A DNA stretch of 64,000 nucleotides from a virus: positions 1-64,000 of IMG/VR virus record IMGVR_UViG_3300033233_000006; one strand, written 5' to 3'. This document shows positions 1 through 64,000 of the stretch, in pieces. Numbering within the stretch: the first letter of the stretch is position 1; the number at the start of each line of letters is the position of its first letter. The notes below the pieces were generated by a model. It was not told the origin of the DNA. It saw only the letters and a list, made by a program, of their open reading frames with translations, and did no database searches. The translations under genes were made by a program, and so were the position numbers.

Positions 1-94
1 GGGGTTGAAGAAGCTCACGTCCTCGTTCTACCCACCGCCCCGTTTCCGAGAGGCGAGGAGCGCCAGCACACACACGTTCTACTTCGACTCGCGG

Positions 95-328
95 TCACAC
101 TAGCTCCGCCAGCCGCTCGACCGCGTCGAGCACGCGCAACTCGTCGTCGAAGTACGACCGGGACGATCGCGCCTCATCGTCGAGGGTGACCGTCACGAGG
201 TGCTCGTCGAGGATCACGACGACGCTGCCACGCTGACCGTAGTGAAGCGAGACCCGTAGCTCGGAACTGATGCTGACGACCTCGACGCGGTCGCCCACCG
301 CGACCAGATTCGACTTCGAGCCCTTCAC
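95..328 (-). CDS. Small KOW/SH3-like protein with C-terminal tag
   Basis: VAVGDRVEVV near N-term; ends LDAVERLAELV; GTG overlaps upstream stop. Confidence 0.75.
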   Translation of the reverse strand: MKGSKSNLVAVGDRVEVVSISSELRVSLHYGQRGSVVVILDEHLVTVTLDDEARSSRSYFDDELRVLDAVERLAELV

Positions 329-507
329 GCCAGCTCGCCCAGCAGCTCGACGGGGTCTACGACTCGGAACCAGCACGAGAGCACTGCGAGGATCGTCCCG
401 TCGGCCAGCTCGATCGTCCAACGCTCCCCGTCGCAGGCCGTGACGATGCCGCGGTCTCCGTACCGCAGGAAGCCCTCTCCGGTGATCTCGACGGTCGAGC
501 CGATCAT
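325..507 (-). CDS. Small SH3-like protein with C-terminal tag
   Basis: MIGSTVEI...VDPVELLGELA. Confidence 0.75.
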   Translation of the reverse strand: MIGSTVEITGEGFLRYGDRGIVTACDGERWTIELADGTILAVLSCWFRVVDPVELLGELA

Positions 508-743
508 GGTTGCTGTTCTACCTCGTCCAGCGACGCGAGAAGCTCGACGACATCGTCCGTCGGCCACACGTTCCTGCGGTCGCACGGCGTGTAGCAGCTG
601 CCCCACCTCGGATCGTTCAGCTGGACGTGGATGGAACCACCCGCGCTTACGAACCGGAAGGTTCCGCGCATCCCGCCCGCGACCTCGATCGGGGTCTTGT
701 AGGGGAGCTTCTCCCACTCCTCGATCGTCAAGAAGCGCGTCAC
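504..743 (-). CDS. Small protein with C-terminal tag
   Basis: GGAGG RBS before GTG; ends DDVVELLASLDEVEQQP. Confidence 0.65.
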   Translation of the reverse strand: MTRFLTIEEWEKLPYKTPIEVAGGMRGTFRFVSAGGSIHVQLNDPRWGSCYTPCDRRNVWPTDDVVELLASLDEVEQQP

Positions 744-1457
744 ACCGACCTCCTGCTTCGAGCCGCTTGCTCGACTCGGCCACGGTCGCTGTTCTACCTC
801 GACCAGTCGGATCAGGCTCCCACGACGACTCGCGGCGGCATCGGTGCTGACAACTTCAGGATCTTGTCTATCCCCGCCAAGTCCGATCAACTTCAGCGAT
901 GCGCACTCTCCAGTGAAGTGATGCGCATCTTTGGAAATTCCGGCATCTTCACCAACCATGTGTGTGGTCGATCTCTCCTGTGTGCGGGTGAGCGGGGCGA
1001 GCGGGGTGAGGTGATGAGGAAAGAGGAGGCTGTCTGAGTGATCCAGGCCGGGACAGGAAACGCGGTCAAGCAGCGCTTCCGAGACGTGTCGGTGTCCGAG
1101 GCATCCTGGGAGGGACATCGGGGCCAGAAGACTTAGGAGGATTGCTTGGGGGAGGGGCGGACATGCGTGGACAAGTGATGCGCAATTCTCAGAGAGGTCA
1201 GGTCTTGGAAGGTAGCACGGTGAGACATGACCAGAGCTAAGTGCTGCCCTCTCCGAGATGGGCATCACTAAAAGGAGCGGATAAGGCCCTTTGCGCGAGA
1301 GCCGATACCAAAGATCACCCGGAACCACCGTGTCCTAGCGGGCTCCGGCGCCTGATTTTAGAACACTTCCCCGATCCGAACTCTAAGCGACTGGTTGGGG
1401 CTTCTCGGAGATGATCTGCGCGGCGCACCTCCGCTCGCCGACGGCTGTCCTAGCGGG

Positions 1458-1898
1458 CTACGGAGCCCGCCCTTCGCCCGGCGGATGTGTGATGGGGATC
1501 GGACGCTTGTGGGGGCAGATCCCACCGCCTACGCGTTTTCCCCAATTGCAGTTCTGGCAGAGGACGCCGAAGCCGTCGGGGTAACCGGTTGTCCTGAGCC
1601 AGAAGTAGAAGCCAGTGCCGCCCCGACGAAGCAACCTGCGCTGTTTGTTTCCGCCGCCAGTGAGGTGGTCAACTACGAGAAACTCGACTGTCGACTCTGA
1701 ACAGCATGAGCACTTGGGTGGCGAACCGCCGTAGTGTGCGAGCACTTCGAGCCGCAACTTGACGCGGGTCTTGGCGCAGAGCCGCCCGGCATAGGTCGGG
1801 TCGGCATCACGACGTGCTTGGGCTTTTTCGGCGCCACACGCCTTGCACCGATAGCGCGGGGGGAGTTTTTCTACACCGTGCTTCGCGCAGACCGCCAT
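1458..1898 (-). CDS. HNH-like Zn-binding endonuclease
   Basis: CSCC...VDH..GGG...GFGVLCQNCN; paralogous to 51034..51693. Confidence 0.75.
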   Translation of the reverse strand: MAVCAKHGVEKLPPRYRCKACGAEKAQARRDADPTYAGRLCAKTRVKLRLEVLAHYGGSPPKCSCCSESTVEFLVVDHLTGGGNKQRRLLRRGGTGFYFWLRTTGYPDGFGVLCQNCNWGKRVGGGICPHKRPIPITHPPGEGRAP

Positions 1899-2180
1899 CG
1901 CCTACACGCTAATGGCACCAAGCAGAGATGTCAACAACGACTCATCGTGAGTGGCGTGGTGAGACATCTAAGGCTCACCGTGCGACATAAGATGACCGCT
2001 CCAGGCTATCGGCGTCTCACGCTGCGACATCGAGATGGCCTGCGGCGGCGATCGCCGATGGCAACTACTCCGACCAGGAGAGGCCGCGCTTGGTCGTCTT
2101 ACTTGCCGTTGAGGTGGGGCCCCAGCCGAGAGGCGAAGCCTGTCCTAGCGCCGGAGGCGCGGGAACAGACTTCGTCTGTC

Positions 2181-2843
2181 CTAGCGGGCTTGTTCGCTTC
2201 GCCATCCGAAGGCGTCGTCCTGCTCGCGCTCCTCTTGAGCGGTGTCGGAGCCGATCGGTGTGGGCGGCGCCATCGTGAACTCGGATTGCGAAGCTGTCGG
2301 TGCTGATGTCGAATCCGGCTGGAGGCGCGTGTTGAGACCTGGCATCGTCTCCGGTCGAGGTTCGAGTGGAACGTAGGTATTCCTAGCGGGTTGTGATGGC
2401 GGCGCGTTGCGGATCTGGTCGCCGACCGATCCCCTCTGGTTCCTCTCCACGCTGCCGAGGACCAAGTAGCCGGACTTGGTCACCACGTTGCCGCTGGGGC
2501 GGGCACGACGTTCTTCTGCCTCTATCGCCTCCTGCGCCTCGATCTCGGCGAAGGTCATGAATCCATTTCTCGGCTCAGGACTCGGCTGTGTCAGCTCGGG
2601 CTGTGTCAGCTGTGTCGGTTGCGTATCTTCCTTCAACTCGGGATGTTGCTCGGTTACCGGCTTGAATGAGAAGTCGGGCGACGACGGTCTTCCCGTCGCG
2701 AATCTGGTGAGAATGTCCCCGGCGACCTTCGAGATCGACACCACACCGCAGTCGCGCCGGATCGCTTCGAGCCTCTCGGCGACCTCATCGCTCACGTAAG
2801 CCGTGACTCGGATTCGGTTTGTCTTACCCACGTCGTCCTCCAC
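2181..2843 (-). CDS. Protein with N-terminal ribbon-helix-helix-like domain and low-complexity tail
   Basis: IRVTAYVSDEVAERLEAIRRDCGVVSISKVAGDIL fits the RHH pattern. Confidence 0.55.
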   Translation of the reverse strand: MEDDVGKTNRIRVTAYVSDEVAERLEAIRRDCGVVSISKVAGDILTRFATGRPSSPDFSFKPVTEQHPELKEDTQPTQLTQPELTQPSPEPRNGFMTFAEIEAQEAIEAEERRARPSGNVVTKSGYLVLGSVERNQRGSVGDQIRNAPPSQPARNTYVPLEPRPETMPGLNTRLQPDSTSAPTASQSEFTMAPPTPIGSDTAQEEREQDDAFGWRSEQAR

Positions 2844-2996
2844 AAAGCTGTGTCAGCTTCGGCAGCAAAGCTGTAACAGCTTTCCGTCCGGCGGCCTTGT
2901 TGGCGAGATCAGCTGCTCGGCGAGGTGACGCAAGGCCCGACGGCCTGGTCACTAGCGTGAGCTGTTACAGCTGTGTCAGCTCGGGCTGTGTCAGCT
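2585..2996 (+). repeat. Dispersed GCTGTGTCAGCT repeats (about 5 copies)
   Basis: Copies near 2585, 2600, 2847, 2970, 2985. Confidence 0.7.
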
Positions 2997-3139
2997 TGCT
3001 CGAAGCGCACTCGAAGCGCGCCAGTGATGATGTTGTTCACCACGTCGAGATAGTCCATGCCCGTCTTCGCGACGACCTTCTTCACAACCTCGTGGGCCTC
3101 GCGACGGATGCGGAACATGCGAGGTCGGTCGGCTCTCAT
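2909..3139 (-). CDS. Small RHH-like DNA-binding protein
   Basis: RMFRIRREAHEVVKKVVAKTGMDYLDVVNNII beta-alpha-alpha pattern. Confidence 0.5.
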   Translation of the reverse strand: MRADRPRMFRIRREAHEVVKKVVAKTGMDYLDVVNNIITGALRVRFEQADTARADTAVTAHASDQAVGPCVTSPSS

Positions 3140-3185
3140 GGCTAGCCACTCCTAGCTATCCATCTACTTGGTCCTTCCGACAAAG

Positions 3186-3584
3186 TCAACTGGTGATTGG
3201 CGGCGCCTCCTCGGCGAGCCGCCAGACCATTACGCCAGTCGCCGCCGCCTCGACGAAGTTACAGATCCTCTTGCAGTCGAAGCAGACGATCTCCTCGGTG
3301 CCGACTCGGTCGAGGTCTTCGTGCTTGCACTCCGTCTCGTGATCCTCACGTTCGATGCTCGCCAGTGCGTCAACCACGTCGAGTCGACGAAGGTCGTTCT
3401 TGTAGAGCGTCCAGTCGGAGGTGATGTAGCGGTCCAGCCTTACACGAACTGCGTAGGCGTTGTTCTCGCACAACCCGATCACGGTGCCGGAGAAGCCTGG
3501 TCCGGGCCACGGGTAGTCACCACGCTCGATCACGACTCGATCGCCGACTCGGAACTCAGGTGTGGGGTCGATGACTTCGATCAC
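3186..3584 (-). CDS. KOW/SH3-like protein with tag and Cys-containing extension
   Basis: EFRVGDRVVI...LDVVDALASIE then CxH/CxxC tail. Confidence 0.75.
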   Translation of the reverse strand: MIEVIDPTPEFRVGDRVVIERGDYPWPGPGFSGTVIGLCENNAYAVRVRLDRYITSDWTLYKNDLRRLDVVDALASIEREDHETECKHEDLDRVGTEEIVCFDCKRICNFVEAAATGVMVWRLAEEAPPITS

Positions 3585-3943
3585 TACTCCACCTCCGCCA
3601 GTCCCCCGAGCAGGTCGACCGGGCTCGGGTGGGTGACCAGCTTCGTGACGCGCTCCCAGTCTTCCTGCTGGTTGAACACCCAGCGCAGGAGAGGCATGAG
3701 GCGGACGAGCTGTTCGATCTCCGTGCCCGCCAGTCGCACAACGAACCTGTCAGTAACGACTTGGCTGTCGTTGAGGAGCGCTCGCTTCAACGACCAGAAC
3801 TTGTTCCGACCAGAGACGGCGCTCGACACTCGGTCGTGGGCTTCGGCAGACATCGACAGCGACAGCAGTGACGGCCCCAGCCACCTCGGCTCGAACTCAC
3901 ATGGCTGTCGATGCTCGTTCACGCGATGCCCGCCCCAGCGCAC
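3584..3943 (-). CDS. Hypothetical protein with C-terminal tag
   Basis: Ends SPVDLLGGLAEVE; start uncertain. Confidence 0.65.
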   Translation of the reverse strand: MRWGGHRVNEHRQPCEFEPRWLGPSLLSLSMSAEAHDRVSSAVSGRNKFWSLKRALLNDSQVVTDRFVVRLAGTEIEQLVRLMPLLRWVFNQQEDWERVTKLVTHPSPVDLLGGLAEVE

Positions 3944-3949
3944 CGAGTT

Positions 3950-5134
3950 CTACCTCGTCGAGTTGACGGACGAGCTGGTCGGCAGGTTGACGATCGGTTT
4001 CCACTTCGAGGCGTAGTCGAAGATGTTGGCGAGGAAGCAGCGGTCGTAGAGCGACTCAGTCCTAGCGGGCCCTCCACCCCCACCGGCGGTCGGGCCAGCC
4101 TGGGCGGCCTTCATCTGCTTCTCGATCGCCGGCCTCAAGCTCTTGAGGGTATCGCCGATCCGTCCGCCGAGCTTGGCCGCCTTCCAGATCGGCATGAAGC
4201 GAGCCTCGCCCATCTCCTGATCGTGCGATTGGTCCGGGTGGGTGATCGGAGTTCCGCCGGTGTGCTGCATGAGGTAGTAGTGCGACTGGTTCTCGTAGGA
4301 GAAGTGCTCCTCGTTGGCGAGGTGGTCCTTCATCTTGTCGATGAACTCCTCCTCGCCGGGGTGGGCCTTCTTGAGCGCGCTCACCACTAGCGGGAGGTCG
4401 TACTTCCCTCGCTCGCCGAACGTGGAGGTGTGGACGAAGGGTTCGTGACCGGGGATCACCTTGGCCTTGACGCCGGTCTCCTCCTCGACCTCACGCGCCG
4501 CCGTGTCGTGAATGTGCTCGCCCTCGTCTGCTCCGCCCTTGGGGAAGACCCACTGTCCGCCCCACTTCGGGTGGGTCTTGGCGACGAGGATCTCCAGATC
4601 GTCCGGGTGGGCAGCGTCGAAGTTCTTGAACACCACTCCGCCGGCAGCAACGCGCTTGAGCGGACCGAGCTTGCGGACCGACCTGGCGAGGTGATGGAGC
4701 TTCTGCTCGTCCGGCGAGTAGGCCCTCGGTGGCGCCTTCGGCTTGTCGCTCGGCTTGTCGCCCCAGTTGCCGGGCTTGCTCTCGTGCCCGAACAGCGAAC
4801 TCCAGAACTCGTGGGAGGGCTTCTTCTCGGTCTTCCCAGCGGGCGCCTCCGGCTCGTCCGAACCCCAGTACTTCGACTTCTTCTTGACCGGCTCTTGAGG
4901 AGGCGGTTGTTGAGCTGGTTGCTGGGGCGGCTGCTGGGCGGCCTGCGGAGGAGGTTGTTGTGGCTGGGGCTGGGGCGTTGGGGCCGCCGGCTTGGGTTGT
5001 TGTCTCGGAACTCCGTAGGGAAGAGCGATCGGGGCCTTGCCCTTCAGGTAGACGGGATGGCCCTTGATCATCGCCCAGTGTCCTTGCTGATCACCGGGCT
5101 GGGGAGCCGCCTCGACCACTCGATCCCAGAGCAT
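3950..5134 (-). CDS. NUDIX hydrolase with Pro/Gln-rich N-terminal extension
   Basis: Nudix box GGADEGEHIHDTAAREVEEETGV. Confidence 0.9.
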   Translation of the reverse strand: MLWDRVVEAAPQPGDQQGHWAMIKGHPVYLKGKAPIALPYGVPRQQPKPAAPTPQPQPQQPPPQAAQQPPQQPAQQPPPQEPVKKKSKYWGSDEPEAPAGKTEKKPSHEFWSSLFGHESKPGNWGDKPSDKPKAPPRAYSPDEQKLHHLARSVRKLGPLKRVAAGGVVFKNFDAAHPDDLEILVAKTHPKWGGQWVFPKGGADEGEHIHDTAAREVEEETGVKAKVIPGHEPFVHTSTFGERGKYDLPLVVSALKKAHPGEEEFIDKMKDHLANEEHFSYENQSHYYLMQHTGGTPITHPDQSHDQEMGEARFMPIWKAAKLGGRIGDTLKSLRPAIEKQMKAAQAGPTAGGGGGPARTESLYDRCFLANIFDYASKWKPIVNLPTSSSVNSTR

Positions 5135-5146
5135 TTCTCGAATCTA

Positions 5147-5551
5147 TCACGACGACTCGTCGAGTGCAGCGATCGAGTCGACCAGCGGGAGCTTCGCCGT
5201 GAGCCCGACTCGGAGAATGCTCCAGAGTTCCTCGGCGTGCTGGGGCGTGTACATCGCCAGGTAGCGAGTTCCCTCGACAGCGACGTGGAGAGCTTCGCGG
5301 AGGTCGGCGATCACAAGACGGCGCTTGGTTTCCGGGTCGTGCTTGCCGTCCTTCAGGTGGCCTTCAGCTCGGTCCACCGAGATGCCGAGCGACCAATCGA
5401 AGCGATGGAGGCCGTCCCGTTGGCTGATCTTCGCCCGAGCAGCGACGTAGCCGTGGGCACCCCGGAAGATCGAGATGACGAAGGCGAGGAGGTCGGCCTT
5501 GTTGACCTCGAAGTTCCGCTCCAACAAGACTTCGAGTTCGCGAGGGTTCAC
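5147..5551 (-). CDS. Hypothetical protein with C-terminal tag
   Basis: Ends PLVDSIAALDESS; GGTAGAAC 6 nt upstream of GTG. Confidence 0.7.
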   Translation of the reverse strand: MNPRELEVLLERNFEVNKADLLAFVISIFRGAHGYVAARAKISQRDGLHRFDWSLGISVDRAEGHLKDGKHDPETKRRLVIADLREALHVAVEGTRYLAMYTPQHAEELWSILRVGLTAKLPLVDSIAALDESS

Positions 5552-5648
5552 TCGGGAGTTCTACCGCGAGCGTAAGTCGTGGTTCCTGGCCCGGACCGAC
5601 CGGCGGCAAATTCTGCGTGTCAGTCCCCGGCCAGTCCCCCGAGCAGAA

Positions 5649-5681
5649 CTGGCCGCCTGCTGGCCGCCTGCTGGCCGCCTG
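5649..5681 (+). repeat. Tandem 11-bp repeat CTGGCCGCCTG x3 (intergenic)
   Basis: Read directly. Confidence 0.9.
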
Positions 5682-5870
5682 CCGGGCAGTTCGACCAAGC
5701 CACCGGCACTTACGACGCGACTGCCGGCGCTGGGCAGAAAGAGATGATCCAGCGCTGGGCCAGAAGCAGACCCGCTGGCCTGAGCCGGCGGCGGATCAGC
5801 CGCAGATCAAGCAGTTCAAATCAACACCGAACACCAAGCCGTCGTTTGGGCCGCAGAACAGGGACTTACG

Positions 5871-7862
5871 TCAGTCCGACCCGCCGTTGCCCTTCATCCG
5901 GGCGCGCATCCTGGCGCCGGATGCGCCAGACTTCTGGCCGACCTTGATCGTCTGGAGCGGAATCGCTCCGACTTCTGGCGGAGGAGCAGTACCGACGCCG
6001 GTTCTCCCCGAGCCGACGGACACGCTCTGGTACTTGTTGCCCGGCATGTCGGACTGTTCCACCGCCTTCCCTTCGACGACGGAGTCGAGCATCCGGTCGA
6101 ACAGGGTGCCTGTCCTAGCGGGCCCCCCTTCGGACTCCTCCTTCTCGCCGCTCCGGGTGAGCCGCGCCGCCGCGGCGTGGACGTTGTCCTTGCCGGCGAA
6201 GTAGACGCCGCCCTTGGTCCTCATCTGATGCGCGAGGTGGGCGTCGCGAGCTGCGTGAGCCGTGTCGGCGATCCGGCTGATCTTGGTGTGGTGCTCGTGG
6301 TGGCCGTGATCCTGGGGGAACATGGCGTCGTTGCCGATCTTGTGGAACTTCTTGAAGCCCTCCATGCCGCCGTGGAGGAGCTTGTGGAGGGACTTCGACT
6401 CGGCGTGGACCTCGGCGGCACTCGGGTCGTCGGCAACCGACTTGACGAGGTGGTTGAGGTCGTGACTGCTGACGTGAGCCCCGTGCTCGGGGTGGAACCA
6501 GGCGTCGGCAGTGGCGAGAAGGTTGTCGTGGATCGACGCCTTCGGATCGAACTCGTCGTGGTTCGTGACCGCGTCGTGGAGGGTCTTGGTCGAGCCGCCG
6601 AACAACGCCTGGGCGAGATGCGGATGCCAGCGCGGATCACCAGGCTGGGGGTCGGGCGCCTCCCACGACTGGGCGTCGCCGCCGAGGTGGGCGTGGACGA
6701 ACTGCGAGACACCGTCGTTGCCGTCCAGCTCGGGGCCTTCGTGATGAACTCCGTGCTTGGCGTGCTTCTTGACCTTCTCGATCGTCTCCGGCGCGAGGTT
6801 GGGCATCGCACCGTGCTTGGAGCCGACCACGATCGAATGGCCGTGCTCGAAGTGCGGATCGAACTCGGGCTCCTCCGGCTCCTGCTCGTCACGGGGAACT
6901 CCTGGCTGCTGGTTGCGACCGGGATCGAGGCTGCGGTCGAGGGCGGCCTTGAGCTTCTTCGCCTTCTCGTCGTCCGGGCTGGCCTTCTTGGCTGGCTTGC
7001 CACCAGCGGGCGGTGCTCCGGGCTTCGAGCCGGGTTCGACCGCCGGGTGCCCAGCTCCGCCCTCACCGGCGTTGGCTCCGTCGGCCTCGCCGAGCGCCAG
7101 CGAGAGAAAGCGCGATTCCTTCACGACCTTGCCGCCTTCCATGTTGTCGAACTCCGCTCTCTGCATGATGTCAGGTGGGCCGCCATCGGTCATCGAACTT
7201 CCGAACGGCGGAGCTGGGCTCATCCCAGCCCCGCACGGCTGGTCGGCGGTGGTCTTTCCCAGCGGGATGCGGTACTTCTCCCAGCCCCAGACCTCGACCT
7301 CGGTGACCATGAAGCTGCCCGTCGGCTTCGGCCCGGAGTAGGCTGGCTCGCCTTTGTTCACGTAAGCGAGGGTCGTGTGGAGCTTGAAGGTCCGGGCGCG
7401 GTCGCTGAACGATGGCTTGACCTTGGTGTGGCCGTAGGTGTGGCCGACCAAAACCCCGCACGACTCCACCGCCGCGAACAGGTCAGCGTGCAGTTCGCCG
7501 ATGGTCCTGTAGTAGACACCAGTGGGCCCCTTCACTCGGATGTCCGCCGTTGGCTCCATGTGGGCGATCGTCTGGGCCTTCTCGTTCTTGAACTCGGCGT
7601 AGGCACGCACGTTCATCGTGAACGGCGGCCAGTCCGTCACGCACTCCCGGACGGCCTCGACGACTCTCGTCTGCTCATCAGCAGTGACTTCACCGATGTA
7701 GAGCACCGTGACGTGCGGGATCGAGTCGTCCTCATCGCTCTTGTCGGGGAAGTGCTTTGCGAGGTTGCGGGGCAGCGGGATGAACACGCCGCAGGAAATC
7801 TTCCCGGTCTTGTCGACCTCGGTGGTTTCCAGCACTGGAACAACGCGGTCGAACAGGCTCAC
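5871..7862 (-). CDS. 2H phosphoesterase (2'-5' RNA ligase/Acb1-like) fused to long low-complexity and His-rich regions
   Basis: Two HxT motifs: PHVTVLYIG and LHTTLAYV. Confidence 0.8.
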   Translation of the reverse strand: MSLFDRVVPVLETTEVDKTGKISCGVFIPLPRNLAKHFPDKSDEDDSIPHVTVLYIGEVTADEQTRVVEAVRECVTDWPPFTMNVRAYAEFKNEKAQTIAHMEPTADIRVKGPTGVYYRTIGELHADLFAAVESCGVLVGHTYGHTKVKPSFSDRARTFKLHTTLAYVNKGEPAYSGPKPTGSFMVTEVEVWGWEKYRIPLGKTTADQPCGAGMSPAPPFGSSMTDGGPPDIMQRAEFDNMEGGKVVKESRFLSLALGEADGANAGEGGAGHPAVEPGSKPGAPPAGGKPAKKASPDDEKAKKLKAALDRSLDPGRNQQPGVPRDEQEPEEPEFDPHFEHGHSIVVGSKHGAMPNLAPETIEKVKKHAKHGVHHEGPELDGNDGVSQFVHAHLGGDAQSWEAPDPQPGDPRWHPHLAQALFGGSTKTLHDAVTNHDEFDPKASIHDNLLATADAWFHPEHGAHVSSHDLNHLVKSVADDPSAAEVHAESKSLHKLLHGGMEGFKKFHKIGNDAMFPQDHGHHEHHTKISRIADTAHAARDAHLAHQMRTKGGVYFAGKDNVHAAAARLTRSGEKEESEGGPARTGTLFDRMLDSVVEGKAVEQSDMPGNKYQSVSVGSGRTGVGTAPPPEVGAIPLQTIKVGQKSGASGARMRARMKGNGGSD

Positions 7863-7912
7863 CTAGCGGACCTCGGGGCTCCCCCCAATGATCCGCTACT
7901 CGGGGCTCCCGA

Positions 7913-8137
7913 TCAACCGCCGAGCGAGCCCAAGATGTCCACGAGGCTCATGGGTTCGAGCCGGTCGGCCCCGAACCGGCGCACGGCCCTGAGTCCGTCG
8001 ATGTGGATCAGGTAGGTCGAGCCGGCGATCTTGACGACTGTGCCCTCGGTCGGCAGCTTCGCGCGGAACGCGCCCTCGCGGAGCACGCCCTCCTCTTGGG
8101 TGGGCATGACCCGAACTCGTGCTCCTTCGCCGATCAC
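7913..8137 (-). CDS. KOW/SH3-like protein with C-terminal tag
   Basis: MIGEGARVRV...SLVDILGSLGG. Confidence 0.75.
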   Translation of the reverse strand: MIGEGARVRVMPTQEEGVLREGAFRAKLPTEGTVVKIAGSTYLIHIDGLRAVRRFGADRLEPMSLVDILGSLGG

Positions 8138-8571
8138 TGCTGGTCCTCGGGCTTGGAGCCCAAGATGCCCAAGTCGTCGAGATACTCCTCGAACTCACCC
8201 TCGCTCAAGTCCGGCGCCTTCGAGTGCTCCTGCACGAGAGTCATGAGTTTCTCGCGGCAGAGCTTCACCAGCTCCTCGGGCAGCGGCGGAACTGCGATCT
8301 GCCCAGCCTGCTCGGCCAGCTCGCCGGAGGTGGGTCCGTCCTTCTTGTTGTTCCACGACTCGCCGGTCGCCAGCGCGTAGAAGAGGCCCCGGATGTCCGC
8401 GCGCGTCGTCTCGTCGCCAGCGTAGTAGCTCACCAGCGCGTCGAAGGCCCGGTGGGGGTCCTCCCCGGCCTGGGCCTTCAACTCCTCCTTCATGAGACCT
8501 TCGGGGAGGTGACGAATGAACTCGTCGTTGTGCTGCTTGATCTGGTCGAGCGGGATCGGGTTGGTGCTCAC
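8134..8571 (-). CDS. Hypothetical protein
   Basis: GGAGG RBS, protein-like composition, coupled to next gene. Confidence 0.75.
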   Translation of the reverse strand: MSTNPIPLDQIKQHNDEFIRHLPEGLMKEELKAQAGEDPHRAFDALVSYYAGDETTRADIRGLFYALATGESWNNKKDGPTSGELAEQAGQIAVPPLPEELVKLCREKLMTLVQEHSKAPDLSEGEFEEYLDDLGILGSKPEDQQ

Positions 8572-8596
8572 GACCGTCCTCCGATCACGTTCTACC

Positions 8597-8866
8597 CTAG
8601 TGGCTCGTCGGCTTGCACACGAGCTTGAAGCGGTCGATGTCGATGAGCGCCTCGGGGTAGCCCCATTTCGATCTGTTGAGCACGGTGCAGATGATGACGG
8701 GGCGGTCTTTCGAGTAGCTCCAGCCAGCGCACTTCACGAGAAGGCGGCGCTTGAACGAGAGGCCGTTCCGTCTGGGGGGCGCCTTCTTGTCCTCCCAGAT
8801 GGACCCGACAGCGATTCCGGCGGCGTCCATCCGCCTCTCGATGGCGAGCCGGTCGGGCGCGGCCAC
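8597..8866 (-). CDS. Hypothetical protein
   Basis: Fits the leftward gene run. Confidence 0.6.
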   Translation of the reverse strand: MAAPDRLAIERRMDAAGIAVGSIWEDKKAPPRRNGLSFKRRLLVKCAGWSYSKDRPVIICTVLNRSKWGYPEALIDIDRFKLVCKPTSH

Positions 8867-8869
8867 GGC

Positions 8870-9310
8870 CTAGATCATCTCCTGAACGTAGCCGTTGGTG
8901 AGCTTCCGCAGGCGCTCGCACACGTCGCGGTAGCGGATGCAGTCCTTGGACGAGAAGCCCTCCTGGTTGTCGCGAAGCGAGATGAACCAGTGGTCGAGGG
9001 AGTCCTTCTCCAGCTCGCACTCGGGGAGCGTGAGGTTCTCGACCTTGACCGTGTAGCGCGTGTCGAGTCGGGGAGCCGGTTCGAGCGACAGCTCGACCTC
9101 GGCGACCTCGACCGGCAGCGGCTCACCGTCCTGCTTGATCTCGTAGAGGACTTGGCCGCCAACTCGGCTCGCGTCCCGGACCAAGCCGGAGCGCTGGGTA
9201 GACGAGCCGTCGGACCACACGACCCGGTGCCCGTTCTGGAACTTTGTGCGCCGCTTGGGGCGCGGGGCGAACGGGTCTCGGCGCTTGTTGTTGCGCTTGG
9301 TCTTGTTCAC
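8870..9310 (-). CDS. Hypothetical protein
   Basis: Downstream of a TGCAAC motif and RBS. Confidence 0.7.
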   Translation of the reverse strand: MNKTKRNNKRRDPFAPRPKRRTKFQNGHRVVWSDGSSTQRSGLVRDASRVGGQVLYEIKQDGEPLPVEVAEVELSLEPAPRLDTRYTVKVENLTLPECELEKDSLDHWFISLRDNQEGFSSKDCIRYRDVCERLRKLTNGYVQEMI

Positions 9311-9622
9311 GGGTCGGCTCCCTTCGTTGGATCGTCCGTTGGATTGACACGGGGACTCGCCGGAGTTGCAGGACGGGCTTGGGTGCCGGCTTGGTCGCAG
9401 CCGCCGGACGCGACACGAGCCGGACGACCGCGATCGCGTCCGGGACCTTCGCTACGCGGTTCTCGCCGATCATGCGGGCTTTGGTCACGGCGAGCAGCGC
9501 CGGAGAGACTCCCTCGCACACGGGGCAGTAGGAGTAGAGCCCGAAGAACCCGAACAGTTGGTGTCGACCGCAGAAGAAGTCGTAAGGACCCCAGTGAGCG
9601 GGGCGCCTCTTGTTGTCCACGG

Positions 9623-9937
9623 TCACTCCGTCGCCTCGGCCTCGGCGACTTCGTCGTCGCCGCGCGAACAGAGGTTGCAGACCCCTTCGTCGTTGAGCGT
9701 CGTCTCGGGCGGGAAGACAGGAGCGTCGCACTCGGCGCAGAACTCCTGCTCGTCCTCGGGTATCTCGCGGACGTTGGCAACCGCCTCGGCGAGTCCGGCG
9801 CCGCTGTAGACCAGCTCGGCCCCGCTCTCGTAGGACGTGAGCGTGAGCGTGTAACCGGCACCGTTCGACTCGAACTTCACCGACCACAGCAGGGCCAGCT
9901 TTTCGAGCGTGGTCTCCAACTCGGTCTTCGCGGTCAC
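9623..9937 (-). CDS. Hypothetical Zn-ribbon protein
   Basis: CAEC...CNLC. Confidence 0.65.
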   Translation of the reverse strand: MTAKTELETTLEKLALLWSVKFESNGAGYTLTLTSYESGAELVYSGAGLAEAVANVREIPEDEQEFCAECDAPVFPPETTLNDEGVCNLCSRGDDEVAEAEATE

Positions 9938-10194
9938 GACCGCACCTCGGCGTAATCGAGCGCGTCCTTCACGGACGACACGGCACCCATTTCCTTGAGC
10001 ACGGCGAGCGCCCGGCGGAGCCCGGCCTTGGTGGCGGCCTCGACGCGAATCGCCGTGTGCCCGACGTACCACGACGGGGTCTGCCGGGCACGCACGCCCG
10101 GCAGCTTGGCCCGGTTGACCGCCCGGACCGCGTCGGTGACGCCCGGACCACCCTCCGACCGCTTGAGCTTGGTGTTCGTCCACGAGTAGCTCAT
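9934..10194 (-). CDS. Hypothetical protein
   Basis: TGCAAC motif plus GGAGGAGG RBS before MSYSWTNT. Confidence 0.75.
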   Translation of the reverse strand: MSYSWTNTKLKRSEGGPGVTDAVRAVNRAKLPGVRARQTPSWYVGHTAIRVEAATKAGLRRALAVLKEMGAVSSVKDALDYAEVRS

Positions 10195-10837
10195 GTGCGT
10201 TCCTCCTCCGCCGGACTGACACTCGAACCTGCCGGAGTTGCAGCGCGCCGAACTCGGACCTTCCGCCCCGCGCCGGGGCACGTCCACCCCAGTGAGCCGT
10301 GGGTTGCTATGCGACCGTCGAAGACGGACATGGGCCGGTGACAGCCGGGGCACTTGCGCTTGACGATCGGGGTCATGGGCGAGCGGCTCCTTCTTGCCGC
10401 CACCAGTAGAACGGCGGAGAGCCGCGAATCTGACAGCGCATCGCCTCGGCGACAGCGACTCGGCATCAGCGCCGATGGCCCTCTAGCGGGCGATCCCATG
10501 GGACTCGCGGCCCAAAGGCCGCACCCTACTCCTTCTTCTCCTTCCTCCGCGTGCTTACCGTCACCCGACCGCTTGCCGTGGTCTTGACGCGAACGCCGCC
10601 CGCCTCGACGACGACGTGGGAGAGCTGGCGCGTTGTGCCCTCGGCGCTGCTGCTCGGGTTGACCATCGTCACCGTCATGGCCGCGCTCATGGCTCAGTCC
10701 CACCCCTTCTGCTTGCGGCGCGCATCGTCGCGACGGCGTCGCTCCTTCTTTGTTGGGCGTGGCGGTGAACCTCGCGACCCCGCCGTTCCAGTCGTTCCTG
10801 TGTCCGAGCCCGTTGCCGGGCTGTCCGATCTTCTTGG

Positions 10838-11167
10838 TCACGCTTCCTCCACGTAGGCCCGAACCTCGGCCCCGGTCGCCTTGACCGCCGCGGCGTCCAA
10901 GTGATCGCCGCAGCGCTCGCAGCTCGCCTTCCCCTTCTCGTACGGGTGCGCCGTAAGGAGGTCGTGCTTGCAGCCCGGCAGCGGCTCGCGGTTGTATCCG
11001 CCGGGGTTGGCGTTGTTCTCGTGCAAGTGCGTGTAGGCCGCCGTGAACGTCTTGAACGGCCCCTGCGTGTCGTAGTCGGGGTTCTCCCCGTAGGGCCACT
11101 CCTGAAGGTCGTAGAACCACTTCCCCGGCGTCTTCTCGTAGAACCGGCAGTCCGCTCCCGTGCTCAC
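10838..11167 (-). CDS. Hypothetical protein
   Basis: TGCAAC motif plus GGAGG RBS. Confidence 0.75.
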   Translation of the reverse strand: MSTGADCRFYEKTPGKWFYDLQEWPYGENPDYDTQGPFKTFTAAYTHLHENNANPGGYNREPLPGCKHDLLTAHPYEKGKASCERCGDHLDAAAVKATGAEVRAYVEEA

Positions 11168-11236
11168 TCGGTCACCTCCGCTTCGCTGACACTTGAGCTT
11201 CGACGAGTTGCAGCCATCCGGTGCATCTGTGATCCG

Positions 11237-12028
11237 TTACCACAGCGGAAGCTGGTCGTCTCCGAGCAGCGTCGTCTTCCCGAGCCGGTCGTCCGTGGAA
11301 CTCGACACCGGCCCAGTCCACGCGCTCGTCTTGTAGTCGACCGTGAGCGTGCGCACGGTGAGGTTGTCGCGGTCGCCGTTGAAGATCGCCGCGTGGAGCT
11401 TGCCGCGGCCCTCGCCGTCGAGCCCGATCGCGTGCTCGAAGAACTTCGGCTTCTCGAAGCTCTCGTGCCCGAACAGGACGGTGCCGAACCGTCCGTCGTA
11501 CTCCTCGGCCCAGAAGCGCGAGCTTCCCGTGAAGCCGGGGATCGGACGGCCCGTCTGGGGGTCGAGGTAGCGGCAGCGGAGCACGCGCGCATCGAGATCC
11601 GCCTCGCGTCGCATCTCCGGGAGGATTCCGCCGTGGACAAGAAGGAGGCCCATCTCCTCGACCCTGAGCGTGACCGGAAGGCTCGCCATCCAGTGAACCT
11701 CGTCGGCTCGAAGCGCCTTGAGGAAGCCGTCGCTGTTCGCGTGGCACGGCTGAGTCTCTCCCGGTTTGGGAACCCCGAACCACGCGCGGACGTACGCGTC
11801 CTCGTGGTTGCCGCGGACGACCTCGAAGCGACGGCGCTGCCCACAGCGTGACTTGAAGCTGCCCGAGCGCGCGAGGCGCAAGCAGCCGAAGCTGTCATCG
11901 CCGCGGTCCACCAGGTCTCCGAGCATGAGCACGCGGTCGACACGGGCGTCCTCGATCCGGCCAAGCATCTCGACCAGCTCGGCCTTATGCCCGTGAATGT
12001 CCCCGACAACCGCGATCCTCATGTTCAT
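11237..12028 (-). CDS. Calcineurin-like metallophosphoesterase (Ser/Thr phosphatase family)
   Basis: GDIHG, GDLVDRG, GNHE, VHGG, FGH motifs. Confidence 0.92.
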   Translation of the reverse strand: MNMRIAVVGDIHGHKAELVEMLGRIEDARVDRVLMLGDLVDRGDDSFGCLRLARSGSFKSRCGQRRRFEVVRGNHEDAYVRAWFGVPKPGETQPCHANSDGFLKALRADEVHWMASLPVTLRVEEMGLLLVHGGILPEMRREADLDARVLRCRYLDPQTGRPIPGFTGSSRFWAEEYDGRFGTVLFGHESFEKPKFFEHAIGLDGEGRGKLHAAIFNGDRDNLTVRTLTVDYKTSAWTGPVSSSTDDRLGKTTLLGDDQLPLW

Positions 12029-12069
12029 TCCCTTCACTCCTCCGACACACGGACGGCAAGGAGTTGCAC

Positions 12070-12378
12070 TCACTCGCCGCTGAACAGGTCGTCCTTCTTG
12101 TTCTTCAAGAGACGGCACCCATTCGGGATCGCCGCCACCTTGGCCGACGCGATCAGGGTGAGCGCCGCGAAGACGGCGGTGTCCGAGTCGCAGGCGAGCG
12201 TCTCGCTCCCGAACAGGTTCCCCTGCGTCACGTAGTAGGTTCCGGCGACGCCTTCACGGACCTCGGTGAGCCGCTCCCCGACCTTGCCGCGGAAAACGAT
12301 CCGGTAGCCCGTCAAGACCTCCGGCTGGTCGTTCCACGACAGCGGCATCTTGCCGCTCGTCTCGCACGTCTTCGCCAT
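12070..12378 (-). CDS. Hypothetical protein
   Basis: TGCAAC motif plus GAGGAG RBS. Confidence 0.75.
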   Translation of the reverse strand: MAKTCETSGKMPLSWNDQPEVLTGYRIVFRGKVGERLTEVREGVAGTYYVTQGNLFGSETLACDSDTAVFAALTLIASAKVAAIPNGCRLLKNKKDDLFSGE

Positions 12379-12429
12379 GGTTCGTTCTCCTCGATCTCCT
12401 GACACGCCGAGCCGGAGGAGTTGCAGCCA

Positions 12430-12465
12430 GTCGTAAGTGCCGGTGGCGTCGTAAGTGCCGGTGGC
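12430..12465 (+). repeat. Tandem 18-bp repeat GTCGTAAGTGCCGGTGGC x2; third copy inverted at 5699-5716
   Basis: Read directly. Confidence 0.85.
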
Positions 12466-12550
12466 GTCGTCGGAGTGACGGGTCGGGCTAGCACCCGACG
12501 CCGGACCGGAGCACCCCTAGCGGGACACCCCGGCCCCTTCGGGCCGCGGC

Positions 12551-12790
12551 CTAGACCTCCTTCTCGTTGGCGAAGAACAGCTCGACGACGAGCCTGCCCA
12601 GCTCGCCCGCGTCGGCGAACAGGTCGAGTCCGGTGTGGGCGTGGATCGGCGCTCCCTCGGCGAGCTTCCGGGCGAGCTGGAGCACGCGAGCGCGCTTCTG
12701 CTTGAGCTGCTCGGCCTCGGCCTTGGCCGCCGCCTTCTTTGCTTCTTCGGCGGCCCGCGCCGCCTTCTTGGCCGTGGTGACCATGTTCAC
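12551..12790 (-). CDS. Small Ala/Lys-rich protein
   Basis: Coupled to upstream gene. Confidence 0.65.
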   Translation of the reverse strand: MNMVTTAKKAARAAEEAKKAAAKAEAEQLKQKRARVLQLARKLAEGAPIHAHTGLDLFADAGELGRLVVELFFANEKEV

Positions 12791-12984
12791 TTGACCTCCA
12801 CATCGGCACTGATGTCGTGCCAGTCCGTGATCGAGGCGGTCGCGTCCTCGATCTCCATGTTCGTCCCGATCGTGTCCTCGAACTTGAGGTTGTGAACGAT
12901 CGCCCCAGCGATCTCCCGCGCGTCCCGGAGGTGGTCGTCGGAGTCGAGCGTCACCTTCACCGTGATCGTCACCGTTCTGAGCAT
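12787..12984 (-). CDS. Hypothetical protein
   Basis: TGCAAC motif plus GGAGG RBS. Confidence 0.7.
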   Translation of the reverse strand: MLRTVTITVKVTLDSDDHLRDAREIAGAIVHNLKFEDTIGTNMEIEDATASITDWHDISADVEVK

Positions 12985-13074
12985 GCGTTCCTCCGGTCCT
13001 ACAACACCGGGAGCGGCCCGAGTTGCATGCGATCGCAACTGGGGGCCGCCCCGGAACTTGTCTTGTTGTTTCCC

Positions 13075-13323
13075 TTACCAGGGCTTGCCCGCCTGCTCGA
13101 ATCCGCGCGTCTCGACCTTCACGAGCCAGCCGTGGATCGAGCCCCGGTAGCCGTAGGGAAAGACCACCGCGCGCTCGATCGTGAAGTCCGTCCGGTTGCC
13201 AGCCTGGACATACTTCGCGTGGTTGAAGGCGTCGGCGAGCTTCTGCGCCATGAACTCCTCGGCGACGAAACCGAGCACGTTGAGGTAGGTCTCGGTAACC
13301 GTCGCGGCAGCGGCGGCGGCCAT
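13075..13323 (-). CDS. Hypothetical protein
   Basis: Immediately follows 13325..14701. Confidence 0.7.
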   Translation of the reverse strand: MAAAAAATVTETYLNVLGFVAEEFMAQKLADAFNHAKYVQAGNRTDFTIERAVVFPYGYRGSIHGWLVKVETRGFEQAGKPW

Positions 13324-13324
13324 G

Positions 13325-14701
13325 TTAGTACTTCGCTCCGGCGAGCCCCGACGCGCTCACGAAGCCCTCCGCACCCGGCAGCGGCCCCATGACCTCCGTC
13401 TCGGCGTCCTCGGCGCCGACAGCGGTCGGCTTGACCGCCTCGGTGCCCTTCTCGCCCTTCGCCGTGATCCGCTCGAAGAGCTTCTGCTGGCTCGACGAGG
13501 CGAAGGTTCCGTACTTCTCGACCTTCGCGGCGATGTCCTTGAGCGTGCCCTGCTCCCAACCGTTGAGCGCGCCGAGCTTGGTCGGATCGGCGAGCACGGC
13601 GAGTCCGGCGTCGATCACCGGCTTGGCGGCGGCCTTGGCCGCCTCCTTTGCCGCGTCGATCGCGACCTTGCTCGCCTCGGCCTTCGCGAGCAGCTTGAGG
13701 AGGAAGCCCTTCTGGCTCTCCGACGCGAAGCTGCCGTAGCTCTTGACCTTGCGGCAGATGTCCTTGACCGCGCCCTGCTCGTAGCTGTTGAGGCGGTCGA
13801 GCTTCTCCTTCGAGCCGAGCACCTCGGTCCCGCGGTCGAGGAGCTGCTGGATCTCGGTCGCCTTGGCCTTCGCGAGCGCGAGCGCCGCGATCTGCTCCGG
13901 CGTGAGGGGAGCGGGGAGCGACCCGTCCGGCTCGATCGAGGAGCTGGTCGCCTCGGCGGCGCCAACCGCGGCGCCCTCCATCTCGGCTTCGAGCTGCATC
14001 TCGTCCTTCTCGACCGTCACGGGGGTCGTGCCGGGCGTCCACGTCTCGATCTTCTTGAGCGCGTTGGCGAAGAGGCTGACCGCCTTCGCCGATCCCCACT
14101 TCCGCTTGAGCGTGTGCCGGTGCGGGCTCGCCGCCTTGTAGCCGATCTTCGCGAGCGCCCGACGCTCGTACCAGTCGATCGGGCACTTCTCGGTCGCGTG
14201 GAAGCTCGGGAGCGCGTGGTTCGCCTTGAGCTTCGCCTGCGCGGCGTTGAACCGCTCGATCGCCTTCTCGGTCGTCTCCAGCCCCGCCTTCACGAGCGCG
14301 TTGCCGATCGCCTGCTCGTTCTTGGCATCCTTCTCCTTCGCCATCTCGATCTTCCACCGCTTGAGCAGTTCGAGCTTCTCGACCGACTCCGGCAAGGCAT
14401 CCATCCAGTCACTTATGCACACCGAGCCGACCGGGTTGAACACCACCTCGGCGGTCCGGGTGATCCCCTTCGTGATCGCGGCGATCGCGACCGTCAGGTC
14501 CGGCGCGTCGAACTTGATCGCGAAGAGCCAGAGGAGGTGCTGCTGGCCGCAGAGCGTGCAGGTTCCGCCCTCGGGCGTGTTGTCCTTGCCGAGAAACTGG
14601 GGGTGCGCGTACTTCGCGTCCCAGTCCGAGACGCCGAACTTCTTGAACGTTTCCGCCCTCTTGAGATTGTGGTCGGAAGCCGTCGCCTTCGAGAGAGCCA
14701 T
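13325..14701 (-). CDS. Protein with N-terminal CxxC region and a duplicated C-terminal helical domain
   Basis: CTLCGQQH; LNSYEQGAVKDI..YGSFASESQ vs LNGWEQGTLKDI..YGTFASSSQ. Confidence 0.85.
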   Translation of the reverse strand: MALSKATASDHNLKRAETFKKFGVSDWDAKYAHPQFLGKDNTPEGGTCTLCGQQHLLWLFAIKFDAPDLTVAIAAITKGITRTAEVVFNPVGSVCISDWMDALPESVEKLELLKRWKIEMAKEKDAKNEQAIGNALVKAGLETTEKAIERFNAAQAKLKANHALPSFHATEKCPIDWYERRALAKIGYKAASPHRHTLKRKWGSAKAVSLFANALKKIETWTPGTTPVTVEKDEMQLEAEMEGAAVGAAEATSSSIEPDGSLPAPLTPEQIAALALAKAKATEIQQLLDRGTEVLGSKEKLDRLNSYEQGAVKDICRKVKSYGSFASESQKGFLLKLLAKAEASKVAIDAAKEAAKAAAKPVIDAGLAVLADPTKLGALNGWEQGTLKDIAAKVEKYGTFASSSQQKLFERITAKGEKGTEAVKPTAVGAEDAETEVMGPLPGAEGFVSASGLAGAKY

Positions 14702-14817
14702 GTTTCGCGGTCTCCTTCAACTAGTGAACACCGGCACGTCGAGGAGTTGCAGTAAGTTATACCTCACGGGTAGAATAGCGAAGCGCGTAGTCGTAAGCCG
14801 ACGCGGCGGAGGTTCTT

Positions 14818-15321
14818 GTGCGATCCCACGGCGAAGGGGGCCGGAAACCCTCGCGTCTATATCTGGCGTGGACGCGGATGCGGCGCCGGTGCAATAACCC
14901 CAACCACAACACCTATGCCCACTACGGCGGGCGCGGTGTGCGGGTCGTCCCAGAATGGGACGACTTTGTCGTCTTCCGCGATTACGTGGTCGCCAATCTC
15001 GGCGAACCGCCACCTCGGTCGTCGATCGACCGGATCGACAACAACGGCAACTACGCTCCGGGGAACATCCGGCTTGCCACAGCCAAACAGCAAGCGCGCA
15101 ATCGCCGAAGCGGTCGACACATTACCCATCCCGGCACTGGCGAGATGCTCCTCTTGTGCGAATGGGCTGAGCGCCTTCACTCGACGCCAAGCGTCCTGCT
15201 CATGCGCATCAAGATGGGCTGGCCGCTCGAACGCGCGCTGAGTGAACCAGTCGACCGAACGGCGGGACGCTTCCGATCGAAGTCAGCTCTCCGACGGTCC
15301 AAACGCGCGAGGGGCTACTAG
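14818..15321 (+). CDS. HNH homing endonuclease-like protein, opposite strand to flanking genes
   Basis: YGGRGVRV..EW..F..F; SIDRIDNNGNYAPGNIRLAT. Confidence 0.85.
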   Translation: MRSHGEGGRKPSRLYLAWTRMRRRCNNPNHNTYAHYGGRGVRVVPEWDDFVVFRDYVVANLGEPPPRSSIDRIDNNGNYAPGNIRLATAKQQARNRRSGRHITHPGTGEMLLLCEWAERLHSTPSVLLMRIKMGWPLERALSEPVDRTAGRFRSKSALRRSKRARGY

Positions 15322-15384
15322 CGGGCACCATTCGGGGGGCGGGGAGTCGAGACCGTCCCGGCTCCCCGCCCCAAGGATCGTAGG

Positions 15385-15714
15385 TCACTTCACCCCTTCG
15401 AGGAGCCGCACGAGCATCCGCACCGCGCGGTCCTGCTCCGCGGCGCACGCCGTCACCAGCTCGATCACGAGCGAGCCTTCGGAGACGTTGATCACCCACT
15501 CCTCGGCGGCCACATCGCTCAGCTCGCACGCGCGAGCGGCGAGCTTGAACGTCGTCGCCGCGACGGCGCGGTAGTCGCCGCTGTGAACCCCGTCGAGCGT
15601 GAGAACCGCCGACATGCGCGAGGAGCTGGCGAACACGACGCCACTCGCCGTCACCCACGACATGCCGCCCGCCCTGGGCGTCTCGACGGCCTTCGCCTTC
15701 ACCCGGATCACCAT
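15385..15714 (-). CDS. Hypothetical protein
   Basis: TGCAAC motif plus RBS. Confidence 0.75.
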   Translation of the reverse strand: MVIRVKAKAVETPRAGGMSWVTASGVVFASSSRMSAVLTLDGVHSGDYRAVAATTFKLAARACELSDVAAEEWVINVSEGSLVIELVTACAAEQDRAVRMLVRLLEGVK

Positions 15715-15920
15715 GGTTCACGTCTCCTCGATCACCCAACACGCGAGCGCCAACGAGTTGCAGCAGCCATCTCCCCAAACAAAGCCGCGCGCGGGTTCCC
15801 GGAGTTGTCGGTCAGGGCCGTAGCCCCTCCGCTTCCCTCCGAGCCCGCGCGCGACCCCCGAAACGGCGTCCCCGAACGAGCGCGCGAAACCGTTCGCGCC
15901 TATTGTTTTACCCTCGGCCC

Positions 15921-16136
15921 CTAGACCTCGTCGCTATCGCCAAGTGCCGGGCAGTAGTTGAGGTGAGCGAGCACCGCGCCGCGAAACTTCGCGTGGTCGA
16001 GCGAGAGCCGGAACGCCCGACTCTTGATCCAGGCTTCGATCTCCTCGCCCAGCTCGGCAGCGAGCTGGAGCACCGGAGCGCCCGGTTCCGCCTTCCCGGC
16101 GAGCGCGCCCATCGTCCGCTTCTTCGGCTTGCCCAT
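15921..16136 (-). CDS. Hypothetical protein
   Basis: TGCAAC motif plus GGAGG RBS. Confidence 0.7.
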   Translation of the reverse strand: MGKPKKRTMGALAGKAEPGAPVLQLAAELGEEIEAWIKSRAFRLSLDHAKFRGAVLAHLNYCPALGDSDEV

Positions 16137-16283
16137 GTTCGCGTCCTCCGCCCCCATGACACCCGAACCTCGACGAGTTGCAGTTCGCTTCCCGTTCGCT
16201 ACCGAGAGGAGCGGGGAGGGACCGGGAACACCCCAGTCCCTCCCCATAGAACGCGTGAACACGGAGATTGAGTTGGTCGCGTC

Positions 16284-16541
16284 CTACTCGAACGCGGAGT
16301 TGAGCTGGTCGGCGAGCCCGTCGATCTCGCCCATCGAGAGCGGCGAGCCGTGGTAGCCAGCGATCGTCGCCAGCCCGTCCTCGTCCGGCGTCTGGCCCTC
16401 CAGCAAGTCCTGGTGGCGCCGGAGAGCTGCGAGGATCGTGTCGAGCTGCCGGAGCGTGAGCGGCACCTCGGCCTGGCTCCGGCTCGTGTTCCTGAACACC
16501 GGCTTCTTGTCGGCCTTCGGCTTCTTGTTCGTCTTCGCCAT
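16284..16541 (-). CDS. Hypothetical protein
   Basis: TGCAAC motif plus GAGGAGG RBS. Confidence 0.75.
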   Translation of the reverse strand: MAKTNKKPKADKKPVFRNTSRSQAEVPLTLRQLDTILAALRRHQDLLEGQTPDEDGLATIAGYHGSPLSMGEIDGLADQLNSAFE

Positions 16542-16560
16542 GTTCGTCCTCCTCGACCCC

Positions 16561-16764
16561 TCAACCCGCGACCGTCGAGGAGTTGCAGCCCGTGTTCGCT
16601 TCCTTGGTCCGCTTGTTCATGCACCGCGCGATCTGTTCCGCCTCGAAGCGGTAGCAGCCGAAGCTTTTGCACTCGCCCGTGACTCGGTCGAAGACCTCGA
16701 AGCAGTCGGGCCGCTCCCACCTCTCGGCGAAGCGCCGAACTCCGAACCTCCTCGGCTTGCCCAC
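16561..16764 (-). CDS. Hypothetical protein
   Basis: Fills the leftward run. Confidence 0.55.
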   Translation of the reverse strand: MGKPRRFGVRRFAERWERPDCFEVFDRVTGECKSFGCYRFEAEQIARCMNKRTKEANTGCNSSTVAG

Positions 16765-16765
16765 G

Positions 16766-17011
16766 CTACACCACCAGCGCTTGCGCGAGGTGCCGGAGGA
16801 AGTGACGCACGTCGCCGTTCACGAAGTCGATCCGGCGGAGCTTGTCGCCGATCTCTCGCTGCTCGGCGAGCGGCGCCGACTTGATCGCGTCGATCACGAC
16901 GCCGTAGCTCATGCCGAAGTTGGGCCCGGACGGGCCGTCAACCGTGAACGTCTCGTCCCGGTCGATCCCCTTCTCCGCGAAGAACTTCTTGAGGTAGCTG
17001 GTGGTCCTCAT
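16766..17011 (-). CDS. Hypothetical protein
   Basis: TGCAAC motif plus GAGGAGG RBS. Confidence 0.75.
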   Translation of the reverse strand: MRTTSYLKKFFAEKGIDRDETFTVDGPSGPNFGMSYGVVIDAIKSAPLAEQREIGDKLRRIDFVNGDVRHFLRHLAQALVV

Positions 17012-17062
17012 GCTCGCGTCCTCCTCGATTACCTGACACCCGAACCCGGACGAGTTGCAGCC

Positions 17063-17386
17063 CTAATCGAGCAAAGCGTCGAGTCGCGCCCGAGCGTCGG
17101 CGACCCTCGCCGCGCAGCTGAACGGTCGCCGTGCGCATTTCTGCGCGTCGTCGAAGCTCACGTAGCGCGAGCCGCACCGCTCGCACGCGTGCCCAGCCAC
17201 GCACGGTGCCGCGTCGAGGAGCGACTGCATCCGCCCGCGCTCGATCAGCTCCTCGCGGCTCTCGACCCCGAGAGCGTTGAGCGCCTGCTTGAGCGCCTGG
17301 GGGTCGTGCTCGGCGAGGAATCCGTGAATCCGCGCATCGAGAACCATGACTGACAGCGCCCGTGTGAGCTTCGTCTCCCCGTCCAC
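17063..17386 (-). CDS. Hypothetical protein with CxxC
   Basis: CERCGSRY; GGAGG RBS. Confidence 0.65.
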   Translation of the reverse strand: MDGETKLTRALSVMVLDARIHGFLAEHDPQALKQALNALGVESREELIERGRMQSLLDAAPCVAGHACERCGSRYVSFDDAQKCARRPFSCAARVADARARLDALLD

Positions 17387-17387
17387 G

Positions 17388-17762
17388 CTACACCTCCTCC
17401 GCGGCGAGGATCACCCGAACAGCCGCGGCCAGCTCTCGCCCGAGCCCCGCGGCGACCGCGTCGTTGTCGTTGCCGATGCCTTCGATCTCCTTGACGAGCT
17501 GGAGCGCCAAGCTCCGGGCCCCGAGCACGAGTGCCTTGCGCCCCTTGGCCGTGATGCGGACATCGGCAAGCCCACCGCCAGCGCTCTCCCCAGCACGCGT
17601 CGTGACCGAGACGAGTCCGGCGTCTCGAAGCTCCGAGACGATGGACCAGCCAGCGAGAGACGGCGAGCACACGAGCGGTCCGCCCGACTCGGCGAGCCGG
17701 AGAAGCGTGTAGGTCTGGTCCTTGTCGAGCGCTGCGAGCTTCTTGGTCGCCTTCGCGTCCAT
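17388..17762 (-). CDS. Winged-helix (MarR-like) protein
   Basis: SELRDAGLV...VRITAKGR. Confidence 0.65.
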   Translation of the reverse strand: MDAKATKKLAALDKDQTYTLLRLAESGGPLVCSPSLAGWSIVSELRDAGLVSVTTRAGESAGGGLADVRITAKGRKALVLGARSLALQLVKEIEGIGNDNDAVAAGLGRELAAAVRVILAAEEV

Positions 17763-17963
17763 GTTCGTTCTCCTCGATACCTCAACACCCGACCGCCGAC
17801 GAGTTGCAGCCGCTCGATCCCGTTCTACCCTCGGCTGTTATGCGCGAGAGAGCAGGCACCGGGGAGGAGCCACCCTCCCCGGCACCCTAGCCCGTACTCT
17901 TTCACGGTCACGATCCCCCGCGATCCGACGGGCCTCAAAACCGTCGAGGGACCGGGCTTGGTG

Positions 17964-18419
17964 CTACGCCTCGATCACGTCACCGCGGGAGACCTTCTCC
18001 TCGCCGTGCTCGAAGGCGACCTTGAGCGACGGGAACCCCTCGCGCTCGAACGTCACGCGGCCCTCGCCGAACTCCGCGTGGAACACCGCGCGACCCCCGA
18101 GCACCTTGCGACCGCGCGTGAAGACGAGCTTCTGCGCGCCGCGCGCCAGCCGCTCCTCCTCCGAGACCGGCGCCATGTCCACGAGGCGGTAGCTGTTCTC
18201 GCCGCTCGCCTCGATCACCCAGCCCTGGCAGCGGAGCTGGAAGACGCGCCACGAGACGGACGCGAGCGACAGCCCGCTCTTCTCGGCGAGCGTGTCCTTG
18301 TGGACGTACTCGCCCACGGCGTCGAAGAGGAGCGCGTCCACCGTCTCGGCGCGCTCACCCATGGGGTGACCCTCGCGCTCGGCGTCATACGTCCTGGTGG
18401 TCGTCGTCTCGGTGTTCAT
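17964..18419 (-). CDS. Winged HTH protein (BirA/HTH_11-like)
   Basis: LAEKSGLSLASVSWRVFQLRCQGWVIEASGENSYRL. Confidence 0.7.
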   Translation of the reverse strand: MNTETTTTRTYDAEREGHPMGERAETVDALLFDAVGEYVHKDTLAEKSGLSLASVSWRVFQLRCQGWVIEASGENSYRLVDMAPVSEEERLARGAQKLVFTRGRKVLGGRAVFHAEFGEGRVTFEREGFPSLKVAFEHGEEKVSRGDVIEA

Positions 18420-18546
18420 GGCGTTCTCGGCTCCTGGGAGGGTTGGCCGGATCACCGGACCGCCACACGCGGTCCTCGCGTCCGGGGTTGTCGGAGGCGT
18501 CACACTCGCCCCCCTCGCTCTCCTGAACGACTCGTGTCTCGATTCC

Positions 18547-18630
18547 TTACGGCGTCTTCTCCGTCACCTTGATCGCGAGCTTCTTCGTCACCTTGATCGA
18601 GAGGCGACGCGTCACCTTGATCGGCCCCAT
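18547..18630 (-). CDS. 27-aa micropeptide MGPIKVTRRLSIKVTKKLAIKVTEKTP
   Basis: Own TGCAAC motif and GAGGAG RBS; triple IKVT repeat. Confidence 0.65.
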   Translation of the reverse strand: MGPIKVTRRLSIKVTKKLAIKVTEKTP

Positions 18631-18718
18631 GTTCGTTCTCCTCGACTCGTGAACGCCGGCACCGGGAGGAGTTGCACCCTCCCGGTGCCTTTCTCGCAAC
18701 TAGGCCCCTCGTAAGGGG

Positions 18719-19033
18719 TTAGCCATCTTCGCCGCCCTTCGACGCGAGCGTGTTCGTCGGAACGTAGTGGGCGAGCACCATGTCCCGGACCGTGTCGAAG
18801 ACGAACGCGACAGCCGCGCGCCGCGTCTCCGGCGTGTCCGACCCCTCGCCGGAGGGGTACTTGATCGCCTTGTAAGCGGCGTGCTTCTCCGGCGCCGCGG
18901 CCTTGAGGAACCCCCGGAGCTGATCTCGGAGCATGGCCCCCACGACGGCGCCCTTCGTGATCGAGGTGACGCCGTTCGCGTCGAGGTGCGACCCGACCAC
19001 GTCATTCAGGTTGAGCCTCGCGTCTCCGTTCAC
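18719..19033 (-). CDS. Hypothetical protein
   Basis: Downstream of the TGCAAC motif at 19058-19083. Confidence 0.65.
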   Translation of the reverse strand: MNGDARLNLNDVVGSHLDANGVTSITKGAVVGAMLRDQLRGFLKAAAPEKHAAYKAIKYPSGEGSDTPETRRAAVAFVFDTVRDMVLAHYVPTNTLASKGGEDG

Positions 19034-19822
19034 GTTCCACGACCCCTCTCGGTCACTCAACACGGGAACGAGGAGGAGTTGCATTTCTGACGGTCGATTC
19101 CCACGACTCGCGTAAGCCTTGGGGACGTAACGGCTTCGACTCGACGTATCTTTAAAGCTTCGCAAGATACCCTCCCCGACTCGAAATCGCCCCGACTCGC
19201 CCTTCCGGGCCTCGACTCCTCGACTCGTCTTCGAGTCGAGCCACGGGGCTCCGGTAGCGCCAGGAATGGCATCGGCATCGGCGCCGACTCACGAGCGAAG
19301 GTGAAGCGGACATCTCCGAACATCTCGAACATCTCGAAAGGTTCAACCTCGAAGGTTCACCCACCCCCCCCTCCGGGGGGTGTCTCTCGCGAAGAACGAC
19401 TCAGCGCGTCGAAGTATCTCGACGAGGCACGACGCGACGTGTCGCGTCACGAATGCGACAACGAAGGACGACGACAGGACGACGCGAAGGACGACGCGAC
19501 GAGTCACGCGTCGTTCAGGCACGACGTGTGACAGGCACGACGTGTGAACGTAACATCAGGCCCGAGCGAAGCTCGTGCCTGATGTGGAGTGGCACGCCCC
19601 CGCCCCGCTGGGGCTTCGTGCGTTAGGGGAGGGTGGGGGGTGTCCAGAAGAGGCGGAAGAGGAGGTGGACTTTCGACTTCAACATCTCAAAACCTTTGAC
19701 GCTGCGCGTCATAGACCGCCACGAAGCCCGGTCGGTGGGCCAGGTCCGGGGTGGGTAGGGCGGGCCTGATCCGGGCTACCCAGGCGGGCCATCCTTGGCA
19801 CCCGAGCTGACCGGGAAAAACC

Positions 19823-20038
19823 TCACTCCAACTCCGCGAGCCACTCGACCGCAGAGAGCGGCTCCATCCGCGAGCTTTCGCGGTAGGTCCACGTTCCGTC
19901 GGGGGAACTCTTGTTCCAGTCGCCGTCGATCAAGACGAAGAGGCCACCGCCGGGGAGCATCCGAACGATCGTGCCGAGGTCGAACTTCTTCCCGCCGAAG
20001 TGCCACACGCGAATGCGATCACCCTCGTGAAGCTCCAT
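19823..20038 (-). CDS. KOW/SH3-like protein with C-terminal tag
   Basis: LHEGDRIRV...LSAVEWLAELE. Confidence 0.8.
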   Translation of the reverse strand: MELHEGDRIRVWHFGGKKFDLGTIVRMLPGGGLFVLIDGDWNKSSPDGTWTYRESSRMEPLSAVEWLAELE

Positions 20039-20047
20039 GCCCGCGTT

Positions 20048-20266
20048 CTACCCTGCGGAGCGGGGTGCGACCCTTCGGGTCTCTATCCCGCGCTTCACCT
20101 CGGCGAGCGCCCGACGACGGGCGAACCCGAGATGCGTCTTCTCGACCCAGTCCCGTCCCTGGCAGGCCCGGCAGAGGAAGCGGGCCTTGAAGCGGAGGTC
20201 GCGTCGGAAGGGCGAACCGATCCGGCGTCGTCCGCATCGGGCGCAACGGCCAACCTGGTAGCTCAT
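20048..20266 (-). CDS. Small basic Zn-finger protein
   Basis: CARC...CRAC; coupled to upstream stop. Confidence 0.55.
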   Translation of the reverse strand: MSYQVGRCARCGRRRIGSPFRRDLRFKARFLCRACQGRDWVEKTHLGFARRRALAEVKRGIETRRVAPRSAG

Positions 20267-20460
20267 GCCAGCGCTCCGAGCAGCTCGATCGGGTCGTAAT
20301 GGCGAAGCTCGTAGTCGTTGAACCAGGAGTCCCTCGTATCGCCCTCGAAGCGGACGGTGACCCTGCCGCCGTGCTGGTAGTGGACGACGCCGATCTGTTC
20401 GAGCCGTGCCACGCCGAGGAAGATGACGATGACTCGGTCGCCGGGCTGGAAGCCGTTCAT
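20263..20460 (-). CDS. KOW/SH3-like protein with C-terminal tag
   Basis: FQPGDRVIV...YDPIELLGALA. Confidence 0.8.
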   Translation of the reverse strand: MNGFQPGDRVIVIFLGVARLEQIGVVHYQHGGRVTVRFEGDTRDSWFNDYELRHYDPIELLGALA

Positions 20461-20726
20461 GCGAGTTCCGCCAGAAGTTCGACGGGGTCGAGCAGCCGGA
20501 CGGACCTCTCCGGGACGCGGATCTCCCGGTCGTTGGCGTCGAGTCGGACGAGGAGCTTCAAGCCCTCGTCGATGACGATGCCGACGCCCGTGACGGTGCC
20601 CCGCAGATTGGGGAGGCCGCACTCCCCGCTCGCGTCTCCCTTCGCGTCCATGCACGCGACCAGGACGAGCTGCTTTCCCTTCGGATGGAGCGGGCAGAGG
20701 AGCTGGACGCGGTCGCCGATCTTCAT
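20457..20726 (-). CDS. KOW/SH3-like protein with C-terminal tag
   Basis: MKIGDRVQL...LDPVELLAELA. Confidence 0.8.
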   Translation of the reverse strand: MKIGDRVQLLCPLHPKGKQLVLVACMDAKGDASGECGLPNLRGTVTGVGIVIDEGLKLLVRLDANDREIRVPERSVRLLDPVELLAELA

Positions 20727-20968
20727 GCCAGCTCCGCCAGTAGCTCGATCACCGACACGGCTTCGAGCGTCTGGGGCGGATAGCCGGCGAGGAAGCCTCC
20801 GGCGTTGCTCCTCGGGAAGTAATCCCAGAGGACGTAGACGTAGGGCGTCCCGTCCCGGTCACGGACGAAACTGCCGGGCGACTCGTGGACGGTGCCGAAC
20901 ACGATTGACGCCTCTCGCTCGCCCCCTTTGGGGACGTAGCGAACGCGCGTTCCAGGCTCGAAATTCAT
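20723..20968 (-). CDS. KOW/SH3-like protein with C-terminal tag
   Basis: FEPGTRVRY...VSVIELLAELA. Confidence 0.8.
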   Translation of the reverse strand: MNFEPGTRVRYVPKGGEREASIVFGTVHESPGSFVRDRDGTPYVYVLWDYFPRSNAGGFLAGYPPQTLEAVSVIELLAELA

Positions 20969-21028
20969 GCCAGCTCCGCGAGTCGGGAGATCGGGTCGAG
21001 GGGCGCGATCTCCCGTCTTGAAGCTCAT
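20965..21028 (-). pseudogene. Internally deleted remnant of a tag-family gene
   Basis: MSFKTGDR joined out of frame to PLDPISRLAELA*. Confidence 0.7.
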
Positions 21029-21273
21029 TGGATAAAGTCCTCCCCGAGACCGGGAAAACCCTGAAGCCGCATCGGCTCCCCGCCGCCGAGCTGGGTGAGC
21101 CGGCTCAGCGCGTAGACGGCCCCTTCTCGAACCAAGGCGGTTGACGGCACGAGCATCGAGCCGAGCTGGCGGCTGGCTCCGCAGAAGATGCACGGATCGT
21201 CGAGGCCCATCTCGACGCGGTTGAAGGCGTGCCTCTCCGACTGGCAGACCCAGTAGAACTCCCGCTCGCTCAT
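21025..21273 (-). CDS. Small Zn-ribbon protein
   Basis: WVCQSERHAF...CIFCG. Confidence 0.65.
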   Translation of the reverse strand: MSEREFYWVCQSERHAFNRVEMGLDDPCIFCGASRQLGSMLVPSTALVREGAVYALSRLTQLGGGEPMRLQGFPGLGEDFIQ

Positions 21274-21512
21274 GCCAGCTCCGCCAGCCGATCGACGACG
21301 GAGAGCGGCTCAAGCTGCCGTTCGAGCATGATCGAGGACCGGCGTTCCTCGCCGTCGTCGAAGGCATAGTCGTCCGCGTCCCACTCGACAATGACACCGT
21401 GCGGGCCACGCTCTCCGCGCTTCAAGTCGATGACCGTGCCGATGAATGGCCGCACGCCCGGATCGGGCTCGTAGCGGACACGGTCTCCCTTGGCGAACTT
21501 CATCGGCTTCAT
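21270..21512 (-). CDS. KOW/SH3-like protein with C-terminal tag
   Basis: FAKGDRVRY...LSVVDRLAELA. Confidence 0.8.
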   Translation of the reverse strand: MKPMKFAKGDRVRYEPDPGVRPFIGTVIDLKRGERGPHGVIVEWDADDYAFDDGEERRSSIMLERQLEPLSVVDRLAELA

Positions 21513-21730
21513 GCCAACTCCGCCAAGCGCTCGACCACATCGAGAGCGCGGATCTCGTAGATGGTGAGGACTGTCTCCGGGCGGAACTCCGTCTTTGTCT
21601 GCTCGACGAGGAGTCGGATGCGCCTGCCATCGGTGGCAAGAATCCTACCGGCACAGCCAGTCCACTGTCGGTTCCACTCCGAGCGAGGCGCAACGATGCG
21701 CACGCGGTCGCCCTGCTTGAATGCGCTCAC
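21509..21730 (-). CDS. KOW/SH3-like protein with C-terminal tag
   Basis: FKQGDRVRI...LDVVERLAELA. Confidence 0.8.
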   Translation of the reverse strand: MSAFKQGDRVRIVAPRSEWNRQWTGCAGRILATDGRRIRLLVEQTKTEFRPETVLTIYEIRALDVVERLAELA

Positions 21731-21981
21731 GGCGTCTTGATCGACGCGATCTGGTCGACCACCGGGACGAGGCGCTGCAAGTACTCGATGAACATCGGCA
21801 GCTCCTCGACCATGATGTAGAAGCAGCCGCTCCCGCCCGTGTCCTGGTGGAGCGAGACGTAGGGCTCGTGTCGCGGCTCCGGGTCGTTCTCGGCGATGCC
21901 GTCGTCCAGCCGCCGGCAGAGCCGGGCCGTCGCCTTCTCGCGGTCCGGTCCCAATTTCCCGAGGTACATCGGTTCGCTCAC
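21727..21981 (-). CDS. Hypothetical protein with C-terminal tag
   Basis: Ends PVVDQIASIKTP. Confidence 0.7.
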   Translation of the reverse strand: MSEPMYLGKLGPDREKATARLCRRLDDGIAENDPEPRHEPYVSLHQDTGGSGCFYIMVEELPMFIEYLQRLVPVVDQIASIKTP

Positions 21982-22120
21982 TGGTCCGCTCCCTTCACGA
22001 GCGCGGCGCGCACCGCTTCCTCGTACCGCTTCGCCGCCGCGTCGAACGCGACCTGGGCTTCGCCGAGCCGTTCCCACGCTCGGTTCTTCTCCTGTCGGGC
22101 TTCCTCGACCGGGTCGGGGC

Positions 22121-22378
22121 TCACCGACCAAGCTCCGCGATCTGCTCGATCACGTCGCCCCGGGAGTTCTCCAGGTGCTTGACGAGGTCGTCGCAGGCCA
22201 TCGCCGCGCTCTCCAGAGCGTTCAGGACGTACTCGATGCAGTGCTGGCGTTCGCGCACGTCCTTGATCTTGCGGATGAGCTTCTTGGCCTTCTTGGAGTA
22301 GTCGTAGACCTCGTCTTGGATCTCCTCGGCGAGCCGAATGTCCTCGTCAGTAACGACACGCCGGACCTTCTTGCCCAC
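22121..22378 (-). CDS. Helical protein with C-terminal tag
   Basis: TGCAAC motif at 22400-22425; ends GDVIEQIAELGR. Confidence 0.7.
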   Translation of the reverse strand: MGKKVRRVVTDEDIRLAEEIQDEVYDYSKKAKKLIRKIKDVRERQHCIEYVLNALESAAMACDDLVKHLENSRGDVIEQIAELGR

Positions 22379-22425
22379 GGCTTCACCTCTCCGCTCCACC
22401 AACACGCGAGCACGCCGGAGTTGCA

Positions 22426-22758
22426 TCAGGCCAGCTCTGCGAGAAGCTCGGGGGCCGTAAGTGGCCGCATCGCCTCCTCGTAGAAGACCCTTGGCCGCTT
22501 CTCTTCGTCGAGCCGGACGACGCATACGGGTCCGCGGGCAACCTTGAGCGGGTCCGTCGTGACCGCCGAGAGCAGCATCATGCCCGTCTCGCAGCACGTC
22601 TGGCACGATGTACGGTTGCCATTGAGGCGGGATTCGGCGGTGATGATGTCGGTCCGGTGGCCCTTTCCGGCGCACGAGAGGCAGCGGACCGTGTCGGCGT
22701 AGGTGACCACGCCTTTCTCTCCCGAGCGCATCCGAATGCGCGTGCCGACCTCAAGCAT
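22426..22758 (-). CDS. KOW-like protein with CxxCxGxG Zn insert and C-terminal tag
   Basis: LEVGTRIRM; CLSCAGKG..CQTCCETG; LTAPELLAELA. Confidence 0.75.
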   Translation of the reverse strand: MLEVGTRIRMRSGEKGVVTYADTVRCLSCAGKGHRTDIITAESRLNGNRTSCQTCCETGMMLLSAVTTDPLKVARGPVCVVRLDEEKRPRVFYEEAMRPLTAPELLAELA

Positions 22759-22972
22759 CGTCCAGCTCGCTCACTCGCTCGACCACGTCCAGGGAACGCA
22801 ACGCGGCTCGACCAAACAGGTGCGGTGCGACGCTCGGCTTATCGAAGCGGACGCTCCACAACGCCCACGCGCGATCCTTGTTCTGAACGCCGACGACAAC
22901 GCCTCGGCGCCGGAAGTGGACCGAGAACGGATCAGTAACGACGACGCGCTCTCCGAGGACGAACGTGACCAA
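22751..22972 (-). CDS. KOW/SH3-like protein with C-terminal tag
   Basis: FVLGERVVV...LDVVERVSELDDA. Confidence 0.75.
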   Translation of the reverse strand: MVTFVLGERVVVTDPFSVHFRRRGVVVGVQNKDRAWALWSVRFDKPSVAPHLFGRAALRSLDVVERVSELDDA

Positions 22973-22973
22973 G

Positions 22974-23234
22974 CTACGTCGCCGCCGACCCGCAGCACTT
23001 CTTGTGCTTCTTGCCGCTTCCGCACAAGCACGGCTCGTTGCGCCCGACCTTGGGCGCGACGGTCGGCTTCTCGACCGGAGGTGGGCCGCCGAGCTGTGCG
23101 ACCGTCTTCGGAGCTGTTGCGGGTTTGCAGCATAGGCATTGGTTCGCCGAGTTGGCGTCCCTGTGTCGGGGGCTGGTGTAGCCGCCGCCGGTGTTCTGCC
23201 GCGACTGGATGATCTTGTCGTTCGTTCTACTCAT
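22974..23234 (-). CDS. SEC-C motif protein
   Basis: [21 protein letters not shown]. Confidence 0.85.
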
Positions 23235-23317
23235 AGGCGCGTTACCTCGCTTGTCGTCTCCTCTCCTTCTACCCAGATCGCTCGGATAGAACGAAGCGAG
23301 GGAGGTAGAACGTGGGT

Positions 23318-23527
23318 GTGACCCAACCGCTCGACGACGATGCCGAGTCTTTTCCGACCAACGGGCTCACGCCGCGAGGCGTTCATCAGGCCGACCAGAT
23401 CATCGCCGCCGCGAAAGACATCGCCAACCAGGCGCTCAAGGGAAACCGTAACCCGGACGAGGCCACAGTCGAAATCTTGGAGAAGCTCCTCGAACTCCGT
23501 GACGTGGATCGGAAGCCCGAGCCGTGA
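23318..23527 (+). CDS. Hypothetical protein
   Basis: GGTAGAAC 6 nt before GTG; first gene of the rightward run. Confidence 0.65.
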
Positions 23528-23727
23528 GTGACCACGAGCTGCGCGATTTCCGGGTCGGCGATCTCGTGTGGGCCGACGGCTGGAACCCGAAGGCACCCTA
23601 CCCGCGCGTTCGGAGGGTCATGGGCCACGGGTTTCTACTGATCGAGTCGCCCTACGAGATACGGACGGTCAGCGAGTTCCAGGTCTACCGCGTCGATCCG
23701 ATCGACGCGCTTGCGAGTCTCGCGTGA
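23524..23727 (+). CDS. KOW/SH3-like protein with C-terminal tag
   Basis: FRVGDLVWA...VDPIDALASLA. Confidence 0.8.
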   Translation: MSDHELRDFRVGDLVWADGWNPKAPYPRVRRVMGHGFLLIESPYEIRTVSEFQVYRVDPIDALASLA

Positions 23728-23948
23728 CCCCGGGAGACATCGTCGAGCGTCGTCAGCCGGTCTCGATCAACTCGTGCCCTTGCGTCGGATGTTGGCGTGG
23801 ACACAATCGCGGGACCGTTCGCGGCGTTCAGGAGTCGGTCGTCGCCGTACTCTTCGGGTTCGGCAAGCAGGAGTTGCTCAACGTAGACGAGCTTCGCGTT
23901 CTCGATCCGATCGAGGTACTCGGAGAGCTGCATGATCAAGAAGAGTGA
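23724..23948 (+). CDS. KOW/SH3-like protein with C-terminal tag
   Basis: TPGDIVER...LDPIEVLGELHD. Confidence 0.75.
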   Translation: MTPGDIVERRQPVSINSCPCVGCWRGHNRGTVRGVQESVVAVLFGFGKQELLNVDELRVLDPIEVLGELHDQEE

Positions 23949-24107
23949 CCCCGACGAACTCGACCCGCCGGTCAAGCACGAGCACGTCCCGACGGGTACC
24001 ACCTGTCTCAAGTGCCGCGGCATCGCCGGAGAGGACGACAAGGGCGCCTGCCACGGCAAGGGTGTGCTCTGCCAGCGGTGCGGCTTCTATCGACTGCCGA
24101 GGCCCAC

Positions 24108-24410
24108 ATGAGCGCCCCGAAGTTCGAGGTCGGCGACAGAATCGTCATCGCGTGGCGCGGCCATTTCCCACACGATGACCTCATCGTCAGCGACGGAAGG
24201 GGCGGACTCGCACGGATCAAGCTGCCTCTCAAGGCCACGGTCCGCGTTGCGCGGCGACAGGGCTCCGACGAGCGAGATCCTACCGGCGGCTGCGGGCAGT
24301 GGCTCTACCTCGCGGATCTCGACAAGGGTCCGGTCGGCTACGACGGGTGGTTCGACGAGACGGAGATCGTCTTCCTCAATCCGGTCGACACGCTGGGAGA
24401 GATACGATGA
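24108..24410 (+). CDS. KOW/SH3-like protein with C-terminal tag
   Basis: FEVGDRIVI...LNPVDTLGEIR. Confidence 0.8.
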   Translation: MSAPKFEVGDRIVIAWRGHFPHDDLIVSDGRGGLARIKLPLKATVRVARRQGSDERDPTGGCGQWLYLADLDKGPVGYDGWFDETEIVFLNPVDTLGEIR

Positions 24411-24751
24411 TCTACGAGGTCCATCTCGAAGCGAAGGTCGAACACTACGCGAGCATCGAGGCCAACTCGCCGGAGGAGGCGGCCAAGATCGCGCTGCGCG
24501 ATCACGCGATCCAGACGGTTCAGGTAACGCTTCGCCCGACCTTCTTGGAGGAGAAGGAGAAGGCCAAGAACACCGGCGAGCTGTCGATGGAGGTCATCGG
24601 CATCTGCTCCAAGTGCGACAACGGGATCGTCTCGCGTGAGATCCCCGGCCAGCCGTGGGTCTACCGCCACGACGACAATGAGCACGATCCGAAGCCCATC
24701 TGCTACCCATGTGCGATCGGGCCAGTCGAGTCGCTGGCGAGACTCGCGTGA
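24407..24751 (+). CDS. Zn-finger protein with C-terminal tag
   Basis: CSKC...CYPC; GPVESLARLA. Confidence 0.75.
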   Translation: MIYEVHLEAKVEHYASIEANSPEEAAKIALRDHAIQTVQVTLRPTFLEEKEKAKNTGELSMEVIGICSKCDNGIVSREIPGQPWVYRHDDNEHDPKPICYPCAIGPVESLARLA

Positions 24752-25089
24752 ACGACTTCGAGGCCGGAGACCGCGTCGAGATGATCGAAGTCGCGGCGGG
24801 ACGCATCGAGTTCCCCGCCACGGCGGGATTTCCGGCGCCGATCAGCGAAGACGGGCCACGTCGCGTTTACTCAGCGACCTTGAAGGGCGCGCGGGGCACC
24901 ATCTTGAAGGTTTGGCCCTTTTCGCATCCTTATCAGTTCGCGGTCGACGTTCGACTCGACGACCCGAGGCGGTGGAGCAGGACGGTCGTGGCCGACTGGT
25001 CGGACCTTCGGCTCGTTCGAGCAGCCCCGATCGTTCTTAGGCACCTCGACCCGGTCGAGAGGCTCGCCGAGCTGTCGAAGGTCGATTGA
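24748..25089 (+). CDS. KOW/SH3-like protein with C-terminal tag
   Basis: FEAGDRVEM...LDPVERLAELSKVD. Confidence 0.8.
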   Translation: MNDFEAGDRVEMIEVAAGRIEFPATAGFPAPISEDGPRRVYSATLKGARGTILKVWPFSHPYQFAVDVRLDDPRRWSRTVVADWSDLRLVRAAPIVLRHLDPVERLAELSKVD

Positions 25090-25327
25090 CCGCCCTAGTT
25101 GGCGGAGTCGGTTCGCGTGAGCGGGCGCGTCAGTCCGGTCTTGCACAGCTGACCGGCGACTCCGACGTTGTTGGTCCTGACCGCAACCACCAGCTTGTCC
25201 AGCTCATCCGGCGTGAGCTGCCGGAGCGCGTCCGTCATCATCACGGACGCCGCTCGCACCGCAGCTGCTCCCTCGTTCTTCACAGGTCACCTCGCGCGCC
25301 AGGTTACCAGACGGACGTGGTGCGGTT

Positions 25328-25708
25328 CTACTCGGGCTTCTTCTGCTTCTTCTTGCGGACGGCCTTGGGCATCTCTTTCGTCGCCTCGTTGGGTGCCGTC
25401 AGCTTTTCGACGACAGCGAGAGCGGCGATCACTTCGTCGATGGTGCCCTTGTTGGCCTTGTAGGCGGCGAGCGCGGCTTGAGCGTCGGCTTGGGCCTTTG
25501 CGATCGCAGCGCTGTGGCTGGCGAGCTTGCCCATCGCCTCGACAGCGGCCTCGACGGAGCCTTCGTTGTTCTCCACCGAGACGATGGCGTTGTGCGCGGC
25601 GATAGTCGCGTGGTGGACATCGCTCTGGATGGCCTGGGCCTGAGTCGCCGAGCAGCCGGTCGCGATGAGCGACACGGCGGCGGCGAGTGCGAGCAGGATC
25701 TTCCTCAT
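25328..25708 (-). CDS. Predicted lipoprotein
   Basis: MRKILLALAAAVSLIATG-C signal and lipobox; AGGAGG RBS. Confidence 0.75.
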   Translation of the reverse strand: MRKILLALAAAVSLIATGCSATQAQAIQSDVHHATIAAHNAIVSVENNEGSVEAAVEAMGKLASHSAAIAKAQADAQAALAAYKANKGTIDEVIAALAVVEKLTAPNEATKEMPKAVRKKKQKKPE

Positions 25709-25777
25709 GACGCCCTCCTTGGTGGTGGCGCATGATACTCCTCCGCGACGCACCCAGGTCGGTGTGCCGCTTTCCCG

Positions 25778-26518
25778 ATGGCCTTTGCTATCCTCTACGA
25801 ACCGGCTTATCCGCAGGAGGAGACGAGGGTGGCGATCGCTGCCGACACCATCATCCACACGCTCAAGGGGAACATGCGCGCGTCTCGCCTGGCTGCGACG
25901 AGCGAACCGTTCTACTGTTTCACCTGGGACGGCAAGCAGATCACCGTGGGCAAAGGCCGGCTCTCGAACCCGCGACGCGTACCGACTCTGAGAATCCTTC
26001 TCGACGACGGAACCTCGGTCCACCTCTCGTCGGAGCAGCCCATCCTGGGACGAGACGGCAACCCGCTCATCCCATCTCAGTCGCCCACCGGCGCCTCGCT
26101 CATGCCACTCTACCTCGGTAAGACGACCCACGGTTACCCGACCTACAAGCAGATGGGCGACCTCTGCAAGACGGCGGTCGCGCCCTCGGACCGAAGACGG
26201 GTAAGGCTGGTAGCTCGAATGGTTTACGAGTGGCGAACGGGCAAGGCGATCGAGACGGGGATGATCGTGCGTTACAAGGACGGAAAGCGAACGAACTGTG
26301 AGCCCGAGAACATGCGACTCGAAGGAAGACCGCACATGAAGCGGAGACAGCGGCTCCTCGGGTTGCAGTCGCGCAAGAAAGTGAAGACCGGGAACAACCA
26401 CAAGACCAACGGCTGCGCGCCGTACGACGAGGAGGATGTGTTCGACATCGACCTCTCCAGCTGCTCGAATGTAGGGGCCGGTGGTATCTTCTTGGTGACC
26501 AATGCCCCCGCTTCGTGA
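25778..26518 (+). CDS. Free-standing degenerate intein-like (Hint + HNH-like) protein
   Basis: Colinear similarity to portal intein 2 (LLDDGTSVHLS, SLMP, NHK, GIFLVTN) but lacks Cys1 and TxxH. Confidence 0.65.
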   Translation: MAFAILYEPAYPQEETRVAIAADTIIHTLKGNMRASRLAATSEPFYCFTWDGKQITVGKGRLSNPRRVPTLRILLDDGTSVHLSSEQPILGRDGNPLIPSQSPTGASLMPLYLGKTTHGYPTYKQMGDLCKTAVAPSDRRRVRLVARMVYEWRTGKAIETGMIVRYKDGKRTNCEPENMRLEGRPHMKRRQRLLGLQSRKKVKTGNNHKTNGCAPYDEEDVFDIDLSSCSNVGAGGIFLVTNAPAS

Positions 26519-29500
26519 CCGCGTTGTTGACGCACTTCGCCTCGTCTTCGGCGCCGAGCGCGAGGAGCGGCGGGCGGCAGAATCGCCGTCAGCCGCCGCG
26601 CTCGCTGCTCAGCCGTCGTCGATGTACTCGATGTACGGACGCGACGACCTCGGTGGTCTGCTCTCCGTCTCGCAGATCCTCATGGACCGCTACGCCGACT
26701 ACGAGGCGATGGAGGAGTATCCCGACATCGGGTGCTTGGCCGAGGGCACGCTCGTCTACGTCGTTACTGACACCGGGATCGTGAAGCCCGTCCCGATCGA
26801 AGTGATCGCCGTCGAGGGCGAGGGAATCACGATCCTCGGCTTCGACGTGAACCGAAAGCGCATCGTCAAGATCCAGGCGAACAACCCGCGGCTCACATCG
26901 CCATCGATGGACGTGGTTGCCGTGAAGATGTCGAACGGGCGAACCATCAAGGCGACGCCCGATCACCTCTTCCTCACAGCCGACGGCTGGGCCGCCGCCG
27001 ATCCGTCGAAGGTGAAGGACGGGGTCAAGGCTGCGAAGCTCGTGAAGGGCGCCATCCTCATCGGCATGTTCGCCGGGTTCAACCCGACGGGCCTGACCGC
27101 TCTGGTCGAGCCGCGGTGGGGTAAGCTCGAAGTCCTCGAAGACCCGACGCCCGCCGGCAAGGCGAAGGTCTACGACATCACGACGGTGACGCACAACTTC
27201 ATCGCGGAAGGGACGTGCGTCCACAACTCCGCCTACCGCTACTTCGCCAACGACGCTGTCCAGCCGTCGGTCACCGACGGTCGTGTCATCTGGACCGTCT
27301 CCGACGACGACGCGATCCGCGGCATGACCGACGACCTCATGCACAAGCGGCTGCGCGCCGAGTACGAGCTGTGGTCGCAGGCTTACACGGCTGGGATGTA
27401 CGGCAATAATTTCGAGGAGCTTCTCATAAATGGGAGTGGCGTCGTCGGCCTGAACCATCTCCCCGTGCCGACCATGCGCCGAGTCGAGGGCCTCGACGGC
27501 TCCCTCATCGGCTACGTGCAGGACATCACCGGCCAGTTCACGGCCAACTCGCACGAGCTTCGCGCGATGCTCGCCGGCAACGTCGAGATCCCGAAGTCGC
27601 TCGCGCTGTTCGAGGACTGGCAGGTCGTTCACTTCCGCATGCGGGCTACGCGTCGTCGTTCGCCCTACGGCGTCGGCGTCGGCGAAGGCGCGCGCTGGGT
27701 GTGGAAGCGCCTGATCATGATGGAGGACGCCTCCATCATCTACTGGCTCAATCGCGTTCCTCGCTACGCGTTCTACGTCGACGTGACCGACGTTCCGCCG
27801 GACCGCGTCGAAGGCTTCTTGAAGAAGATGAAGCGGGATCTCAAGAAGAAGAAGATGGTAAATCCCGCGACGGGCAGGCTCGATATGAGGTATAAACCCC
27901 TTTGCCTGTCGGCACTTACGAAGATTCCGCAGCTTGATGGCACCGAGCGAACTGTTAGGGAGATGGCCGATGCTTTCGCTCGCGGTGAGGAGCAGTGGGT
28001 CTACTCGACCGACGTGGAGAAGCAGGGCCGCATCCTCCCCGGCAAGGTCAAGTGGGCTGGCAAGACCCGCGAGAACGCCGAGCTGCTCAAGCTCACGCTC
28101 GACAACGGCGAGTCCATCAAGGTGACGCCGGATCACAAGATGATTCGCCGCAACGGCGACTTCGCGGAAGCGCAGACGCTCAAAGTCGGCGACTCGCTCA
28201 TGCCTTTCCGGCGCGGGATCAGCACGCCAGAGAAAGGCTACGCGATCCACGGCTACGAGTGGGTCTACGACCCGTCGGTGAAGCTTTCGCGCTACACGCA
28301 TCGAATCGTCGCCGGTGAGTTGGGGATCAGGAAGCCAGGTCCGCAGGACACGGTGACGCACCACAAGGACTTCAACAAGCTCAACAACGACCCACGCAAC
28401 CTCGAAGAGATGGACCGGACGGCGCACCGCGAGCTGCACCAACTCGCCGGGCACACCGGCGGAAAAGCCGTGGCCGAGCTGCGGAAGGTGGACTCCGAAC
28501 TCGATCGGAAGCTCCGCGAGGCGTCGACACGAAACATCACAGCCTTCAACAAAGACCCGAAGAAGCGAGCGCGCACTTCCGAGCAGAATCGCGAGCGCGA
28601 CTCGGCGCAGTACATCCGGGCCTACAACGCTTCGGAGAAGCACGAAGCGGACAACGAGACGCGACGCCGGAACATGAAGGCGTTCTGGCGCGACAAGGAG
28701 CGCAGCGCCGCGAGCGCGATCAAGCGCCGTCTCGTCTTCTCCGACGAGTTCGTTCAGGCGATCCGGCGACTGATCGAGGAGCTGCCCGACGCCGGAGCGG
28801 AACGACTGGCGAAGCTCGCCAACGAGCGCGGGCTCGACAAGGTGCTCCAGGCGGCGAACGCGCGCCGGATCAAGCGCATCCACGCGGACATGCTCGTCAA
28901 GATGGTTCGCAAGCTCGGCTACAAGACGCTCGCCGAGTTCAAGGGCGTGGTCGTCTGCGACAACCACAAAGTCGTCGCGATCGAGTGGCTCGTGGAGCGC
29001 GAGGACACCTACACGCTCACCGTCGAGCCAGCTCACACCTTCGGAATCAGCGCCGGCATCTTCGTGAAGAACTCGCAGGACGAGGATTTCATCGTCGGCG
29101 TGCGCGAAGGTCGCGACCTCGCGCGCATCGAGGTCGTCTCGGCGCCCGAGTGGACGAACAACGAGAGCCTGGACTACTTCAAGCGGATGCTCCACGGGAC
29201 GCTCAACGTCCCGCGTGCCTGGCTCGGCCAGGAGGAACCGCTCCCGAGCAAGAACCCACTTAGCAGCGAAGACGTGCGCGCGGCGAGGGTTACGCTGAAT
29301 CTCCAGCAGGAACTCAAGCTCGGCTACGAGCGAATCTGCCGTGTTCATCTCGCGGCGCGGGGGATGAAGAACCCCGACGACGCCGACTTCTCGATCCAGA
29401 TGACGGTGCCCTCGGGCATCTACGAGCTGGCCGCCTACGAGGTACTCAACGCCCGCGCCGACTACGCGACGCGCATCGCGCCGTTCACGTCCGTCCGCTG

Positions 29501-30011
29501 GGTGCTGGAGAACATCCTCAAGATGGGCGAAGCGGAGATCGCGGCGATCGAGAAGCAGAGGAAGAAGGAACAACAAGAGGGCATGGGCGCCCCCGGTGGG
29601 ATGGGCGGCGGGATGGGCATGCCTCCCGCGCCGATGCCGCCGCCCCCGCCTTCGGGGGGTGGAAGTGAACAGCCTCCCGCGGAATCTCCGGGCACGGCTG
29701 GTACTCCCGAGCCTCCGCCTCCGGGCGCTCCGGCGCGCGAGTGGAAGGTCTACGACCAGGGGCGCCGTATCGAGGAGATGCGCTATCGCGAGTCGTGCCG
29801 CAACCACCAATTCCTCGTGGACAAGCTCGGTCAAGTCCTGTCTAATCAGGATGATGCGTTCTCTCATCGTGAGCGCGAGCGCCGCGCTTTCTTCGAGGAC
29901 TTCAAGAAGGCGACGATCAACTCGCGCCGTGGATTCACCACGGCTACCCCATCGGGGCGGGGTCGCGGAACGGCCAACGGATCGCTCCCGGCACTGGGCA
30001 ACGGCCACTAA
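26502..30011 (+). CDS. gp20: T4 gp20-like portal protein with two inteins
   Basis: RYADYEAMEEYPDI, LIMMEDASIIY, FYVDV..VP, EDF..VREG, LDYFKRMLHGTLNVPRAWL; located upstream of protease and MCP. Confidence 0.9.
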   Translation: MPPLRDRVVDALRLVFGAEREERRAAESPSAAALAAQPSSMYSMYGRDDLGGLLSVSQILMDRYADYEAMEEYPDIGCLAEGTLVYVVTDTGIVKPVPIEVIAVEGEGITILGFDVNRKRIVKIQANNPRLTSPSMDVVAVKMSNGRTIKATPDHLFLTADGWAAADPSKVKDGVKAAKLVKGAILIGMFAGFNPTGLTALVEPRWGKLEVLEDPTPAGKAKVYDITTVTHNFIAEGTCVHNSAYRYFANDAVQPSVTDGRVIWTVSDDDAIRGMTDDLMHKRLRAEYELWSQAYTAGMYGNNFEELLINGSGVVGLNHLPVPTMRRVEGLDGSLIGYVQDITGQFTANSHELRAMLAGNVEIPKSLALFEDWQVVHFRMRATRRRSPYGVGVGEGARWVWKRLIMMEDASIIYWLNRVPRYAFYVDVTDVPPDRVEGFLKKMKRDLKKKKMVNPATGRLDMRYKPLCLSALTKIPQLDGTERTVREMADAFARGEEQWVYSTDVEKQGRILPGKVKWAGKTRENAELLKLTLDNGESIKVTPDHKMIRRNGDFAEAQTLKVGDSLMPFRRGISTPEKGYAIHGYEWVYDPSVKLSRYTHRIVAGELGIRKPGPQDTVTHHKDFNKLNNDPRNLEEMDRTAHRELHQLAGHTGGKAVAELRKVDSELDRKLREASTRNITAFNKDPKKRARTSEQNRERDSAQYIRAYNASEKHEADNETRRRNMKAFWRDKERSAASAIKRRLVFSDEFVQAIRRLIEELPDAGAERLAKLANERGLDKVLQAANARRIKRIHADMLVKMVRKLGYKTLAEFKGVVVCDNHKVVAIEWLVEREDTYTLTVEPAHTFGISAGIFVKNSQDEDFIVGVREGRDLARIEVVSAPEWTNNESLDYFKRMLHGTLNVPRAWLGQEEPLPSKNPLSSEDVRAARVTLNLQQELKLGYERICRVHLAARGMKNPDDADFSIQMTVPSGIYELAAYEVLNARADYATRIAPFTSVRWVLENILKMGEAEIAAIEKQRKKEQQEGMGAPGGMGGGMGMPPAPMPPPPPSGGGSEQPPAESPGTAGTPEPPPPGAPAREWKVYDQGRRIEEMRYRESCRNHQFLVDKLGQVLSNQDDAFSHRERERRAFFEDFKKATINSRRGFTTATPSGRGRGTANGSLPALGNGH
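26733..27227 (+). mobile_element. Mini-intein (165 aa) in portal
   Basis: CLAEGT...TPDHLF...CVHN/S; no endonuclease domain. Confidence 0.9.
27903..29072 (+). mobile_element. Intein (390 aa) with HNH endonuclease in portal
   Basis: CLSALT...TPDHKM...HHKDFNKLNNDPRNL...IFVKN/S. Confidence 0.9.
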
Positions 30012-30073
30012 CCCATCAAGCCCCTAGCCGCGGATAACTGTAGACAGTAGTTTTGCACGGGTCAGGAGATCCC

Positions 30074-30940
30074 GTGTCCAACTCAGCAGCCATCGTCGAT
30101 GCGCTCCGAACCGCGCGCGGGCCGAACGATGTGCTCGCCAAGTTGAAGGCCGAGTCGCTCGAAGCGCGCCGCGATCGCATCGCGGAGGCGCTCGGGAAGA
30201 CCGACTGGATCGGCGGGCCCGCGGACCTCGTCGCGACCTACTCGCATCACGCTCTCTGCTCGAAGGACGGCTCGCTGATGCGCGTCCGCGTGAACGAGGA
30301 CAAGAGCGGCAAGATCACCTTCGACAAGCCGGAAGTCTTCCAGCTGGCGATGCCGGTCTCCGATGTGGGCCGCGAGGTCATGGAGACGGCGAAGGCTGCG
30401 GCGATGCACATCGTCGACGGCAAGTTCGCCGAGGCGACTCCGATGGTCGCGACGATCGCCAACGCGCTTTACACATCAGGCGACCTCAAGCAGCAGATCA
30501 CGACCGAGATCGCCAAGCGAAGCATCACCCGCGACGCCTGGTGGCACAGGGTCGTCGGCGAGCACATGGAGTCGCTCGGAGTCAAGGTCGAGCACACGCT
30601 CGACAACCCGGCTGACTCCGAGCAGCTCGTGCGAGCGGTCGACGCGCTCAAGGCATCGCTGATCGAGGCGCTTTCCTCGGCGTCGGCCTCGATCAAGCGG
30701 CTCGCCGAGCGGAACGAGACGCCCGAAGCCATCACCACGGCGGCGAAAGACATCGCCACCGACCTCAAGTACGCCATCCAAGCCCTCACCGGGGCGCGAC
30801 GCGACGACCCGGCTGAGCTGCAAGGCGTCTTCGAGGGAGTCGGCGCCGTCGCAGGGCAGCTCCGCCTCGGTGCGAAGTTCCTCGACACCCTGGCCGGACC
30901 GATCGGGTCCGCGTCCGTGACCAACAAGGAGACGAACTGA
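30074..30940 (+). CDS. Head-module hypothetical protein
   Basis: AGGAG RBS; between portal and protease. Confidence 0.8.
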   Translation: MSNSAAIVDALRTARGPNDVLAKLKAESLEARRDRIAEALGKTDWIGGPADLVATYSHHALCSKDGSLMRVRVNEDKSGKITFDKPEVFQLAMPVSDVGREVMETAKAAAMHIVDGKFAEATPMVATIANALYTSGDLKQQITTEIAKRSITRDAWWHRVVGEHMESLGVKVEHTLDNPADSEQLVRAVDALKASLIEALSSASASIKRLAERNETPEAITTAAKDIATDLKYAIQALTGARRDDPAELQGVFEGVGAVAGQLRLGAKFLDTLAGPIGSASVTNKETN

Positions 30941-30941
30941 C

Positions 30942-32219
30942 ATGCTTCTGCGCGACGAAGGCCCGACCTCCTCGATGCAAGAGGATCTCGCGGTGCTCAA
31001 GCTGGAACACCTCTTCGAGCACGGCGACGCCCCCATGGCCGCCGCGGCTCCGGCGAAGAAGGGCAAGGATGCCGCTCCGTCGGGCGATGCTGCCGCTCCG
31101 CGTACCGAGGTTCCGGTCCGCGCCGAGGACGACGCCGAGGGCGACGGGTCGGGCGACTTCGGCGCCACCAAGGCGACTCCGCCGAAGGATGACGCGGCTG
31201 GCGCCGAGGGCGGGGAGAAGCCCGCCAAGCCGAACCCGTTCGCCAAGAAGGACGACGACGACGACGAGGGCGGCGAGGAGGGCGGTGACGAGAAGCCGGC
31301 CAAGCCCAACCCCTTCGCCAAGAAGGACGACAAGGGCGACGAAGACGAGATGGGCGAGGCCATCGAGTCGATCCTCTCCATGACGGAAGAGGACATCGAC
31401 GGGCTCACCGAGGAGGAGGCCGCCGGAGTCATCTACGTCCTCGCCGCGCTCGAAGACATCACCGAGAACCCGTCGCCCAAGCTCGAAGCCGCGTTCGCGG
31501 TTCTCGACTCGTTCTACGGCCAACTGGCCGAGGGCGAGACGAGCACGATCGACCGCGATGCGCTCCTCGGCGTCGTCGAGGCGTTCGAGTACGTCGCGAC
31601 CGACCTCGGCATCCTCAGCGAGATGCACGGCGGGATGGGCAAGCACATCGCCCGTCACTCGGCGCGCGCCTCGGCCCACGGCATGATGGCGCACCCCGGC
31701 TCCATGACCCACCAGGGCAAGGTCAAGGAGATCAAGGTCAAGATGAAGAAGGCCCACGCCTTCAAGAAGGGCCTCAAGGACTTCAAGCCCCCGGCCATGA
31801 AGCACGGGAAGCACGGCAAGGGCTACGGCAAGCACGAGGACGAGGAGCAGACCTCGACGCCGCTCAGCGACCTGGTCACCAACCTCAACGCCCTCAAGAA
31901 CGCCGTCACGGCGGGCAAGGTCGAGCAGGAGTCGCAGAGCGAGCTGCTCGACGGCTTCAAGTCCGTCCACGAGACGGCGACCACCTGGTACGAGGCGATC
32001 GCGAACGAGGTCAAGACGGCGATCTCGGAGAACAAGACGGACGAGAACGATCCGCGCATCGTGATCGGTCGCCACCTCGAAGGCATCGCCAACGATGCCG
32101 CAAGCGTCGGGTCGCTCGTGGCCGAGGGCAAGGTCACGGCGGAGCAGGCGGAGAACGATCTCCGCAACCTCGCCGCCGACCTCGACGACACCGTGGAGGT
32201 GATGCGCTCGGTCGAGTAG
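30942..32219 (+). CDS. Acidic prohead core/scaffold-like protein
   Basis: D/E-rich, duplicated KPAKPNPFAKKDD; function inferred from position. Confidence 0.65.
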   Translation: MLLRDEGPTSSMQEDLAVLKLEHLFEHGDAPMAAAAPAKKGKDAAPSGDAAAPRTEVPVRAEDDAEGDGSGDFGATKATPPKDDAAGAEGGEKPAKPNPFAKKDDDDDEGGEEGGDEKPAKPNPFAKKDDKGDEDEMGEAIESILSMTEEDIDGLTEEEAAGVIYVLAALEDITENPSPKLEAAFAVLDSFYGQLAEGETSTIDRDALLGVVEAFEYVATDLGILSEMHGGMGKHIARHSARASAHGMMAHPGSMTHQGKVKEIKVKMKKAHAFKKGLKDFKPPAMKHGKHGKGYGKHEDEEQTSTPLSDLVTNLNALKNAVTAGKVEQESQSELLDGFKSVHETATTWYEAIANEVKTAISENKTDENDPRIVIGRHLEGIANDAASVGSLVAEGKVTAEQAENDLRNLAADLDDTVEVMRSVE

Positions 32220-32302
32220 CGCCCGAAAGGGCGCCGGCTAGACCGCGCGCTTCGCACCGTAGGCAACGCCCGAGTCCACGAACGAACCCAGGAGATCACC
32301 CG

Positions 32303-34093
32303 ATGAGTCGCCGAGTCCTGAACGACCTGCAAGGCACCTACAAGATGTCCATCCTCGAAGGGCAGCAGGGCGGGAAGCTCGTCGTCGAGGGCAAGATCGG
32401 TCACTGCGATCAGGCCACGGCGAATGGCCGGGTGTACCCGCGCTCCGTCATGGAGCGCGAGATCGGCAGGCTCAAGCCGAAGATCGAGTCGGTCAGCGTC
32501 TACAGCGCTGTCGACCACCCGGGCGACGGCAAGACGCGCATCAAGGACTCGGGCGCGCTCGTTCGCGATCTCTGGATCGAGCCCTCGGGCGAGATCAGAG
32601 GCCGCTTCGAGGTCGTCGAGGAGGCTCCGGCTGGACAGGCGCTCGCCGCCTTCCTGCGCCGGGGCGCCTCGGTCGGCATGTCCTCGCGCGGCATGGGTTC
32701 GACGACGACCGGGCCCGGCGGCCACGATGTCGTCGGCGAGGACTTCCGCCTCAACACCTGGGACTTCGTCTCCGATCCGGCGTGCCAGGACGCCTACCCC
32801 TCGCTCGTCGCCGAGGGGGAGGAGGAGAAGATCACCGAGGATCACATCCGTGCCCGCTTCCCCAAGATCGTCACGGCGATCGAGGAACGCGCCTACGCGA
32901 CCGCTCAGTGCGTCGTCGAGGAGGACGCTCGCGAGCGCATCGGAACCGAGGTCACCACCCAGACCGAGAAGGACGCCGAGGAGGCGATCAAGCTCGCGGC
33001 CCCCAAGATCCGCGAGGAGATGAAGGCCGAGCTGCGCGAGGAGATGAAGAAGGAGCTGAGCGAGGACTTCGCCGTCAAGCTCGTCCGCGCGCTCGCCGAG
33101 ATGAAGGACACGGTGACGGAGGAAGTCCGCTCCGAGCTGTCGTCCGACCCCGAGGTCGCCGGAGCCAAGCTCGCGATCAAGAAGATCGCGGAGATGGTCG
33201 CTCCCTTCAAGGCGCCCGTCGATGTCGAGAAGGTGCTCGCCGAGAAGGACACCAAGGTCACGCGGCTGGAGACGCAGCTCAAGACGGAGCAGGAGAAGGT
33301 CGCGAACCTCGACCACAAGGGCAAGATCCTCGCCTACGCCGTCTACGTCGAGCAGCGCATCGCCAACCGCGAAGATGCCGCCGACCTGCGCAAGCTCATC
33401 GGCAAGCTCGAAGACGTGAAGTCGGGCAAGGAGCTGGAGGCGAAGGTCGACGCCGTCGTCTCCGAGGCCGACAAGCACATCGCCAAGGCCAAGGAGGACG
33501 CCGAGGAGCAGCTCGCTTCGGTCCAGGCCGAGGCCGAGGAGCGGGCCGCCGAGGCGGAGCGCCGCGCGCTCGACGCCGCGACGCGCGAGCGAAAGCTCCG
33601 CGAAGAGGTCGACAAGCGCATCGGGCAGGTCGAGTCGCAGGTCAAGTCCGTCACCGAGGACTTCAAGAAGAAGCTTGACGAGAAGGACAAGGCGCTCGAT
33701 GCCGCCCAGAAGCGGATCACGACGCTGAGCGAGTCCGGCAACAAGGCCAACCTCGCCTCGTACGCGAAGGAGCGGACAGCCGGACACCCCAAGGCGCAGC
33801 AGATCACCGAGGAGGTTCAGGCCGGCAAGCTCACCTCCAAGGTCGAGATCGACAAGCGCGCCACGAAGCTCGAAACGGCGGCCCAGGAGCCCGGCGGCGT
33901 CCACGAGCGCGTGCGCCGCGCGATGAGCGCCGGACGCGAAGCCATGACCGAGGACGAGCGCGTCCAGGTCGAGGCGACCGAGATCGCCTACGGAGACGAT
34001 GGAGAGGCGGCAGACGATCTCAGGGAGATCGGCACGTCCCTCACGGAGCAGACCCATCTCGCCCGAGGCCCCAGTCGGGCCCCGGGCATGTAA
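32303..34093 (+). CDS. gp21: T4 gp21-like prohead protease fused to coiled-coil scaffold-like region
   Basis: NGRVYPR, DHP, GMSSRGMGS, WDFVSDPA motifs, then about 400 aa E/K-rich coiled coil. Confidence 0.9.
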   Translation: MSRRVLNDLQGTYKMSILEGQQGGKLVVEGKIGHCDQATANGRVYPRSVMEREIGRLKPKIESVSVYSAVDHPGDGKTRIKDSGALVRDLWIEPSGEIRGRFEVVEEAPAGQALAAFLRRGASVGMSSRGMGSTTTGPGGHDVVGEDFRLNTWDFVSDPACQDAYPSLVAEGEEEKITEDHIRARFPKIVTAIEERAYATAQCVVEEDARERIGTEVTTQTEKDAEEAIKLAAPKIREEMKAELREEMKKELSEDFAVKLVRALAEMKDTVTEEVRSELSSDPEVAGAKLAIKKIAEMVAPFKAPVDVEKVLAEKDTKVTRLETQLKTEQEKVANLDHKGKILAYAVYVEQRIANREDAADLRKLIGKLEDVKSGKELEAKVDAVVSEADKHIAKAKEDAEEQLASVQAEAEERAAEAERRALDAATRERKLREEVDKRIGQVESQVKSVTEDFKKKLDEKDKALDAAQKRITTLSESGNKANLASYAKERTAGHPKAQQITEEVQAGKLTSKVEIDKRATKLETAAQEPGGVHERVRRAMSAGREAMTEDERVQVEATEIAYGDDGEAADDLREIGTSLTEQTHLARGPSRAPGM

Positions 34094-34107
34094 GGAGGTT
34101 CTTCAAG

Positions 34108-35559
34108 ATGTTGACTCAGCGCAGAATGATCAACGAGAGCGATCAGAGGGCCGCGGTGCGCGAGGCCGTCCCGATCGCCGACGAGTCGGCTGTAGGCCGA
34201 TACGTCGCGAAGTGGAACAAGCTCCTCATCGGTCTCGACGAGGAACTCGGTCCGCACGCGACGCCCGGCCAGAAGCAGTACGTGAGGGGCATCGCCGCCC
34301 TCATGATCGAGCAGGAGGTTCGCCACCTCAAGCGGCTGAACGAGGAGACGCGCGCTCTCTCGGTCGGTCCGTTCATGAAGTACGTGCTTCCGGTCATCCG
34401 GCGCACGGCGATCCGCCTCGTGGCGACGCAGATCAGCTCGGTCCAGCCCATGACCGGCCCGATCGGCGGCGTCGCGTTCTACCGTCCGCGCTACGCGAGC
34501 GACAAGGGCTCGATCGTCGCCGGCACGGAGATGAACAAGGTCTTCAACAAGTGGTACAGCTCCAACTTCGTCGACGGCGAGCCCTTCGCCACCGGCGACG
34601 CGGGCGGTACGGTGACGTTCGGACGCAACCTCCAGTGGCCTCGCCCGACGGCGGGGACGCTCGTGGTGAAGGTCAACGGCACGGTCGTCGGCACCGACAA
34701 CGGCGGCGGCAGCTTCAACATCGTCGCGGGGTCGATCCTGGCCGGTGGCTCGGGCTCGATCAACTACCAGTCGGGCCTGCTCAGCCTGACCTTCGGCACC
34801 GCTCCGGCGAACGGTGACAAGGTCACGGTCGAGTACCGCTACGACAACGAGCTGAACAGCCGCATCCCCGAGGTCCAGCTCGACATCGAGATCAAGGAGA
34901 TCCGGGCCGAGAGCCGCAAGCTCAAGAGCCTGGCGTCGGTCGAGGCGGCGGACGACCTCCGCGCTCTCTGGGGCCGCGACGTGGATGCGGACCTGGTCGC
35001 GCAGATGTCGGACGAGATGACCGCCGAGATCGACCGTGAGATCGCCGGCACGGCGCTCAACGCGGTCGAGCCGACGGCGGTCGTCAAGTGGGACCGTGCG
35101 ACCGCCTCCGGCGTGTCGGACCCCGAGCACCTCAAGTCGCTCACGATCCGGCTCTCCAGGGCGAGCCACATCGTCCACCGTCGCACCCAGCGCGCTCCGG
35201 CGAACTGGATCATCACGTCGTCCGAAGTGGCGTCGCTCCTCGACAACATCGACGGCTTCGTGGCCGTCGACGAGGGACACGTCTACCAGGGCGGCATCAT
35301 CAAGCAGGGCGTTCTCCAGCGGAAGTGGGTGGTCTTCGTCGACCCGCTCTTCCCGCAGAACCAGATGCTCTTGGGCTATCAGGGTCCGAGCATTCTGGAC
35401 ACGGGCCTCATCTACAGCCCGTACATCCCGATGGAGATCACTCCGAACTTCATCGACCCCAACGATCTGAGCCTGCGTCGCGCCGTGCGCACCAGGCACA
35501 AGATCACCCTCACTCGCCCCGAATTCTTCGCGCGAGTCGAGATCGACAACCTGACCTAA
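34108..35559 (+). CDS. gp23: T4 gp23-like major capsid protein
   Basis: VQPMTGPIG, SRKLK, EAADDLRA, AEIDREI, YSPYIP motifs. Confidence 0.95.
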   Translation: MLTQRRMINESDQRAAVREAVPIADESAVGRYVAKWNKLLIGLDEELGPHATPGQKQYVRGIAALMIEQEVRHLKRLNEETRALSVGPFMKYVLPVIRRTAIRLVATQISSVQPMTGPIGGVAFYRPRYASDKGSIVAGTEMNKVFNKWYSSNFVDGEPFATGDAGGTVTFGRNLQWPRPTAGTLVVKVNGTVVGTDNGGGSFNIVAGSILAGGSGSINYQSGLLSLTFGTAPANGDKVTVEYRYDNELNSRIPEVQLDIEIKEIRAESRKLKSLASVEAADDLRALWGRDVDADLVAQMSDEMTAEIDREIAGTALNAVEPTAVVKWDRATASGVSDPEHLKSLTIRLSRASHIVHRRTQRAPANWIITSSEVASLLDNIDGFVAVDEGHVYQGGIIKQGVLQRKWVVFVDPLFPQNQMLLGYQGPSILDTGLIYSPYIPMEITPNFIDPNDLSLRRAVRTRHKITLTRPEFFARVEIDNLT

Positions 35560-35603
35560 GAGTCCTTTCAGCTCTAGGGCTGGAAGTTGATTCTGGTTAG
35601 AAT

Positions 35604-35648
35604 AGAGACGGCGGTCAAGGTGATAAACCTCGACCGCCGTCTCTGTTT
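35604..35648 (+). terminator. Intrinsic terminator after MCP
   Basis: AGAGACGGCGGTC...GACCGCCGTCTCT followed by GTTT. Confidence 0.75.
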
Positions 35649-35709
35649 GTATACCGATTGCCTTGACTGTTGACGCCTGCCGCGGGTAGAACACCGGTCG
35701 AGGGCGCGC

Positions 35710-36771
35710 ATGGAAATCACTGAGAAGGATCGAGCCCGCTTCGATAAGAAGCTCGTCAAGTCACCCGAGCCGGACGGCTGCTGGATGTGGTCGGCGGGGA
35801 AGAACCCGCGCGGCTACGGCCTGTTCAACATCCGGGGCAAGGTCTGGCTCGCCCACCGCCTCGCCTTCGCGATGGCCCACGGCGAGATCCCCAACGAGCA
35901 GCTCGTCCGACACACCTGTCCGGGGAAGCACACCGAGGCGACGCGGGCGTGCTGCCGCCCCGACCACCTCGCCGTAGGCACGCACGCCCAGAACTCGGCT
36001 GACCGGCACGAGCACGGCACCGGACACATCAACGTCGGAGAGGACAACGCGCGCCACGTCCTGACCGGAGCCGATGCGCTGGCGATCTACGCTGACACAG
36101 AGGCCACGCAGAGCGCGCTCGCCGAGCGCTTCGGCGTCAGCCAGAACCTCGTCATGCTCATCAAGAAGGGGCGCGCGTGGGCGCACGTCACTGGCGCAGT
36201 ACCTATTCCCGCCGTCCCGCGTTCGGATCGCGACCGGCACGCCGAGGTCGTCCGCTTCGAGGCTGGTGTCGCATCGGACGCAGATCGCGAGCGCTTCTGG
36301 GCGAAGGTCGACAAGACCGGCGAGCACTGGCTCTGGACAGCGGCGACCGCCAAGGACGGCTACGGGGTCTTCCACTGGCAGGGTCGGAAGATCGAGGCGC
36401 ATCGCTTCGCCTACATCGCCGAAGTTGGTCCGATTCCGCACGGGCTCGACGTGGCGCACGAGTGCGCGATCGACCTCTGTATGAGGCCCGAGCATCTCAT
36501 CCCGAGGACACGGGTCGACAACATGGCGAACGCGGAGACGCGTGAGCGGCTTTCGGCGGCCAAGAAGGGCAACCGCTACCGCTCAAAGTTCTCACCCGAG
36601 CAGGAGCGCGAGATCGCTGCACGGGTGGATGCTGGCGAGTCGAAGACAGCGCTAGCGCGCGAACTCGGCGTCTCGGACACGGCGATCGGGAAGGTCTGTA
36701 CCCGAGTTCTTCGCTCGGGCGGGCACGACAACCCCGTCAGTTCGCTTGATTCGTCGGGGCTTACGGGGTGA
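35710..36771 (+). CDS. Tandem HNH endonuclease with HTH modules
   Basis: Two CW.W/GYG.F...AHR.A...H.C..C.RP.HL units, each followed by an HTH. Confidence 0.85.
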   Translation: MEITEKDRARFDKKLVKSPEPDGCWMWSAGKNPRGYGLFNIRGKVWLAHRLAFAMAHGEIPNEQLVRHTCPGKHTEATRACCRPDHLAVGTHAQNSADRHEHGTGHINVGEDNARHVLTGADALAIYADTEATQSALAERFGVSQNLVMLIKKGRAWAHVTGAVPIPAVPRSDRDRHAEVVRFEAGVASDADRERFWAKVDKTGEHWLWTAATAKDGYGVFHWQGRKIEAHRFAYIAEVGPIPHGLDVAHECAIDLCMRPEHLIPRTRVDNMANAETRERLSAAKKGNRYRSKFSPEQEREIAARVDAGESKTALARELGVSDTAIGKVCTRVLRSGGHDNPVSSLDSSGLTG

Positions 36772-36860
36772 CCGACGAGAACGCCAACGACAAGACGTGG
36801 ACTGGAGTCGTGAGATGCTAAGTCGCAAGGACCGGGTAAAACAACGCTCGGGAGGCCAGG

Positions 36861-39586
36861 ATGCCCAAGGGCAAGGATCGCCGCGGTTGGCGTCGCAGAG
36901 AGCACGGAAGCCTCGCCGAATACGCGCCGGAGATAGCCGCGGAATGGCATCCGACAAAGAATGGCGTCCGAACGCCAGACACCATCGCCCCCGGCGCCCG
37001 ACTCGTCGTGTGGTGGCGATGCAAGCTCGGGCACGAATGGGAAACGCCGGTCAGCTGGCGTGGTTCCAACGGGCACGGCTGTCCGTTTTGCAGCGGACGA
37101 CGATTTCTCCCCGAAAATTCGCTCGCCGTTACCCACCCGAACCTTGCGTTGGAGTGGCACCCGACGAAGAACGGCTCGAAGACGCCGTTCGATGTTTCGG
37201 CTCGGAGTTCTCGCCGCGTCCACTGGAGGTGCGACGCCGGACACGAATGGACCACGACGCCGTTCGTTCGTACGTCCAGGCACGACGCCGAAAATTTCTC
37301 TCCATGTTCTCGATGTTCCGGTCGGCGGCACGAAGGCACGCTCGCCGATGAGTTTCCGGCACTGGCGAGTGAATGGCACCCCACCAAGAACGCCCATCCT
37401 GCGTCGGCGATCACGCCCGGTTCTGCGCGGCTAGCCGTGTGGGTTTGTGGGGCGTGCGGAAACGAGTGGAGCGCCGAAGTTTATAGCCGGGCGATCCGCG
37501 GTGATAGTTGCCCACGCTGCTCGGCGGCGCGCAGGAGACACCCACGGATCGTTCCAGGCGTGAACGACCTCGCCACCGTTCGACCTGATCTCGCCGTCCA
37601 ATGGCATCCGACCAAGAACGGCGCCTTGTCTCCGTCCGACGTTACCGCCCATTCTGGTAAGGCCCGATGGTGGCGGCGCATCGCCGATCCTACACACGAA
37701 TGGCGGGCCTCGTGTGCCAACAGGGTCGACCGCGGCTCAGGTTGTACCGTATGCCGCAACGATCGCCGCGGCTGGTCGATCGCCAAGCTCAAACGCTTCG
37801 TTGAATCTCTCCGTCCCCACCTTCGTTCTATGACCTCAGCCGAGCTGTTTGTCATCTTCGAGCAAAGCGGCATCTCGAAATCTAAGCACGGGGCGCTCGT
37901 CGCGAAACTCTTGGCGTCAGGCTCAAGCTCGCTCGCCGACGTGTTGGAGCTGCTCGGCGTCGAAAGAGAGAAGCGCGGGCGTAAGGGGACCGGAACAGCC
38001 CCGGGTTTTACCGACGAAGATGCCTCGCCGGAGGCCGCGCTTGCCGCCATCGACCTCGCCGGAGCCAGCGTCGGCGACGACACCGAGGCGGTCGAGTTCC
38101 TTGTCCAGTCGGCGATCACGAAGCTCTGGCGCGCGGTCTTCAAGGGCGGCGCCGAAGCGGCGAAGGCTATCGCGGCGTTCAAGGTGGGCGACTATTCGCG
38201 TCGGGTGAAGCGTCGCTTCATGAGCGAGTACGGACGGGCGATGCGGCTCAAGACCCCCAAGGGTTACGCCGTTACGCCTTCTCGGTCGCCGGTCTTCCCG
38301 CCGCGCCCAATCTCATGCAGAAGCTCCTGGCCGTGCGGCTGCTCAAGTCGAAGCGGGTCGGCAACTGGTCGGGGGCCGGAGCCGGCAAGACGCTCTCGGC
38401 TGTGCTCGCGAGCCGCGTCTGCGGAGCCAAGCTCACCGTCATCTGCTGCCCGAACAACGTGATTCCGACGTGGGTGAAGGAGATCGTGGTGGCCTTCCCC
38501 GACAGCCGAGTCGAGACGAAGACCTTTCACCCGACGTGGTCGCGGTCGAAGGGGCCACGCTACCTCGTCCTCAACTACGAGATGTTCCAGCAGCCCGGCT
38601 CCGAAGACGCGGTCCGATCGTTTGCGGCGCACCACCGCACGGACCTCATCGTCATCGACGAGATCCACTACGCGAAGCACCGCAACGAGGATGTTGACGC
38701 GTCGAAGCGAAGGACGCTCATCGGCGAGCTGGAGCGACTCTCCTCGGCCAAGAATCCGGGGCTTCGCGTTCTCGGCATGTCGTCGACCCCCGTCATCAAC
38801 GAACTCTACGAGGGAAAGAGCCTCGTCGAGTTGGTGAGCGGCTCGCCGCTCGACGTGGAGACGACGGCCACCGTCGCGAACTGCATGAAGCTCCACCGCG
38901 CACTCATGAACCTCGGCGTGCGGTGGGTGCCAAACTACTCCGTCTCGATCGCAACGCAGAAGCCGTCGGTCGATTGCAGCGCCGTCGTCGATGAGATCAG
39001 CGAGAGTCGCACGGTTCTCGACCTCGAACTGGCGCTCACGAAGGCCCGCCTCCCGGAGATCCTCAAGAACATCCAGCCGAAGACGTTCATCTACACGCAC
39101 CTCATCAGCGGAATCGACCGGGTGCTCCAGACCGCGCTCGAAGCGGCGGGGTGGAAGGTCGGCTTCTTCACCGGCGACGACAAGGAAGGACTCGACGGGT
39201 TCCTCCACGGCGACATCGACGTGCTCATTGGAACGAGCGCGATCGGCACCGGCGTGGACGGGCTCCAGAGCGTTTGCCAGCCCCTCATCTTCAACGTGCT
39301 TCCGTGGACCTCCGCTGAGTTCGACCAGATCAAGGGACGAGTCTACCGCCAGGGGCAGAAGGGCGGCGTGACGGTCATCATCCCGGTCACGCACATGACC
39401 GTCGACGGCGAACGGTGGTCGTGGTGCGACGGCAAGATCGAGCGCATCGAGTTCAAGCGGTCCATCGCCGACGCGGCAGTCGACGGCGTCGTTCCGAAGG
39501 ACAAACTCCGGTCGCCGACGCAGGCTTACCGGGACACGATGGAATGGCTCAAGCGACTTGGAAAGACCACAGCCGCATCGAAGTGA
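36861..39586 (+). pseudogene. Zn-ribbon repeat (DUF4379-like) + SF2 helicase gene split by an 8-bp duplication
   Basis: Four EWHPTKN/QWHPTKN..W.C..HEW-type repeats; GAGKT, DEIH, GRVYRQGQ; GTTACGCC duplicated at 38263-38278. Confidence 0.8.
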
Positions 39587-39665
39587 GCGACGGCAGCGCG
39601 GCCCCGGGCTCTACGCTCGGGGCCGTGTCGTTTCTTCGTGGTAGAAGGTCCGGGGAGGTTCTCGC

Positions 39666-39965
39666 ATGGGCTCGTCGCGCAAGCCGAGGCCGCATCGTAC
39701 CGAAGGTGAGGTCCGGCTCGGCCCGACGCTCGTCGCGCTAGAGTCGAAGGACAACGAGTGGTGTCACCTATGTGGACAGCGCTCGACCGGGATCTTCGTC
39801 GAGGTTTGGCTCCCCAAGAACGCTGAACACGACCGCCGGAACTCAGCCGGAGCCCTCGATCGTAGCTACCTGCGGATGTGCGCGGACTGCGCGACGGCGA
39901 TCGGCGGAGCCGGCGTCTCGGTCGTCGACAGGTTGGCCGCCCTGGACGACAGGCCGCCCAGGTAG
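39666..39965 (+). CDS. Zn-finger protein with C-terminal tag
   Basis: CHLC...CADC; SVVDRLAALDD. Confidence 0.7.
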   Translation: MGSSRKPRPHRTEGEVRLGPTLVALESKDNEWCHLCGQRSTGIFVEVWLPKNAEHDRRNSAGALDRSYLRMCADCATAIGGAGVSVVDRLAALDDRPPR

Positions 39966-39985
39966 ACTCTCCCAGGAGGTGCCCG

Positions 39986-40330
39986 ATGGCGCGCGTGTTC
40001 GACGAGTTGGCGAGGAACCCGGACGGCGAGGTCATGCTCAAGACCTACCGGATTCCGTTCCGGCCCGAGTACGTCCTGATCGGGAAGCCGGGGCAGGGCC
40101 CGATGGAGATGGTCTCCATCGCCCAGCCCACGGGCCGCGACATCTGCGCCTTCCGCTTCCACCTCTCCCCGGAGGCGATCGCGCTGGTCATGGCGCAGGA
40201 CCCGAACGTCACGTCCAGCGGCGGCTACTGCTCGCTTTCGATCCACTTCGACGCGGCTGAGTCTGGCTCGGCGATGATCGAGGTGAAGCGCGGTGTGTTG
40301 AAGCGTGAGCTGGAATCGGCATCAGCGTGA
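39986..40330 (+). CDS. Hypothetical protein
   Basis: AGGAGG RBS. Confidence 0.7.
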   Translation: MARVFDELARNPDGEVMLKTYRIPFRPEYVLIGKPGQGPMEMVSIAQPTGRDICAFRFHLSPEAIALVMAQDPNVTSSGGYCSLSIHFDAAESGSAMIEVKRGVLKRELESASA

Positions 40331-40542
40331 TCAAGAGCAAGCTCGTCATCGTCAACAGCGCGGGTGTCTATACAACCGAGGCGACGCTGGATGACAACGG
40401 TGATCTGACAGTCGATCGGGACGCCTTGGAGATGATGTACCGAGAGACACGAAGTCGGTCTCTTGGGACGGCCCGAACCTGATCGCCGAAGGGAAGAAGC
40501 GCCGCGCTGCGAGAGACGGGTAGAAGGCCGGCATGATCGGGC

Positions 40543-41109
40543 TCACTTCCAGACGAACTTGGTCCCACACGCTTCGCACCTCGGCGTCTTTGCCGGATCG
40601 AGCGCCTTGGGCGGCAGGAGTCGGTGACGACCAGCCGCGGCGCAGCCGGGACAGGCTGGCGGGAGACTCGCGAGCGCGCCTTCGAGTTCCTCCACCCGAG
40701 CGACAAGCTGCTTGCGGGTAAGTTTCTTCTCCGGCCTCTCCGTCGGACACAAGCCCTCGGTGACATCGTAGAGCGGCTCTACCTCCTCGGAGATCGTGCA
40801 GACTCGCTTACGGTCGAGCTTGGTGGCGAGGCCGTGGCGCTTCAACTCGTAGTAGGCGCGGACGGACGTGCTCTTTCTCGACGCGTCCTGCGTCTTCGAC
40901 GACTTGGGCGTCTTGCCCAACGCGCGCGAGCCATCTCGGTCTATCTCTCGCAGCGTGAGCGGTCCTTTCTCGTAGAGAACATCGTAGACAGCCTTCATGG
41001 ACTTGGCGGCCCACCCCGACGCCTTGACGGATTCCCACGCTCTGCGGGAGGCTTCGGTCCTCCACGGGTGCGGGTGAAGCATCGACTCGTCGATCACGAC
41101 CTCGGGCAT
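40543..41109 (-). CDS. HTH-like protein with C-terminal Zn ribbon
   Basis: YDVLYEKGPLTLREI; CPGC...CEACG. Confidence 0.6.
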   Translation of the reverse strand: MPEVVIDESMLHPHPWRTEASRRAWESVKASGWAAKSMKAVYDVLYEKGPLTLREIDRDGSRALGKTPKSSKTQDASRKSTSVRAYYELKRHGLATKLDRKRVCTISEEVEPLYDVTEGLCPTERPEKKLTRKQLVARVEELEGALASLPPACPGCAAAGRHRLLPPKALDPAKTPRCEACGTKFVWK

Positions 41110-41252
41110 CGCTACCTCAGCACTCGTTCTACCCGCCGGAGCAGAACGCGGTCGGGTGTCGCACGGCCCAGCTTAGCACTCGGGGTCGCGTCGTTTCTTC
41201 ACTGGATCGTCGCCGGATAAGCAGGGTAGAAGCGGGGTGTGGAGGTACGCGT

Positions 41253-43241
41253 GTGACCGCGAAAACAGTAGCACCGCTCAAGGGAACGCCAGACATCTCG
41301 ACCGCTCGGCTGATCCACAGTTACAGGGCCGGACTCAGCCTCGGGCAGTGGATTCGAGAACTCACCGTCAACGCGATCGAGTCGATCGGACGCGCCGGTG
41401 GGACCGGCGTCGTCAGGTGGGATGTGACGCAGCGCAAGGGCTCGATCGCGCCGAACGACCCGCTCTCTGGCAAGCCGCTCATCGCCCCCAAGCTGTTCCT
41501 CGTCGATACCGGCGACGGCATGACGCGCGACCAGCTCGTTTCGTTCCTGACGCGCATCGGGTGGTCGACTGGGAATACCGAGCCTGGTGGTCCGAACTTC
41601 GGGGTCGGAGCGCGCATCTCGCTGCTCCACCTGTGTCCCTACGGCGCACTCTACAGGACACTCCGGGCCGGCGAAAAGGAGGGCCACGAGGCGCTCGGAC
41701 GCCTCACACTAAGCAACGAACTCGAACTGTTGGCCGGCGCCGACGGGCAGCACGTTCGGACGATTCCGCTCTCGGAGTTCCCCGATGAGATCCGCGACGC
41801 AGGACACGGCACCGTCGTCTACCTGCTCGGCGAGTCGGCGGAGCACGACACGACAAGGGTGTGGGGCGACATCAACAACGACGACTACCCCAACAAGATC
41901 AACGGATCGCGCTTCGTCTTGCAGTACCTCAACACGCGCTTCATCAGCTTCCCCCCGACGATCAAGGTTCAAGCCCCGAAGTGCAAGAAAGACGGATCGT
42001 TCGACACGATGGCGACCGCGCAAGGAGCCGACTACTACACGCGCGCCGCCTCTGCGTGGAACGGCATCGTCAAGGTGCGCGGCGCAGAGATCCACTGCTT
42101 CATCCCCAGAAAGCATCCGTCCAAGCACATCACCCCGGGCGACTACGACGACCTGCCGCGCATCGACTTCGTGCTCGACAACGAGGTCTACACGACGCAC
42201 CGCAAGGTCGCCGAGCGCCGCCCCCGCTTCGAGGACTTGAGGCTGTCCATCTCGGCCAGCTATCTCATCCTGCGCGTCCACCTCGACCGCAAGGATGGCT
42301 ACCAAGTTCCGCCCTCACGCGCGTTTGTCTACCGCGGCGACGCCAGGGGTTCCAACCGTGGTTTCCCGTGGGATGCGTGGGTCGCGGACTTCAAGGCCAA
42401 CATGCCGAAGGAGCTGCGAGACTTCGAGGCGCAGCTCGCCGAGGACCAGCTCAAGCACACGTCGTCGAAGAAGGCGATGCAGCGCGAGTTCGTAGAGGTC
42501 TATGGCGACGTGCTGCTCCCCACGGTTCAGCCGAGCACCAAGCCGTCATCCAAGGGCATCCCCGGCTCGGTCCCGGTTACGGGTGGCCCCGGACACGGTG
42601 GCGGGAATGGCGGCGGGAACGGAATCGGAAACGGGACGCTGTCCGGCGGCAAGTACAGTCCCGGTTCTCCCATGAAGAAGCCAGCCACGGTCAAGCCCCA
42701 GAAGACAACCGACTTCGATCTTCCCAAGGTGGTCTGGGAGGAAAAGGGCGCGTTCGAGCGGCGATTCGGAGACATCAATCTGCCCGCCGACTACGATCCC
42801 AACAACCACGTCCTCACGATGAACCTCGGTTCGCTCTTCTACAGGGAGTTCTCGGCCAAGTGGCGCTCGCGCATCAACAGCGAAGACCCGGCGCACGTCC
42901 GAAGGGTCAGGAGCTTCGTGCGCAAGGAGTACGCGCTGGCCTTCGTCGAAGGGGTGATGTCGGCGATTGCCCTCAAGGCCGACAAGACGTTCCGCAAGAA
43001 GGACAAGTGGAAGATCCTGTTCTCCCAGGATGCGATGTTCGCGTACGCGAACGTTCGTCTCCGTCGCGAGAAGCGGGTCAGGGCGTTCATGGCGAAGAAG
43101 CACTTGTTGAAGGCCCAGTCGGCGTGGCCGACCGCCGAGAACTTCCTCAACACGCGAAAGCTCCTCAAGGCCCCCAAGGCAACGGCGCCGGCTATCCCGG
43201 CCTTCACCACGCCGCCCCCCACTGCGCCGACCACGCCGTAG
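41253..43241 (+). CDS. GHKL (HSP90/MORC-like) ATPase protein
   Basis: RELTVNAIE, DTGDGMT, NFGVGAR motifs. Confidence 0.8.
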   Translation: MTAKTVAPLKGTPDISTARLIHSYRAGLSLGQWIRELTVNAIESIGRAGGTGVVRWDVTQRKGSIAPNDPLSGKPLIAPKLFLVDTGDGMTRDQLVSFLTRIGWSTGNTEPGGPNFGVGARISLLHLCPYGALYRTLRAGEKEGHEALGRLTLSNELELLAGADGQHVRTIPLSEFPDEIRDAGHGTVVYLLGESAEHDTTRVWGDINNDDYPNKINGSRFVLQYLNTRFISFPPTIKVQAPKCKKDGSFDTMATAQGADYYTRAASAWNGIVKVRGAEIHCFIPRKHPSKHITPGDYDDLPRIDFVLDNEVYTTHRKVAERRPRFEDLRLSISASYLILRVHLDRKDGYQVPPSRAFVYRGDARGSNRGFPWDAWVADFKANMPKELRDFEAQLAEDQLKHTSSKKAMQREFVEVYGDVLLPTVQPSTKPSSKGIPGSVPVTGGPGHGGGNGGGNGIGNGTLSGGKYSPGSPMKKPATVKPQKTTDFDLPKVVWEEKGAFERRFGDINLPADYDPNNHVLTMNLGSLFYREFSAKWRSRINSEDPAHVRRVRSFVRKEYALAFVEGVMSAIALKADKTFRKKDKWKILFSQDAMFAYANVRLRREKRVRAFMAKKHLLKAQSAWPTAENFLNTRKLLKAPKATAPAIPAFTTPPPTAPTTP

Positions 43242-43329
43242 CTGACAGGCAACGACACCTGACACAACGACCACGGACTCGGAGCCCGTGGTCGTGTCGT
43301 TTCTTTCGGGTAGAACGGTTGGCGTGGGC

Positions 43330-43986
43330 ATGAAGATCGTCGTGGTCGGCCTCCACATTGACGAGGATGGCAAGCTCCTCATCCAAGAGCGCCTGCCGAC
43401 CCAGAAGCGCGGCGGCCTCTGGGAGTTCCCGGGCGGCAAGGTCGAAGGCGGCGAGACGATGCGCGAGGCGCTTCGTCACGAGTGGATGGAGGAGCTTGGC
43501 CTTGAGATCGAGGTCGGGCCGCTCATCACCGAGACGGTGATCGAGTTCCCCGAGGGCCTCGCGCTCCTGCCGCTGTTCCGCGTCTTCTACGACCCAAACC
43601 GTAACCCTTACCCCAAGGAGGGCCAGAAGATCGACCGGGCTACTCTCGACGAGGCGATGGCACTGCCCGGCGTCCCGAGCATGGTGCGTTACCAGCCGGT
43701 CCTCCGCGACTACCTCGGCGAGCACCTCACTGGCCGCGGGTGGCCCAAGGGCAACGATCAGTGCGGCGACCCCTACCCGAAGACGGACAAGGGCAACGCG
43801 CTCGCGCGCCTCATGAGCGTGCCGGCGTCGATCGGTCTCCTGCCGCGCGGGTTCAAGGTCCACCACGACGGCGAGGCGGGGCCGTGCGTGCGGTGTGGCC
43901 GAAGCGCGAACACGACCAACGCGAAGGACGAGTGGGAGCACCACGAGATCCGGTGCCCGTTCCCCAAGGAGAGCGAGAGGCGATGA
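43330..43986 (+). CDS. MutT-like NUDIX hydrolase with C-terminal extension
   Basis: WEFPGGKVEGGETMREALRHEWMEELG. Confidence 0.9.
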   Translation: MKIVVVGLHIDEDGKLLIQERLPTQKRGGLWEFPGGKVEGGETMREALRHEWMEELGLEIEVGPLITETVIEFPEGLALLPLFRVFYDPNRNPYPKEGQKIDRATLDEAMALPGVPSMVRYQPVLRDYLGEHLTGRGWPKGNDQCGDPYPKTDKGNALARLMSVPASIGLLPRGFKVHHDGEAGPCVRCGRSANTTNAKDEWEHHEIRCPFPKESERR

Positions 43987-44297
43987 TCCTCACCATCCCC
44001 GAGAAGCACGTCTCGCTGGTGCTCGACGCCGCCAAGTTCCTCGGCGGCCATGCCGGCCACCAAGAGGGAGGCATGAACACCATCCTCGCCGGCCTGCGGA
44101 CGACGATCGCCGCGGCGGTCCCGAACGTCACACGCCGTCGCACGATCGAGGTCGACATCCAGACCCGCGTCGGCCTCATGCTCATCGTCGATCGCATCGC
44201 CGAGACGGCGCCACCGTCGGCGAAGCACTGGGCGGAACGCGCTCGCTCGAAGCTCGTCAGCACCGACCCGGCGACCGCGGCGCGGGTGATCCTGTGA
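43983..44297 (+). CDS. Hypothetical protein
   Basis: ATGA coupling. Confidence 0.65.
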   Translation: MILTIPEKHVSLVLDAAKFLGGHAGHQEGGMNTILAGLRTTIAAAVPNVTRRRTIEVDIQTRVGLMLIVDRIAETAPPSAKHWAERARSKLVSTDPATAARVIL

Positions 44298-44518
44298 GCG
44301 CGACCGACGATGTCTTCATCCCGTGCGATGCGGAACACGGCTGGTGCCAGTGCGGCGAGTGGCACGAGAACCCCGAGAAGGAGAAGCGGCGCCTCGGGTC
44401 GAAGGAGCACGGGCTCACCCTGTGGTCGATAGACAGCGGGCTCTCCTACGACGCGAACCCCCGAGAGAAGCTCCGAGGAGAGGCGATCAAGCGCGGCGCC
44501 CACCGAGTCGACAAGTGA
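44294..44518 (+). CDS. Hypothetical protein
   Basis: GTGA coupling; CQCGEWH. Confidence 0.6.
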   Translation: MSATDDVFIPCDAEHGWCQCGEWHENPEKEKRRLGSKEHGLTLWSIDSGLSYDANPREKLRGEAIKRGAHRVDK

Positions 44519-44733
44519 CCCTCGCCGTTGGCGACATCGTCGTCATCGCCGTCCGCGCGGGCGTCCCTCAGACCTTCTACCGTGGTCCGACAGGGCGGGG
44601 CACGGTCACGAAAGGCGACGACCGCCACGGCTTCGTCTACGTCGACTTCCGCGACGACGGGGCCCCGATCTACATCGATGCGCGCGAGCTGCGCCTCGTG
44701 AGCGCGCCCGAACTGCTGGTCGACCTCGCCTAG
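44515..44733 (+). CDS. KOW/SH3-like protein with C-terminal tag
   Basis: LAVGDIVVI...VSAPELLVDLA. Confidence 0.75.
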   Translation: MTLAVGDIVVIAVRAGVPQTFYRGPTGRGTVTKGDDRHGFVYVDFRDDGAPIYIDARELRLVSAPELLVDLA

Positions 44734-45215
44734 TCGATGTCGCGCAGCACGTCGTCGACCTGGCGGATTCGCTCGATCGCCTGCCCCGGCGTCTCATTGT
44801 CAGCACCGATGACGGTCCAGAGCGCCCGGTAGCCGCGGTCCTCGCGCATCGGATCGAGCTGGCGCAGCCGCCCGACGAGCCCTTGAGCCGCTTCCGTGAA
44901 GAGATCGGCGTACTTGGAGAGAAGCAGGTCGGCAATGCCGCTCGCCCGACCGATCGCGCCCACGGCGCTCGCCATCTCCTGCAAGCGGCCCAACTCGCGA
45001 GCGTCGGCGATCACGGCGCGGAGCGCCTCGCGGACCTCGATCCGGTCGGCGAGGATCTGTCCGCCGTCGACGCCGTCGGACATCCGCTTCGAGTCCGGGT
45101 CGAGCCCCGCCAGCCGCTCGACCACGGAGACGTAGGCCGAGATCCGCGGGGCGAGGCTCTCGGCGAGTGCCCCGAGCGAGAGCATGTCCATGTCGGAAGC
45201 GTTGAAGTGGGTCAT
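44730..45215 (-). CDS. Hypothetical helical protein
   Basis: AAGGAG RBS. Confidence 0.7.
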   Translation of the reverse strand: MTHFNASDMDMLSLGALAESLAPRISAYVSVVERLAGLDPDSKRMSDGVDGGQILADRIEVREALRAVIADARELGRLQEMASAVGAIGRASGIADLLLSKYADLFTEAAQGLVGRLRQLDPMREDRGYRALWTVIGADNETPGQAIERIRQVDDVLRDID

Positions 45216-45405
45216 GTGGTCGGGCTCCTTCTGCCCTTCTTCGGAACGCGCGGCGGTCGGACATCTCACTGTCGAACGCGCTTCCGCGTCCGATCACCGG
45301 ACGCGTCGGACGCTTAGGTCCAGTTCCGACTGAGGCTTGCAGGAATTCTGGAAAGTTCCGACAGGAGCCCCTGCCCCTCGCAGTCGGGGGGCTGTCCGAC
45401 ACGAA

Positions 45406-45477
45406 CGGGCTGTAGCGAAGGAGCAACGCGCTGCACTGGGGGTGCAGAGATCGTGGGTGCAATCCCCACCAGCCCGA
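45406..45477 (+). tRNA. tRNA-Pro(GGG)
   Basis: CTGCA-CT GGG GG-TGCAG cloverleaf. Confidence 0.85.
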
Positions 45478-45496
45478 TCAAACGACGCGAACGCAT

Positions 45497-45570
45497 GGTG
45501 GCTGTAGCTCAGCAAGTAGAGCAACCGGCTGTGAACCGGAAGGTCGCGAGTGCAAGCCTCGCCAGTCACC
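45497..45570 (+). tRNA. tRNA-His(GTG)
   Basis: CCGG-CT GTG AA-CCGG; G-1. Confidence 0.9.
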
Positions 45571-45612
45571 TCTGGGCTTGACCGTGGTTACACACGGAGC
45601 TATACCCCGGTC

Positions 45613-46020
45613 ATGCCCTACAAAGACCCCGACAAGCAGCGTGCGTTTCAACGGGAGCGTTGCCGTCGTCTAAGGAAAGAGTGGCTCGACGCTCACGGCC
45701 CCTGTGCGAAGTGCGGGAGCCGGAAAGATCCTCAAGTCGATCACATAGACCCGGAGACCAAGGTAGCCCACAACGTCTGGTCGTGGACGCCGAAGCGGCG
45801 AGACGCTGAGCTGGCGAAGTGCCAAGTCCTGTGCATCGACTGTCACAAGGAGAAGACGAAAGCAGAACGGTGGAGACCAATCACGCACGGTCACGAATCA
45901 GCCTACACCCGACGCGGGTGTAGGTGTCCGGCTTGCACCGAAGCGCACCGGCTCGCGAGGGCCAAGTACCGAAAGAAACAGCGCAGGTCAGTCACTCCAA
46001 TGCCCGAGAAGTTCAGGTAG
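45613..46020 (+). CDS. HNH endonuclease
   Basis: CAKCG...VDHIDP...CQVLCIDCH. Confidence 0.85.
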   Translation: MPYKDPDKQRAFQRERCRRLRKEWLDAHGPCAKCGSRKDPQVDHIDPETKVAHNVWSWTPKRRDAELAKCQVLCIDCHKEKTKAERWRPITHGHESAYTRRGCRCPACTEAHRLARAKYRKKQRRSVTPMPEKFR

Positions 46021-46074
46021 CGGAACATGTGCTTGGTAAGCACGAGGTGGTCGGTGCAACTCCGACCTCGGGCT
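46002..46074 (+). tRNA. tRNA-Thr(GGT)
   Basis: GTGC-TT GGT AA-GCAC. Confidence 0.85.
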
Positions 46075-46237
46075 TCACGAGAGGGGTAACGAATGCTTGG
46101 TCCCGCGATGCCGAGTGGTCCCGATCCGAAGTCGACGTGCGACGCCTTCACGATGCTGATCGGAAGGGCCTACGAGGTGCGGGAACGCGAACGAGAGAAG
46201 GGAACCAAGCGGAGGTTGCTTCATCGACGCTGATCGT

Positions 46238-46310
46238 GGCGCGCAGGCCAAAGAAGTGAGGCACGCCCCTCATAAGGGCGAGAAACGGGGTGCAACTCCC
46301 TGGCGCGCTA
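46238..46310 (+). tRNA. tRNA-Met/Ile2(CAT)
   Basis: CGCCC-CT CAT AA-GGGCG. Confidence 0.8.
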
Positions 46311-46327
46311 TCGACGAAGACAAGAAT

Positions 46328-46415
46328 GGATCGCACACGTCCGGGGTAGTCCCGGCGCCCGCCTCGAAAGCGGTGGAGCCCGAAAGGGTTCGGGGTGCAA
46401 CTCCTCGGCGATCCG
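46328..46415 (+). tRNA. tRNA-Ser(CGA)
   Basis: CT CGA AA loop; long variable arm. Confidence 0.8.
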
Positions 46416-46455
46416 TGAGACGTTCAACTGGCCGTCTTTGACAATTGGGTCCGTC

Positions 46456-46526
46456 CGGGCATTGGCCTAAGCCAAGGCATCGACCAAAGAGGGTCGAGGA
46501 TTCAGGTGCGAGTCCTGAGTGCCCGA
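46456..46526 (+). tRNA. tRNA-like gene with aberrant 8-nt anticodon loop
   Basis: Intact acceptor, D and T arms; TCGAC-CAAAGAGG-GTCGA. Confidence 0.65.
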
Positions 46527-46557
46527 TTGCTGCGCGGAGCAGCTGCGCCTAGACTTG

Positions 46558-47034
46558 ATGGCGATGAGTCAAACGAAGGTGTGCCCGCGCTGTCCGACGC
46601 CGACACCCAAGCCGATAGAGGAGTTCAGTCTCCGAGCCCAAAGCGCCGACGGTCGCGACCTCTACTGCCGCAAGTGCAAGCGGGCCATCAACCGCCGCTC
46701 CTACGAAGGGAACAAGAAGGCTCACATCGCCGCGAACAGGGCGGCGATGGATCGGCGCCGAGTCGAGGTGCAAGAGTTCGTGTGGAACTTCCTCCTCTCT
46801 CACCCGTGCGCGGACTGCGGCGAGGGTGATCCGATCGTCCTCGACTTCGACCACCTCTACGGCAAGCGGAAACACACTCGCGGCGTGTCTGAGATGACGC
46901 GCGGCTGTCACACCGTCGAGACGGTTGCCGCCGAGATCGAGAAGTGCGCCGTGCGATGCGCCAACTGCCACCGCCGGAAGACCGCCAGGGAAAGAGGCTA
47001 CTGGCGCTCGGAGAGAACCAACACAGCGTCGTAG
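46558..47034 (+). CDS. HNH endonuclease
   Basis: CADCGE.DPIVLDFDH...CAVRCANCHRRKT. Confidence 0.85.
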   Translation: MAMSQTKVCPRCPTPTPKPIEEFSLRAQSADGRDLYCRKCKRAINRRSYEGNKKAHIAANRAAMDRRRVEVQEFVWNFLLSHPCADCGEGDPIVLDFDHLYGKRKHTRGVSEMTRGCHTVETVAAEIEKCAVRCANCHRRKTARERGYWRSERTNTAS

Positions 47035-47043
47035 TCCGTCTTT

Positions 47044-47115
47044 CGGGGTGTAGCGCAGGAGTAGCGCGCTGCTTTCGGGAAGCAGAGGTCGTGGGTGCGA
47101 ATCCCACCACTCCGA
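47044..47115 (+). tRNA. tRNA-Pro(CGG)
   Basis: CTGCT-TT CGG GA-AGCAG. Confidence 0.9.
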
Positions 47116-47129
47116 TTCAGCAGCATCAT

Positions 47130-47202
47130 GGGCTCGTAGCTCTAATAGGAGAGCGTTCCCCTCGCACGGGAAAGGTTACGGGTGCAACTCCCGTCGGGTC
47201 CA
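47130..47202 (+). tRNA. tRNA-Ala(CGC)
   Basis: CT CGC AC loop; G3:U70. Confidence 0.9.
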
Positions 47203-47207
47203 CTCAA

Positions 47208-47280
47208 GGGGTCGTAGCTCTAACGGGAGAGCGTCTCGATGGCATCGAGAAGGCTGCGGGTGCAATTCCCGCCGACTCCA
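47208..47280 (+). tRNA. tRNA-Ala(GGC)
   Basis: AT GGC AT loop; G3:U70. Confidence 0.9.
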
Positions 47281-47293
47281 TCAGCAACGATGA

Positions 47294-47379
47294 GGAGAGC
47301 GAACCGGCCAAGGCGCCGGGCTCGTCTTGAAAGCGATGCGCCCGCTTCGGCGGGTGGGGTGCGAGACCTCCGTTCTCCG
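47294..47379 (+). tRNA. tRNA-Ser(TGA)
   Basis: CT TGA AA loop; long variable arm. Confidence 0.85.
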
Positions 47380-47445
47380 TGCAAGCTTCTCGAATCTTGA
47401 CCCCGAGACCTGCCTTCGAGGCCGTCACGCGGTCAAGATGTTCCT

Positions 47446-47518
47446 GGGTTCGTAGTTCAGCAGCTAGAACAGCACCTTGACATGGTGAAGATCGCGGGTG
47501 CGAGTCCCGCCGAGCCCA
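47446..47518 (+). tRNA. tRNA-Val(GAC)
   Basis: TT GAC AT loop. Confidence 0.9.
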
Positions 47519-47527
47519 TTTCAACAC

Positions 47528-47601
47528 GGGTCTGTAGCTCCAATAGCCAGAGCAGCTCGCTCTTAACGAGATGGTTGTCGGTGCAAGTCCGACCAGGCCC
47601 A
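47528..47601 (+). tRNA. tRNA-Lys(CTT)
   Basis: CT CTT AA loop. Confidence 0.9.
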
Positions 47602-47605
47602 TCAT

Positions 47606-47677
47606 GGCGTGGTGGTCTAACAGTAGGACGCCCGGCTTTCAATCGGGACCGTACGGGTGCAAGTCCCGTCCACGTCA
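47606..47677 (+). tRNA. tRNA-Glu(TTC)
   Basis: CT TTC AA loop. Confidence 0.85.
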
Positions 47678-47681
47678 ACTT

Positions 47682-47754
47682 GGTCTGCGAGTCGTCTAGT
47701 GATGGCAACCGATTGCAACCCGGTTCGAGCAGGGTGCGATTCCCTGGCAGACCT
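47682..47754 (+). tRNA. tRNA-Cys(GCA)
   Basis: TT GCA AC loop; U73. Confidence 0.85.
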
Positions 47755-47758
47755 TCAT

Positions 47759-47830
47759 GCGGGTGTAGCTCAGCAGCAGAGCGCCGGTCTTCCAAACCGA
47801 TGGTCGAGGGTGCGACTCCCTCCGTCCGCT
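47759..47830 (+). tRNA. tRNA-Gly(TCC)
   Basis: CT TCC AA loop. Confidence 0.9.
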
Positions 47831-47831
47831 T

Positions 47832-48182
47832 CTACGTGACGACCGGGGCCGATGCGGTCAGGAAGACCTGATTCGCGGGCGGCAACGGAGTCGGGTTGGA
47901 GGTGACCGTCACCCTGGCGATCGTGTCGGGAGGACTCGGCAGGTTGCCGCGCGCCGAACAGGTGATGGTAGCGTTGCCGAAGCCGACCCCGTACACGAGA
48001 CACCGGAGCCCGTCCTCGGTAGGCGCGAGCCTGACGGCGACGGGGTTGTCGACCCGCCATACCGGGGTGATGCCGGAAGGAAGCTGTCCCGGGCCGCCCG
48101 AGTCGAAGTCGACCCCGTTGATGGTCAGCGTGAACTTCTCGCCGGGCGCCAACTGGAGGCTCGGAACAATCGAGGCGGGCAT
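47832..48182 (-). CDS. Ig-like (Big_2-like) domain protein inside the tRNA array
   Basis: W.VDNPVAV....V.GVGFGNATITC pattern; GAGGAGG RBS. Confidence 0.6.
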   Translation of the reverse strand: MPASIVPSLQLAPGEKFTLTINGVDFDSGGPGQLPSGITPVWRVDNPVAVRLAPTEDGLRCLVYGVGFGNATITCSARGNLPSPPDTIARVTVTSNPTPLPPANQVFLTASAPVVT

Positions 48183-48240
48183 GGGTGCTCCTCCTCGCCG
48201 ATCTTACTACACGCCAAGGTCGCCCATGCGACCGAGGAAT

Positions 48241-48313
48241 GCCCCCGTAGCTCAGTAGACAGAGCAGCCGCCTTCTAAGCGGAAGGTCGAAGGTGCGAAT
48301 CCTTCCGGGGGCA
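48241..48313 (+). tRNA. tRNA-Arg(TCT)
   Basis: CT TCT AA loop. Confidence 0.9.
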
Positions 48314-48326
48314 ACGCGACGAACAC

Positions 48327-48398
48327 GGGGTCGTAGCTCAGCAGGAGAGCGTCTGCCTTGCAAGCAGAGGGTCGCGGGTGCGATTCCCGCCGATTCCA
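48327..48398 (+). tRNA. tRNA-Ala(TGC)
   Basis: CT TGC AA loop. Confidence 0.9.
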
Positions 48399-48466
48399 TG
48401 AAGGAGGAGATGAGATGCACACGTACCAGAGGTTCCCCAAACGCCCGTGGTGATTCCCTTCACCAC

Positions 48467-48538
48467 GGGCGCGTAGCTCGAAGGACGTAGCAACCGCCTT
48501 TTAAGCGGAAGGTCTGGGTCCGATTCCCAGCGTGCCCA
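48467..48538 (+). tRNA. tRNA-Lys(TTT)
   Basis: CT TTT AA loop; T-loop TCCGATT. Confidence 0.85.
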
Positions 48539-48543
48539 TTCGA

Positions 48544-48616
48544 GGACTCGTAGCTCAATTAGTAGAGCACCGGATTGAAGATCCGGGTGTTGATGGTGCA
48601 ACTCCGTCCGAGTCCA
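48544..48616 (+). tRNA. tRNA-Phe(GAA)
   Basis: TT GAA GA loop. Confidence 0.9.
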
Positions 48617-48621
48617 TTCAA

Positions 48622-48696
48622 GCTCCCATAGCTCATGACAGGTAGAGCGTCGGATTGTCGATCCGAAGGTGGCGGGTGCAACTCCCGTTGGGGGCG
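48622..48696 (+). tRNA. tRNA-Asp(GTC)
   Basis: TT GTC GA loop. Confidence 0.9.
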
Positions 48697-48701
48697 TACG
48701 T

Positions 48702-48768
48702 CGCGGGTCCCGGAGAGGGACGTTGGGCTCATAACCCGACTGAGGCTGTGCGACTCGGCCACCCGCAA
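48702..48768 (+). tRNA. Initiator-like tRNA-fMet(CAT) with shortened D-arm
   Basis: C1xA72 mismatch; GGG-CT CAT AA-CCC. Confidence 0.7.
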
Positions 48769-48776
48769 TTCATCAT

Positions 48777-48848
48777 GGCGCATTCGTCCAGCAGCTAGGA
48801 CATCGGCCCCTCACGCCGAAGACACGGGTGCAATTCCCGTATGCGTCA
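48777..48848 (+). tRNA. tRNA-Glu(CTC)
   Basis: CC CTC AC loop. Confidence 0.85.
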
Positions 48849-48904
48849 TTCTCCCGTAGGCTCAAACAGTAGAGTCGCCGAAGTGGCTGTGGACCTAAGA
48901 TAGA

Positions 48905-49321
48905 GTGCCTGTTAACATCGGTCGCATGAGGAACGGGCCTTACATCCTGGTTGTTGCGCCGGTTGGCTACCCGGGGAAGAAGTATCGCGGGCGCTACGCC
49001 TACGAGCACTCGGTTGTGTGGTGGCAGAACACCGGGCGAATCGTCCCAAGGGGCTGGCTCGTCCATCACAAGAACGAGGACAAGCATGACAACGCGTTCG
49101 CGAACCTGGAGGCGAAGCGGACCGGCAAGCACACAGCCGACCACAACGCCGTCGCTCCGACCGTTCTCGGGTGCGCTTACTGCGGCTCAAAGATCGAGCG
49201 GAAGCGCGCCGAGCACGAATACCGTCTGAGCATCGGGCAAACAGACTTCTACTGCAACCGATCGTGCTTCGGAAAACACAAAAGGCCGAGAGGTCCGAGG
49301 TATCCAGTTATTGCGCTCTAG
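48905..49321 (+). CDS. HNH endonuclease
   Basis: YEHSVVW...VHHKNEDKHDNAFANLE; CAYCG. Confidence 0.85.
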   Translation: MPVNIGRMRNGPYILVVAPVGYPGKKYRGRYAYEHSVVWWQNTGRIVPRGWLVHHKNEDKHDNAFANLEAKRTGKHTADHNAVAPTVLGCAYCGSKIERKRAEHEYRLSIGQTDFYCNRSCFGKHKRPRGPRYPVIAL

Positions 49322-49384
49322 CATCAAAGTAGATGTCCGGCACTGTTAATGCCGTGGTTCTCGGTGCGAGTCCGAGGGGCGCAG
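49312..49384 (+). tRNA. tRNA-Asn(GTT)
   Basis: CGGCA-CT GTT AA-TGCCG. Confidence 0.85.
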
Positions 49385-49451
49385 TCGGTCTGGTCTTCGC
49401 CGTCGAGCGGAAGAGCGCAAGCCGTCGCGAGCGCGGCGAAGACCAGCTTTT

Positions 49452-49523
49452 AGGTCGCTGGGGTCAACAGAAACCTACTCGGCTCCAACCCGAGTGATCT
49501 CCGTGCAAGTCGGAGGCGGCCTG
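49452..49523 (+). tRNA. tRNA-Trp(CCA)
   Basis: CTCGG-CT CCA AC-CCGAG. Confidence 0.85.
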
Positions 49524-49594
49524 TGCCTCGTCGTTCAACAGTAGGACGGCGGTCTTTGAAGCCGCGAATCTCGGTGCGAATCCGAGCGAGGCAT
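49524..49594 (+). tRNA. tRNA-Gln(TTG)
   Basis: CT TTG AA loop. Confidence 0.9.
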
Positions 49595-49601
49595 TCTCCT
49601 T

Positions 49602-49674
49602 TGCCCACTAGCTCAACCAGCAGAGCGACGGATTCTGAATCCGTAGGTTCAAGGTGCGAATCCTTGGTGGGCAG
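49602..49674 (+). tRNA. tRNA-Gln(CTG)
   Basis: TT CTG AA loop. Confidence 0.9.
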
Positions 49675-49680
49675 TCTTTC

Positions 49681-49752
49681 GGGCTCGTCTTCCAGCAGCA
49701 AGGATGCCTCTCTCACACGGAGGAGACGAAGGTGCGAGTCCTTCCGAGCCCA
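49681..49752 (+). tRNA. tRNA-Val(CAC)
   Basis: CT CAC AC loop. Confidence 0.85.
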
Positions 49753-49756
49753 TCAT

Positions 49757-49828
49757 GCGGACGTAGTTCAGCAGCAGAACGACAGGTTGCCAATCTGTAG
49801 GTCGCGGGTGCAATCCCCGCCGTCCGCT
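49757..49828 (+). tRNA. tRNA-Gly(GCC)
   Basis: TT GCC AA loop. Confidence 0.9.
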
Positions 49829-49837
49829 TCTCTCCGA

Positions 49838-49924
49838 GGGCGTGTCATCGTAGTAGCGATCGACCCAGACTGTAAATCTGGTTCCCGGAAGGGATCAACG
49901 TAGGTGCGAGTCCTACCACGCCCA
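49838..49924 (+). tRNA. tRNA-Tyr(GTA)
   Basis: CT GTA AA loop; long variable arm. Confidence 0.9.
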
Positions 49925-49931
49925 TCATCAT

Positions 49932-50004
49932 GCGGACGTAGCTCAGCCAGCAGAGCGAGTGCTTCCCAAGCACTAGGTCGCGGGTGCAACTCCCGCCGTC
50001 CGCT
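49932..50004 (+). tRNA. tRNA-Gly(CCC)
   Basis: TT CCC AA loop. Confidence 0.9.
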
Positions 50005-50008
50005 TCAA

Positions 50009-50082
50009 GTCCTCGTAGCTCAGCAGATCAGAGCGACGCCCTCCGAAGGCGAAGGTCGCTGGTGCGATTCCAGCCGAGGACA
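50009..50082 (+). tRNA. tRNA-Arg(CCG)
   Basis: CT CCG AA loop. Confidence 0.9.
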
Positions 50083-50087
50083 TGCTT

Positions 50088-50161
50088 GTCTCCGTAGCTC
50101 AGCAGATCAGAGCAACGCGCTACGAACGCGGAGGTCGCAGGTGCAATCCCTGCCGGGGACA
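50088..50161 (+). tRNA. tRNA-Arg(ACG)
   Basis: CT ACG AA loop. Confidence 0.9.
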
Positions 50162-50169
50162 TCTCTCAA

Positions 50170-50242
50170 GCCGTCGTAGCCCAATAGCAGAGGCGCTTGA
50201 TTCAGGGTCAAGAGGTTGTGGGTGCAACTCCCACCGGCGGCA
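50170..50242 (+). tRNA. tRNA-Leu(CAG), short variable loop
   Basis: CTTGA-TT CAG GG-TCAAG. Confidence 0.85.
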
Positions 50243-50246
50243 TCGC

Positions 50247-50322
50247 GGGTCGCTAGGGAAGCGAGCACACCCGCCCGGCCTAAACCCGGGAACGCTCGGT
50301 GCAAGTCCGAGGCGACCTACCA
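50247..50322 (+). tRNA. tRNA-Leu(TAA), short variable loop
   Basis: CCCGG-CC TAA AC-CCGGG; ends ACCA. Confidence 0.75.
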
Positions 50323-50325
50323 CAC

Positions 50326-50398
50326 GCCCCTCTAGCCCAACAGCAGAGGCGCTCGGCTTAGGACCGAGAGGTTCCGGGTGCGAATCCCGGGAGGGGCA
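50326..50398 (+). tRNA. tRNA-Leu(TAG), short variable loop
   Basis: CTCGG-CT TAG GA-CCGAG. Confidence 0.85.
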
Positions 50399-50402
50399 TC
50401 GC

Positions 50403-50472
50403 CGGGCGCGGTCTAGTCGACCAGGTGAGGCTTATATCCTTGCCGCGCTGGGTGCGATCCCCAGGCGCCCCA
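50403..50472 (+). tRNA. Atypical tRNA-Ile(TAT)
   Basis: GGTGAGG-CT TAT AT-CCTTGCC; minimal D-arm. Confidence 0.65.
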
Positions 50473-50476
50473 TCAA

Positions 50477-50550
50477 GCCGCTCTAGCCCAACCAGCAGAG
50501 GCGCCGGTCTCAAAAGCCGGAGGTTCTCGGTGCAAGTCCGAGGAGCGGCA
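50477..50550 (+). tRNA. tRNA-Leu(CAA), short variable loop
   Basis: CCGGT-CT CAA AA-GCCGG. Confidence 0.85.
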
Positions 50551-50639
50551 GCAGCAGCGAGTGTCACCGGGCGACCAAAAGCCCGGCGAGGCGTGGAGCG
50601 ATGTCCTCGCGAGAGGGCTACGCAACCGACAACAACTAC

Positions 50640-50727
50640 GCGGTCGTGGCGGAATCTAGCAGACGCACCAGGTTGAGGGCCTGGCGTCCCGAAAGGGCGA
50701 CTGTGGGTGCAAGTCCCACCGACCGCA
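50640..50727 (+). tRNA. tRNA-Leu(GAG)
   Basis: TT GAG GG loop; long variable arm. Confidence 0.9.
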
Positions 50728-50732
50728 TTCAA

Positions 50733-50805
50733 GGGTGTGTAGCTCAGTAGTTAGAGCGCGCGGCTGATAACCGCGAGGTCGAGAGTGCGATCCTCTCCTC
50801 ACCCA
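50733..50805 (+). tRNA. tRNA-Ile(GAT)
   Basis: CT GAT AA loop. Confidence 0.9.
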
Positions 50806-50810
50806 TCTCT

Positions 50811-50897
50811 GGAGAGCGAACCGAACGAGCGCATCGGTCCTCGGTGCTAACGAGTGAGTGCCCGAGAGGGTATGGGGTGCAAGTCCTCCGTTCTCCG
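50811..50897 (+). tRNA. tRNA-Ser(GCT)
   Basis: GT GCT AA loop; long variable arm. Confidence 0.85.
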
Positions 50898-50923
50898 TGC
50901 GATCATGTCGTCCAACCCTAAGA

Positions 50924-50995
50924 CGGGGTGTAGCTCAGCAGCAGAGCCTCGCGTTTGGGACGCGAAGGTCGCGGGTGCAATCCCCGCCACCCCGA
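50924..50995 (+). tRNA. tRNA-Pro(TGG)
   Basis: TT TGG GA loop. Confidence 0.9.
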
Positions 50996-51033
50996 TCCGC
51001 ATACATAATTAGGCCGTGACATCGCGCGAGTCG

Positions 51034-51693
51034 ATGACTAGACTCGTTGGCGTGAGCGACGCAGCGGGCATCTCCGAGACGAAGACGTGCAGCCGATGCG
51101 ACTTTCCCAAGCCCATCGGCGAGTTTTCGCTCAAGAAGAAGTCGACCGGCGAACGCCGCTCGGAATGCAAGAAGTGTCGAGTCGATGCACACGCCGCCCA
51201 CGTCGCGCAGTGCAAGTCCGATGGTGTGTGCCCCGACTGTCGAGCCTCGACAGACGGCGAGCGTCTCTACTGCGACAAGTGTCGCGCCAAGCGCGCCAAG
51301 GCTTCTCGCGCCAAGCGCGCAAGACGCAAGAGTGCTCGCCGTTGCGTCCACTGCGGGACTCCGAGTGGCAGACTTTCGCTCTGCAAGGGGTGTCGCCCGA
51401 TCTACGCTGCCCACAACAAGCGGCTGCGGGACAAGAACAAGCAAGCCGTCCTCGACCACTACGGACACGCTTGCGCGTGTTGCGGCGAGGCTCGAAGCGC
51501 CTTCCTCACGATCGACCACATCGACGGTGGAGGGAACAAGCACCGGAAGGAGATCGGCGGGTCAGCGCATCTTCATTCGTGGCTCATCAAGAACAAGTTT
51601 CCCGACGGATTCAGGACGTTGTGCTTCAACTGCAACTGCGGTCGGCGCTTCACAGGAGGTGTCTGCCCACACGAACTGGAGAGGAAGACATGA
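51034..51693 (+). CDS. Cys-rich HNH-like endonuclease
   Basis: Multiple CxxC; CACCGE...LTIDHIDGGG...LCFNCN. Confidence 0.8.
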   Translation: MTRLVGVSDAAGISETKTCSRCDFPKPIGEFSLKKKSTGERRSECKKCRVDAHAAHVAQCKSDGVCPDCRASTDGERLYCDKCRAKRAKASRAKRARRKSARRCVHCGTPSGRLSLCKGCRPIYAAHNKRLRDKNKQAVLDHYGHACACCGEARSAFLTIDHIDGGGNKHRKEIGGSAHLHSWLIKNKFPDGFRTLCFNCNCGRRFTGGVCPHELERKT

Positions 51694-53297
51694 GCGTCTT
51701 GAACGAGCCCGTGCTCGTACTCAATCGCAACTGGCAACCAGTGACCTTCCTTCCGGTTCAAGTGGCGATCGTCAACGTTATGCGGGACATGGCAAGTGTA
51801 CTGGATGCTCAGAACTACCTCCTCCTCACCTTCGAGGAGTGGGCGGTGAGCGAGCCGGACACGGACCGCTGGATCAAGACGGCTCGCGATCCGATCCCGG
51901 CGCCCGAGGTGATCGTCCTCAAGAAGTACGGCGAGCGTCCTCCCCGGAAGATCGTGTTCAACCGACCGAACCTCGCCAAGCGGGACGCCCACCAGTGCTT
52001 CGCTTCTGGCACGCCGGTCCAACTCGGCGGTGGTCGGTGGGTTTCGATCGAAGATGTGTCGATAGGCGATTCGATCATTACGGCGACTGGTGTTTCGGTC
52101 GTTACCGACAAGATGGCGCAGGAACCGTCTCGTCCCTGTGTCTCAGTTAAGCCGTACTACGGACTGCCGGTCGTCGTTACCGACGACCACAAGTTCCTGG
52201 TGCTCGACAGGGCGGGTGGACTCCGTTTCGTTCCTGCGGCTGAGTTGAAGGGGCATCACGTCGTCTGGCCGCTCGATCGAACGGGAGATGTAATAACTCT
52301 GCCTGCGCCGCTCGCCCGCTTGATCGGTTACTTCATGTCCGAGGGACACACCGCGCGCGACTACCGAGACGGCGTAGAGCAGTATGTTGGCTTCACGATC
52401 GCGCCGCATGAGGACGAACTGGCGGAGGGTATCAAGAGCGCCGTCAGGGCGGTGCTCTCGCTCGACGACAAGCACATCGCCGACAAGATCAATGTCGACC
52501 CGCGAAACGGGAACCAGAGTCGCCGGATCAATGTCGGTTCTCGCGAGCTTGCCAGGATAGTGAAGACTTACGTCTCTGGAAGGAAGGCGCGCGTTAAGCA
52601 GTTCCCGTTCGACCCCATCAACCTCGACGAGAGAACGGCAACCGAACTTTTCGAGGCGATGATGTCCGGTGATGGCTGTGATCTCATGACACGCGATTCG
52701 CCAACTCGCGTGCTTACGACCGCGTCACGGACGCTTGCGCTCCAGTCCCAACGTCTCGCGTGGGGTCTTGGGCGCTTCGCTTCGATCGTACAGGGGCGGC
52801 AGGTCAACTTCAACCCAGGCGCTCCTGTCTACCACGTCCGCTGGTTCCCCGAGACGACGCGGCATCTCGGAAAGGTTGTTCGGGTCGACGGACACACCTA
52901 TATGTCTGCTCCCGTTCAATACGTCCGAGACGTTTCATATGACGGTTTGGTCTGGGATCTCACAGTGAGGTCGGAGGACGAGCGCGGACACACCTTTGTG
53001 ACATCCGCCGGAATCGCGAGCAACTGCCAGTACTGCGGCGCGGACCTCTTTCGCGAGAAGATCACGGTGGAGCACATCCTGCCGCGGTCGCGCGGAGGCC
53101 CGACGAGCTGGGAGAACTGCGTCGCCGCGTGCGAGAGCTGCAACTCGCGCAAGGCCGACCAGACCCCTCAAGAGGCCGGCATGAGGCTCCGCACGGTGCC
53201 GAAGGTACCGGCGTGGCGAACTCGACTCCGGGCGCCCCGAGGCGTAGTGAGGCCGTCGTGGGAGCCGTTCCTCGCGAAAGAGCTGGAGTCGGCCTGA
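51690..53297 (+). CDS. McrA-like HNH endonuclease interrupted by an intein
   Basis: VLVLNRNWQP...RDAHQ[intein]CQYCG...TVEHILPRSRGG..SWENCVAACESCN. Confidence 0.9.
   Translation: MSVLNEPVLVLNRNWQPVTFLPVQVAIVNVMRDMASVLDAQNYLLLTFEEWAVSEPDTDRWIKTARDPIPAPEVIVLKKYGERPPRKIVFNRPNLAKRDAHQCFASGTPVQLGGGRWVSIEDVSIGDSIITATGVSVVTDKMAQEPSRPCVSVKPYYGLPVVVTDDHKFLVLDRAGGLRFVPAAELKGHHVVWPLDRTGDVITLPAPLARLIGYFMSEGHTARDYRDGVEQYVGFTIAPHEDELAEGIKSAVRAVLSLDDKHIADKINVDPRNGNQSRRINVGSRELARIVKTYVSGRKARVKQFPFDPINLDERTATELFEAMMSGDGCDLMTRDSPTRVLTTASRTLALQSQRLAWGLGRFASIVQGRQVNFNPGAPVYHVRWFPETTRHLGKVVRVDGHTYMSAPVQYVRDVSYDGLVWDLTVRSEDERGHTFVTSAGIASNCQYCGADLFREKITVEHILPRSRGGPTSWENCVAACESCNSRKADQTPQEAGMRLRTVPKVPAWRTRLRAPRGVVRPSWEPFLAKELESA
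51996..53024 (+). mobile_element. Intein (343 aa) with LAGLIDADG endonuclease
   Basis: CFASGT...TDDHKF...LIGYFMSEG...AMMSGDG...IASN/C. Confidence 0.88.
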
Positions 53298-53334
53298 AAG
53301 ACTGCGGTCGGCGCTGATGTTGGCGTCGGCCAAT

Positions 53335-53421
53335 GGAGTAGGACCCGCGGGGTAGTCCTGCGGCTCGCCTGGAAAGCGATGGCGCCCGAAAGGGCGTGGG
53401 GTGCAACTCCTCCCTGCTCCG
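53335..53421 (+). tRNA. tRNA-Ser(GGA)
   Basis: CT GGA AA loop; long variable arm. Confidence 0.85.
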
Positions 53422-53425
53422 TCTC

Positions 53426-53497
53426 GCCCTCGAAGCGTAGTCAGCGACGCACTGGTTTCGTAAACCAGAGAGCCCGGCGCACCTCCGGGCGAGGGCT
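53426..53497 (+). tRNA. tRNA-Thr(CGT)
   Basis: CTGGT-TT CGT AA-ACCAG; T-loop CGCACCT. Confidence 0.8.
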
Positions 53498-53582
53498 TCT
53501 CGTCGAATCCGGTTGGGACTACATCTGGCCTAATCAGCCTGAACCAACTACGTCTCAGCCACCCTTTCATCGACGGGTTTTC

Positions 53583-53657
53583 GCTCCCGTAGCTCAGGCA
53601 GATCAGAGCGACGTTTTCCTAAAGCGTAGGTCCCAGGTGCAAGTCCTGGCGGGAGCA
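53583..53657 (+). tRNA. tRNA-Arg(CCT)
   Basis: TT CCT AA loop. Confidence 0.9.
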
Positions 53658-53660
53658 TCT

Positions 53661-53732
53661 GCCTCCGAAACTTTGAGAGTGAAGCCCGGTCCTGTAAACC
53701 GGCGGAACTCGGTGCGAGTCCGAGCGGGGGCT
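53661..53732 (+). tRNA. tRNA-Thr(TGT)
   Basis: CCGGT-CC TGT AA-ACCGG. Confidence 0.8.
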
Positions 53733-53808
53733 TCGACGATCCCAGTTGATGCGCGTGGCGCCGGGGTTCCTGCCCGGCGCCGCTTCGTTTCCAGGGTAGA
53801 ACATCGGC

Positions 53809-54150
53809 ATGCGAGGCTTCGTCCACTACCTCGTCACCGGTGGCGTTCCGCTCGTCGTCCTGTTCATGGCGCTCTGGCTCATTCTCTACTTCTTCCGGCT
53901 CTCTCGTCCACCAGGGCCCCCGCCTTTCAAGCCGGGTGAAGAGGTCGAGTACAGGCGCGAGACGCCGCTCACCGACGAGGAGGCGCGCTGCCCGGTCCAC
54001 GTCGTCGGGTGCGAGTGGAGCGCGCGGAAGGGCGAGTGGGAGGTTCGACTCGCCTTCACGTTTGCCAAGGACTCGACCTGGGAGGCGACGGCGCCCGCCT
54101 CCCGCGTCCACCACCTCGACATCGTGCGAAGACTGGCCGAACTGGCATGA
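53809..54150 (+). CDS. Membrane-anchored KOW-like protein with C-terminal tag
   Basis: N-terminal TM helix; FKPGEEVEY; LDIVRRLAELA. Confidence 0.75.
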   Translation: MRGFVHYLVTGGVPLVVLFMALWLILYFFRLSRPPGPPPFKPGEEVEYRRETPLTDEEARCPVHVVGCEWSARKGEWEVRLAFTFAKDSTWEATAPASRVHHLDIVRRLAELA

Positions 54151-54413
54151 CCCCGCCCTTCGCTTCCGGCGACCGCGTCGAGGTCACGGAGTTCCACGGC
54201 GGCTCGATCGAGCAGGAGCCGTGGCACGAGCGGTTCAAGTGCCCGGTACGCGGCTTCGTCGACGATACGGAGTGGTGCCAGGAAGATGACAACTGGCTCA
54301 TCTACGTGGTCGTCGACGGCCACCCAGGATTCGGAGTCACCTACCCCGAGCGCGCCAGGCTCATCTCCGCACCAGAACACCTCGCCGAGTTGAACGATGC
54401 GCCTCCCGCCTGA
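54147..54413 (+). CDS. KOW/SH3-like protein with C-terminal tag
   Basis: FASGDRVEV...ISAPEHLAELND. Confidence 0.8.
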   Translation: MTPPFASGDRVEVTEFHGGSIEQEPWHERFKCPVRGFVDDTEWCQEDDNWLIYVVVDGHPGFGVTYPERARLISAPEHLAELNDAPPA

Positions 54414-54891
54414 GTCGGAATGGCCCGAATGGAAGCGTGGCGATCGCGCCATCATCGGCGTCATGCGCACCAGACCGCCCGACGGCGTGAGGCGTAGTCC
54501 GAGCGAGACGGTCTACATCCGCGGGACGGTGACGAGCGTCGTGATCGACCTCGGGTGGGGCGGAGCGTGGCGCATCTTCATCCACACCGATGACGGGGAG
54601 ATCGAGAGCTGCTCCCCAGAGAACCTACGCCGGCCCGACGTGATCGAGCTGATCGGAGAGATCCCATGCACTCCAAGACACCGCCCTTCGAGATCGGCGA
54701 CCGCATCCGCCACGGAGAGCGAACCTACGCCCCGGCTAAGAAAGGGTGGCAGCGGGTCTACCCAGGCAGCGTCACCGCGTGCTACTGGAATGACGAAGAC
54801 TCGGACACCGGCTGGTGGGTTACGGCGAAGCTCGACGAAGGTCGAGAGGTCCACGGCACGGCGGGCGAGTTCGAGAAGGTCGTCGACGTGA
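54397..54891 (+). CDS. KOW/SH3-like protein with tag; ORF runs on into the next gene
   Basis: WKRGDRAII...PDVIELIGEIP; 3' extension doubtful. Confidence 0.6.
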   Translation: MRLPPESEWPEWKRGDRAIIGVMRTRPPDGVRRSPSETVYIRGTVTSVVIDLGWGGAWRIFIHTDDGEIESCSPENLRRPDVIELIGEIPCTPRHRPSRSATASATESEPTPRLRKGGSGSTQAASPRATGMTKTRTPAGGLRRSSTKVERSTARRASSRRSST

Positions 54892-54962
54892 TCGAGGCGT
54901 TGGCGGATCTCTACAAGGAGAAGCCGCTGCGTTTCCTGCCCCGAGGTAGAACGGAGACATGA
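54666..54962 (+). CDS. KOW/SH3-like protein with tag
   Basis: FEIGDRIRH...VDVIEALADLY. Confidence 0.8.
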   Translation: MHSKTPPFEIGDRIRHGERTYAPAKKGWQRVYPGSVTACYWNDEDSDTGWWVTAKLDEGREVHGTAGEFEKVVDVIEALADLYKEKPLRFLPRGRTET

Positions 54963-55303
54963 GCGGCGACCTGCCCAAGACGCTCCAAGACGGCCAGCAT
55001 CGCCCCGACCCCCAGGAGCGCGAGCTGGCCGAGAAGACGATCGAGCTGTCCGCGCTGGTGGACGACATCAAGCAGATGCGGGAACGGCTCATCCTCAAGT
55101 CGTCGGCGATCTTCAAGCGAATCCGATCGGGCGAGAAGCTCAAGGCGTCGGAGCGGCAGAAGGTCGAAAAGCTCGCCAAGCACTTCGGCAAGACGCCGTT
55201 CGGGCTCACTGAGGCAGTTCGAGCCGCCAAGGAGGCCGATCTCAGTCCGATGCTCCACGCCTGGATCGAGGCGACGGAAGCACGGGTAACTCGGGGGCTG
55301 TGA
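54959..55303 (+). CDS. Hypothetical coiled-coil protein
   Basis: GGTAGAAC 6 nt before ATG. Confidence 0.7.
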   Translation: MSGDLPKTLQDGQHRPDPQERELAEKTIELSALVDDIKQMRERLILKSSAIFKRIRSGEKLKASERQKVEKLAKHFGKTPFGLTEAVRAAKEADLSPMLHAWIEATEARVTRGL

Positions 55304-55306
55304 CCA

Positions 55307-55552
55307 ATGCGCGACGCCGATGGCCGCTACTACAAGGTGCTCGATCGCGTCGTGGTCGAGCCGGCGTGGCACGACGGCTCCAGCATCGGAACGACCCACC
55401 TGGTCGGGCGGCCTACGCGCGGCACGCTCATGGAGACGGAGGGGCCCTCTCGGTTCCGCATCCGACTCGACAACGGCCCGATCATCTACGCGATGCCGGA
55501 GTACGTCCGGCACCTCGACGCGATCGAGGCGGTTTCCGAGGCTGACCGATGA
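55307..55552 (+). CDS. KOW/SH3-like protein with tag
   Basis: YKVLDRVVV...LDAIEAVSEADR. Confidence 0.75.
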   Translation: MRDADGRYYKVLDRVVVEPAWHDGSSIGTTHLVGRPTRGTLMETEGPSRFRIRLDNGPIIYAMPEYVRHLDAIEAVSEADR

Positions 55553-55806
55553 GCGAGAAGCCACTGCCGTGCCCCTTCGCCGCTTATGCGCTGGTCAAGG
55601 TGCCCGAATGGGCACGTCCTCTGTACGTCGGGGTTGTCATGGGCACTGAGTCTCGACTCGCGCCCACACCGGCGGGGGCTCGCCCAGACGGCGCCTGGAC
55701 CTGGTTCATCACGATCGACTTCGGGAAGGGAAGAGGCGTTGGCGTTTTTGAGATGCGACACGTCAAACACGTCGACCCGATCTCGGCGCTGGCGCTCATC
55801 CGATGA
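55549..55806 (+). CDS. SH3-like protein with tag
   Basis: Ends VDPISALALIR. Confidence 0.7.
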   Translation: MSEKPLPCPFAAYALVKVPEWARPLYVGVVMGTESRLAPTPAGARPDGAWTWFITIDFGKGRGVGVFEMRHVKHVDPISALALIR

Positions 55807-56051
55807 GCGCCGAGGCGAAGGTCGGCGACTGCGTGCGCGTGGTGCGTCCGCACTCTGAGGGCGTGGACAAGTACATCGGCACGGTCGAGGACATCCGCAA
55901 GTACGGCCAATTCCTCCGTTACTACATCCGCCTTCGGAGCGGGAAGCTCCTCAATCTCGACTCGCGGGTCATCAAGCAGCTCGACATCGTGACGGGCTTG
56001 GCGATGCTCGACCCGGAGTTCCAGCCCGACTCGGAGAACGAGAAGCCGTGA
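55803..56051 (+). CDS. KOW/SH3-like protein with tag
   Basis: KVGDCVRV...LDIVTGLAMLD. Confidence 0.75.
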   Translation: MSAEAKVGDCVRVVRPHSEGVDKYIGTVEDIRKYGQFLRYYIRLRSGKLLNLDSRVIKQLDIVTGLAMLDPEFQPDSENEKP

Positions 56052-56281
56052 GCGGCTTCGAGCGCGGGCAGCGCGTGATCGTTCAGCCAGACAAGAACCT
56101 CGAAGTGGTGCGCGCTGAGGGAGTGGAGATCCGGCTCCCGGCGTTCGGTACCATCGCCCAAGAAGACCCGTGGGGTTATGCGATCGTCCTCGTAGACGGG
56201 CTCACCGAACCGAAGTCGTTCCCGGCCTGGCGCTGCACGCCGCGGAACGTCATCGACGAGATCGGGATGCTCGATAAGTAG
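56048..56281 (+). CDS. KOW/SH3-like protein with tag
   Basis: FERGQRVIV...NVIDEIGMLDK. Confidence 0.75.
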   Translation: MSGFERGQRVIVQPDKNLEVVRAEGVEIRLPAFGTIAQEDPWGYAIVLVDGLTEPKSFPAWRCTPRNVIDEIGMLDK

Positions 56282-56306
56282 CGCCACGGCCCGAACTTCG
56301 ACTCGA

Positions 56307-56342
56307 TGCAACTCCTCGCCGGTCGCGTGTCTCAGGGTAGAA
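56307..56342 (+). promoter_or_regulatory. TGCAAC-N14-GTGTC motif adjacent to a GGTAGAAC motif
   Basis: TGCAACTCCTCGCCGGTCGCGTGTCTCAGGGTAGAAC upstream of 56361. Confidence 0.75.
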
Positions 56343-56360
56343 CGAGGGCGAGGTGACGGC

Positions 56361-56780
56361 GTGGGCATATTCGAGAAGGCGACCAAGTCGAAGCTGACCA
56401 AGAACGGGCGCAAGCTGTCACTCACCTTCACGCAGCTCGTCGGACTGCGCGCGGCGATCCCACACGCGTTCGAGCTGGGCGGTCTCCAGCCGGAGATCGC
56501 TGCGCAGCTTGTTGCTCTTCGGGCGTGGCTCCCCAAGCCACCGATCCCGCACCCGACCACGGACGAAGGCACGATCACGGCGTGGCGAAGCGAGTGGCAA
56601 GGGACGCACCACCTCACGGTGCCGGGCGAGCACCTGACCGCGCTCGCGTTCGCGCTCAAGTTCGCCTTCTGGCTCGCCACGCAGGGGCTCATCGTCGGCC
56701 AGCCGATCGTCTACCAGCGTCGGATCGAGGCGATCGAGAAGCTCGGCGCCGTCGATCTTCTTGCGATCGCGGAGGGCTAG
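56361..56780 (+). CDS. Hypothetical protein with tag
   Basis: Ends LGAVDLLAIAEG. Confidence 0.7.
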   Translation: MGIFEKATKSKLTKNGRKLSLTFTQLVGLRAAIPHAFELGGLQPEIAAQLVALRAWLPKPPIPHPTTDEGTITAWRSEWQGTHHLTVPGEHLTALAFALKFAFWLATQGLIVGQPIVYQRRIEAIEKLGAVDLLAIAEG

Positions 56781-56782
56781 TC

Positions 56783-57157
56783 ATGTCTGTCGACTTCGTC
56801 TTCACGATCCCGTTGAGGTACCACGCCGAGGCGGTCGCGGTCTCCAAAGCCGCCGCCTTCGCGGAGGCGTCAGCCGCGGCGGACCGCGTCCTCAGCGCGA
56901 TCGAGCGCGGAACGAAGATCACCGCACTCTACCCGTCCCTTACGCCGCACGATGCGATCGAAGTCCGCGTGGGGCTCGACGACATCTCGGCGCTCAAGGC
57001 GATCCTCGATGCGAACCACTCGCACAGCTTTCCCGTCGTTTCTCCCGACACCGACGAGGTCCAGCTCGACTGGGAGGACTGGAGCTGGCACACGATGCAC
57101 TTGCTCTACTCGTTCGAGCGCGAGTCGGTCGTCGATCATCTCGGGAAGATCCAGTGA
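56783..57157 (+). CDS. Hypothetical protein with tag
   Basis: Ends ESVVDHLGKIQ. Confidence 0.7.
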   Translation: MSVDFVFTIPLRYHAEAVAVSKAAAFAEASAAADRVLSAIERGTKITALYPSLTPHDAIEVRVGLDDISALKAILDANHSHSFPVVSPDTDEVQLDWEDWSWHTMHLLYSFERESVVDHLGKIQ

Positions 57158-57537
57158 GCCTTCCCGCGTTTCAGCTCACGTCCCCCGCGCCGCGCGATCT
57201 CTACGAGGTGATGACCTGCGCCGAGCAGATCCTCTGGGACACCAGGAACGAGAAGATGCGACCCGACAGCAACCGCGAGTCGCTCCAGCGGATCGTTGCC
57301 GTGATCAAGACGGACCCCGACTACGGTCGTGGGTGCATCCCCAGCCGATCGCCTGTGCTCGAAATCGCGCACGAAGATGTCCGCACTCTGCGCTTCGTCT
57401 TCCTCGTCCTCCACACCGAGCTGGCGATCAAGGAGGAAGTGACCATCCGCTACGAGGAGTGGCTCGAAGTGACGATGGAGACCCTCGCCAAGATCGGCGA
57501 CACCTCGATCGTCGAGCACATCGGACGAATCCTGTGA
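57154..57537 (+). CDS. Hypothetical protein with tag
   Basis: MSLPAF...TSIVEHIGRIL. Confidence 0.7.
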   Translation: MSLPAFQLTSPAPRDLYEVMTCAEQILWDTRNEKMRPDSNRESLQRIVAVIKTDPDYGRGCIPSRSPVLEIAHEDVRTLRFVFLVLHTELAIKEEVTIRYEEWLEVTMETLAKIGDTSIVEHIGRIL

Positions 57538-57896
57538 GCCTACCCGCGTTCAAGTTCTACGTTCACGCCGGCATCTTCACAGGCTTCGTGGAGGGCCTTC
57601 GCGTTCACAGCCTGAAGACCAACGGCATGCCCGAACCGCCGTTCGTCTGCGATCGGCCCGCCATCAAGGCGATCGACGAGATGGCGGCGCTCAACGCCCA
57701 CCGGCTCCAGCTTCACTGGACGATTCCCTACGACCTGCTCGACGCTCTCATGGACGTGCTCGCGTGGTGGATGGCGAACACGAAAGCCGGCGCGTTGACC
57801 GACGCGGACGAGTTCGCGTTCGACCTCCTCGAATCGGCCCGGGAGTGGCGGCGTCGGTCGATCGTCGATCACATCAGCGAGATCCGGCATGAGTAA
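57534..57896 (+). CDS. Hypothetical protein with tag
   Basis: MSLPAF...RSIVDHISEIRHE. Confidence 0.7.
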   Translation: MSLPAFKFYVHAGIFTGFVEGLRVHSLKTNGMPEPPFVCDRPAIKAIDEMAALNAHRLQLHWTIPYDLLDALMDVLAWWMANTKAGALTDADEFAFDLLESAREWRRRSIVDHISEIRHE

Positions 57897-58290
57897 AGAC
57901 CGACTCGGACCCCCGGTTCGTGTCGAGATCGCAGCCGGCGAGTGGCAGGTCTTCATGCTCGGCCTCTCGTGGGCGATCCGTCGCAGCTACGTCGATCACG
58001 TTACGCTCGGCTACTCGGCGCTTGTCGAGGAGGCGCTTCTCGCGGCGAGCAAGAAGCGGCGGACGCGCGACAAGACGCCCGCCGTGCTCGAATTGCCGAG
58101 GTCGACGCTCGACTGGACTGGCGAGGCGCTCATCCGGGCCAGTCGCGACGCGAAGGCCAAGGTCAACTACTTCAATGGTCGCACGACTAAGGAACGGCGA
58201 GCGTTCATGCGGAACGCCGGGAAGACGATCGAGCGTCTCAAGGCGGAGAACAAGAAGACGGTCATCGACCTCATCGGAGACCTCGGGTAG
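57889..58290 (+). CDS. Hypothetical protein with tag
   Basis: Ends KTVIDLIGDLG. Confidence 0.7.
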   Translation: MSKDRLGPPVRVEIAAGEWQVFMLGLSWAIRRSYVDHVTLGYSALVEEALLAASKKRRTRDKTPAVLELPRSTLDWTGEALIRASRDAKAKVNYFNGRTTKERRAFMRNAGKTIERLKAENKKTVIDLIGDLG

Positions 58291-58308
58291 AACGGAGAGG
58301 GCTTATCC

Positions 58309-58677
58309 GTGTGGTATCCGAATCGAGATCCGAGCCGCGACCCAGACCTCGGCAAGCTCCACTACGGCGTGCTCGTCGACGAAGACTGGTCGTGGACGAC
58401 GCGCCAACCGCAGAAGGGCGAGCAGCGGCCTTACTCACGCGCGCTCAAGCGTGTGATCGGCAAGAACCCGGAGCTGCTCTCCAGTCTTTTCCGAGCGCTC
58501 GCTACCGGCGACGTGACGAGCATTCGTGTGGCCCAGGATGCGATCGCAGACGCCGTCCTGAGCAAGCGCTCAACGTGGTTCCGCAGCGACCGCGGAGCGC
58601 GTCAGAAGATCGACGCCCGGATTCGCGACCTCGCGCTCGCCGACCCGATGACCGTTCTGGCGACGCTCCACGAGTAG
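58309..58677 (+). CDS. Hypothetical protein with tag
   Basis: Ends ADPMTVLATLHE. Confidence 0.7.
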   Translation: MWYPNRDPSRDPDLGKLHYGVLVDEDWSWTTRQPQKGEQRPYSRALKRVIGKNPELLSSLFRALATGDVTSIRVAQDAIADAVLSKRSTWFRSDRGARQKIDARIRDLALADPMTVLATLHE

Positions 58678-58683
58678 GAAGGG

Positions 58684-59034
58684 GTGAGGGAGATGAGGAA
58701 CATCGGCACTGACAACATCGTCGAGTTCGTGCGCGGGATGCTCAATCGCCCGATGATGTACTGTCAGTCGACCGAGTCGCTGGAGATGGCGCTCCTCACC
58801 GCCATGACCTGCTGGGCCTACGCCAGCGGAGCTGACTCGGACGAACGCGTCAGGAATCTGTGGCGTCGCGAGATCCACCGACTCCATGGCAACACCGGCT
58901 CGCGCGCAGTAACGCTCTCCGATCTTCCCACTTGTGGCAAGGCGATGCACATGGACGCTGTGACCGTGCCGATGCGCCGCATCTGGCTCGCGCTCACGGA
59001 GCCGATCACTGCTATCGGAAACGTCGAGCTATGA
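58684..59034 (+). CDS. Hypothetical protein with tag-like end
   Basis: Ends TEPITAIGNVEL. Confidence 0.65.
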   Translation: MREMRNIGTDNIVEFVRGMLNRPMMYCQSTESLEMALLTAMTCWAYASGADSDERVRNLWRREIHRLHGNTGSRAVTLSDLPTCGKAMHMDAVTVPMRRIWLALTEPITAIGNVEL

Positions 59035-59209
59035 AGATCCTGCGGTGTATGGTCTGCCACCACGAGCACCCGCTCGAAGACGCGCCCGAGCGCTGCCTGT
59101 GCGGTGCTAAGCTCTACGGGAAGTGGGCTCGGGCTACCGAGCGCGTCATGGTGGCCGCGCGGGCTCGTGGCGCTGAAATCAGGTCTCAGATCAACGTGCG
59201 AGAGCAGAC

Positions 59210-59599
59210 ATGAGCGTCGACGCCGACTCCATCAAGCAGAAGTGGGGTGTGCTCGCCGGTTCGCTCGACTCGAACGCGGCGGCGCTCATGGAGAGATTCG
59301 TTCGTGGGGAGACGGAGCTGCTCGAACGGCTTGAGGCAAAGGGCTCCAAGATCCCGGCGTGGGTGATGGCGGCGCACAGGCCGATCAACCCACCGCACAC
59401 ACCGCTCATCTCGGTTCAACCCATGTCGGCGCCGGTCGGCGGCATCGCGTTCTACAGGCCGCGATACGGGTCGGAGCCCGAGTGCATCATCGACGCGCTC
59501 GCCACGCTCGACTCGAAGAAGCCGGTCGAGAACCCCTACAAGCGCAAGCGCAGAGGGGGCGAGATCGCGCCGGGTCGCGAGGGTATGAAGACGGTCTGA
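59210..59599 (+). CDS. Truncated major-capsid paralogue with tag
   Basis: ISVQPMSAPVGGIAFYRPRY vs MCP SSVQPMTGPIGGVAFYRPRY; then CIIDALATLD. Confidence 0.8.
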   Translation: MSVDADSIKQKWGVLAGSLDSNAAALMERFVRGETELLERLEAKGSKIPAWVMAAHRPINPPHTPLISVQPMSAPVGGIAFYRPRYGSEPECIIDALATLDSKKPVENPYKRKRRGGEIAPGREGMKTV

Positions 59600-59880
59600 T
59601 GGCGAAGTCTGGTCCGAGCCAGGAAGATGATGCTCGCCTCGCCGCCGAGCGGGAGAAGGTCGCCTGCCGCTACTGCGGCGGCAAGCCTATTCACTTCCCA
59701 CCGCCGGGACGCCCTCAATCGGATGCTGTCTGCGAGGACTGCTCGCATCGCGCGCCGTGGATGTCGGTCGTCGAATCCGTCGTCCAGTTGGCGCACCCGG
59801 AACCGAAGGCTGTCGACATCCGAGTCGACGGTGTCAAGTACCGGCCCACGACCGATTTCTCCAAGGAGAACTTCACTTGA
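59599..59880 (+). CDS. Zn-finger protein with tag-like motif
   Basis: CRYC...CEDC; SVVESVVQLA. Confidence 0.65.
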   Translation: MAKSGPSQEDDARLAAEREKVACRYCGGKPIHFPPPGRPQSDAVCEDCSHRAPWMSVVESVVQLAHPEPKAVDIRVDGVKYRPTTDFSKENFT

Positions 59881-60230
59881 CCCCGAACAGGCCGGCGTTC
59901 GCCGCGTGCATGGTCGCCTACACGGCGGTCGATGTGCTGGCGAACCTTCGGCTCAAGGTCTGGCTCGCCGATGGAAGCTGGATAGCGTTCGCGCAGGGCA
60001 TGTTCTTCTACGTCGGATGCGGCGCGCTGTGGGCGCTGAGCCTCAAGTTCGAGAGCTTCGCCAAAGCAGCGCTCGTCTACACGCTGATTGCCCTCGCGGC
60101 GGGCGTCATCCTCGGCGTATTCTTCTTCAAGGAGAAGCTGTCGACGTTGAACTGGGTGGGCGTGGGCGTCGCGCTCATCGCCATCATCCTCGTCGAGTGG
60201 CCCAGCAACCAGGGAGTGAACGAACAGTGA
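59877..60230 (+). CDS. Small 4-TM DMT/SMR/EamA-like membrane protein
   Basis: GVILGVFFFKEKLSTLNWVGVGVALIAIIL. Confidence 0.75.
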   Translation: MTPNRPAFAACMVAYTAVDVLANLRLKVWLADGSWIAFAQGMFFYVGCGALWALSLKFESFAKAALVYTLIALAAGVILGVFFFKEKLSTLNWVGVGVALIAIILVEWPSNQGVNEQ

Positions 60231-60508
60231 GCGAAGACAACGAGATGCCGAACGGCGAGATCCCCCACCGCACCGACGAGCGCGAGTGGCGCCCAGGAGA
60301 ACTTGCCGAGGTGAAGACGCGCGGCGCGGGTCCGGGCCAGCGCGTCAAGATCCTCTCGGCGTGGTGGGGCAAGGACACCGGTCACCGCGTCTGCAAGGTC
60401 ATCGACGAGTCGACCGGCAAGGAGTACGTCGTCTTCGGCGACGTGCTCAAGCCGCTCGATGCGGTCACGGCGGTCGGCGGCGCGGCTTCGACCACCCAGC
60501 AGCGGTGA
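60227..60508 (+). CDS. KOW/SH3-like protein with tag
   Basis: WRPGELAEV...LDAVTAVGGAA. Confidence 0.7.
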   Translation: MSEDNEMPNGEIPHRTDEREWRPGELAEVKTRGAGPGQRVKILSAWWGKDTGHRVCKVIDESTGKEYVVFGDVLKPLDAVTAVGGAASTTQQR

Positions 60509-60735
60509 ACCGGGTCTACGAGTTCGCGGTAGGAGAACGTGTCAGGTGGGAGTATCCGCCCGGCGAGTTCGGCGTGGTCACGAAGCTCGGCCCGCCGAAC
60601 GGCATCTTCGGGAACTACGGAGTCCTCGTGAAGTGGGACGACAGGAAAGACCCGGCGTGGCATGACGATCTCGACCTCGTTTCGGCACCAGTCGTCGACC
60701 TCCTCGCCTCCATCCATGCGCACCATCGGCACTGA
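60505..60735 (+). CDS. KOW/SH3-like protein with tag
   Basis: FAVGERVRW...PVVDLLASIH. Confidence 0.75.
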   Translation: MNRVYEFAVGERVRWEYPPGEFGVVTKLGPPNGIFGNYGVLVKWDDRKDPAWHDDLDLVSAPVVDLLASIHAHHRH

Positions 60736-61039
60736 TACCGCTCGCCGGTGCGCGCAGATGCGCATTGGCGGCGGTCGCCAGGTCGCCTGCAACAAGCCGG
60801 CGACCTGGCGCGTCGGCCTCGGGCTCCGCTCCTACAAGGACGGCCAAGAGCGGCTCTACATGATCGACGCAGCGGTGTGCTGTAACCGCTGCCGCGCGTC
60901 GGTCACCTTGAAGAACTTCGTCGACGACCGCATCTTCGCCTACGTCTCCCATCAGGCTATCGCAAGCGGGTGGCCGCCGCCCAAGCGGGGGCTCGTGCGG
61001 CTCGTGTTCGAGCACCTACGCCGCGGCTACACCACGTAG
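60716..61039 (+). CDS. Cys-containing hypothetical protein
   Basis: CNKPATW...CCNRC. Confidence 0.55.
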   Translation: MRTIGTDTARRCAQMRIGGGRQVACNKPATWRVGLGLRSYKDGQERLYMIDAAVCCNRCRASVTLKNFVDDRIFAYVSHQAIASGWPPPKRGLVRLVFEHLRRGYTT

Positions 61040-61094
61040 ACCAGCTACCGCGTTCGAGTCCGGGGTGCTAGGGTAGACGCCGAAGGAGACCTCG

Positions 61095-61421
61095 ATGTCC
61101 ACCACGATCACCATCAACGTCGGTGCGGTTGCCGATGCCGTCCAGCCGGTTCTCGACGCGCTCGACTCGATCCTCCAGTCGACGGTCGTGCCGCTCCAGA
61201 ACCAGCTCGCGTGCTCGAAGCAGCTCAACAGCCCGCTCACGCAGGTCATCTACACGTTCCCCGACTCGGTCCCGGCGGACCAGGTCTACAACTTCTACCG
61301 GCGCGTGAAGCTGGAGACCGGCATCCTCGGGACGAAGCTCACCGAGACGACGCCCGCCGGTATCCCGCAGGCCCTCTCGGCGGTCGTCTTCGAGGTCCCC
61401 GCCTACGGCCAGCCGGTCTAG
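61095..61421 (+). CDS. Hypothetical protein
   Basis: AAGGAG RBS. Confidence 0.7.
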   Translation: MSTTITINVGAVADAVQPVLDALDSILQSTVVPLQNQLACSKQLNSPLTQVIYTFPDSVPADQVYNFYRRVKLETGILGTKLTETTPAGIPQALSAVVFEVPAYGQPV

Positions 61422-61534
61422 TCGACACACTCCGACGCGCTCCTTGGTTTGATCGTCCAGCGCCGGGCCGTGGTGGGCTCGGCGCTGTTTTGCCGTCTGG
61501 CTTCTGCTACCTTATCCGCGAACTGGAGGGTTCG

Positions 61535-62023
61535 ATGGAGACGACGGCGGTGCTCGCACCCGGTCTTCTTCCGCATCAGCATCATCGCGCTGTCGGCACC
61601 GTCAAGAAGACGGAGGCCCACATCGCCCGCGTCAAGGCGGCCCACAGACGCGAAAGGACGAAGGCGTCGTCGCGGTCGCCCAAGTGGGCCTACTTCCGTA
61701 CGAAGCTCCTTGTCAAGCACCGGGCGGCTGGGAAGGGCTGTGAGGCGTGCGGCTCGAAGGTCGGACTTCAACTCCACCACATCGTGCCGTTCAACGTGAA
61801 TCCCAAGCGCGAGCTGGACCCGACGAACATCATCGTGCTCTGCGAGTTCGTGGGAGGGCTGGAGTGCCACGAGTTGCTCGGCCACGGCGACAACTGGAAG
61901 CGCTACAACCCGCGCATCCGCGAGGACGCGGCTGCGCTCATGGCCGACCCCAAGAAGCTCAGCGAGATCCGAGCCAGCGCAAGGAAGAATCGCGTCCTCA
62001 ACGCGCCCCCGCGCGCGAGCTAG
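61535..62023 (+). CDS. HNH endonuclease
   Basis: CEACG...LHHIVP...NIIVLC...CH. Confidence 0.85.
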   Translation: METTAVLAPGLLPHQHHRAVGTVKKTEAHIARVKAAHRRERTKASSRSPKWAYFRTKLLVKHRAAGKGCEACGSKVGLQLHHIVPFNVNPKRELDPTNIIVLCEFVGGLECHELLGHGDNWKRYNPRIREDAAALMADPKKLSEIRASARKNRVLNAPPRAS

Positions 62024-62088
62024 CCGAACACCGTCTTCCGGTAGGCCGGGGGCGGCTTGTGCGATAGGATGGGTCCGAGGAGCAGTCC

Positions 62089-62958
62089 ATGGCGCCGACT
62101 CCCGAACCCCCGAAGATCGGTCCGAACGGGCTTCCCATCCTCTCCGGGCAGGGCCCGGTGGTTACCGAGGACAAGCTTTGGCGCTACGTCATCCGCCAAC
62201 TTGGCGGCGGCGTCACCGACGTTGAGCTGCTTTCGCCCGGCGACAGGGACCCCTACACGAAGGGGACGATCGAGGAGGGCGAGTCGGATCGCGACGACTG
62301 CTTCATGCTCACGAAGGAGTGGTACGCCCACCGCGTCGGCTTCCCCAAGATCATCTCGGTCACGCTCGGCAACCGGCAGAGCGCCTACCTCATGCCGCCG
62401 GACTGCATCGAGGTGATCGACCTCTGGCTTCCGAGCTTCCAGCTGCCGAGCCTCGACGCCGACCAGTTCTCCTACACCTACTTCTCGCTCCTCTTCGGCC
62501 AATGGACGAATCCGAACGCCGCGCCGATGCCCTATTCGGATCTCGTGCAACGGCTCCAGTATCTCGCCACGATCGGACGCGTCTTCTCGTCCGACCGCGA
62601 CTGGGAGTACAACAACACGACGCGCATCTTGGAGATCCTTCCGCCGCCGTCGGCGATCGGGTCCTTCACAGGCTTCCCGTTCGGCTCCGACGTGCGCGCG
62701 CTCGTCACGATCTGGACGAACCACATCGACGTGCGACAGCTCGACCCGATGGAGCTTGGCTTCTTCAGGCGGAAGCTCGTTGCCAGGGCCCACTTCACGC
62801 TCGGCAACAAGCGCATGAAGTTCATGGAGACGGCGAGCGCCGGAGGAAACGTCCAGCTCAACGGCGAGAAGCTCATCGAGATCGCCGAGAAGGCCGAGGA
62901 ACAGCTGGAGAAAGACGTGATAAATTGGAAGCGAACAACGCCACTTATTTCGGGGTGA
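62089..62958 (+). CDS. T4 gp13-like neck/head-completion protein
   Basis: YVIRQLGGGVTDVEL at N-term; GGNVQLNGEKLIEIAEKAEEQLE at C-term. Confidence 0.7.
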   Translation: MAPTPEPPKIGPNGLPILSGQGPVVTEDKLWRYVIRQLGGGVTDVELLSPGDRDPYTKGTIEEGESDRDDCFMLTKEWYAHRVGFPKIISVTLGNRQSAYLMPPDCIEVIDLWLPSFQLPSLDADQFSYTYFSLLFGQWTNPNAAPMPYSDLVQRLQYLATIGRVFSSDRDWEYNNTTRILEILPPPSAIGSFTGFPFGSDVRALVTIWTNHIDVRQLDPMELGFFRRKLVARAHFTLGNKRMKFMETASAGGNVQLNGEKLIEIAEKAEEQLEKDVINWKRTTPLISG

Positions 62959-62962
62959 ATTG

Positions 62963-63517
62963 ATGCCGAAATGGCGAGCGATACCAGGGTGCTTTGGCTA
63001 CGCGGCCTCGCGAAGCGGGAAGATTCTGTCGATCAAGACCGGCATCGTCCGCAAGTCTTCGCCGGTACGGTCGGCTAGTAGACCGAACGACCGACACCGC
63101 CGCGTGTCGCTCTTTGTCGGCGGTCGCCACAAGACGTTTGCGCTGCATCGGCTCATCGCGCGGACGTTTATCGGGCCGCCGCCGACCGCCAAGCACCAAG
63201 TGAACCACAAGAATGGCCGAGCCGACGACAACCGCGCTCGGAACCTGGAGTGGGTGACGCCGAAGGAAAACGGCGAGCACGCCGCGAGACTTCGACTGGT
63301 AGCGAGCGGAGAACGACACGGCACGCACACGAAACCCGAGACGAGATGCTTCGGCTCGAAGCACGGACGATCGAAGCTGACAGAAGCGGACATCCTTGAA
63401 ATCCGCCGTCGCGGGGCCAACGGCGAGTCCCAAGCGGTTCTCGCCGCTGCTTTCAGCGTGACACAAGCGTCGGTTTCGATGATTCTCACGAGACGGACAT
63501 GGCGGCATGTTGCATGA
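62963..63517 (+). CDS. NUMOD4/HNH homing endonuclease
   Basis: WRAIPG..Y.AS..G.I.S; LHRLIARTF...VNHKNG...NRARNLEWVT. Confidence 0.9.
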   Translation: MPKWRAIPGCFGYAASRSGKILSIKTGIVRKSSPVRSASRPNDRHRRVSLFVGGRHKTFALHRLIARTFIGPPPTAKHQVNHKNGRADDNRARNLEWVTPKENGEHAARLRLVASGERHGTHTKPETRCFGSKHGRSKLTEADILEIRRRGANGESQAVLAAAFSVTQASVSMILTRRTWRHVA

Positions 63518-63552
63518 TGACGGTCCCGCTCATCTCGGGTTAGGAGTAGAGC

Positions 63553-63945
63553 TTGTCCTTCACCCCGCCGTACAAACTCGATCCGTATGAGTCCGTGAGG
63601 AGCCCGGGAGGGCTCCCCATCCTCATGCAGCGCGGGATGCACGACGTGATCGAGAAGGAGAAGGACGGGAGCCTACACGACAAGTTCGTAAAAGCCTTTA
63701 ACGTTATCGCGTTCTCGCTCGCGGAGTCGGGTCGGTTGAAGGAGGGCCACCTCACGCTCACCGGGAGCAAGGGGCTCGCGCGCGAGAAGGAAGTGAAGCG
63801 GCTCCCCGATACGCTGGCAAAGCAGCGACAGCTCGTGAAGTGGGCCGACAAGCTCAAGGCCCAATACCCGGGCCGCTACGACAACTCGTGGTGGAACGAC
63901 CCGTACCGCGGCGTCGCGCCCAAGCCGCAAGCGGCTCCGCGATGA
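63553..63945 (+). CDS. Hypothetical protein
   Basis: AGGAG RBS before TTG. Confidence 0.65.
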   Translation: MSFTPPYKLDPYESVRSPGGLPILMQRGMHDVIEKEKDGSLHDKFVKAFNVIAFSLAESGRLKEGHLTLTGSKGLAREKEVKRLPDTLAKQRQLVKWADKLKAQYPGRYDNSWWNDPYRGVAPKPQAAPR

Positions 63946-64000
63946 GGTGCGCCCGTGGCTGACATCCAGAACCCGAATCCCCCTTCGTATCCCTATGGGC

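Follow-up and report, generated by a model that had tools for sequence, protein, structure and literature searches.

About one third of the proteins encoded in the window (the 64,000-nucleotide stretch analysed here, the first 64 kb of a 131,251-bp record), otherwise unrelated, share the same short terminal helix. This motif, an N-capped amphipathic helix of 9-10 residues, follows the pattern cap D/S, small residue or Pro, V/I/L, acidic, x, L, A/G, x, L/I. Judged from sequence, it appears to be a portable protein module of a clade of uncultured giant phages with high G+C. It is most readily, if tentatively, understood as a shared docking helix, a short linear interaction motif with one common partner.

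The phage itself is an uncultured giant T4-like phage of 65% G+C, from a high-G+C giant phage clade with a T4-type head; its head module encodes a T4-type portal, a Gp23-type capsid protein and an S77 prohead protease bearing a long extension. Genes were called by a self-trained codon log-odds model with dynamic programming, giving 190 genes in the record and 114 within the window. C-termini are set solely by frame and stop codon, and are thus independent of start-codon choice. The motif is present in five related records, with tagged proteins numbering 84/427, 35/224 and 35/254 in three of them by de novo PWM and 66/286 and 3/143 in two further ones by regular expression. Sliding-clamp-binding C-terminal peptides were also considered, a reading that would call for a phage-encoded clamp and clamp-dependent polymerase. 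A complete relative carries family A polymerase, not family B; PF00136 (family B polymerase) was absent from four records and matched in 6/14 control genomes, and PF02916 (sliding clamp) had no match in three records, nor in the controls.

The preliminary description had claimed about 43 small proteins ending in a common motif. Its consensus, written as the strict expression [DS][PVAI][VI][ED].[LI][AG].[LI], matches 17/114 window proteins within their last 16 residues, and a loose expression matches 36/114 there. Mean matches over 500 whole-protein shuffles were 0.00 (strict) and 0.26 (loose), over 500 tail-only shuffles 0.00 and 0.50, and uncalled stop-to-stop frames of at least 40 aa gave 0/770 and 1/770; the enrichment at C-termini is therefore real. 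Per position, the strict motif occurs at a rate of 0.0186 in tails versus 0.00020 internally. The same motif is recovered by a de novo search, BLOSUM-seeded on tails with no typed seeds, in which 35/186 record proteins exceed the 99.5% shuffle threshold and 0.9 are expected. Once copies lying 13-55 residues from the end are included (3186-3584, 54666-54962, 55803-56051, 59210-59599 and 59599-59880), the window holds about 40-44 copies, a tally that agrees with the claimed number. The gene clusters had also been named correctly, tagged over total genes per 10-kb bin being 7/18, 1/22, 14/23, 1/8, 1/13, 8/22 and 1/15; only two tagged genes of the record lie beyond the window. Structural genes lack the motif, as had been claimed, and the replication module lacks it too, the tagged genes forming accessory arrays outside the head module. 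The distance from core to C-terminus is 0-9 residues in 35/35 scored copies of the record, with a spread that differs per genome, and in 17/35 a single residue, mostly Ala, follows the core.

Tagged genes on the minus strand (gene coordinates, then motif nucleotides) encode a 77-aa barrel protein (95..328, DAVERLAEL at 101-127, one residue before the stop), a 60-aa barrel protein (325..507, 331-357) and a 79-aa protein (504..743, 528-554, seven residues before the stop). They are followed by a 132-aa protein in which a barrel precedes an internal motif and a 55-residue Cys-rich extension (3186..3584, 3354-3380), non-barrel proteins of 81 aa (3584..3829, 3599-3625) and 134 aa (5147..5551, 5162-5188), and a 64-aa protein (7913..8107, 7922-7948). 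Further along lie genes for a 61-aa protein (19823..20008, 19829-19855), for barrel proteins of 65 aa (20263..20460, 20269-20295), 89 aa (20457..20726, 20463-20489), 81 aa (20723..20968, 20729-20755), 80 aa (21270..21512, 21276-21302) and 73 aa (21509..21730, 21515-21541), for a non-barrel protein of 84 aa (21727..21981, 21739-21765), for an 85-aa protein modelled as all-alpha (22121..22378, 22130-22156) and for a 110-aa protein with CxxC pairs (22426..22758, 22432-22458).

On the plus strand, barrel proteins of 67 aa (23524..23727, 23695-23721) and 74 aa (23724..23948, 23904-23930, five residues before the stop) precede a 100-aa protein (24108..24410, 24378-24404), a 114-aa protein with CxxC pairs (24407..24751, 24719-24745) and a 113-aa barrel protein (24748..25089, 25048-25074). 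A 99-aa protein with CxxC pairs (39666..39965, 39918-39944, six residues before the stop) and a 72-aa barrel protein (44515..44733, 44701-44727) come next, and then a 113-aa protein with a hydrophobic N-terminal segment (53809..54150, 54118-54144); the TM helix and Zn fingers described previously can be read in the sequence as this TM-like N-terminus and the CxxC pairs. Barrel proteins of 88 aa (54147..54413, 54366-54392), 98 aa (54666..54962, 54885-54911, 16 residues before the stop), 81 aa (55307..55552, weak motif at 55517-55543), 82 aa (55803..56051, 55983-56009, 13 residues before the stop) and 77 aa (56048..56281, 56246-56272) are found here, as is an 85-aa protein with a weak motif (55549..55806, 55774-55800). 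Non-barrel proteins follow, of 139 aa (56361..56780, 56745-56771), 124 aa (56783..57157, 57125-57151), 127 aa (57154..57537, 57505-57531), 120 aa (57534..57896, 57858-57884) and 133 aa (57889..58290, 58258-58284). Weak motifs end proteins of 122 aa (58309..58677, 58642-58668), 113 aa (58693..59034, 58999-59025) and 93 aa (60227..60508, 60458-60484). A protein of 129 aa that duplicates a 31-residue segment of the major capsid protein carries the motif at about 59483-59509, followed by 28 residues (59210..59599), and a 76-aa barrel protein carries it six residues before the stop (60505..60735, 60688-60714).

In roughly half of the window cases the helix is predicted to cap a small SH3-like barrel. 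The AF2 model of the 80-aa protein at 21270..21512, built on a 30-sequence alignment with one common architecture over four genomes, has a mean pLDDT of 85.5; strands 11-14, 23-31, 39-44, 59-63 and 67-69 form a five-stranded small beta-barrel, and helix 72-79, the motif, comes directly after the last strand. The last block, terminal helix included, is of fair confidence (AF2 pLDDT 77). This model supports the SH3-like bodies of the preliminary description, whose estimate of over half beginning with F-x-x-G-D-R-V holds approximately: 18 barrels of the record are detected by a barrel HMM from which the tag columns had been removed, and by eye more proteins look like barrels. All 18 carry the motif. 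Among tagged proteins the HMM matches 14/35 in the record, 13/84 in relative G001, 4/35 in G002 and 4/35 in G003. PMC5906684 states that a C-terminal helix often caps chromo-like SH3-fold barrels and that bacterial proteins contain 2-14 such small barrels in tandem. Rare metagenomic proteins hold 2-11 barrel-helix units in tandem per chain, keeping barrel and helix as one unit, and each helix leads into a basic linker; recurring between barrels, the helix thus also works as an internal inter-domain element.

Barrel proteins join the helix to the last strand without a linker, and this, together with the motif on every barrel and its recurrence in tandem, means that in the barrel class the helix may act in part, or entirely, as a structural cap; a purely structural role suffices for about half of cases. 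Extended to all carriers, such a role would make the motif no more than the C-terminal helix that caps one hyper-diverged small-barrel family, lineage-specific and massively expanded, with no common partner. The tag would then be only apparent, the barrels having diverged past sequence recognition, and non-barrel carriers would either be unrecognised relatives or have gained the helix through recombination at the 3' ends of genes. Phages commonly encode small SH3-like ORFans, judging from weak BFVD matches only, which agrees with this account, a possible though rather doubtful one. Against it stand the other bodies, which bear out the portability claimed earlier: the all-alpha predicted model of 22121..22378, RNase H and a phage Zn-binding domain found by Pfam among 80 tagged G001 proteins, and the capsid-protein fragment at 59210..59599. 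The last had also been reported before, and its segment matches residues 107-137 of the major capsid protein (BLASTP E 2e-11), with the motif directly following; orthologues in two relatives retain the internal motif.

Comparison between genomes also weighs against a mere cap. The tagged window proteins gave no BLASTP match at 1e-5 in three relatives, to which the structural proteins match at 25-81%; bodies turn over almost completely between genomes while the motif is kept across the clade. Homologous tagged pairs have higher identity in the motif than in the body, 0.80 versus 0.52 between G001 and G002 (16/16 pairs) and 0.64 versus 0.35 between G001 and G005 (17/22 pairs), and a helix lying on very different barrel surfaces should not outlast the barrel core in conservation. 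The motif ends an RNase H-like protein in G001, the G003 orthologue of which ends otherwise, so the motif is gained or lost on orthologous bodies. Two proteins have orthologues in which about 45-100 residues come after the motif, making it internal, so a free C-terminus is not required.

The motif also comes in lineage flavours: [DS]-[VP]-V-[ED]-x-L-[AG]-E-L in the record, S-A-[VI]-[DE]-x-L-[GA]-x-L in G001, G002 and G005, and x-V-L-D-x-L-A-x-I in G003. Per-position chi-square p between lineages falls to 1e-26, and differences within the close pair G001/G002 are far smaller (lowest p at any position 4e-3). A concerted shift across all paralogues of a lineage is not expected of a structural cap. 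Synonymous sites of the motif copies show no homogenisation, and together these features are better accounted for by one co-evolving reader than by gene conversion or by structural constraints acting independently. Birth-and-death evolution from few founders per lineage could also give a lineage-specific flavour.

It is improbable that the helix serves instead as a turnover or processing signal, read by a protease as a degron timing the removal of accessory proteins or as a site of cleavage or maturation; in the fused metagenomic forms it would then mark polyprotein cut points. In those tandem proteins conservation is far higher in the helix and basic linker than in the barrels, a pattern also seen at polyprotein junctions, and the phage encodes its own extended S77 prohead protease. 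Many copies contain Leu-x-Glu (Glu at position 8 in 16/34 scored copies of the record), which resembles the T4 prohead protease rule, and the single residue, mostly Ala, past the core in nearly half of the record copies would suit the same idea. However, position 8 is variable, with Glu in 25/84 copies in G001 and 5/~31 in G003; the variable trailing residues and internal copies misfit degrons that need a fixed C-terminus, and the tagged genes lie outside the head module.

Selection on the motif acts at the protein level. Codon-position information, computed on 37 (record) and 58 (G001) aligned copies, lies in positions 1 and 2, third positions being near the body background of 0.49; for the invariant Leu of G001 the IC is 2.00/2.00/0.49, with codons CTG 27, CTC 24, CTT 5 and CTA 2, and the cap alternates between D and S via codons at least two bases apart. 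Of the 17 copies that have a single residue after the core, six read GCATGA over the last codon and stop; the overlapping start thus has some influence on which residue comes last. That the motif is an RBS/ATGA coupling signal or a small-gene recombination cassette with the peptide as by-product is very improbable and already largely refuted, and a translational-coupling element is rejected, for although these GCATGA ends and the 4-nt overlap with the next start in 19/36 tagged window genes speak for it, tags are as common at uncoupled as at coupled ends (16 versus 18 in the record, 22 versus 11 in G003), SD-like words are no commoner in tagged than in untagged coupled ends, third positions are unconstrained, conservative exchanges dominate (D/S, V/I, E/D, A/G, L/I) and the stop distance varies.

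Searches for known families returned little. A Pfam scan of 39 window proteins had no match at E < 0.005, and a scan of the 80 tagged G001 proteins found only RNase_H/RVT_3 and Phage_zn_bind_8, in one member each; PHROGs gave only four families, each with a single member and none at an E better than 8e-4. Foldseek of the barrel model against PDB had no match at E <= 0.001, the best being assorted SH3-like folds at E ~7e-3 and TM 0.5-0.63 (nitrile hydratase beta SH3-like domain, R67 DHFR, chromo-barrel, CAP-Gly, NusG, Tudor), and the BFVD structure search was likewise weak. Weak profile matches to KOW proteins cover barrel positions 4-60 only, and the PDB sequence search had no match covering the helix. 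No Pfam, PHROG, PDB or named relative of the tagged family was found in these searches.

The modelled five-strand barrel followed by a short helix resembles chromo-like, Sul7d-like, KOW and Tudor-like small barrels. Unlike curated families of these, it reaches no Pfam cut-off, and the phage helix is also found on non-barrel bodies. HK97-fold shells take up cargo by peptides such as the T4 capsid targeting sequence, the HK97 protease C-terminal tail and encapsulin targeting peptides, and the motif is similar in being a short portable peptide on unrelated proteins; the context is similar too, with T4-type head genes and one tagged protein holding a capsid-protein segment. The T4 sequence, however, sits at the N-terminus and is cut off by the prohead protease, whereas in all scored copies of the record 0-9 residues separate the motif from the C-terminus, and the tagged proteins, for whose source a DNA run is the sole dataset found, are encoded in accessory arrays outside the head module. 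A fixed-end degron or PDZ ligand was also considered and rejected: ssrA-like degrons and PDZ ligands need a fixed free C-terminus, and the motif has 0-9 trailing residues and, in orthologues, internal copies.

Two further systems offer partial likenesses. Repeated conserved elements border small fast-turnover accessory genes in T4-type hyperplastic regions also, where the mobile regulatory cassettes are intergenic DNA with promoter and stem-loop; the phage motif, in contrast, lies inside coding sequence and is conserved as amino acids, not nucleotides. Poxvirus ankyrin proteins join variable target-binding bodies to a constant C-terminal F-box-like PRANC docking motif. The tagged proteins may follow an analogous logic, with many paralogues, variable bodies and a constant C-terminal element, although PRANC serves the eukaryotic ubiquitin system and is unrelated in sequence and fold.

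The existence of the motif, its selection as protein, its varied bodies, its conservation in the clade and its concerted lineage shifts are direct observations, from which we infer binding to one partner. A single common partner would read the docking helix and co-evolve with each phage lineage; candidates are a protein of phage or host origin, a protease, the interior of the capsid and fellow members of the family. The fast-evolving bodies, mostly small SH3-like barrels with helical, Zn-ribbon, RNase H and other forms besides, would be the variable part of the system.

The preliminary description of this DNA had claimed that about 43 small proteins share one C-terminal tag, an amphipathic helix of roughly 10 residues. 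Genes were called with a self-trained codon model because spurious ORFs are abundant at such a G+C content (~65% along the whole sequence), giving 190 genes in the 131,251-bp record (IMG/VR virus; CheckV completeness 46%) and 114 in the window, which covers its first 64 kb. The shared tag is borne out. The strict motif, i.e. the consensus regex of that description, lies within the last 16 residues of 17/114 window proteins and its loose, relaxed form in 36/114, against means of 0.00 and 0.26, respectively, in whole-protein shuffles and of 0.00 and 0.50 in tail-only shuffles. Uncalled frames match in 0 of 770 (strict) and 1 of 770 (loose) cases, and the record beyond the window contributes 0 of 75 proteins (strict) and 1 of 75 (loose). 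A de novo search with seeds from the data only recovers the same motif. Once motifs slightly farther from the end are included, the window total comes to ~40-44 copies, in line with the number first given, and the clusters first listed correspond to accessory gene arrays, with the structural and tRNA regions nearly free of tags.

The phage carries a T4-type head module, with an intein-interrupted portal gene (26622-30011, + strand; Intein_splicing E 3.6e-25), an S77 prohead protease with a long extension (32303-34093, + strand) and a Gp23-type capsid protein (34108-35559). No close cultured phage is found by megablast and, among the matches listed, every deposited phage has a capsid protein with <32% identity to the present one. 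Genes for HNH homing endonucleases flank the module, ahead of the portal gene (25778-26518, + strand) and after the capsid gene (35710-36771, + strand), and the tRNA region (51690-53297) holds further HNH genes. The S77 domain occupies only the first ~170 residues of the 596-aa protein, and likewise of the S77 proteins of two related records, which are 943 aa (G001, 191916-194747) and 940 aa (G003, 8920-11742). There is no separate scaffold gene between the protease and capsid genes, so the long S77 protein may be a protease-scaffold fusion. The tagged proteins of the window are also recorded on a 254,565-bp contig, which points to a more complete assembly of the same or a near-identical phage in a public collection. 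No RNA sequencing runs carrying the phage are listed, and the sole DNA run is possibly the source sample.

Searching IMG/VR with the capsid protein gave 28 related loci of 59-84% identity. These capsid-centred loci show 3 tail matches versus 0 in reversed DNA and, together with the shuffles and the uncalled frames, exclude chance or a gene-calling artefact. Five of the 28 records were taken whole, with genes called as for the present record. By the de novo PWM, for which the same tails served both for training and for scoring, tagged proteins number 35/186 in the present record (131 kb; 0.9 expected), 84/427 in G001 (complete, 275,101 bp with terminal repeats; capsid 80%; 2.1 expected), 35/224 in G002 (160 kb) and 35/254 in G003 (204 kb, 58% G+C; capsid 69%). 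By regex, the independent kind of count, they number 66/286 in G005 (120 kb) and 3/143 in G004, which is mostly a structural fragment. The tagged share of called proteins is thus 14-23% in five of the six records and 2% in G004. Within G001 the tagged genes occupy the 90-180 kb accessory region, where they make up as many as 14 of the 29 genes in a 10-kb stretch, and stay out of the replication and virion modules. The motif comes in a flavour particular to each lineage: [DS]-[VP]-V-[ED]-x-L-[AG]-E-L in the present record, S-A-[VI]-[DE]-x-L-[GA]-x-L in G001, G002 and G005, and x-V-L-D-x-L-A-x-I, often at the exact C-terminus, in G003. Lineage differences per position reach p values down to 1e-26; those between G001 and G002 are far smaller (smallest p 4e-3).

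The bodies of the tagged proteins, i.e. the parts other than the tag, are far less constant. With the motif removed, a single window pair (21270-21512 with 60505-60735) links at BLASTP 1e-3, and HMM iteration on the tag-free window bodies finds nothing beyond this pair. Tagged window proteins have no 1e-5 match in G001, G002 or G003; for head and tail proteins, the same comparison gives matches of 25-81%. Among homologous tagged pairs, identity between G001 and G002 is 0.80 in the motif versus 0.52 in the body, with the motif higher in 16 of 16; between G001 and G005 it is 0.64 versus 0.35, with the motif higher in 17 of 22. A Zn-ribbon protein encoded outside the window stops shortly past the motif, and its orthologues in G001 and G002 keep the motif and continue for ~100 more residues. 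The capsid-fragment protein retains an internal motif across three genomes, and an RNase H-like protein has the motif in G001 and lacks it in its G003 orthologue. These orthologue alignments indicate that the motif is portable, can sit internally, and appears or disappears while the body is conserved. Pfam searches of 80 tagged proteins of G001 gave one RNase H and one phage Zn-binding domain, and the others had no match.

The motif is portable across folds, is conserved above the level of the bodies, persists where it is internal, comes and goes among orthologues, and shifts in concert lineage-wide without synonymous-site homogenisation; all of these properties point to shared external selection. 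The tag could be a helix docking into one common binding partner external to the individual proteins, and selection by such a partner is our tentative preference. Its pattern would suit a helix lying in a groove: there is an N-cap with an acidic residue at N3, positions 3, 6 and 9 are hydrophobic, and position 7 has to be small. A fuller version, in which a fast-evolving library of binders is brought by the constant helix to a single lineage-specific hub, as a docking system without a described phage counterpart, is possible but rather unlikely. It would follow a logic like that of F-box-type adaptor families in large eukaryotic viruses. A protease or unfoldase could act as the hub, as could the interior of the capsid or a scaffold for assembly. 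No partner was found: a Pfam scan of 30 further proteins gave only enzymes, homing endonucleases and replication proteins. The replication module of the relatives includes a DnaB-like helicase, a primase, a MoxR-type AAA protein, a CobT/VWA protein, a family A polymerase with a putative intein, a MerR-type regulator and a RecA-like protein, and family B polymerase is absent from the records searched. The intein-domain match of the G001 family A polymerase is sub-threshold (31.9 bits versus a cut-off of 35.8). For a clamp as hub, there was no gp45 family match, and the controls were equally silent.

The main rival is that the helix serves as the structural cap in a barrel family that has diverged extremely, and that recombination carried it to other genes; we consider this doubtful, though well worth weighing. 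AlphaFold2 (AF2), given a 30-sequence alignment spanning four genomes, predicts for 21270-21512 a five-strand SH3-like barrel plus a helix at residues 72-79 (mean pLDDT 85.5), and the last strand runs into the helix without a linker, as would befit a cap. An HMM of the barrel without the tag columns detects 18 barrels in the record, 18/18 of them tagged, four with the tag 2-55 residues from the end, which also favours the cap. According to PMC5906684, SH3-fold barrels often carry a C-terminal helix. No barrel is detectable in 21/35 tagged proteins here and 71/84 in G001, at the limited sensitivity of the HMM, some HMM-negative tagged proteins being barrel-like by eye. An all-alpha body of one long helix is predicted for 22121-22378 (AF2 without alignment, pTM 0.51). 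Fold and profile searches of the barrel give weak generic SH3/KOW/Tudor-like matches, none covering the helix. The ESM Atlas returns only SH3-like neighbours for 21270-21512 (DUF1918, DUF4926, DsrB) and no neighbour for 57154-57537. The barrel-class fold is already known; the family is absent from Pfam, PHROGs and the PDB.

Fused tandem forms in metagenomes also speak for a cap. The barrel+helix profile, run against 1.84 billion representatives, gives 1908 matches at E <=0.001, the best being eukaryotic tandem Tudor/SH3 repeat proteins aligned over the barrel only. A few metagenomic proteins repeat the whole unit: barrel, helix of the type [ST]-P-[LI]-E-E-L-A-x-L-G, and a basic linker ending in Asn-Pro. 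Tag-like sites number 11 in P0002 (795 aa), 6 in P0009, 5 in P0013 and 2 in P0055, and P0019, P0025, P0028 and P0043 have a similar tandem appearance. As in the phage arrays, the barrels of these proteins diverge, and helix and linker are constant. No viral or metagenome contig matches P0002. When close tags were used in a word-indexed search, only 13 single-unit relatives came up, 7 of which are the query proteins themselves. Two tandem proteins, P0154 and, judged by eye only, P0106, have an extra N-terminal region; P0154 is precomputed as Pfam family PF03942, which we take to be the DTW domain.

A signal read by a protease, as degron or cleavage site, is improbable. Short portable peptides common to many proteins include capsid targeting sequences, encapsulin cargo peptides and the viral F-box-like adaptor families. 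For capsid targeting sequences, clamp-binding peptides and C-terminal degrons, no tested defining feature was established for the tag, which we class as a short motif or targeting-type peptide common to members of a new barrel family. The preliminary remark that no described phage family like it was known agrees with the lack of any known family in Pfam, PHROGs or PDB sequences and of any description of such a motif among the papers listed by full-text literature searching.

That a nucleic-acid-level element lies behind the conserved gene ends is scarcely credible, since aligned motif copies hold information at codon positions 1 and 2, the third being near the background of the same genes, so that the purely nucleotide-level conservation raised beforehand as an objection is not found. 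The invariant Leu uses four codons, and the cap residue alternates between Asp and Ser via unrelated codons. RBS/ATGA coupling is likewise rejected on the codon-position information and on a comparison of gene ends: uncoupled ends carry the motif as often as those that run into a following start, and the motif shows no enrichment of SD-like words. The overlapping ATG visibly shapes only the very last residue: of the 17 copies that have a single trailing residue, 6 end in Ala written as GCA directly ahead of TGA. Conservation of the tag acts on protein, not DNA.

GGTAGAAS has 23 window sites versus 1.4 expected, is oriented with local transcription at nearly every site, and lies ~0-35 nt upstream of gene starts, including several tagged-array starts. 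Examples are 791-798, 5558-5565, 20045-20052 and 23266-23273 on the minus strand and 23304-23311, 39640-39647, 53795-53802, 56336-56343 and 58286-58293 on the plus strand. Probably it acts as a -10-like promoter element; transcripts may in some cases be leaderless. TGCAAC, followed by TCC, ~12-14 bases and GTGT, precedes almost every small high-GC3 gene at 9365-19083 (minus strand) and recurs at 22420 and 56307; it looks like a second promoter class, distinct from that at the tagged arrays. At 46-53 kb, TGCAAC falls within the T-arms of tRNAs. The minus-strand tagged array opens with an untagged gene (22974-23234, minus strand) whose product has a Cys-rich end that presumably resembles a SEC-C-type metal-binding motif and is shared by a 215-aa protein of G001. 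Genes at 3950-5071, 5871-7862 and 11237-12028 (minus strand) and 43288-43986 (plus strand) encode two NUDIX proteins, a 663-aa 2'-5' RNA ligase/LigT-like protein and a calcineurin-like phosphoesterase; this gene content suggests that, besides the large tRNA set, the accessory genes provide for the metabolism of nucleotides or RNA ends.

Most accessory genes in giant phages are ORFans that offer no handle for study. Here one short, lineage-specific motif marks 14-23% of proteins in five of six records and is their best-conserved part, a very large effect conserved across the clade. A single peptide could therefore retrieve a partner relevant to dozens of uncharacterised genes. Should a hub exist, phage host-takeover or virion-cargo proteins would be organised by a new principle, and engineering would gain a portable tag. 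Should the helix be no more than a fold element, the family would still be the largest lineage-specific small-barrel expansion seen in these data, one that includes a few fused tandem forms.
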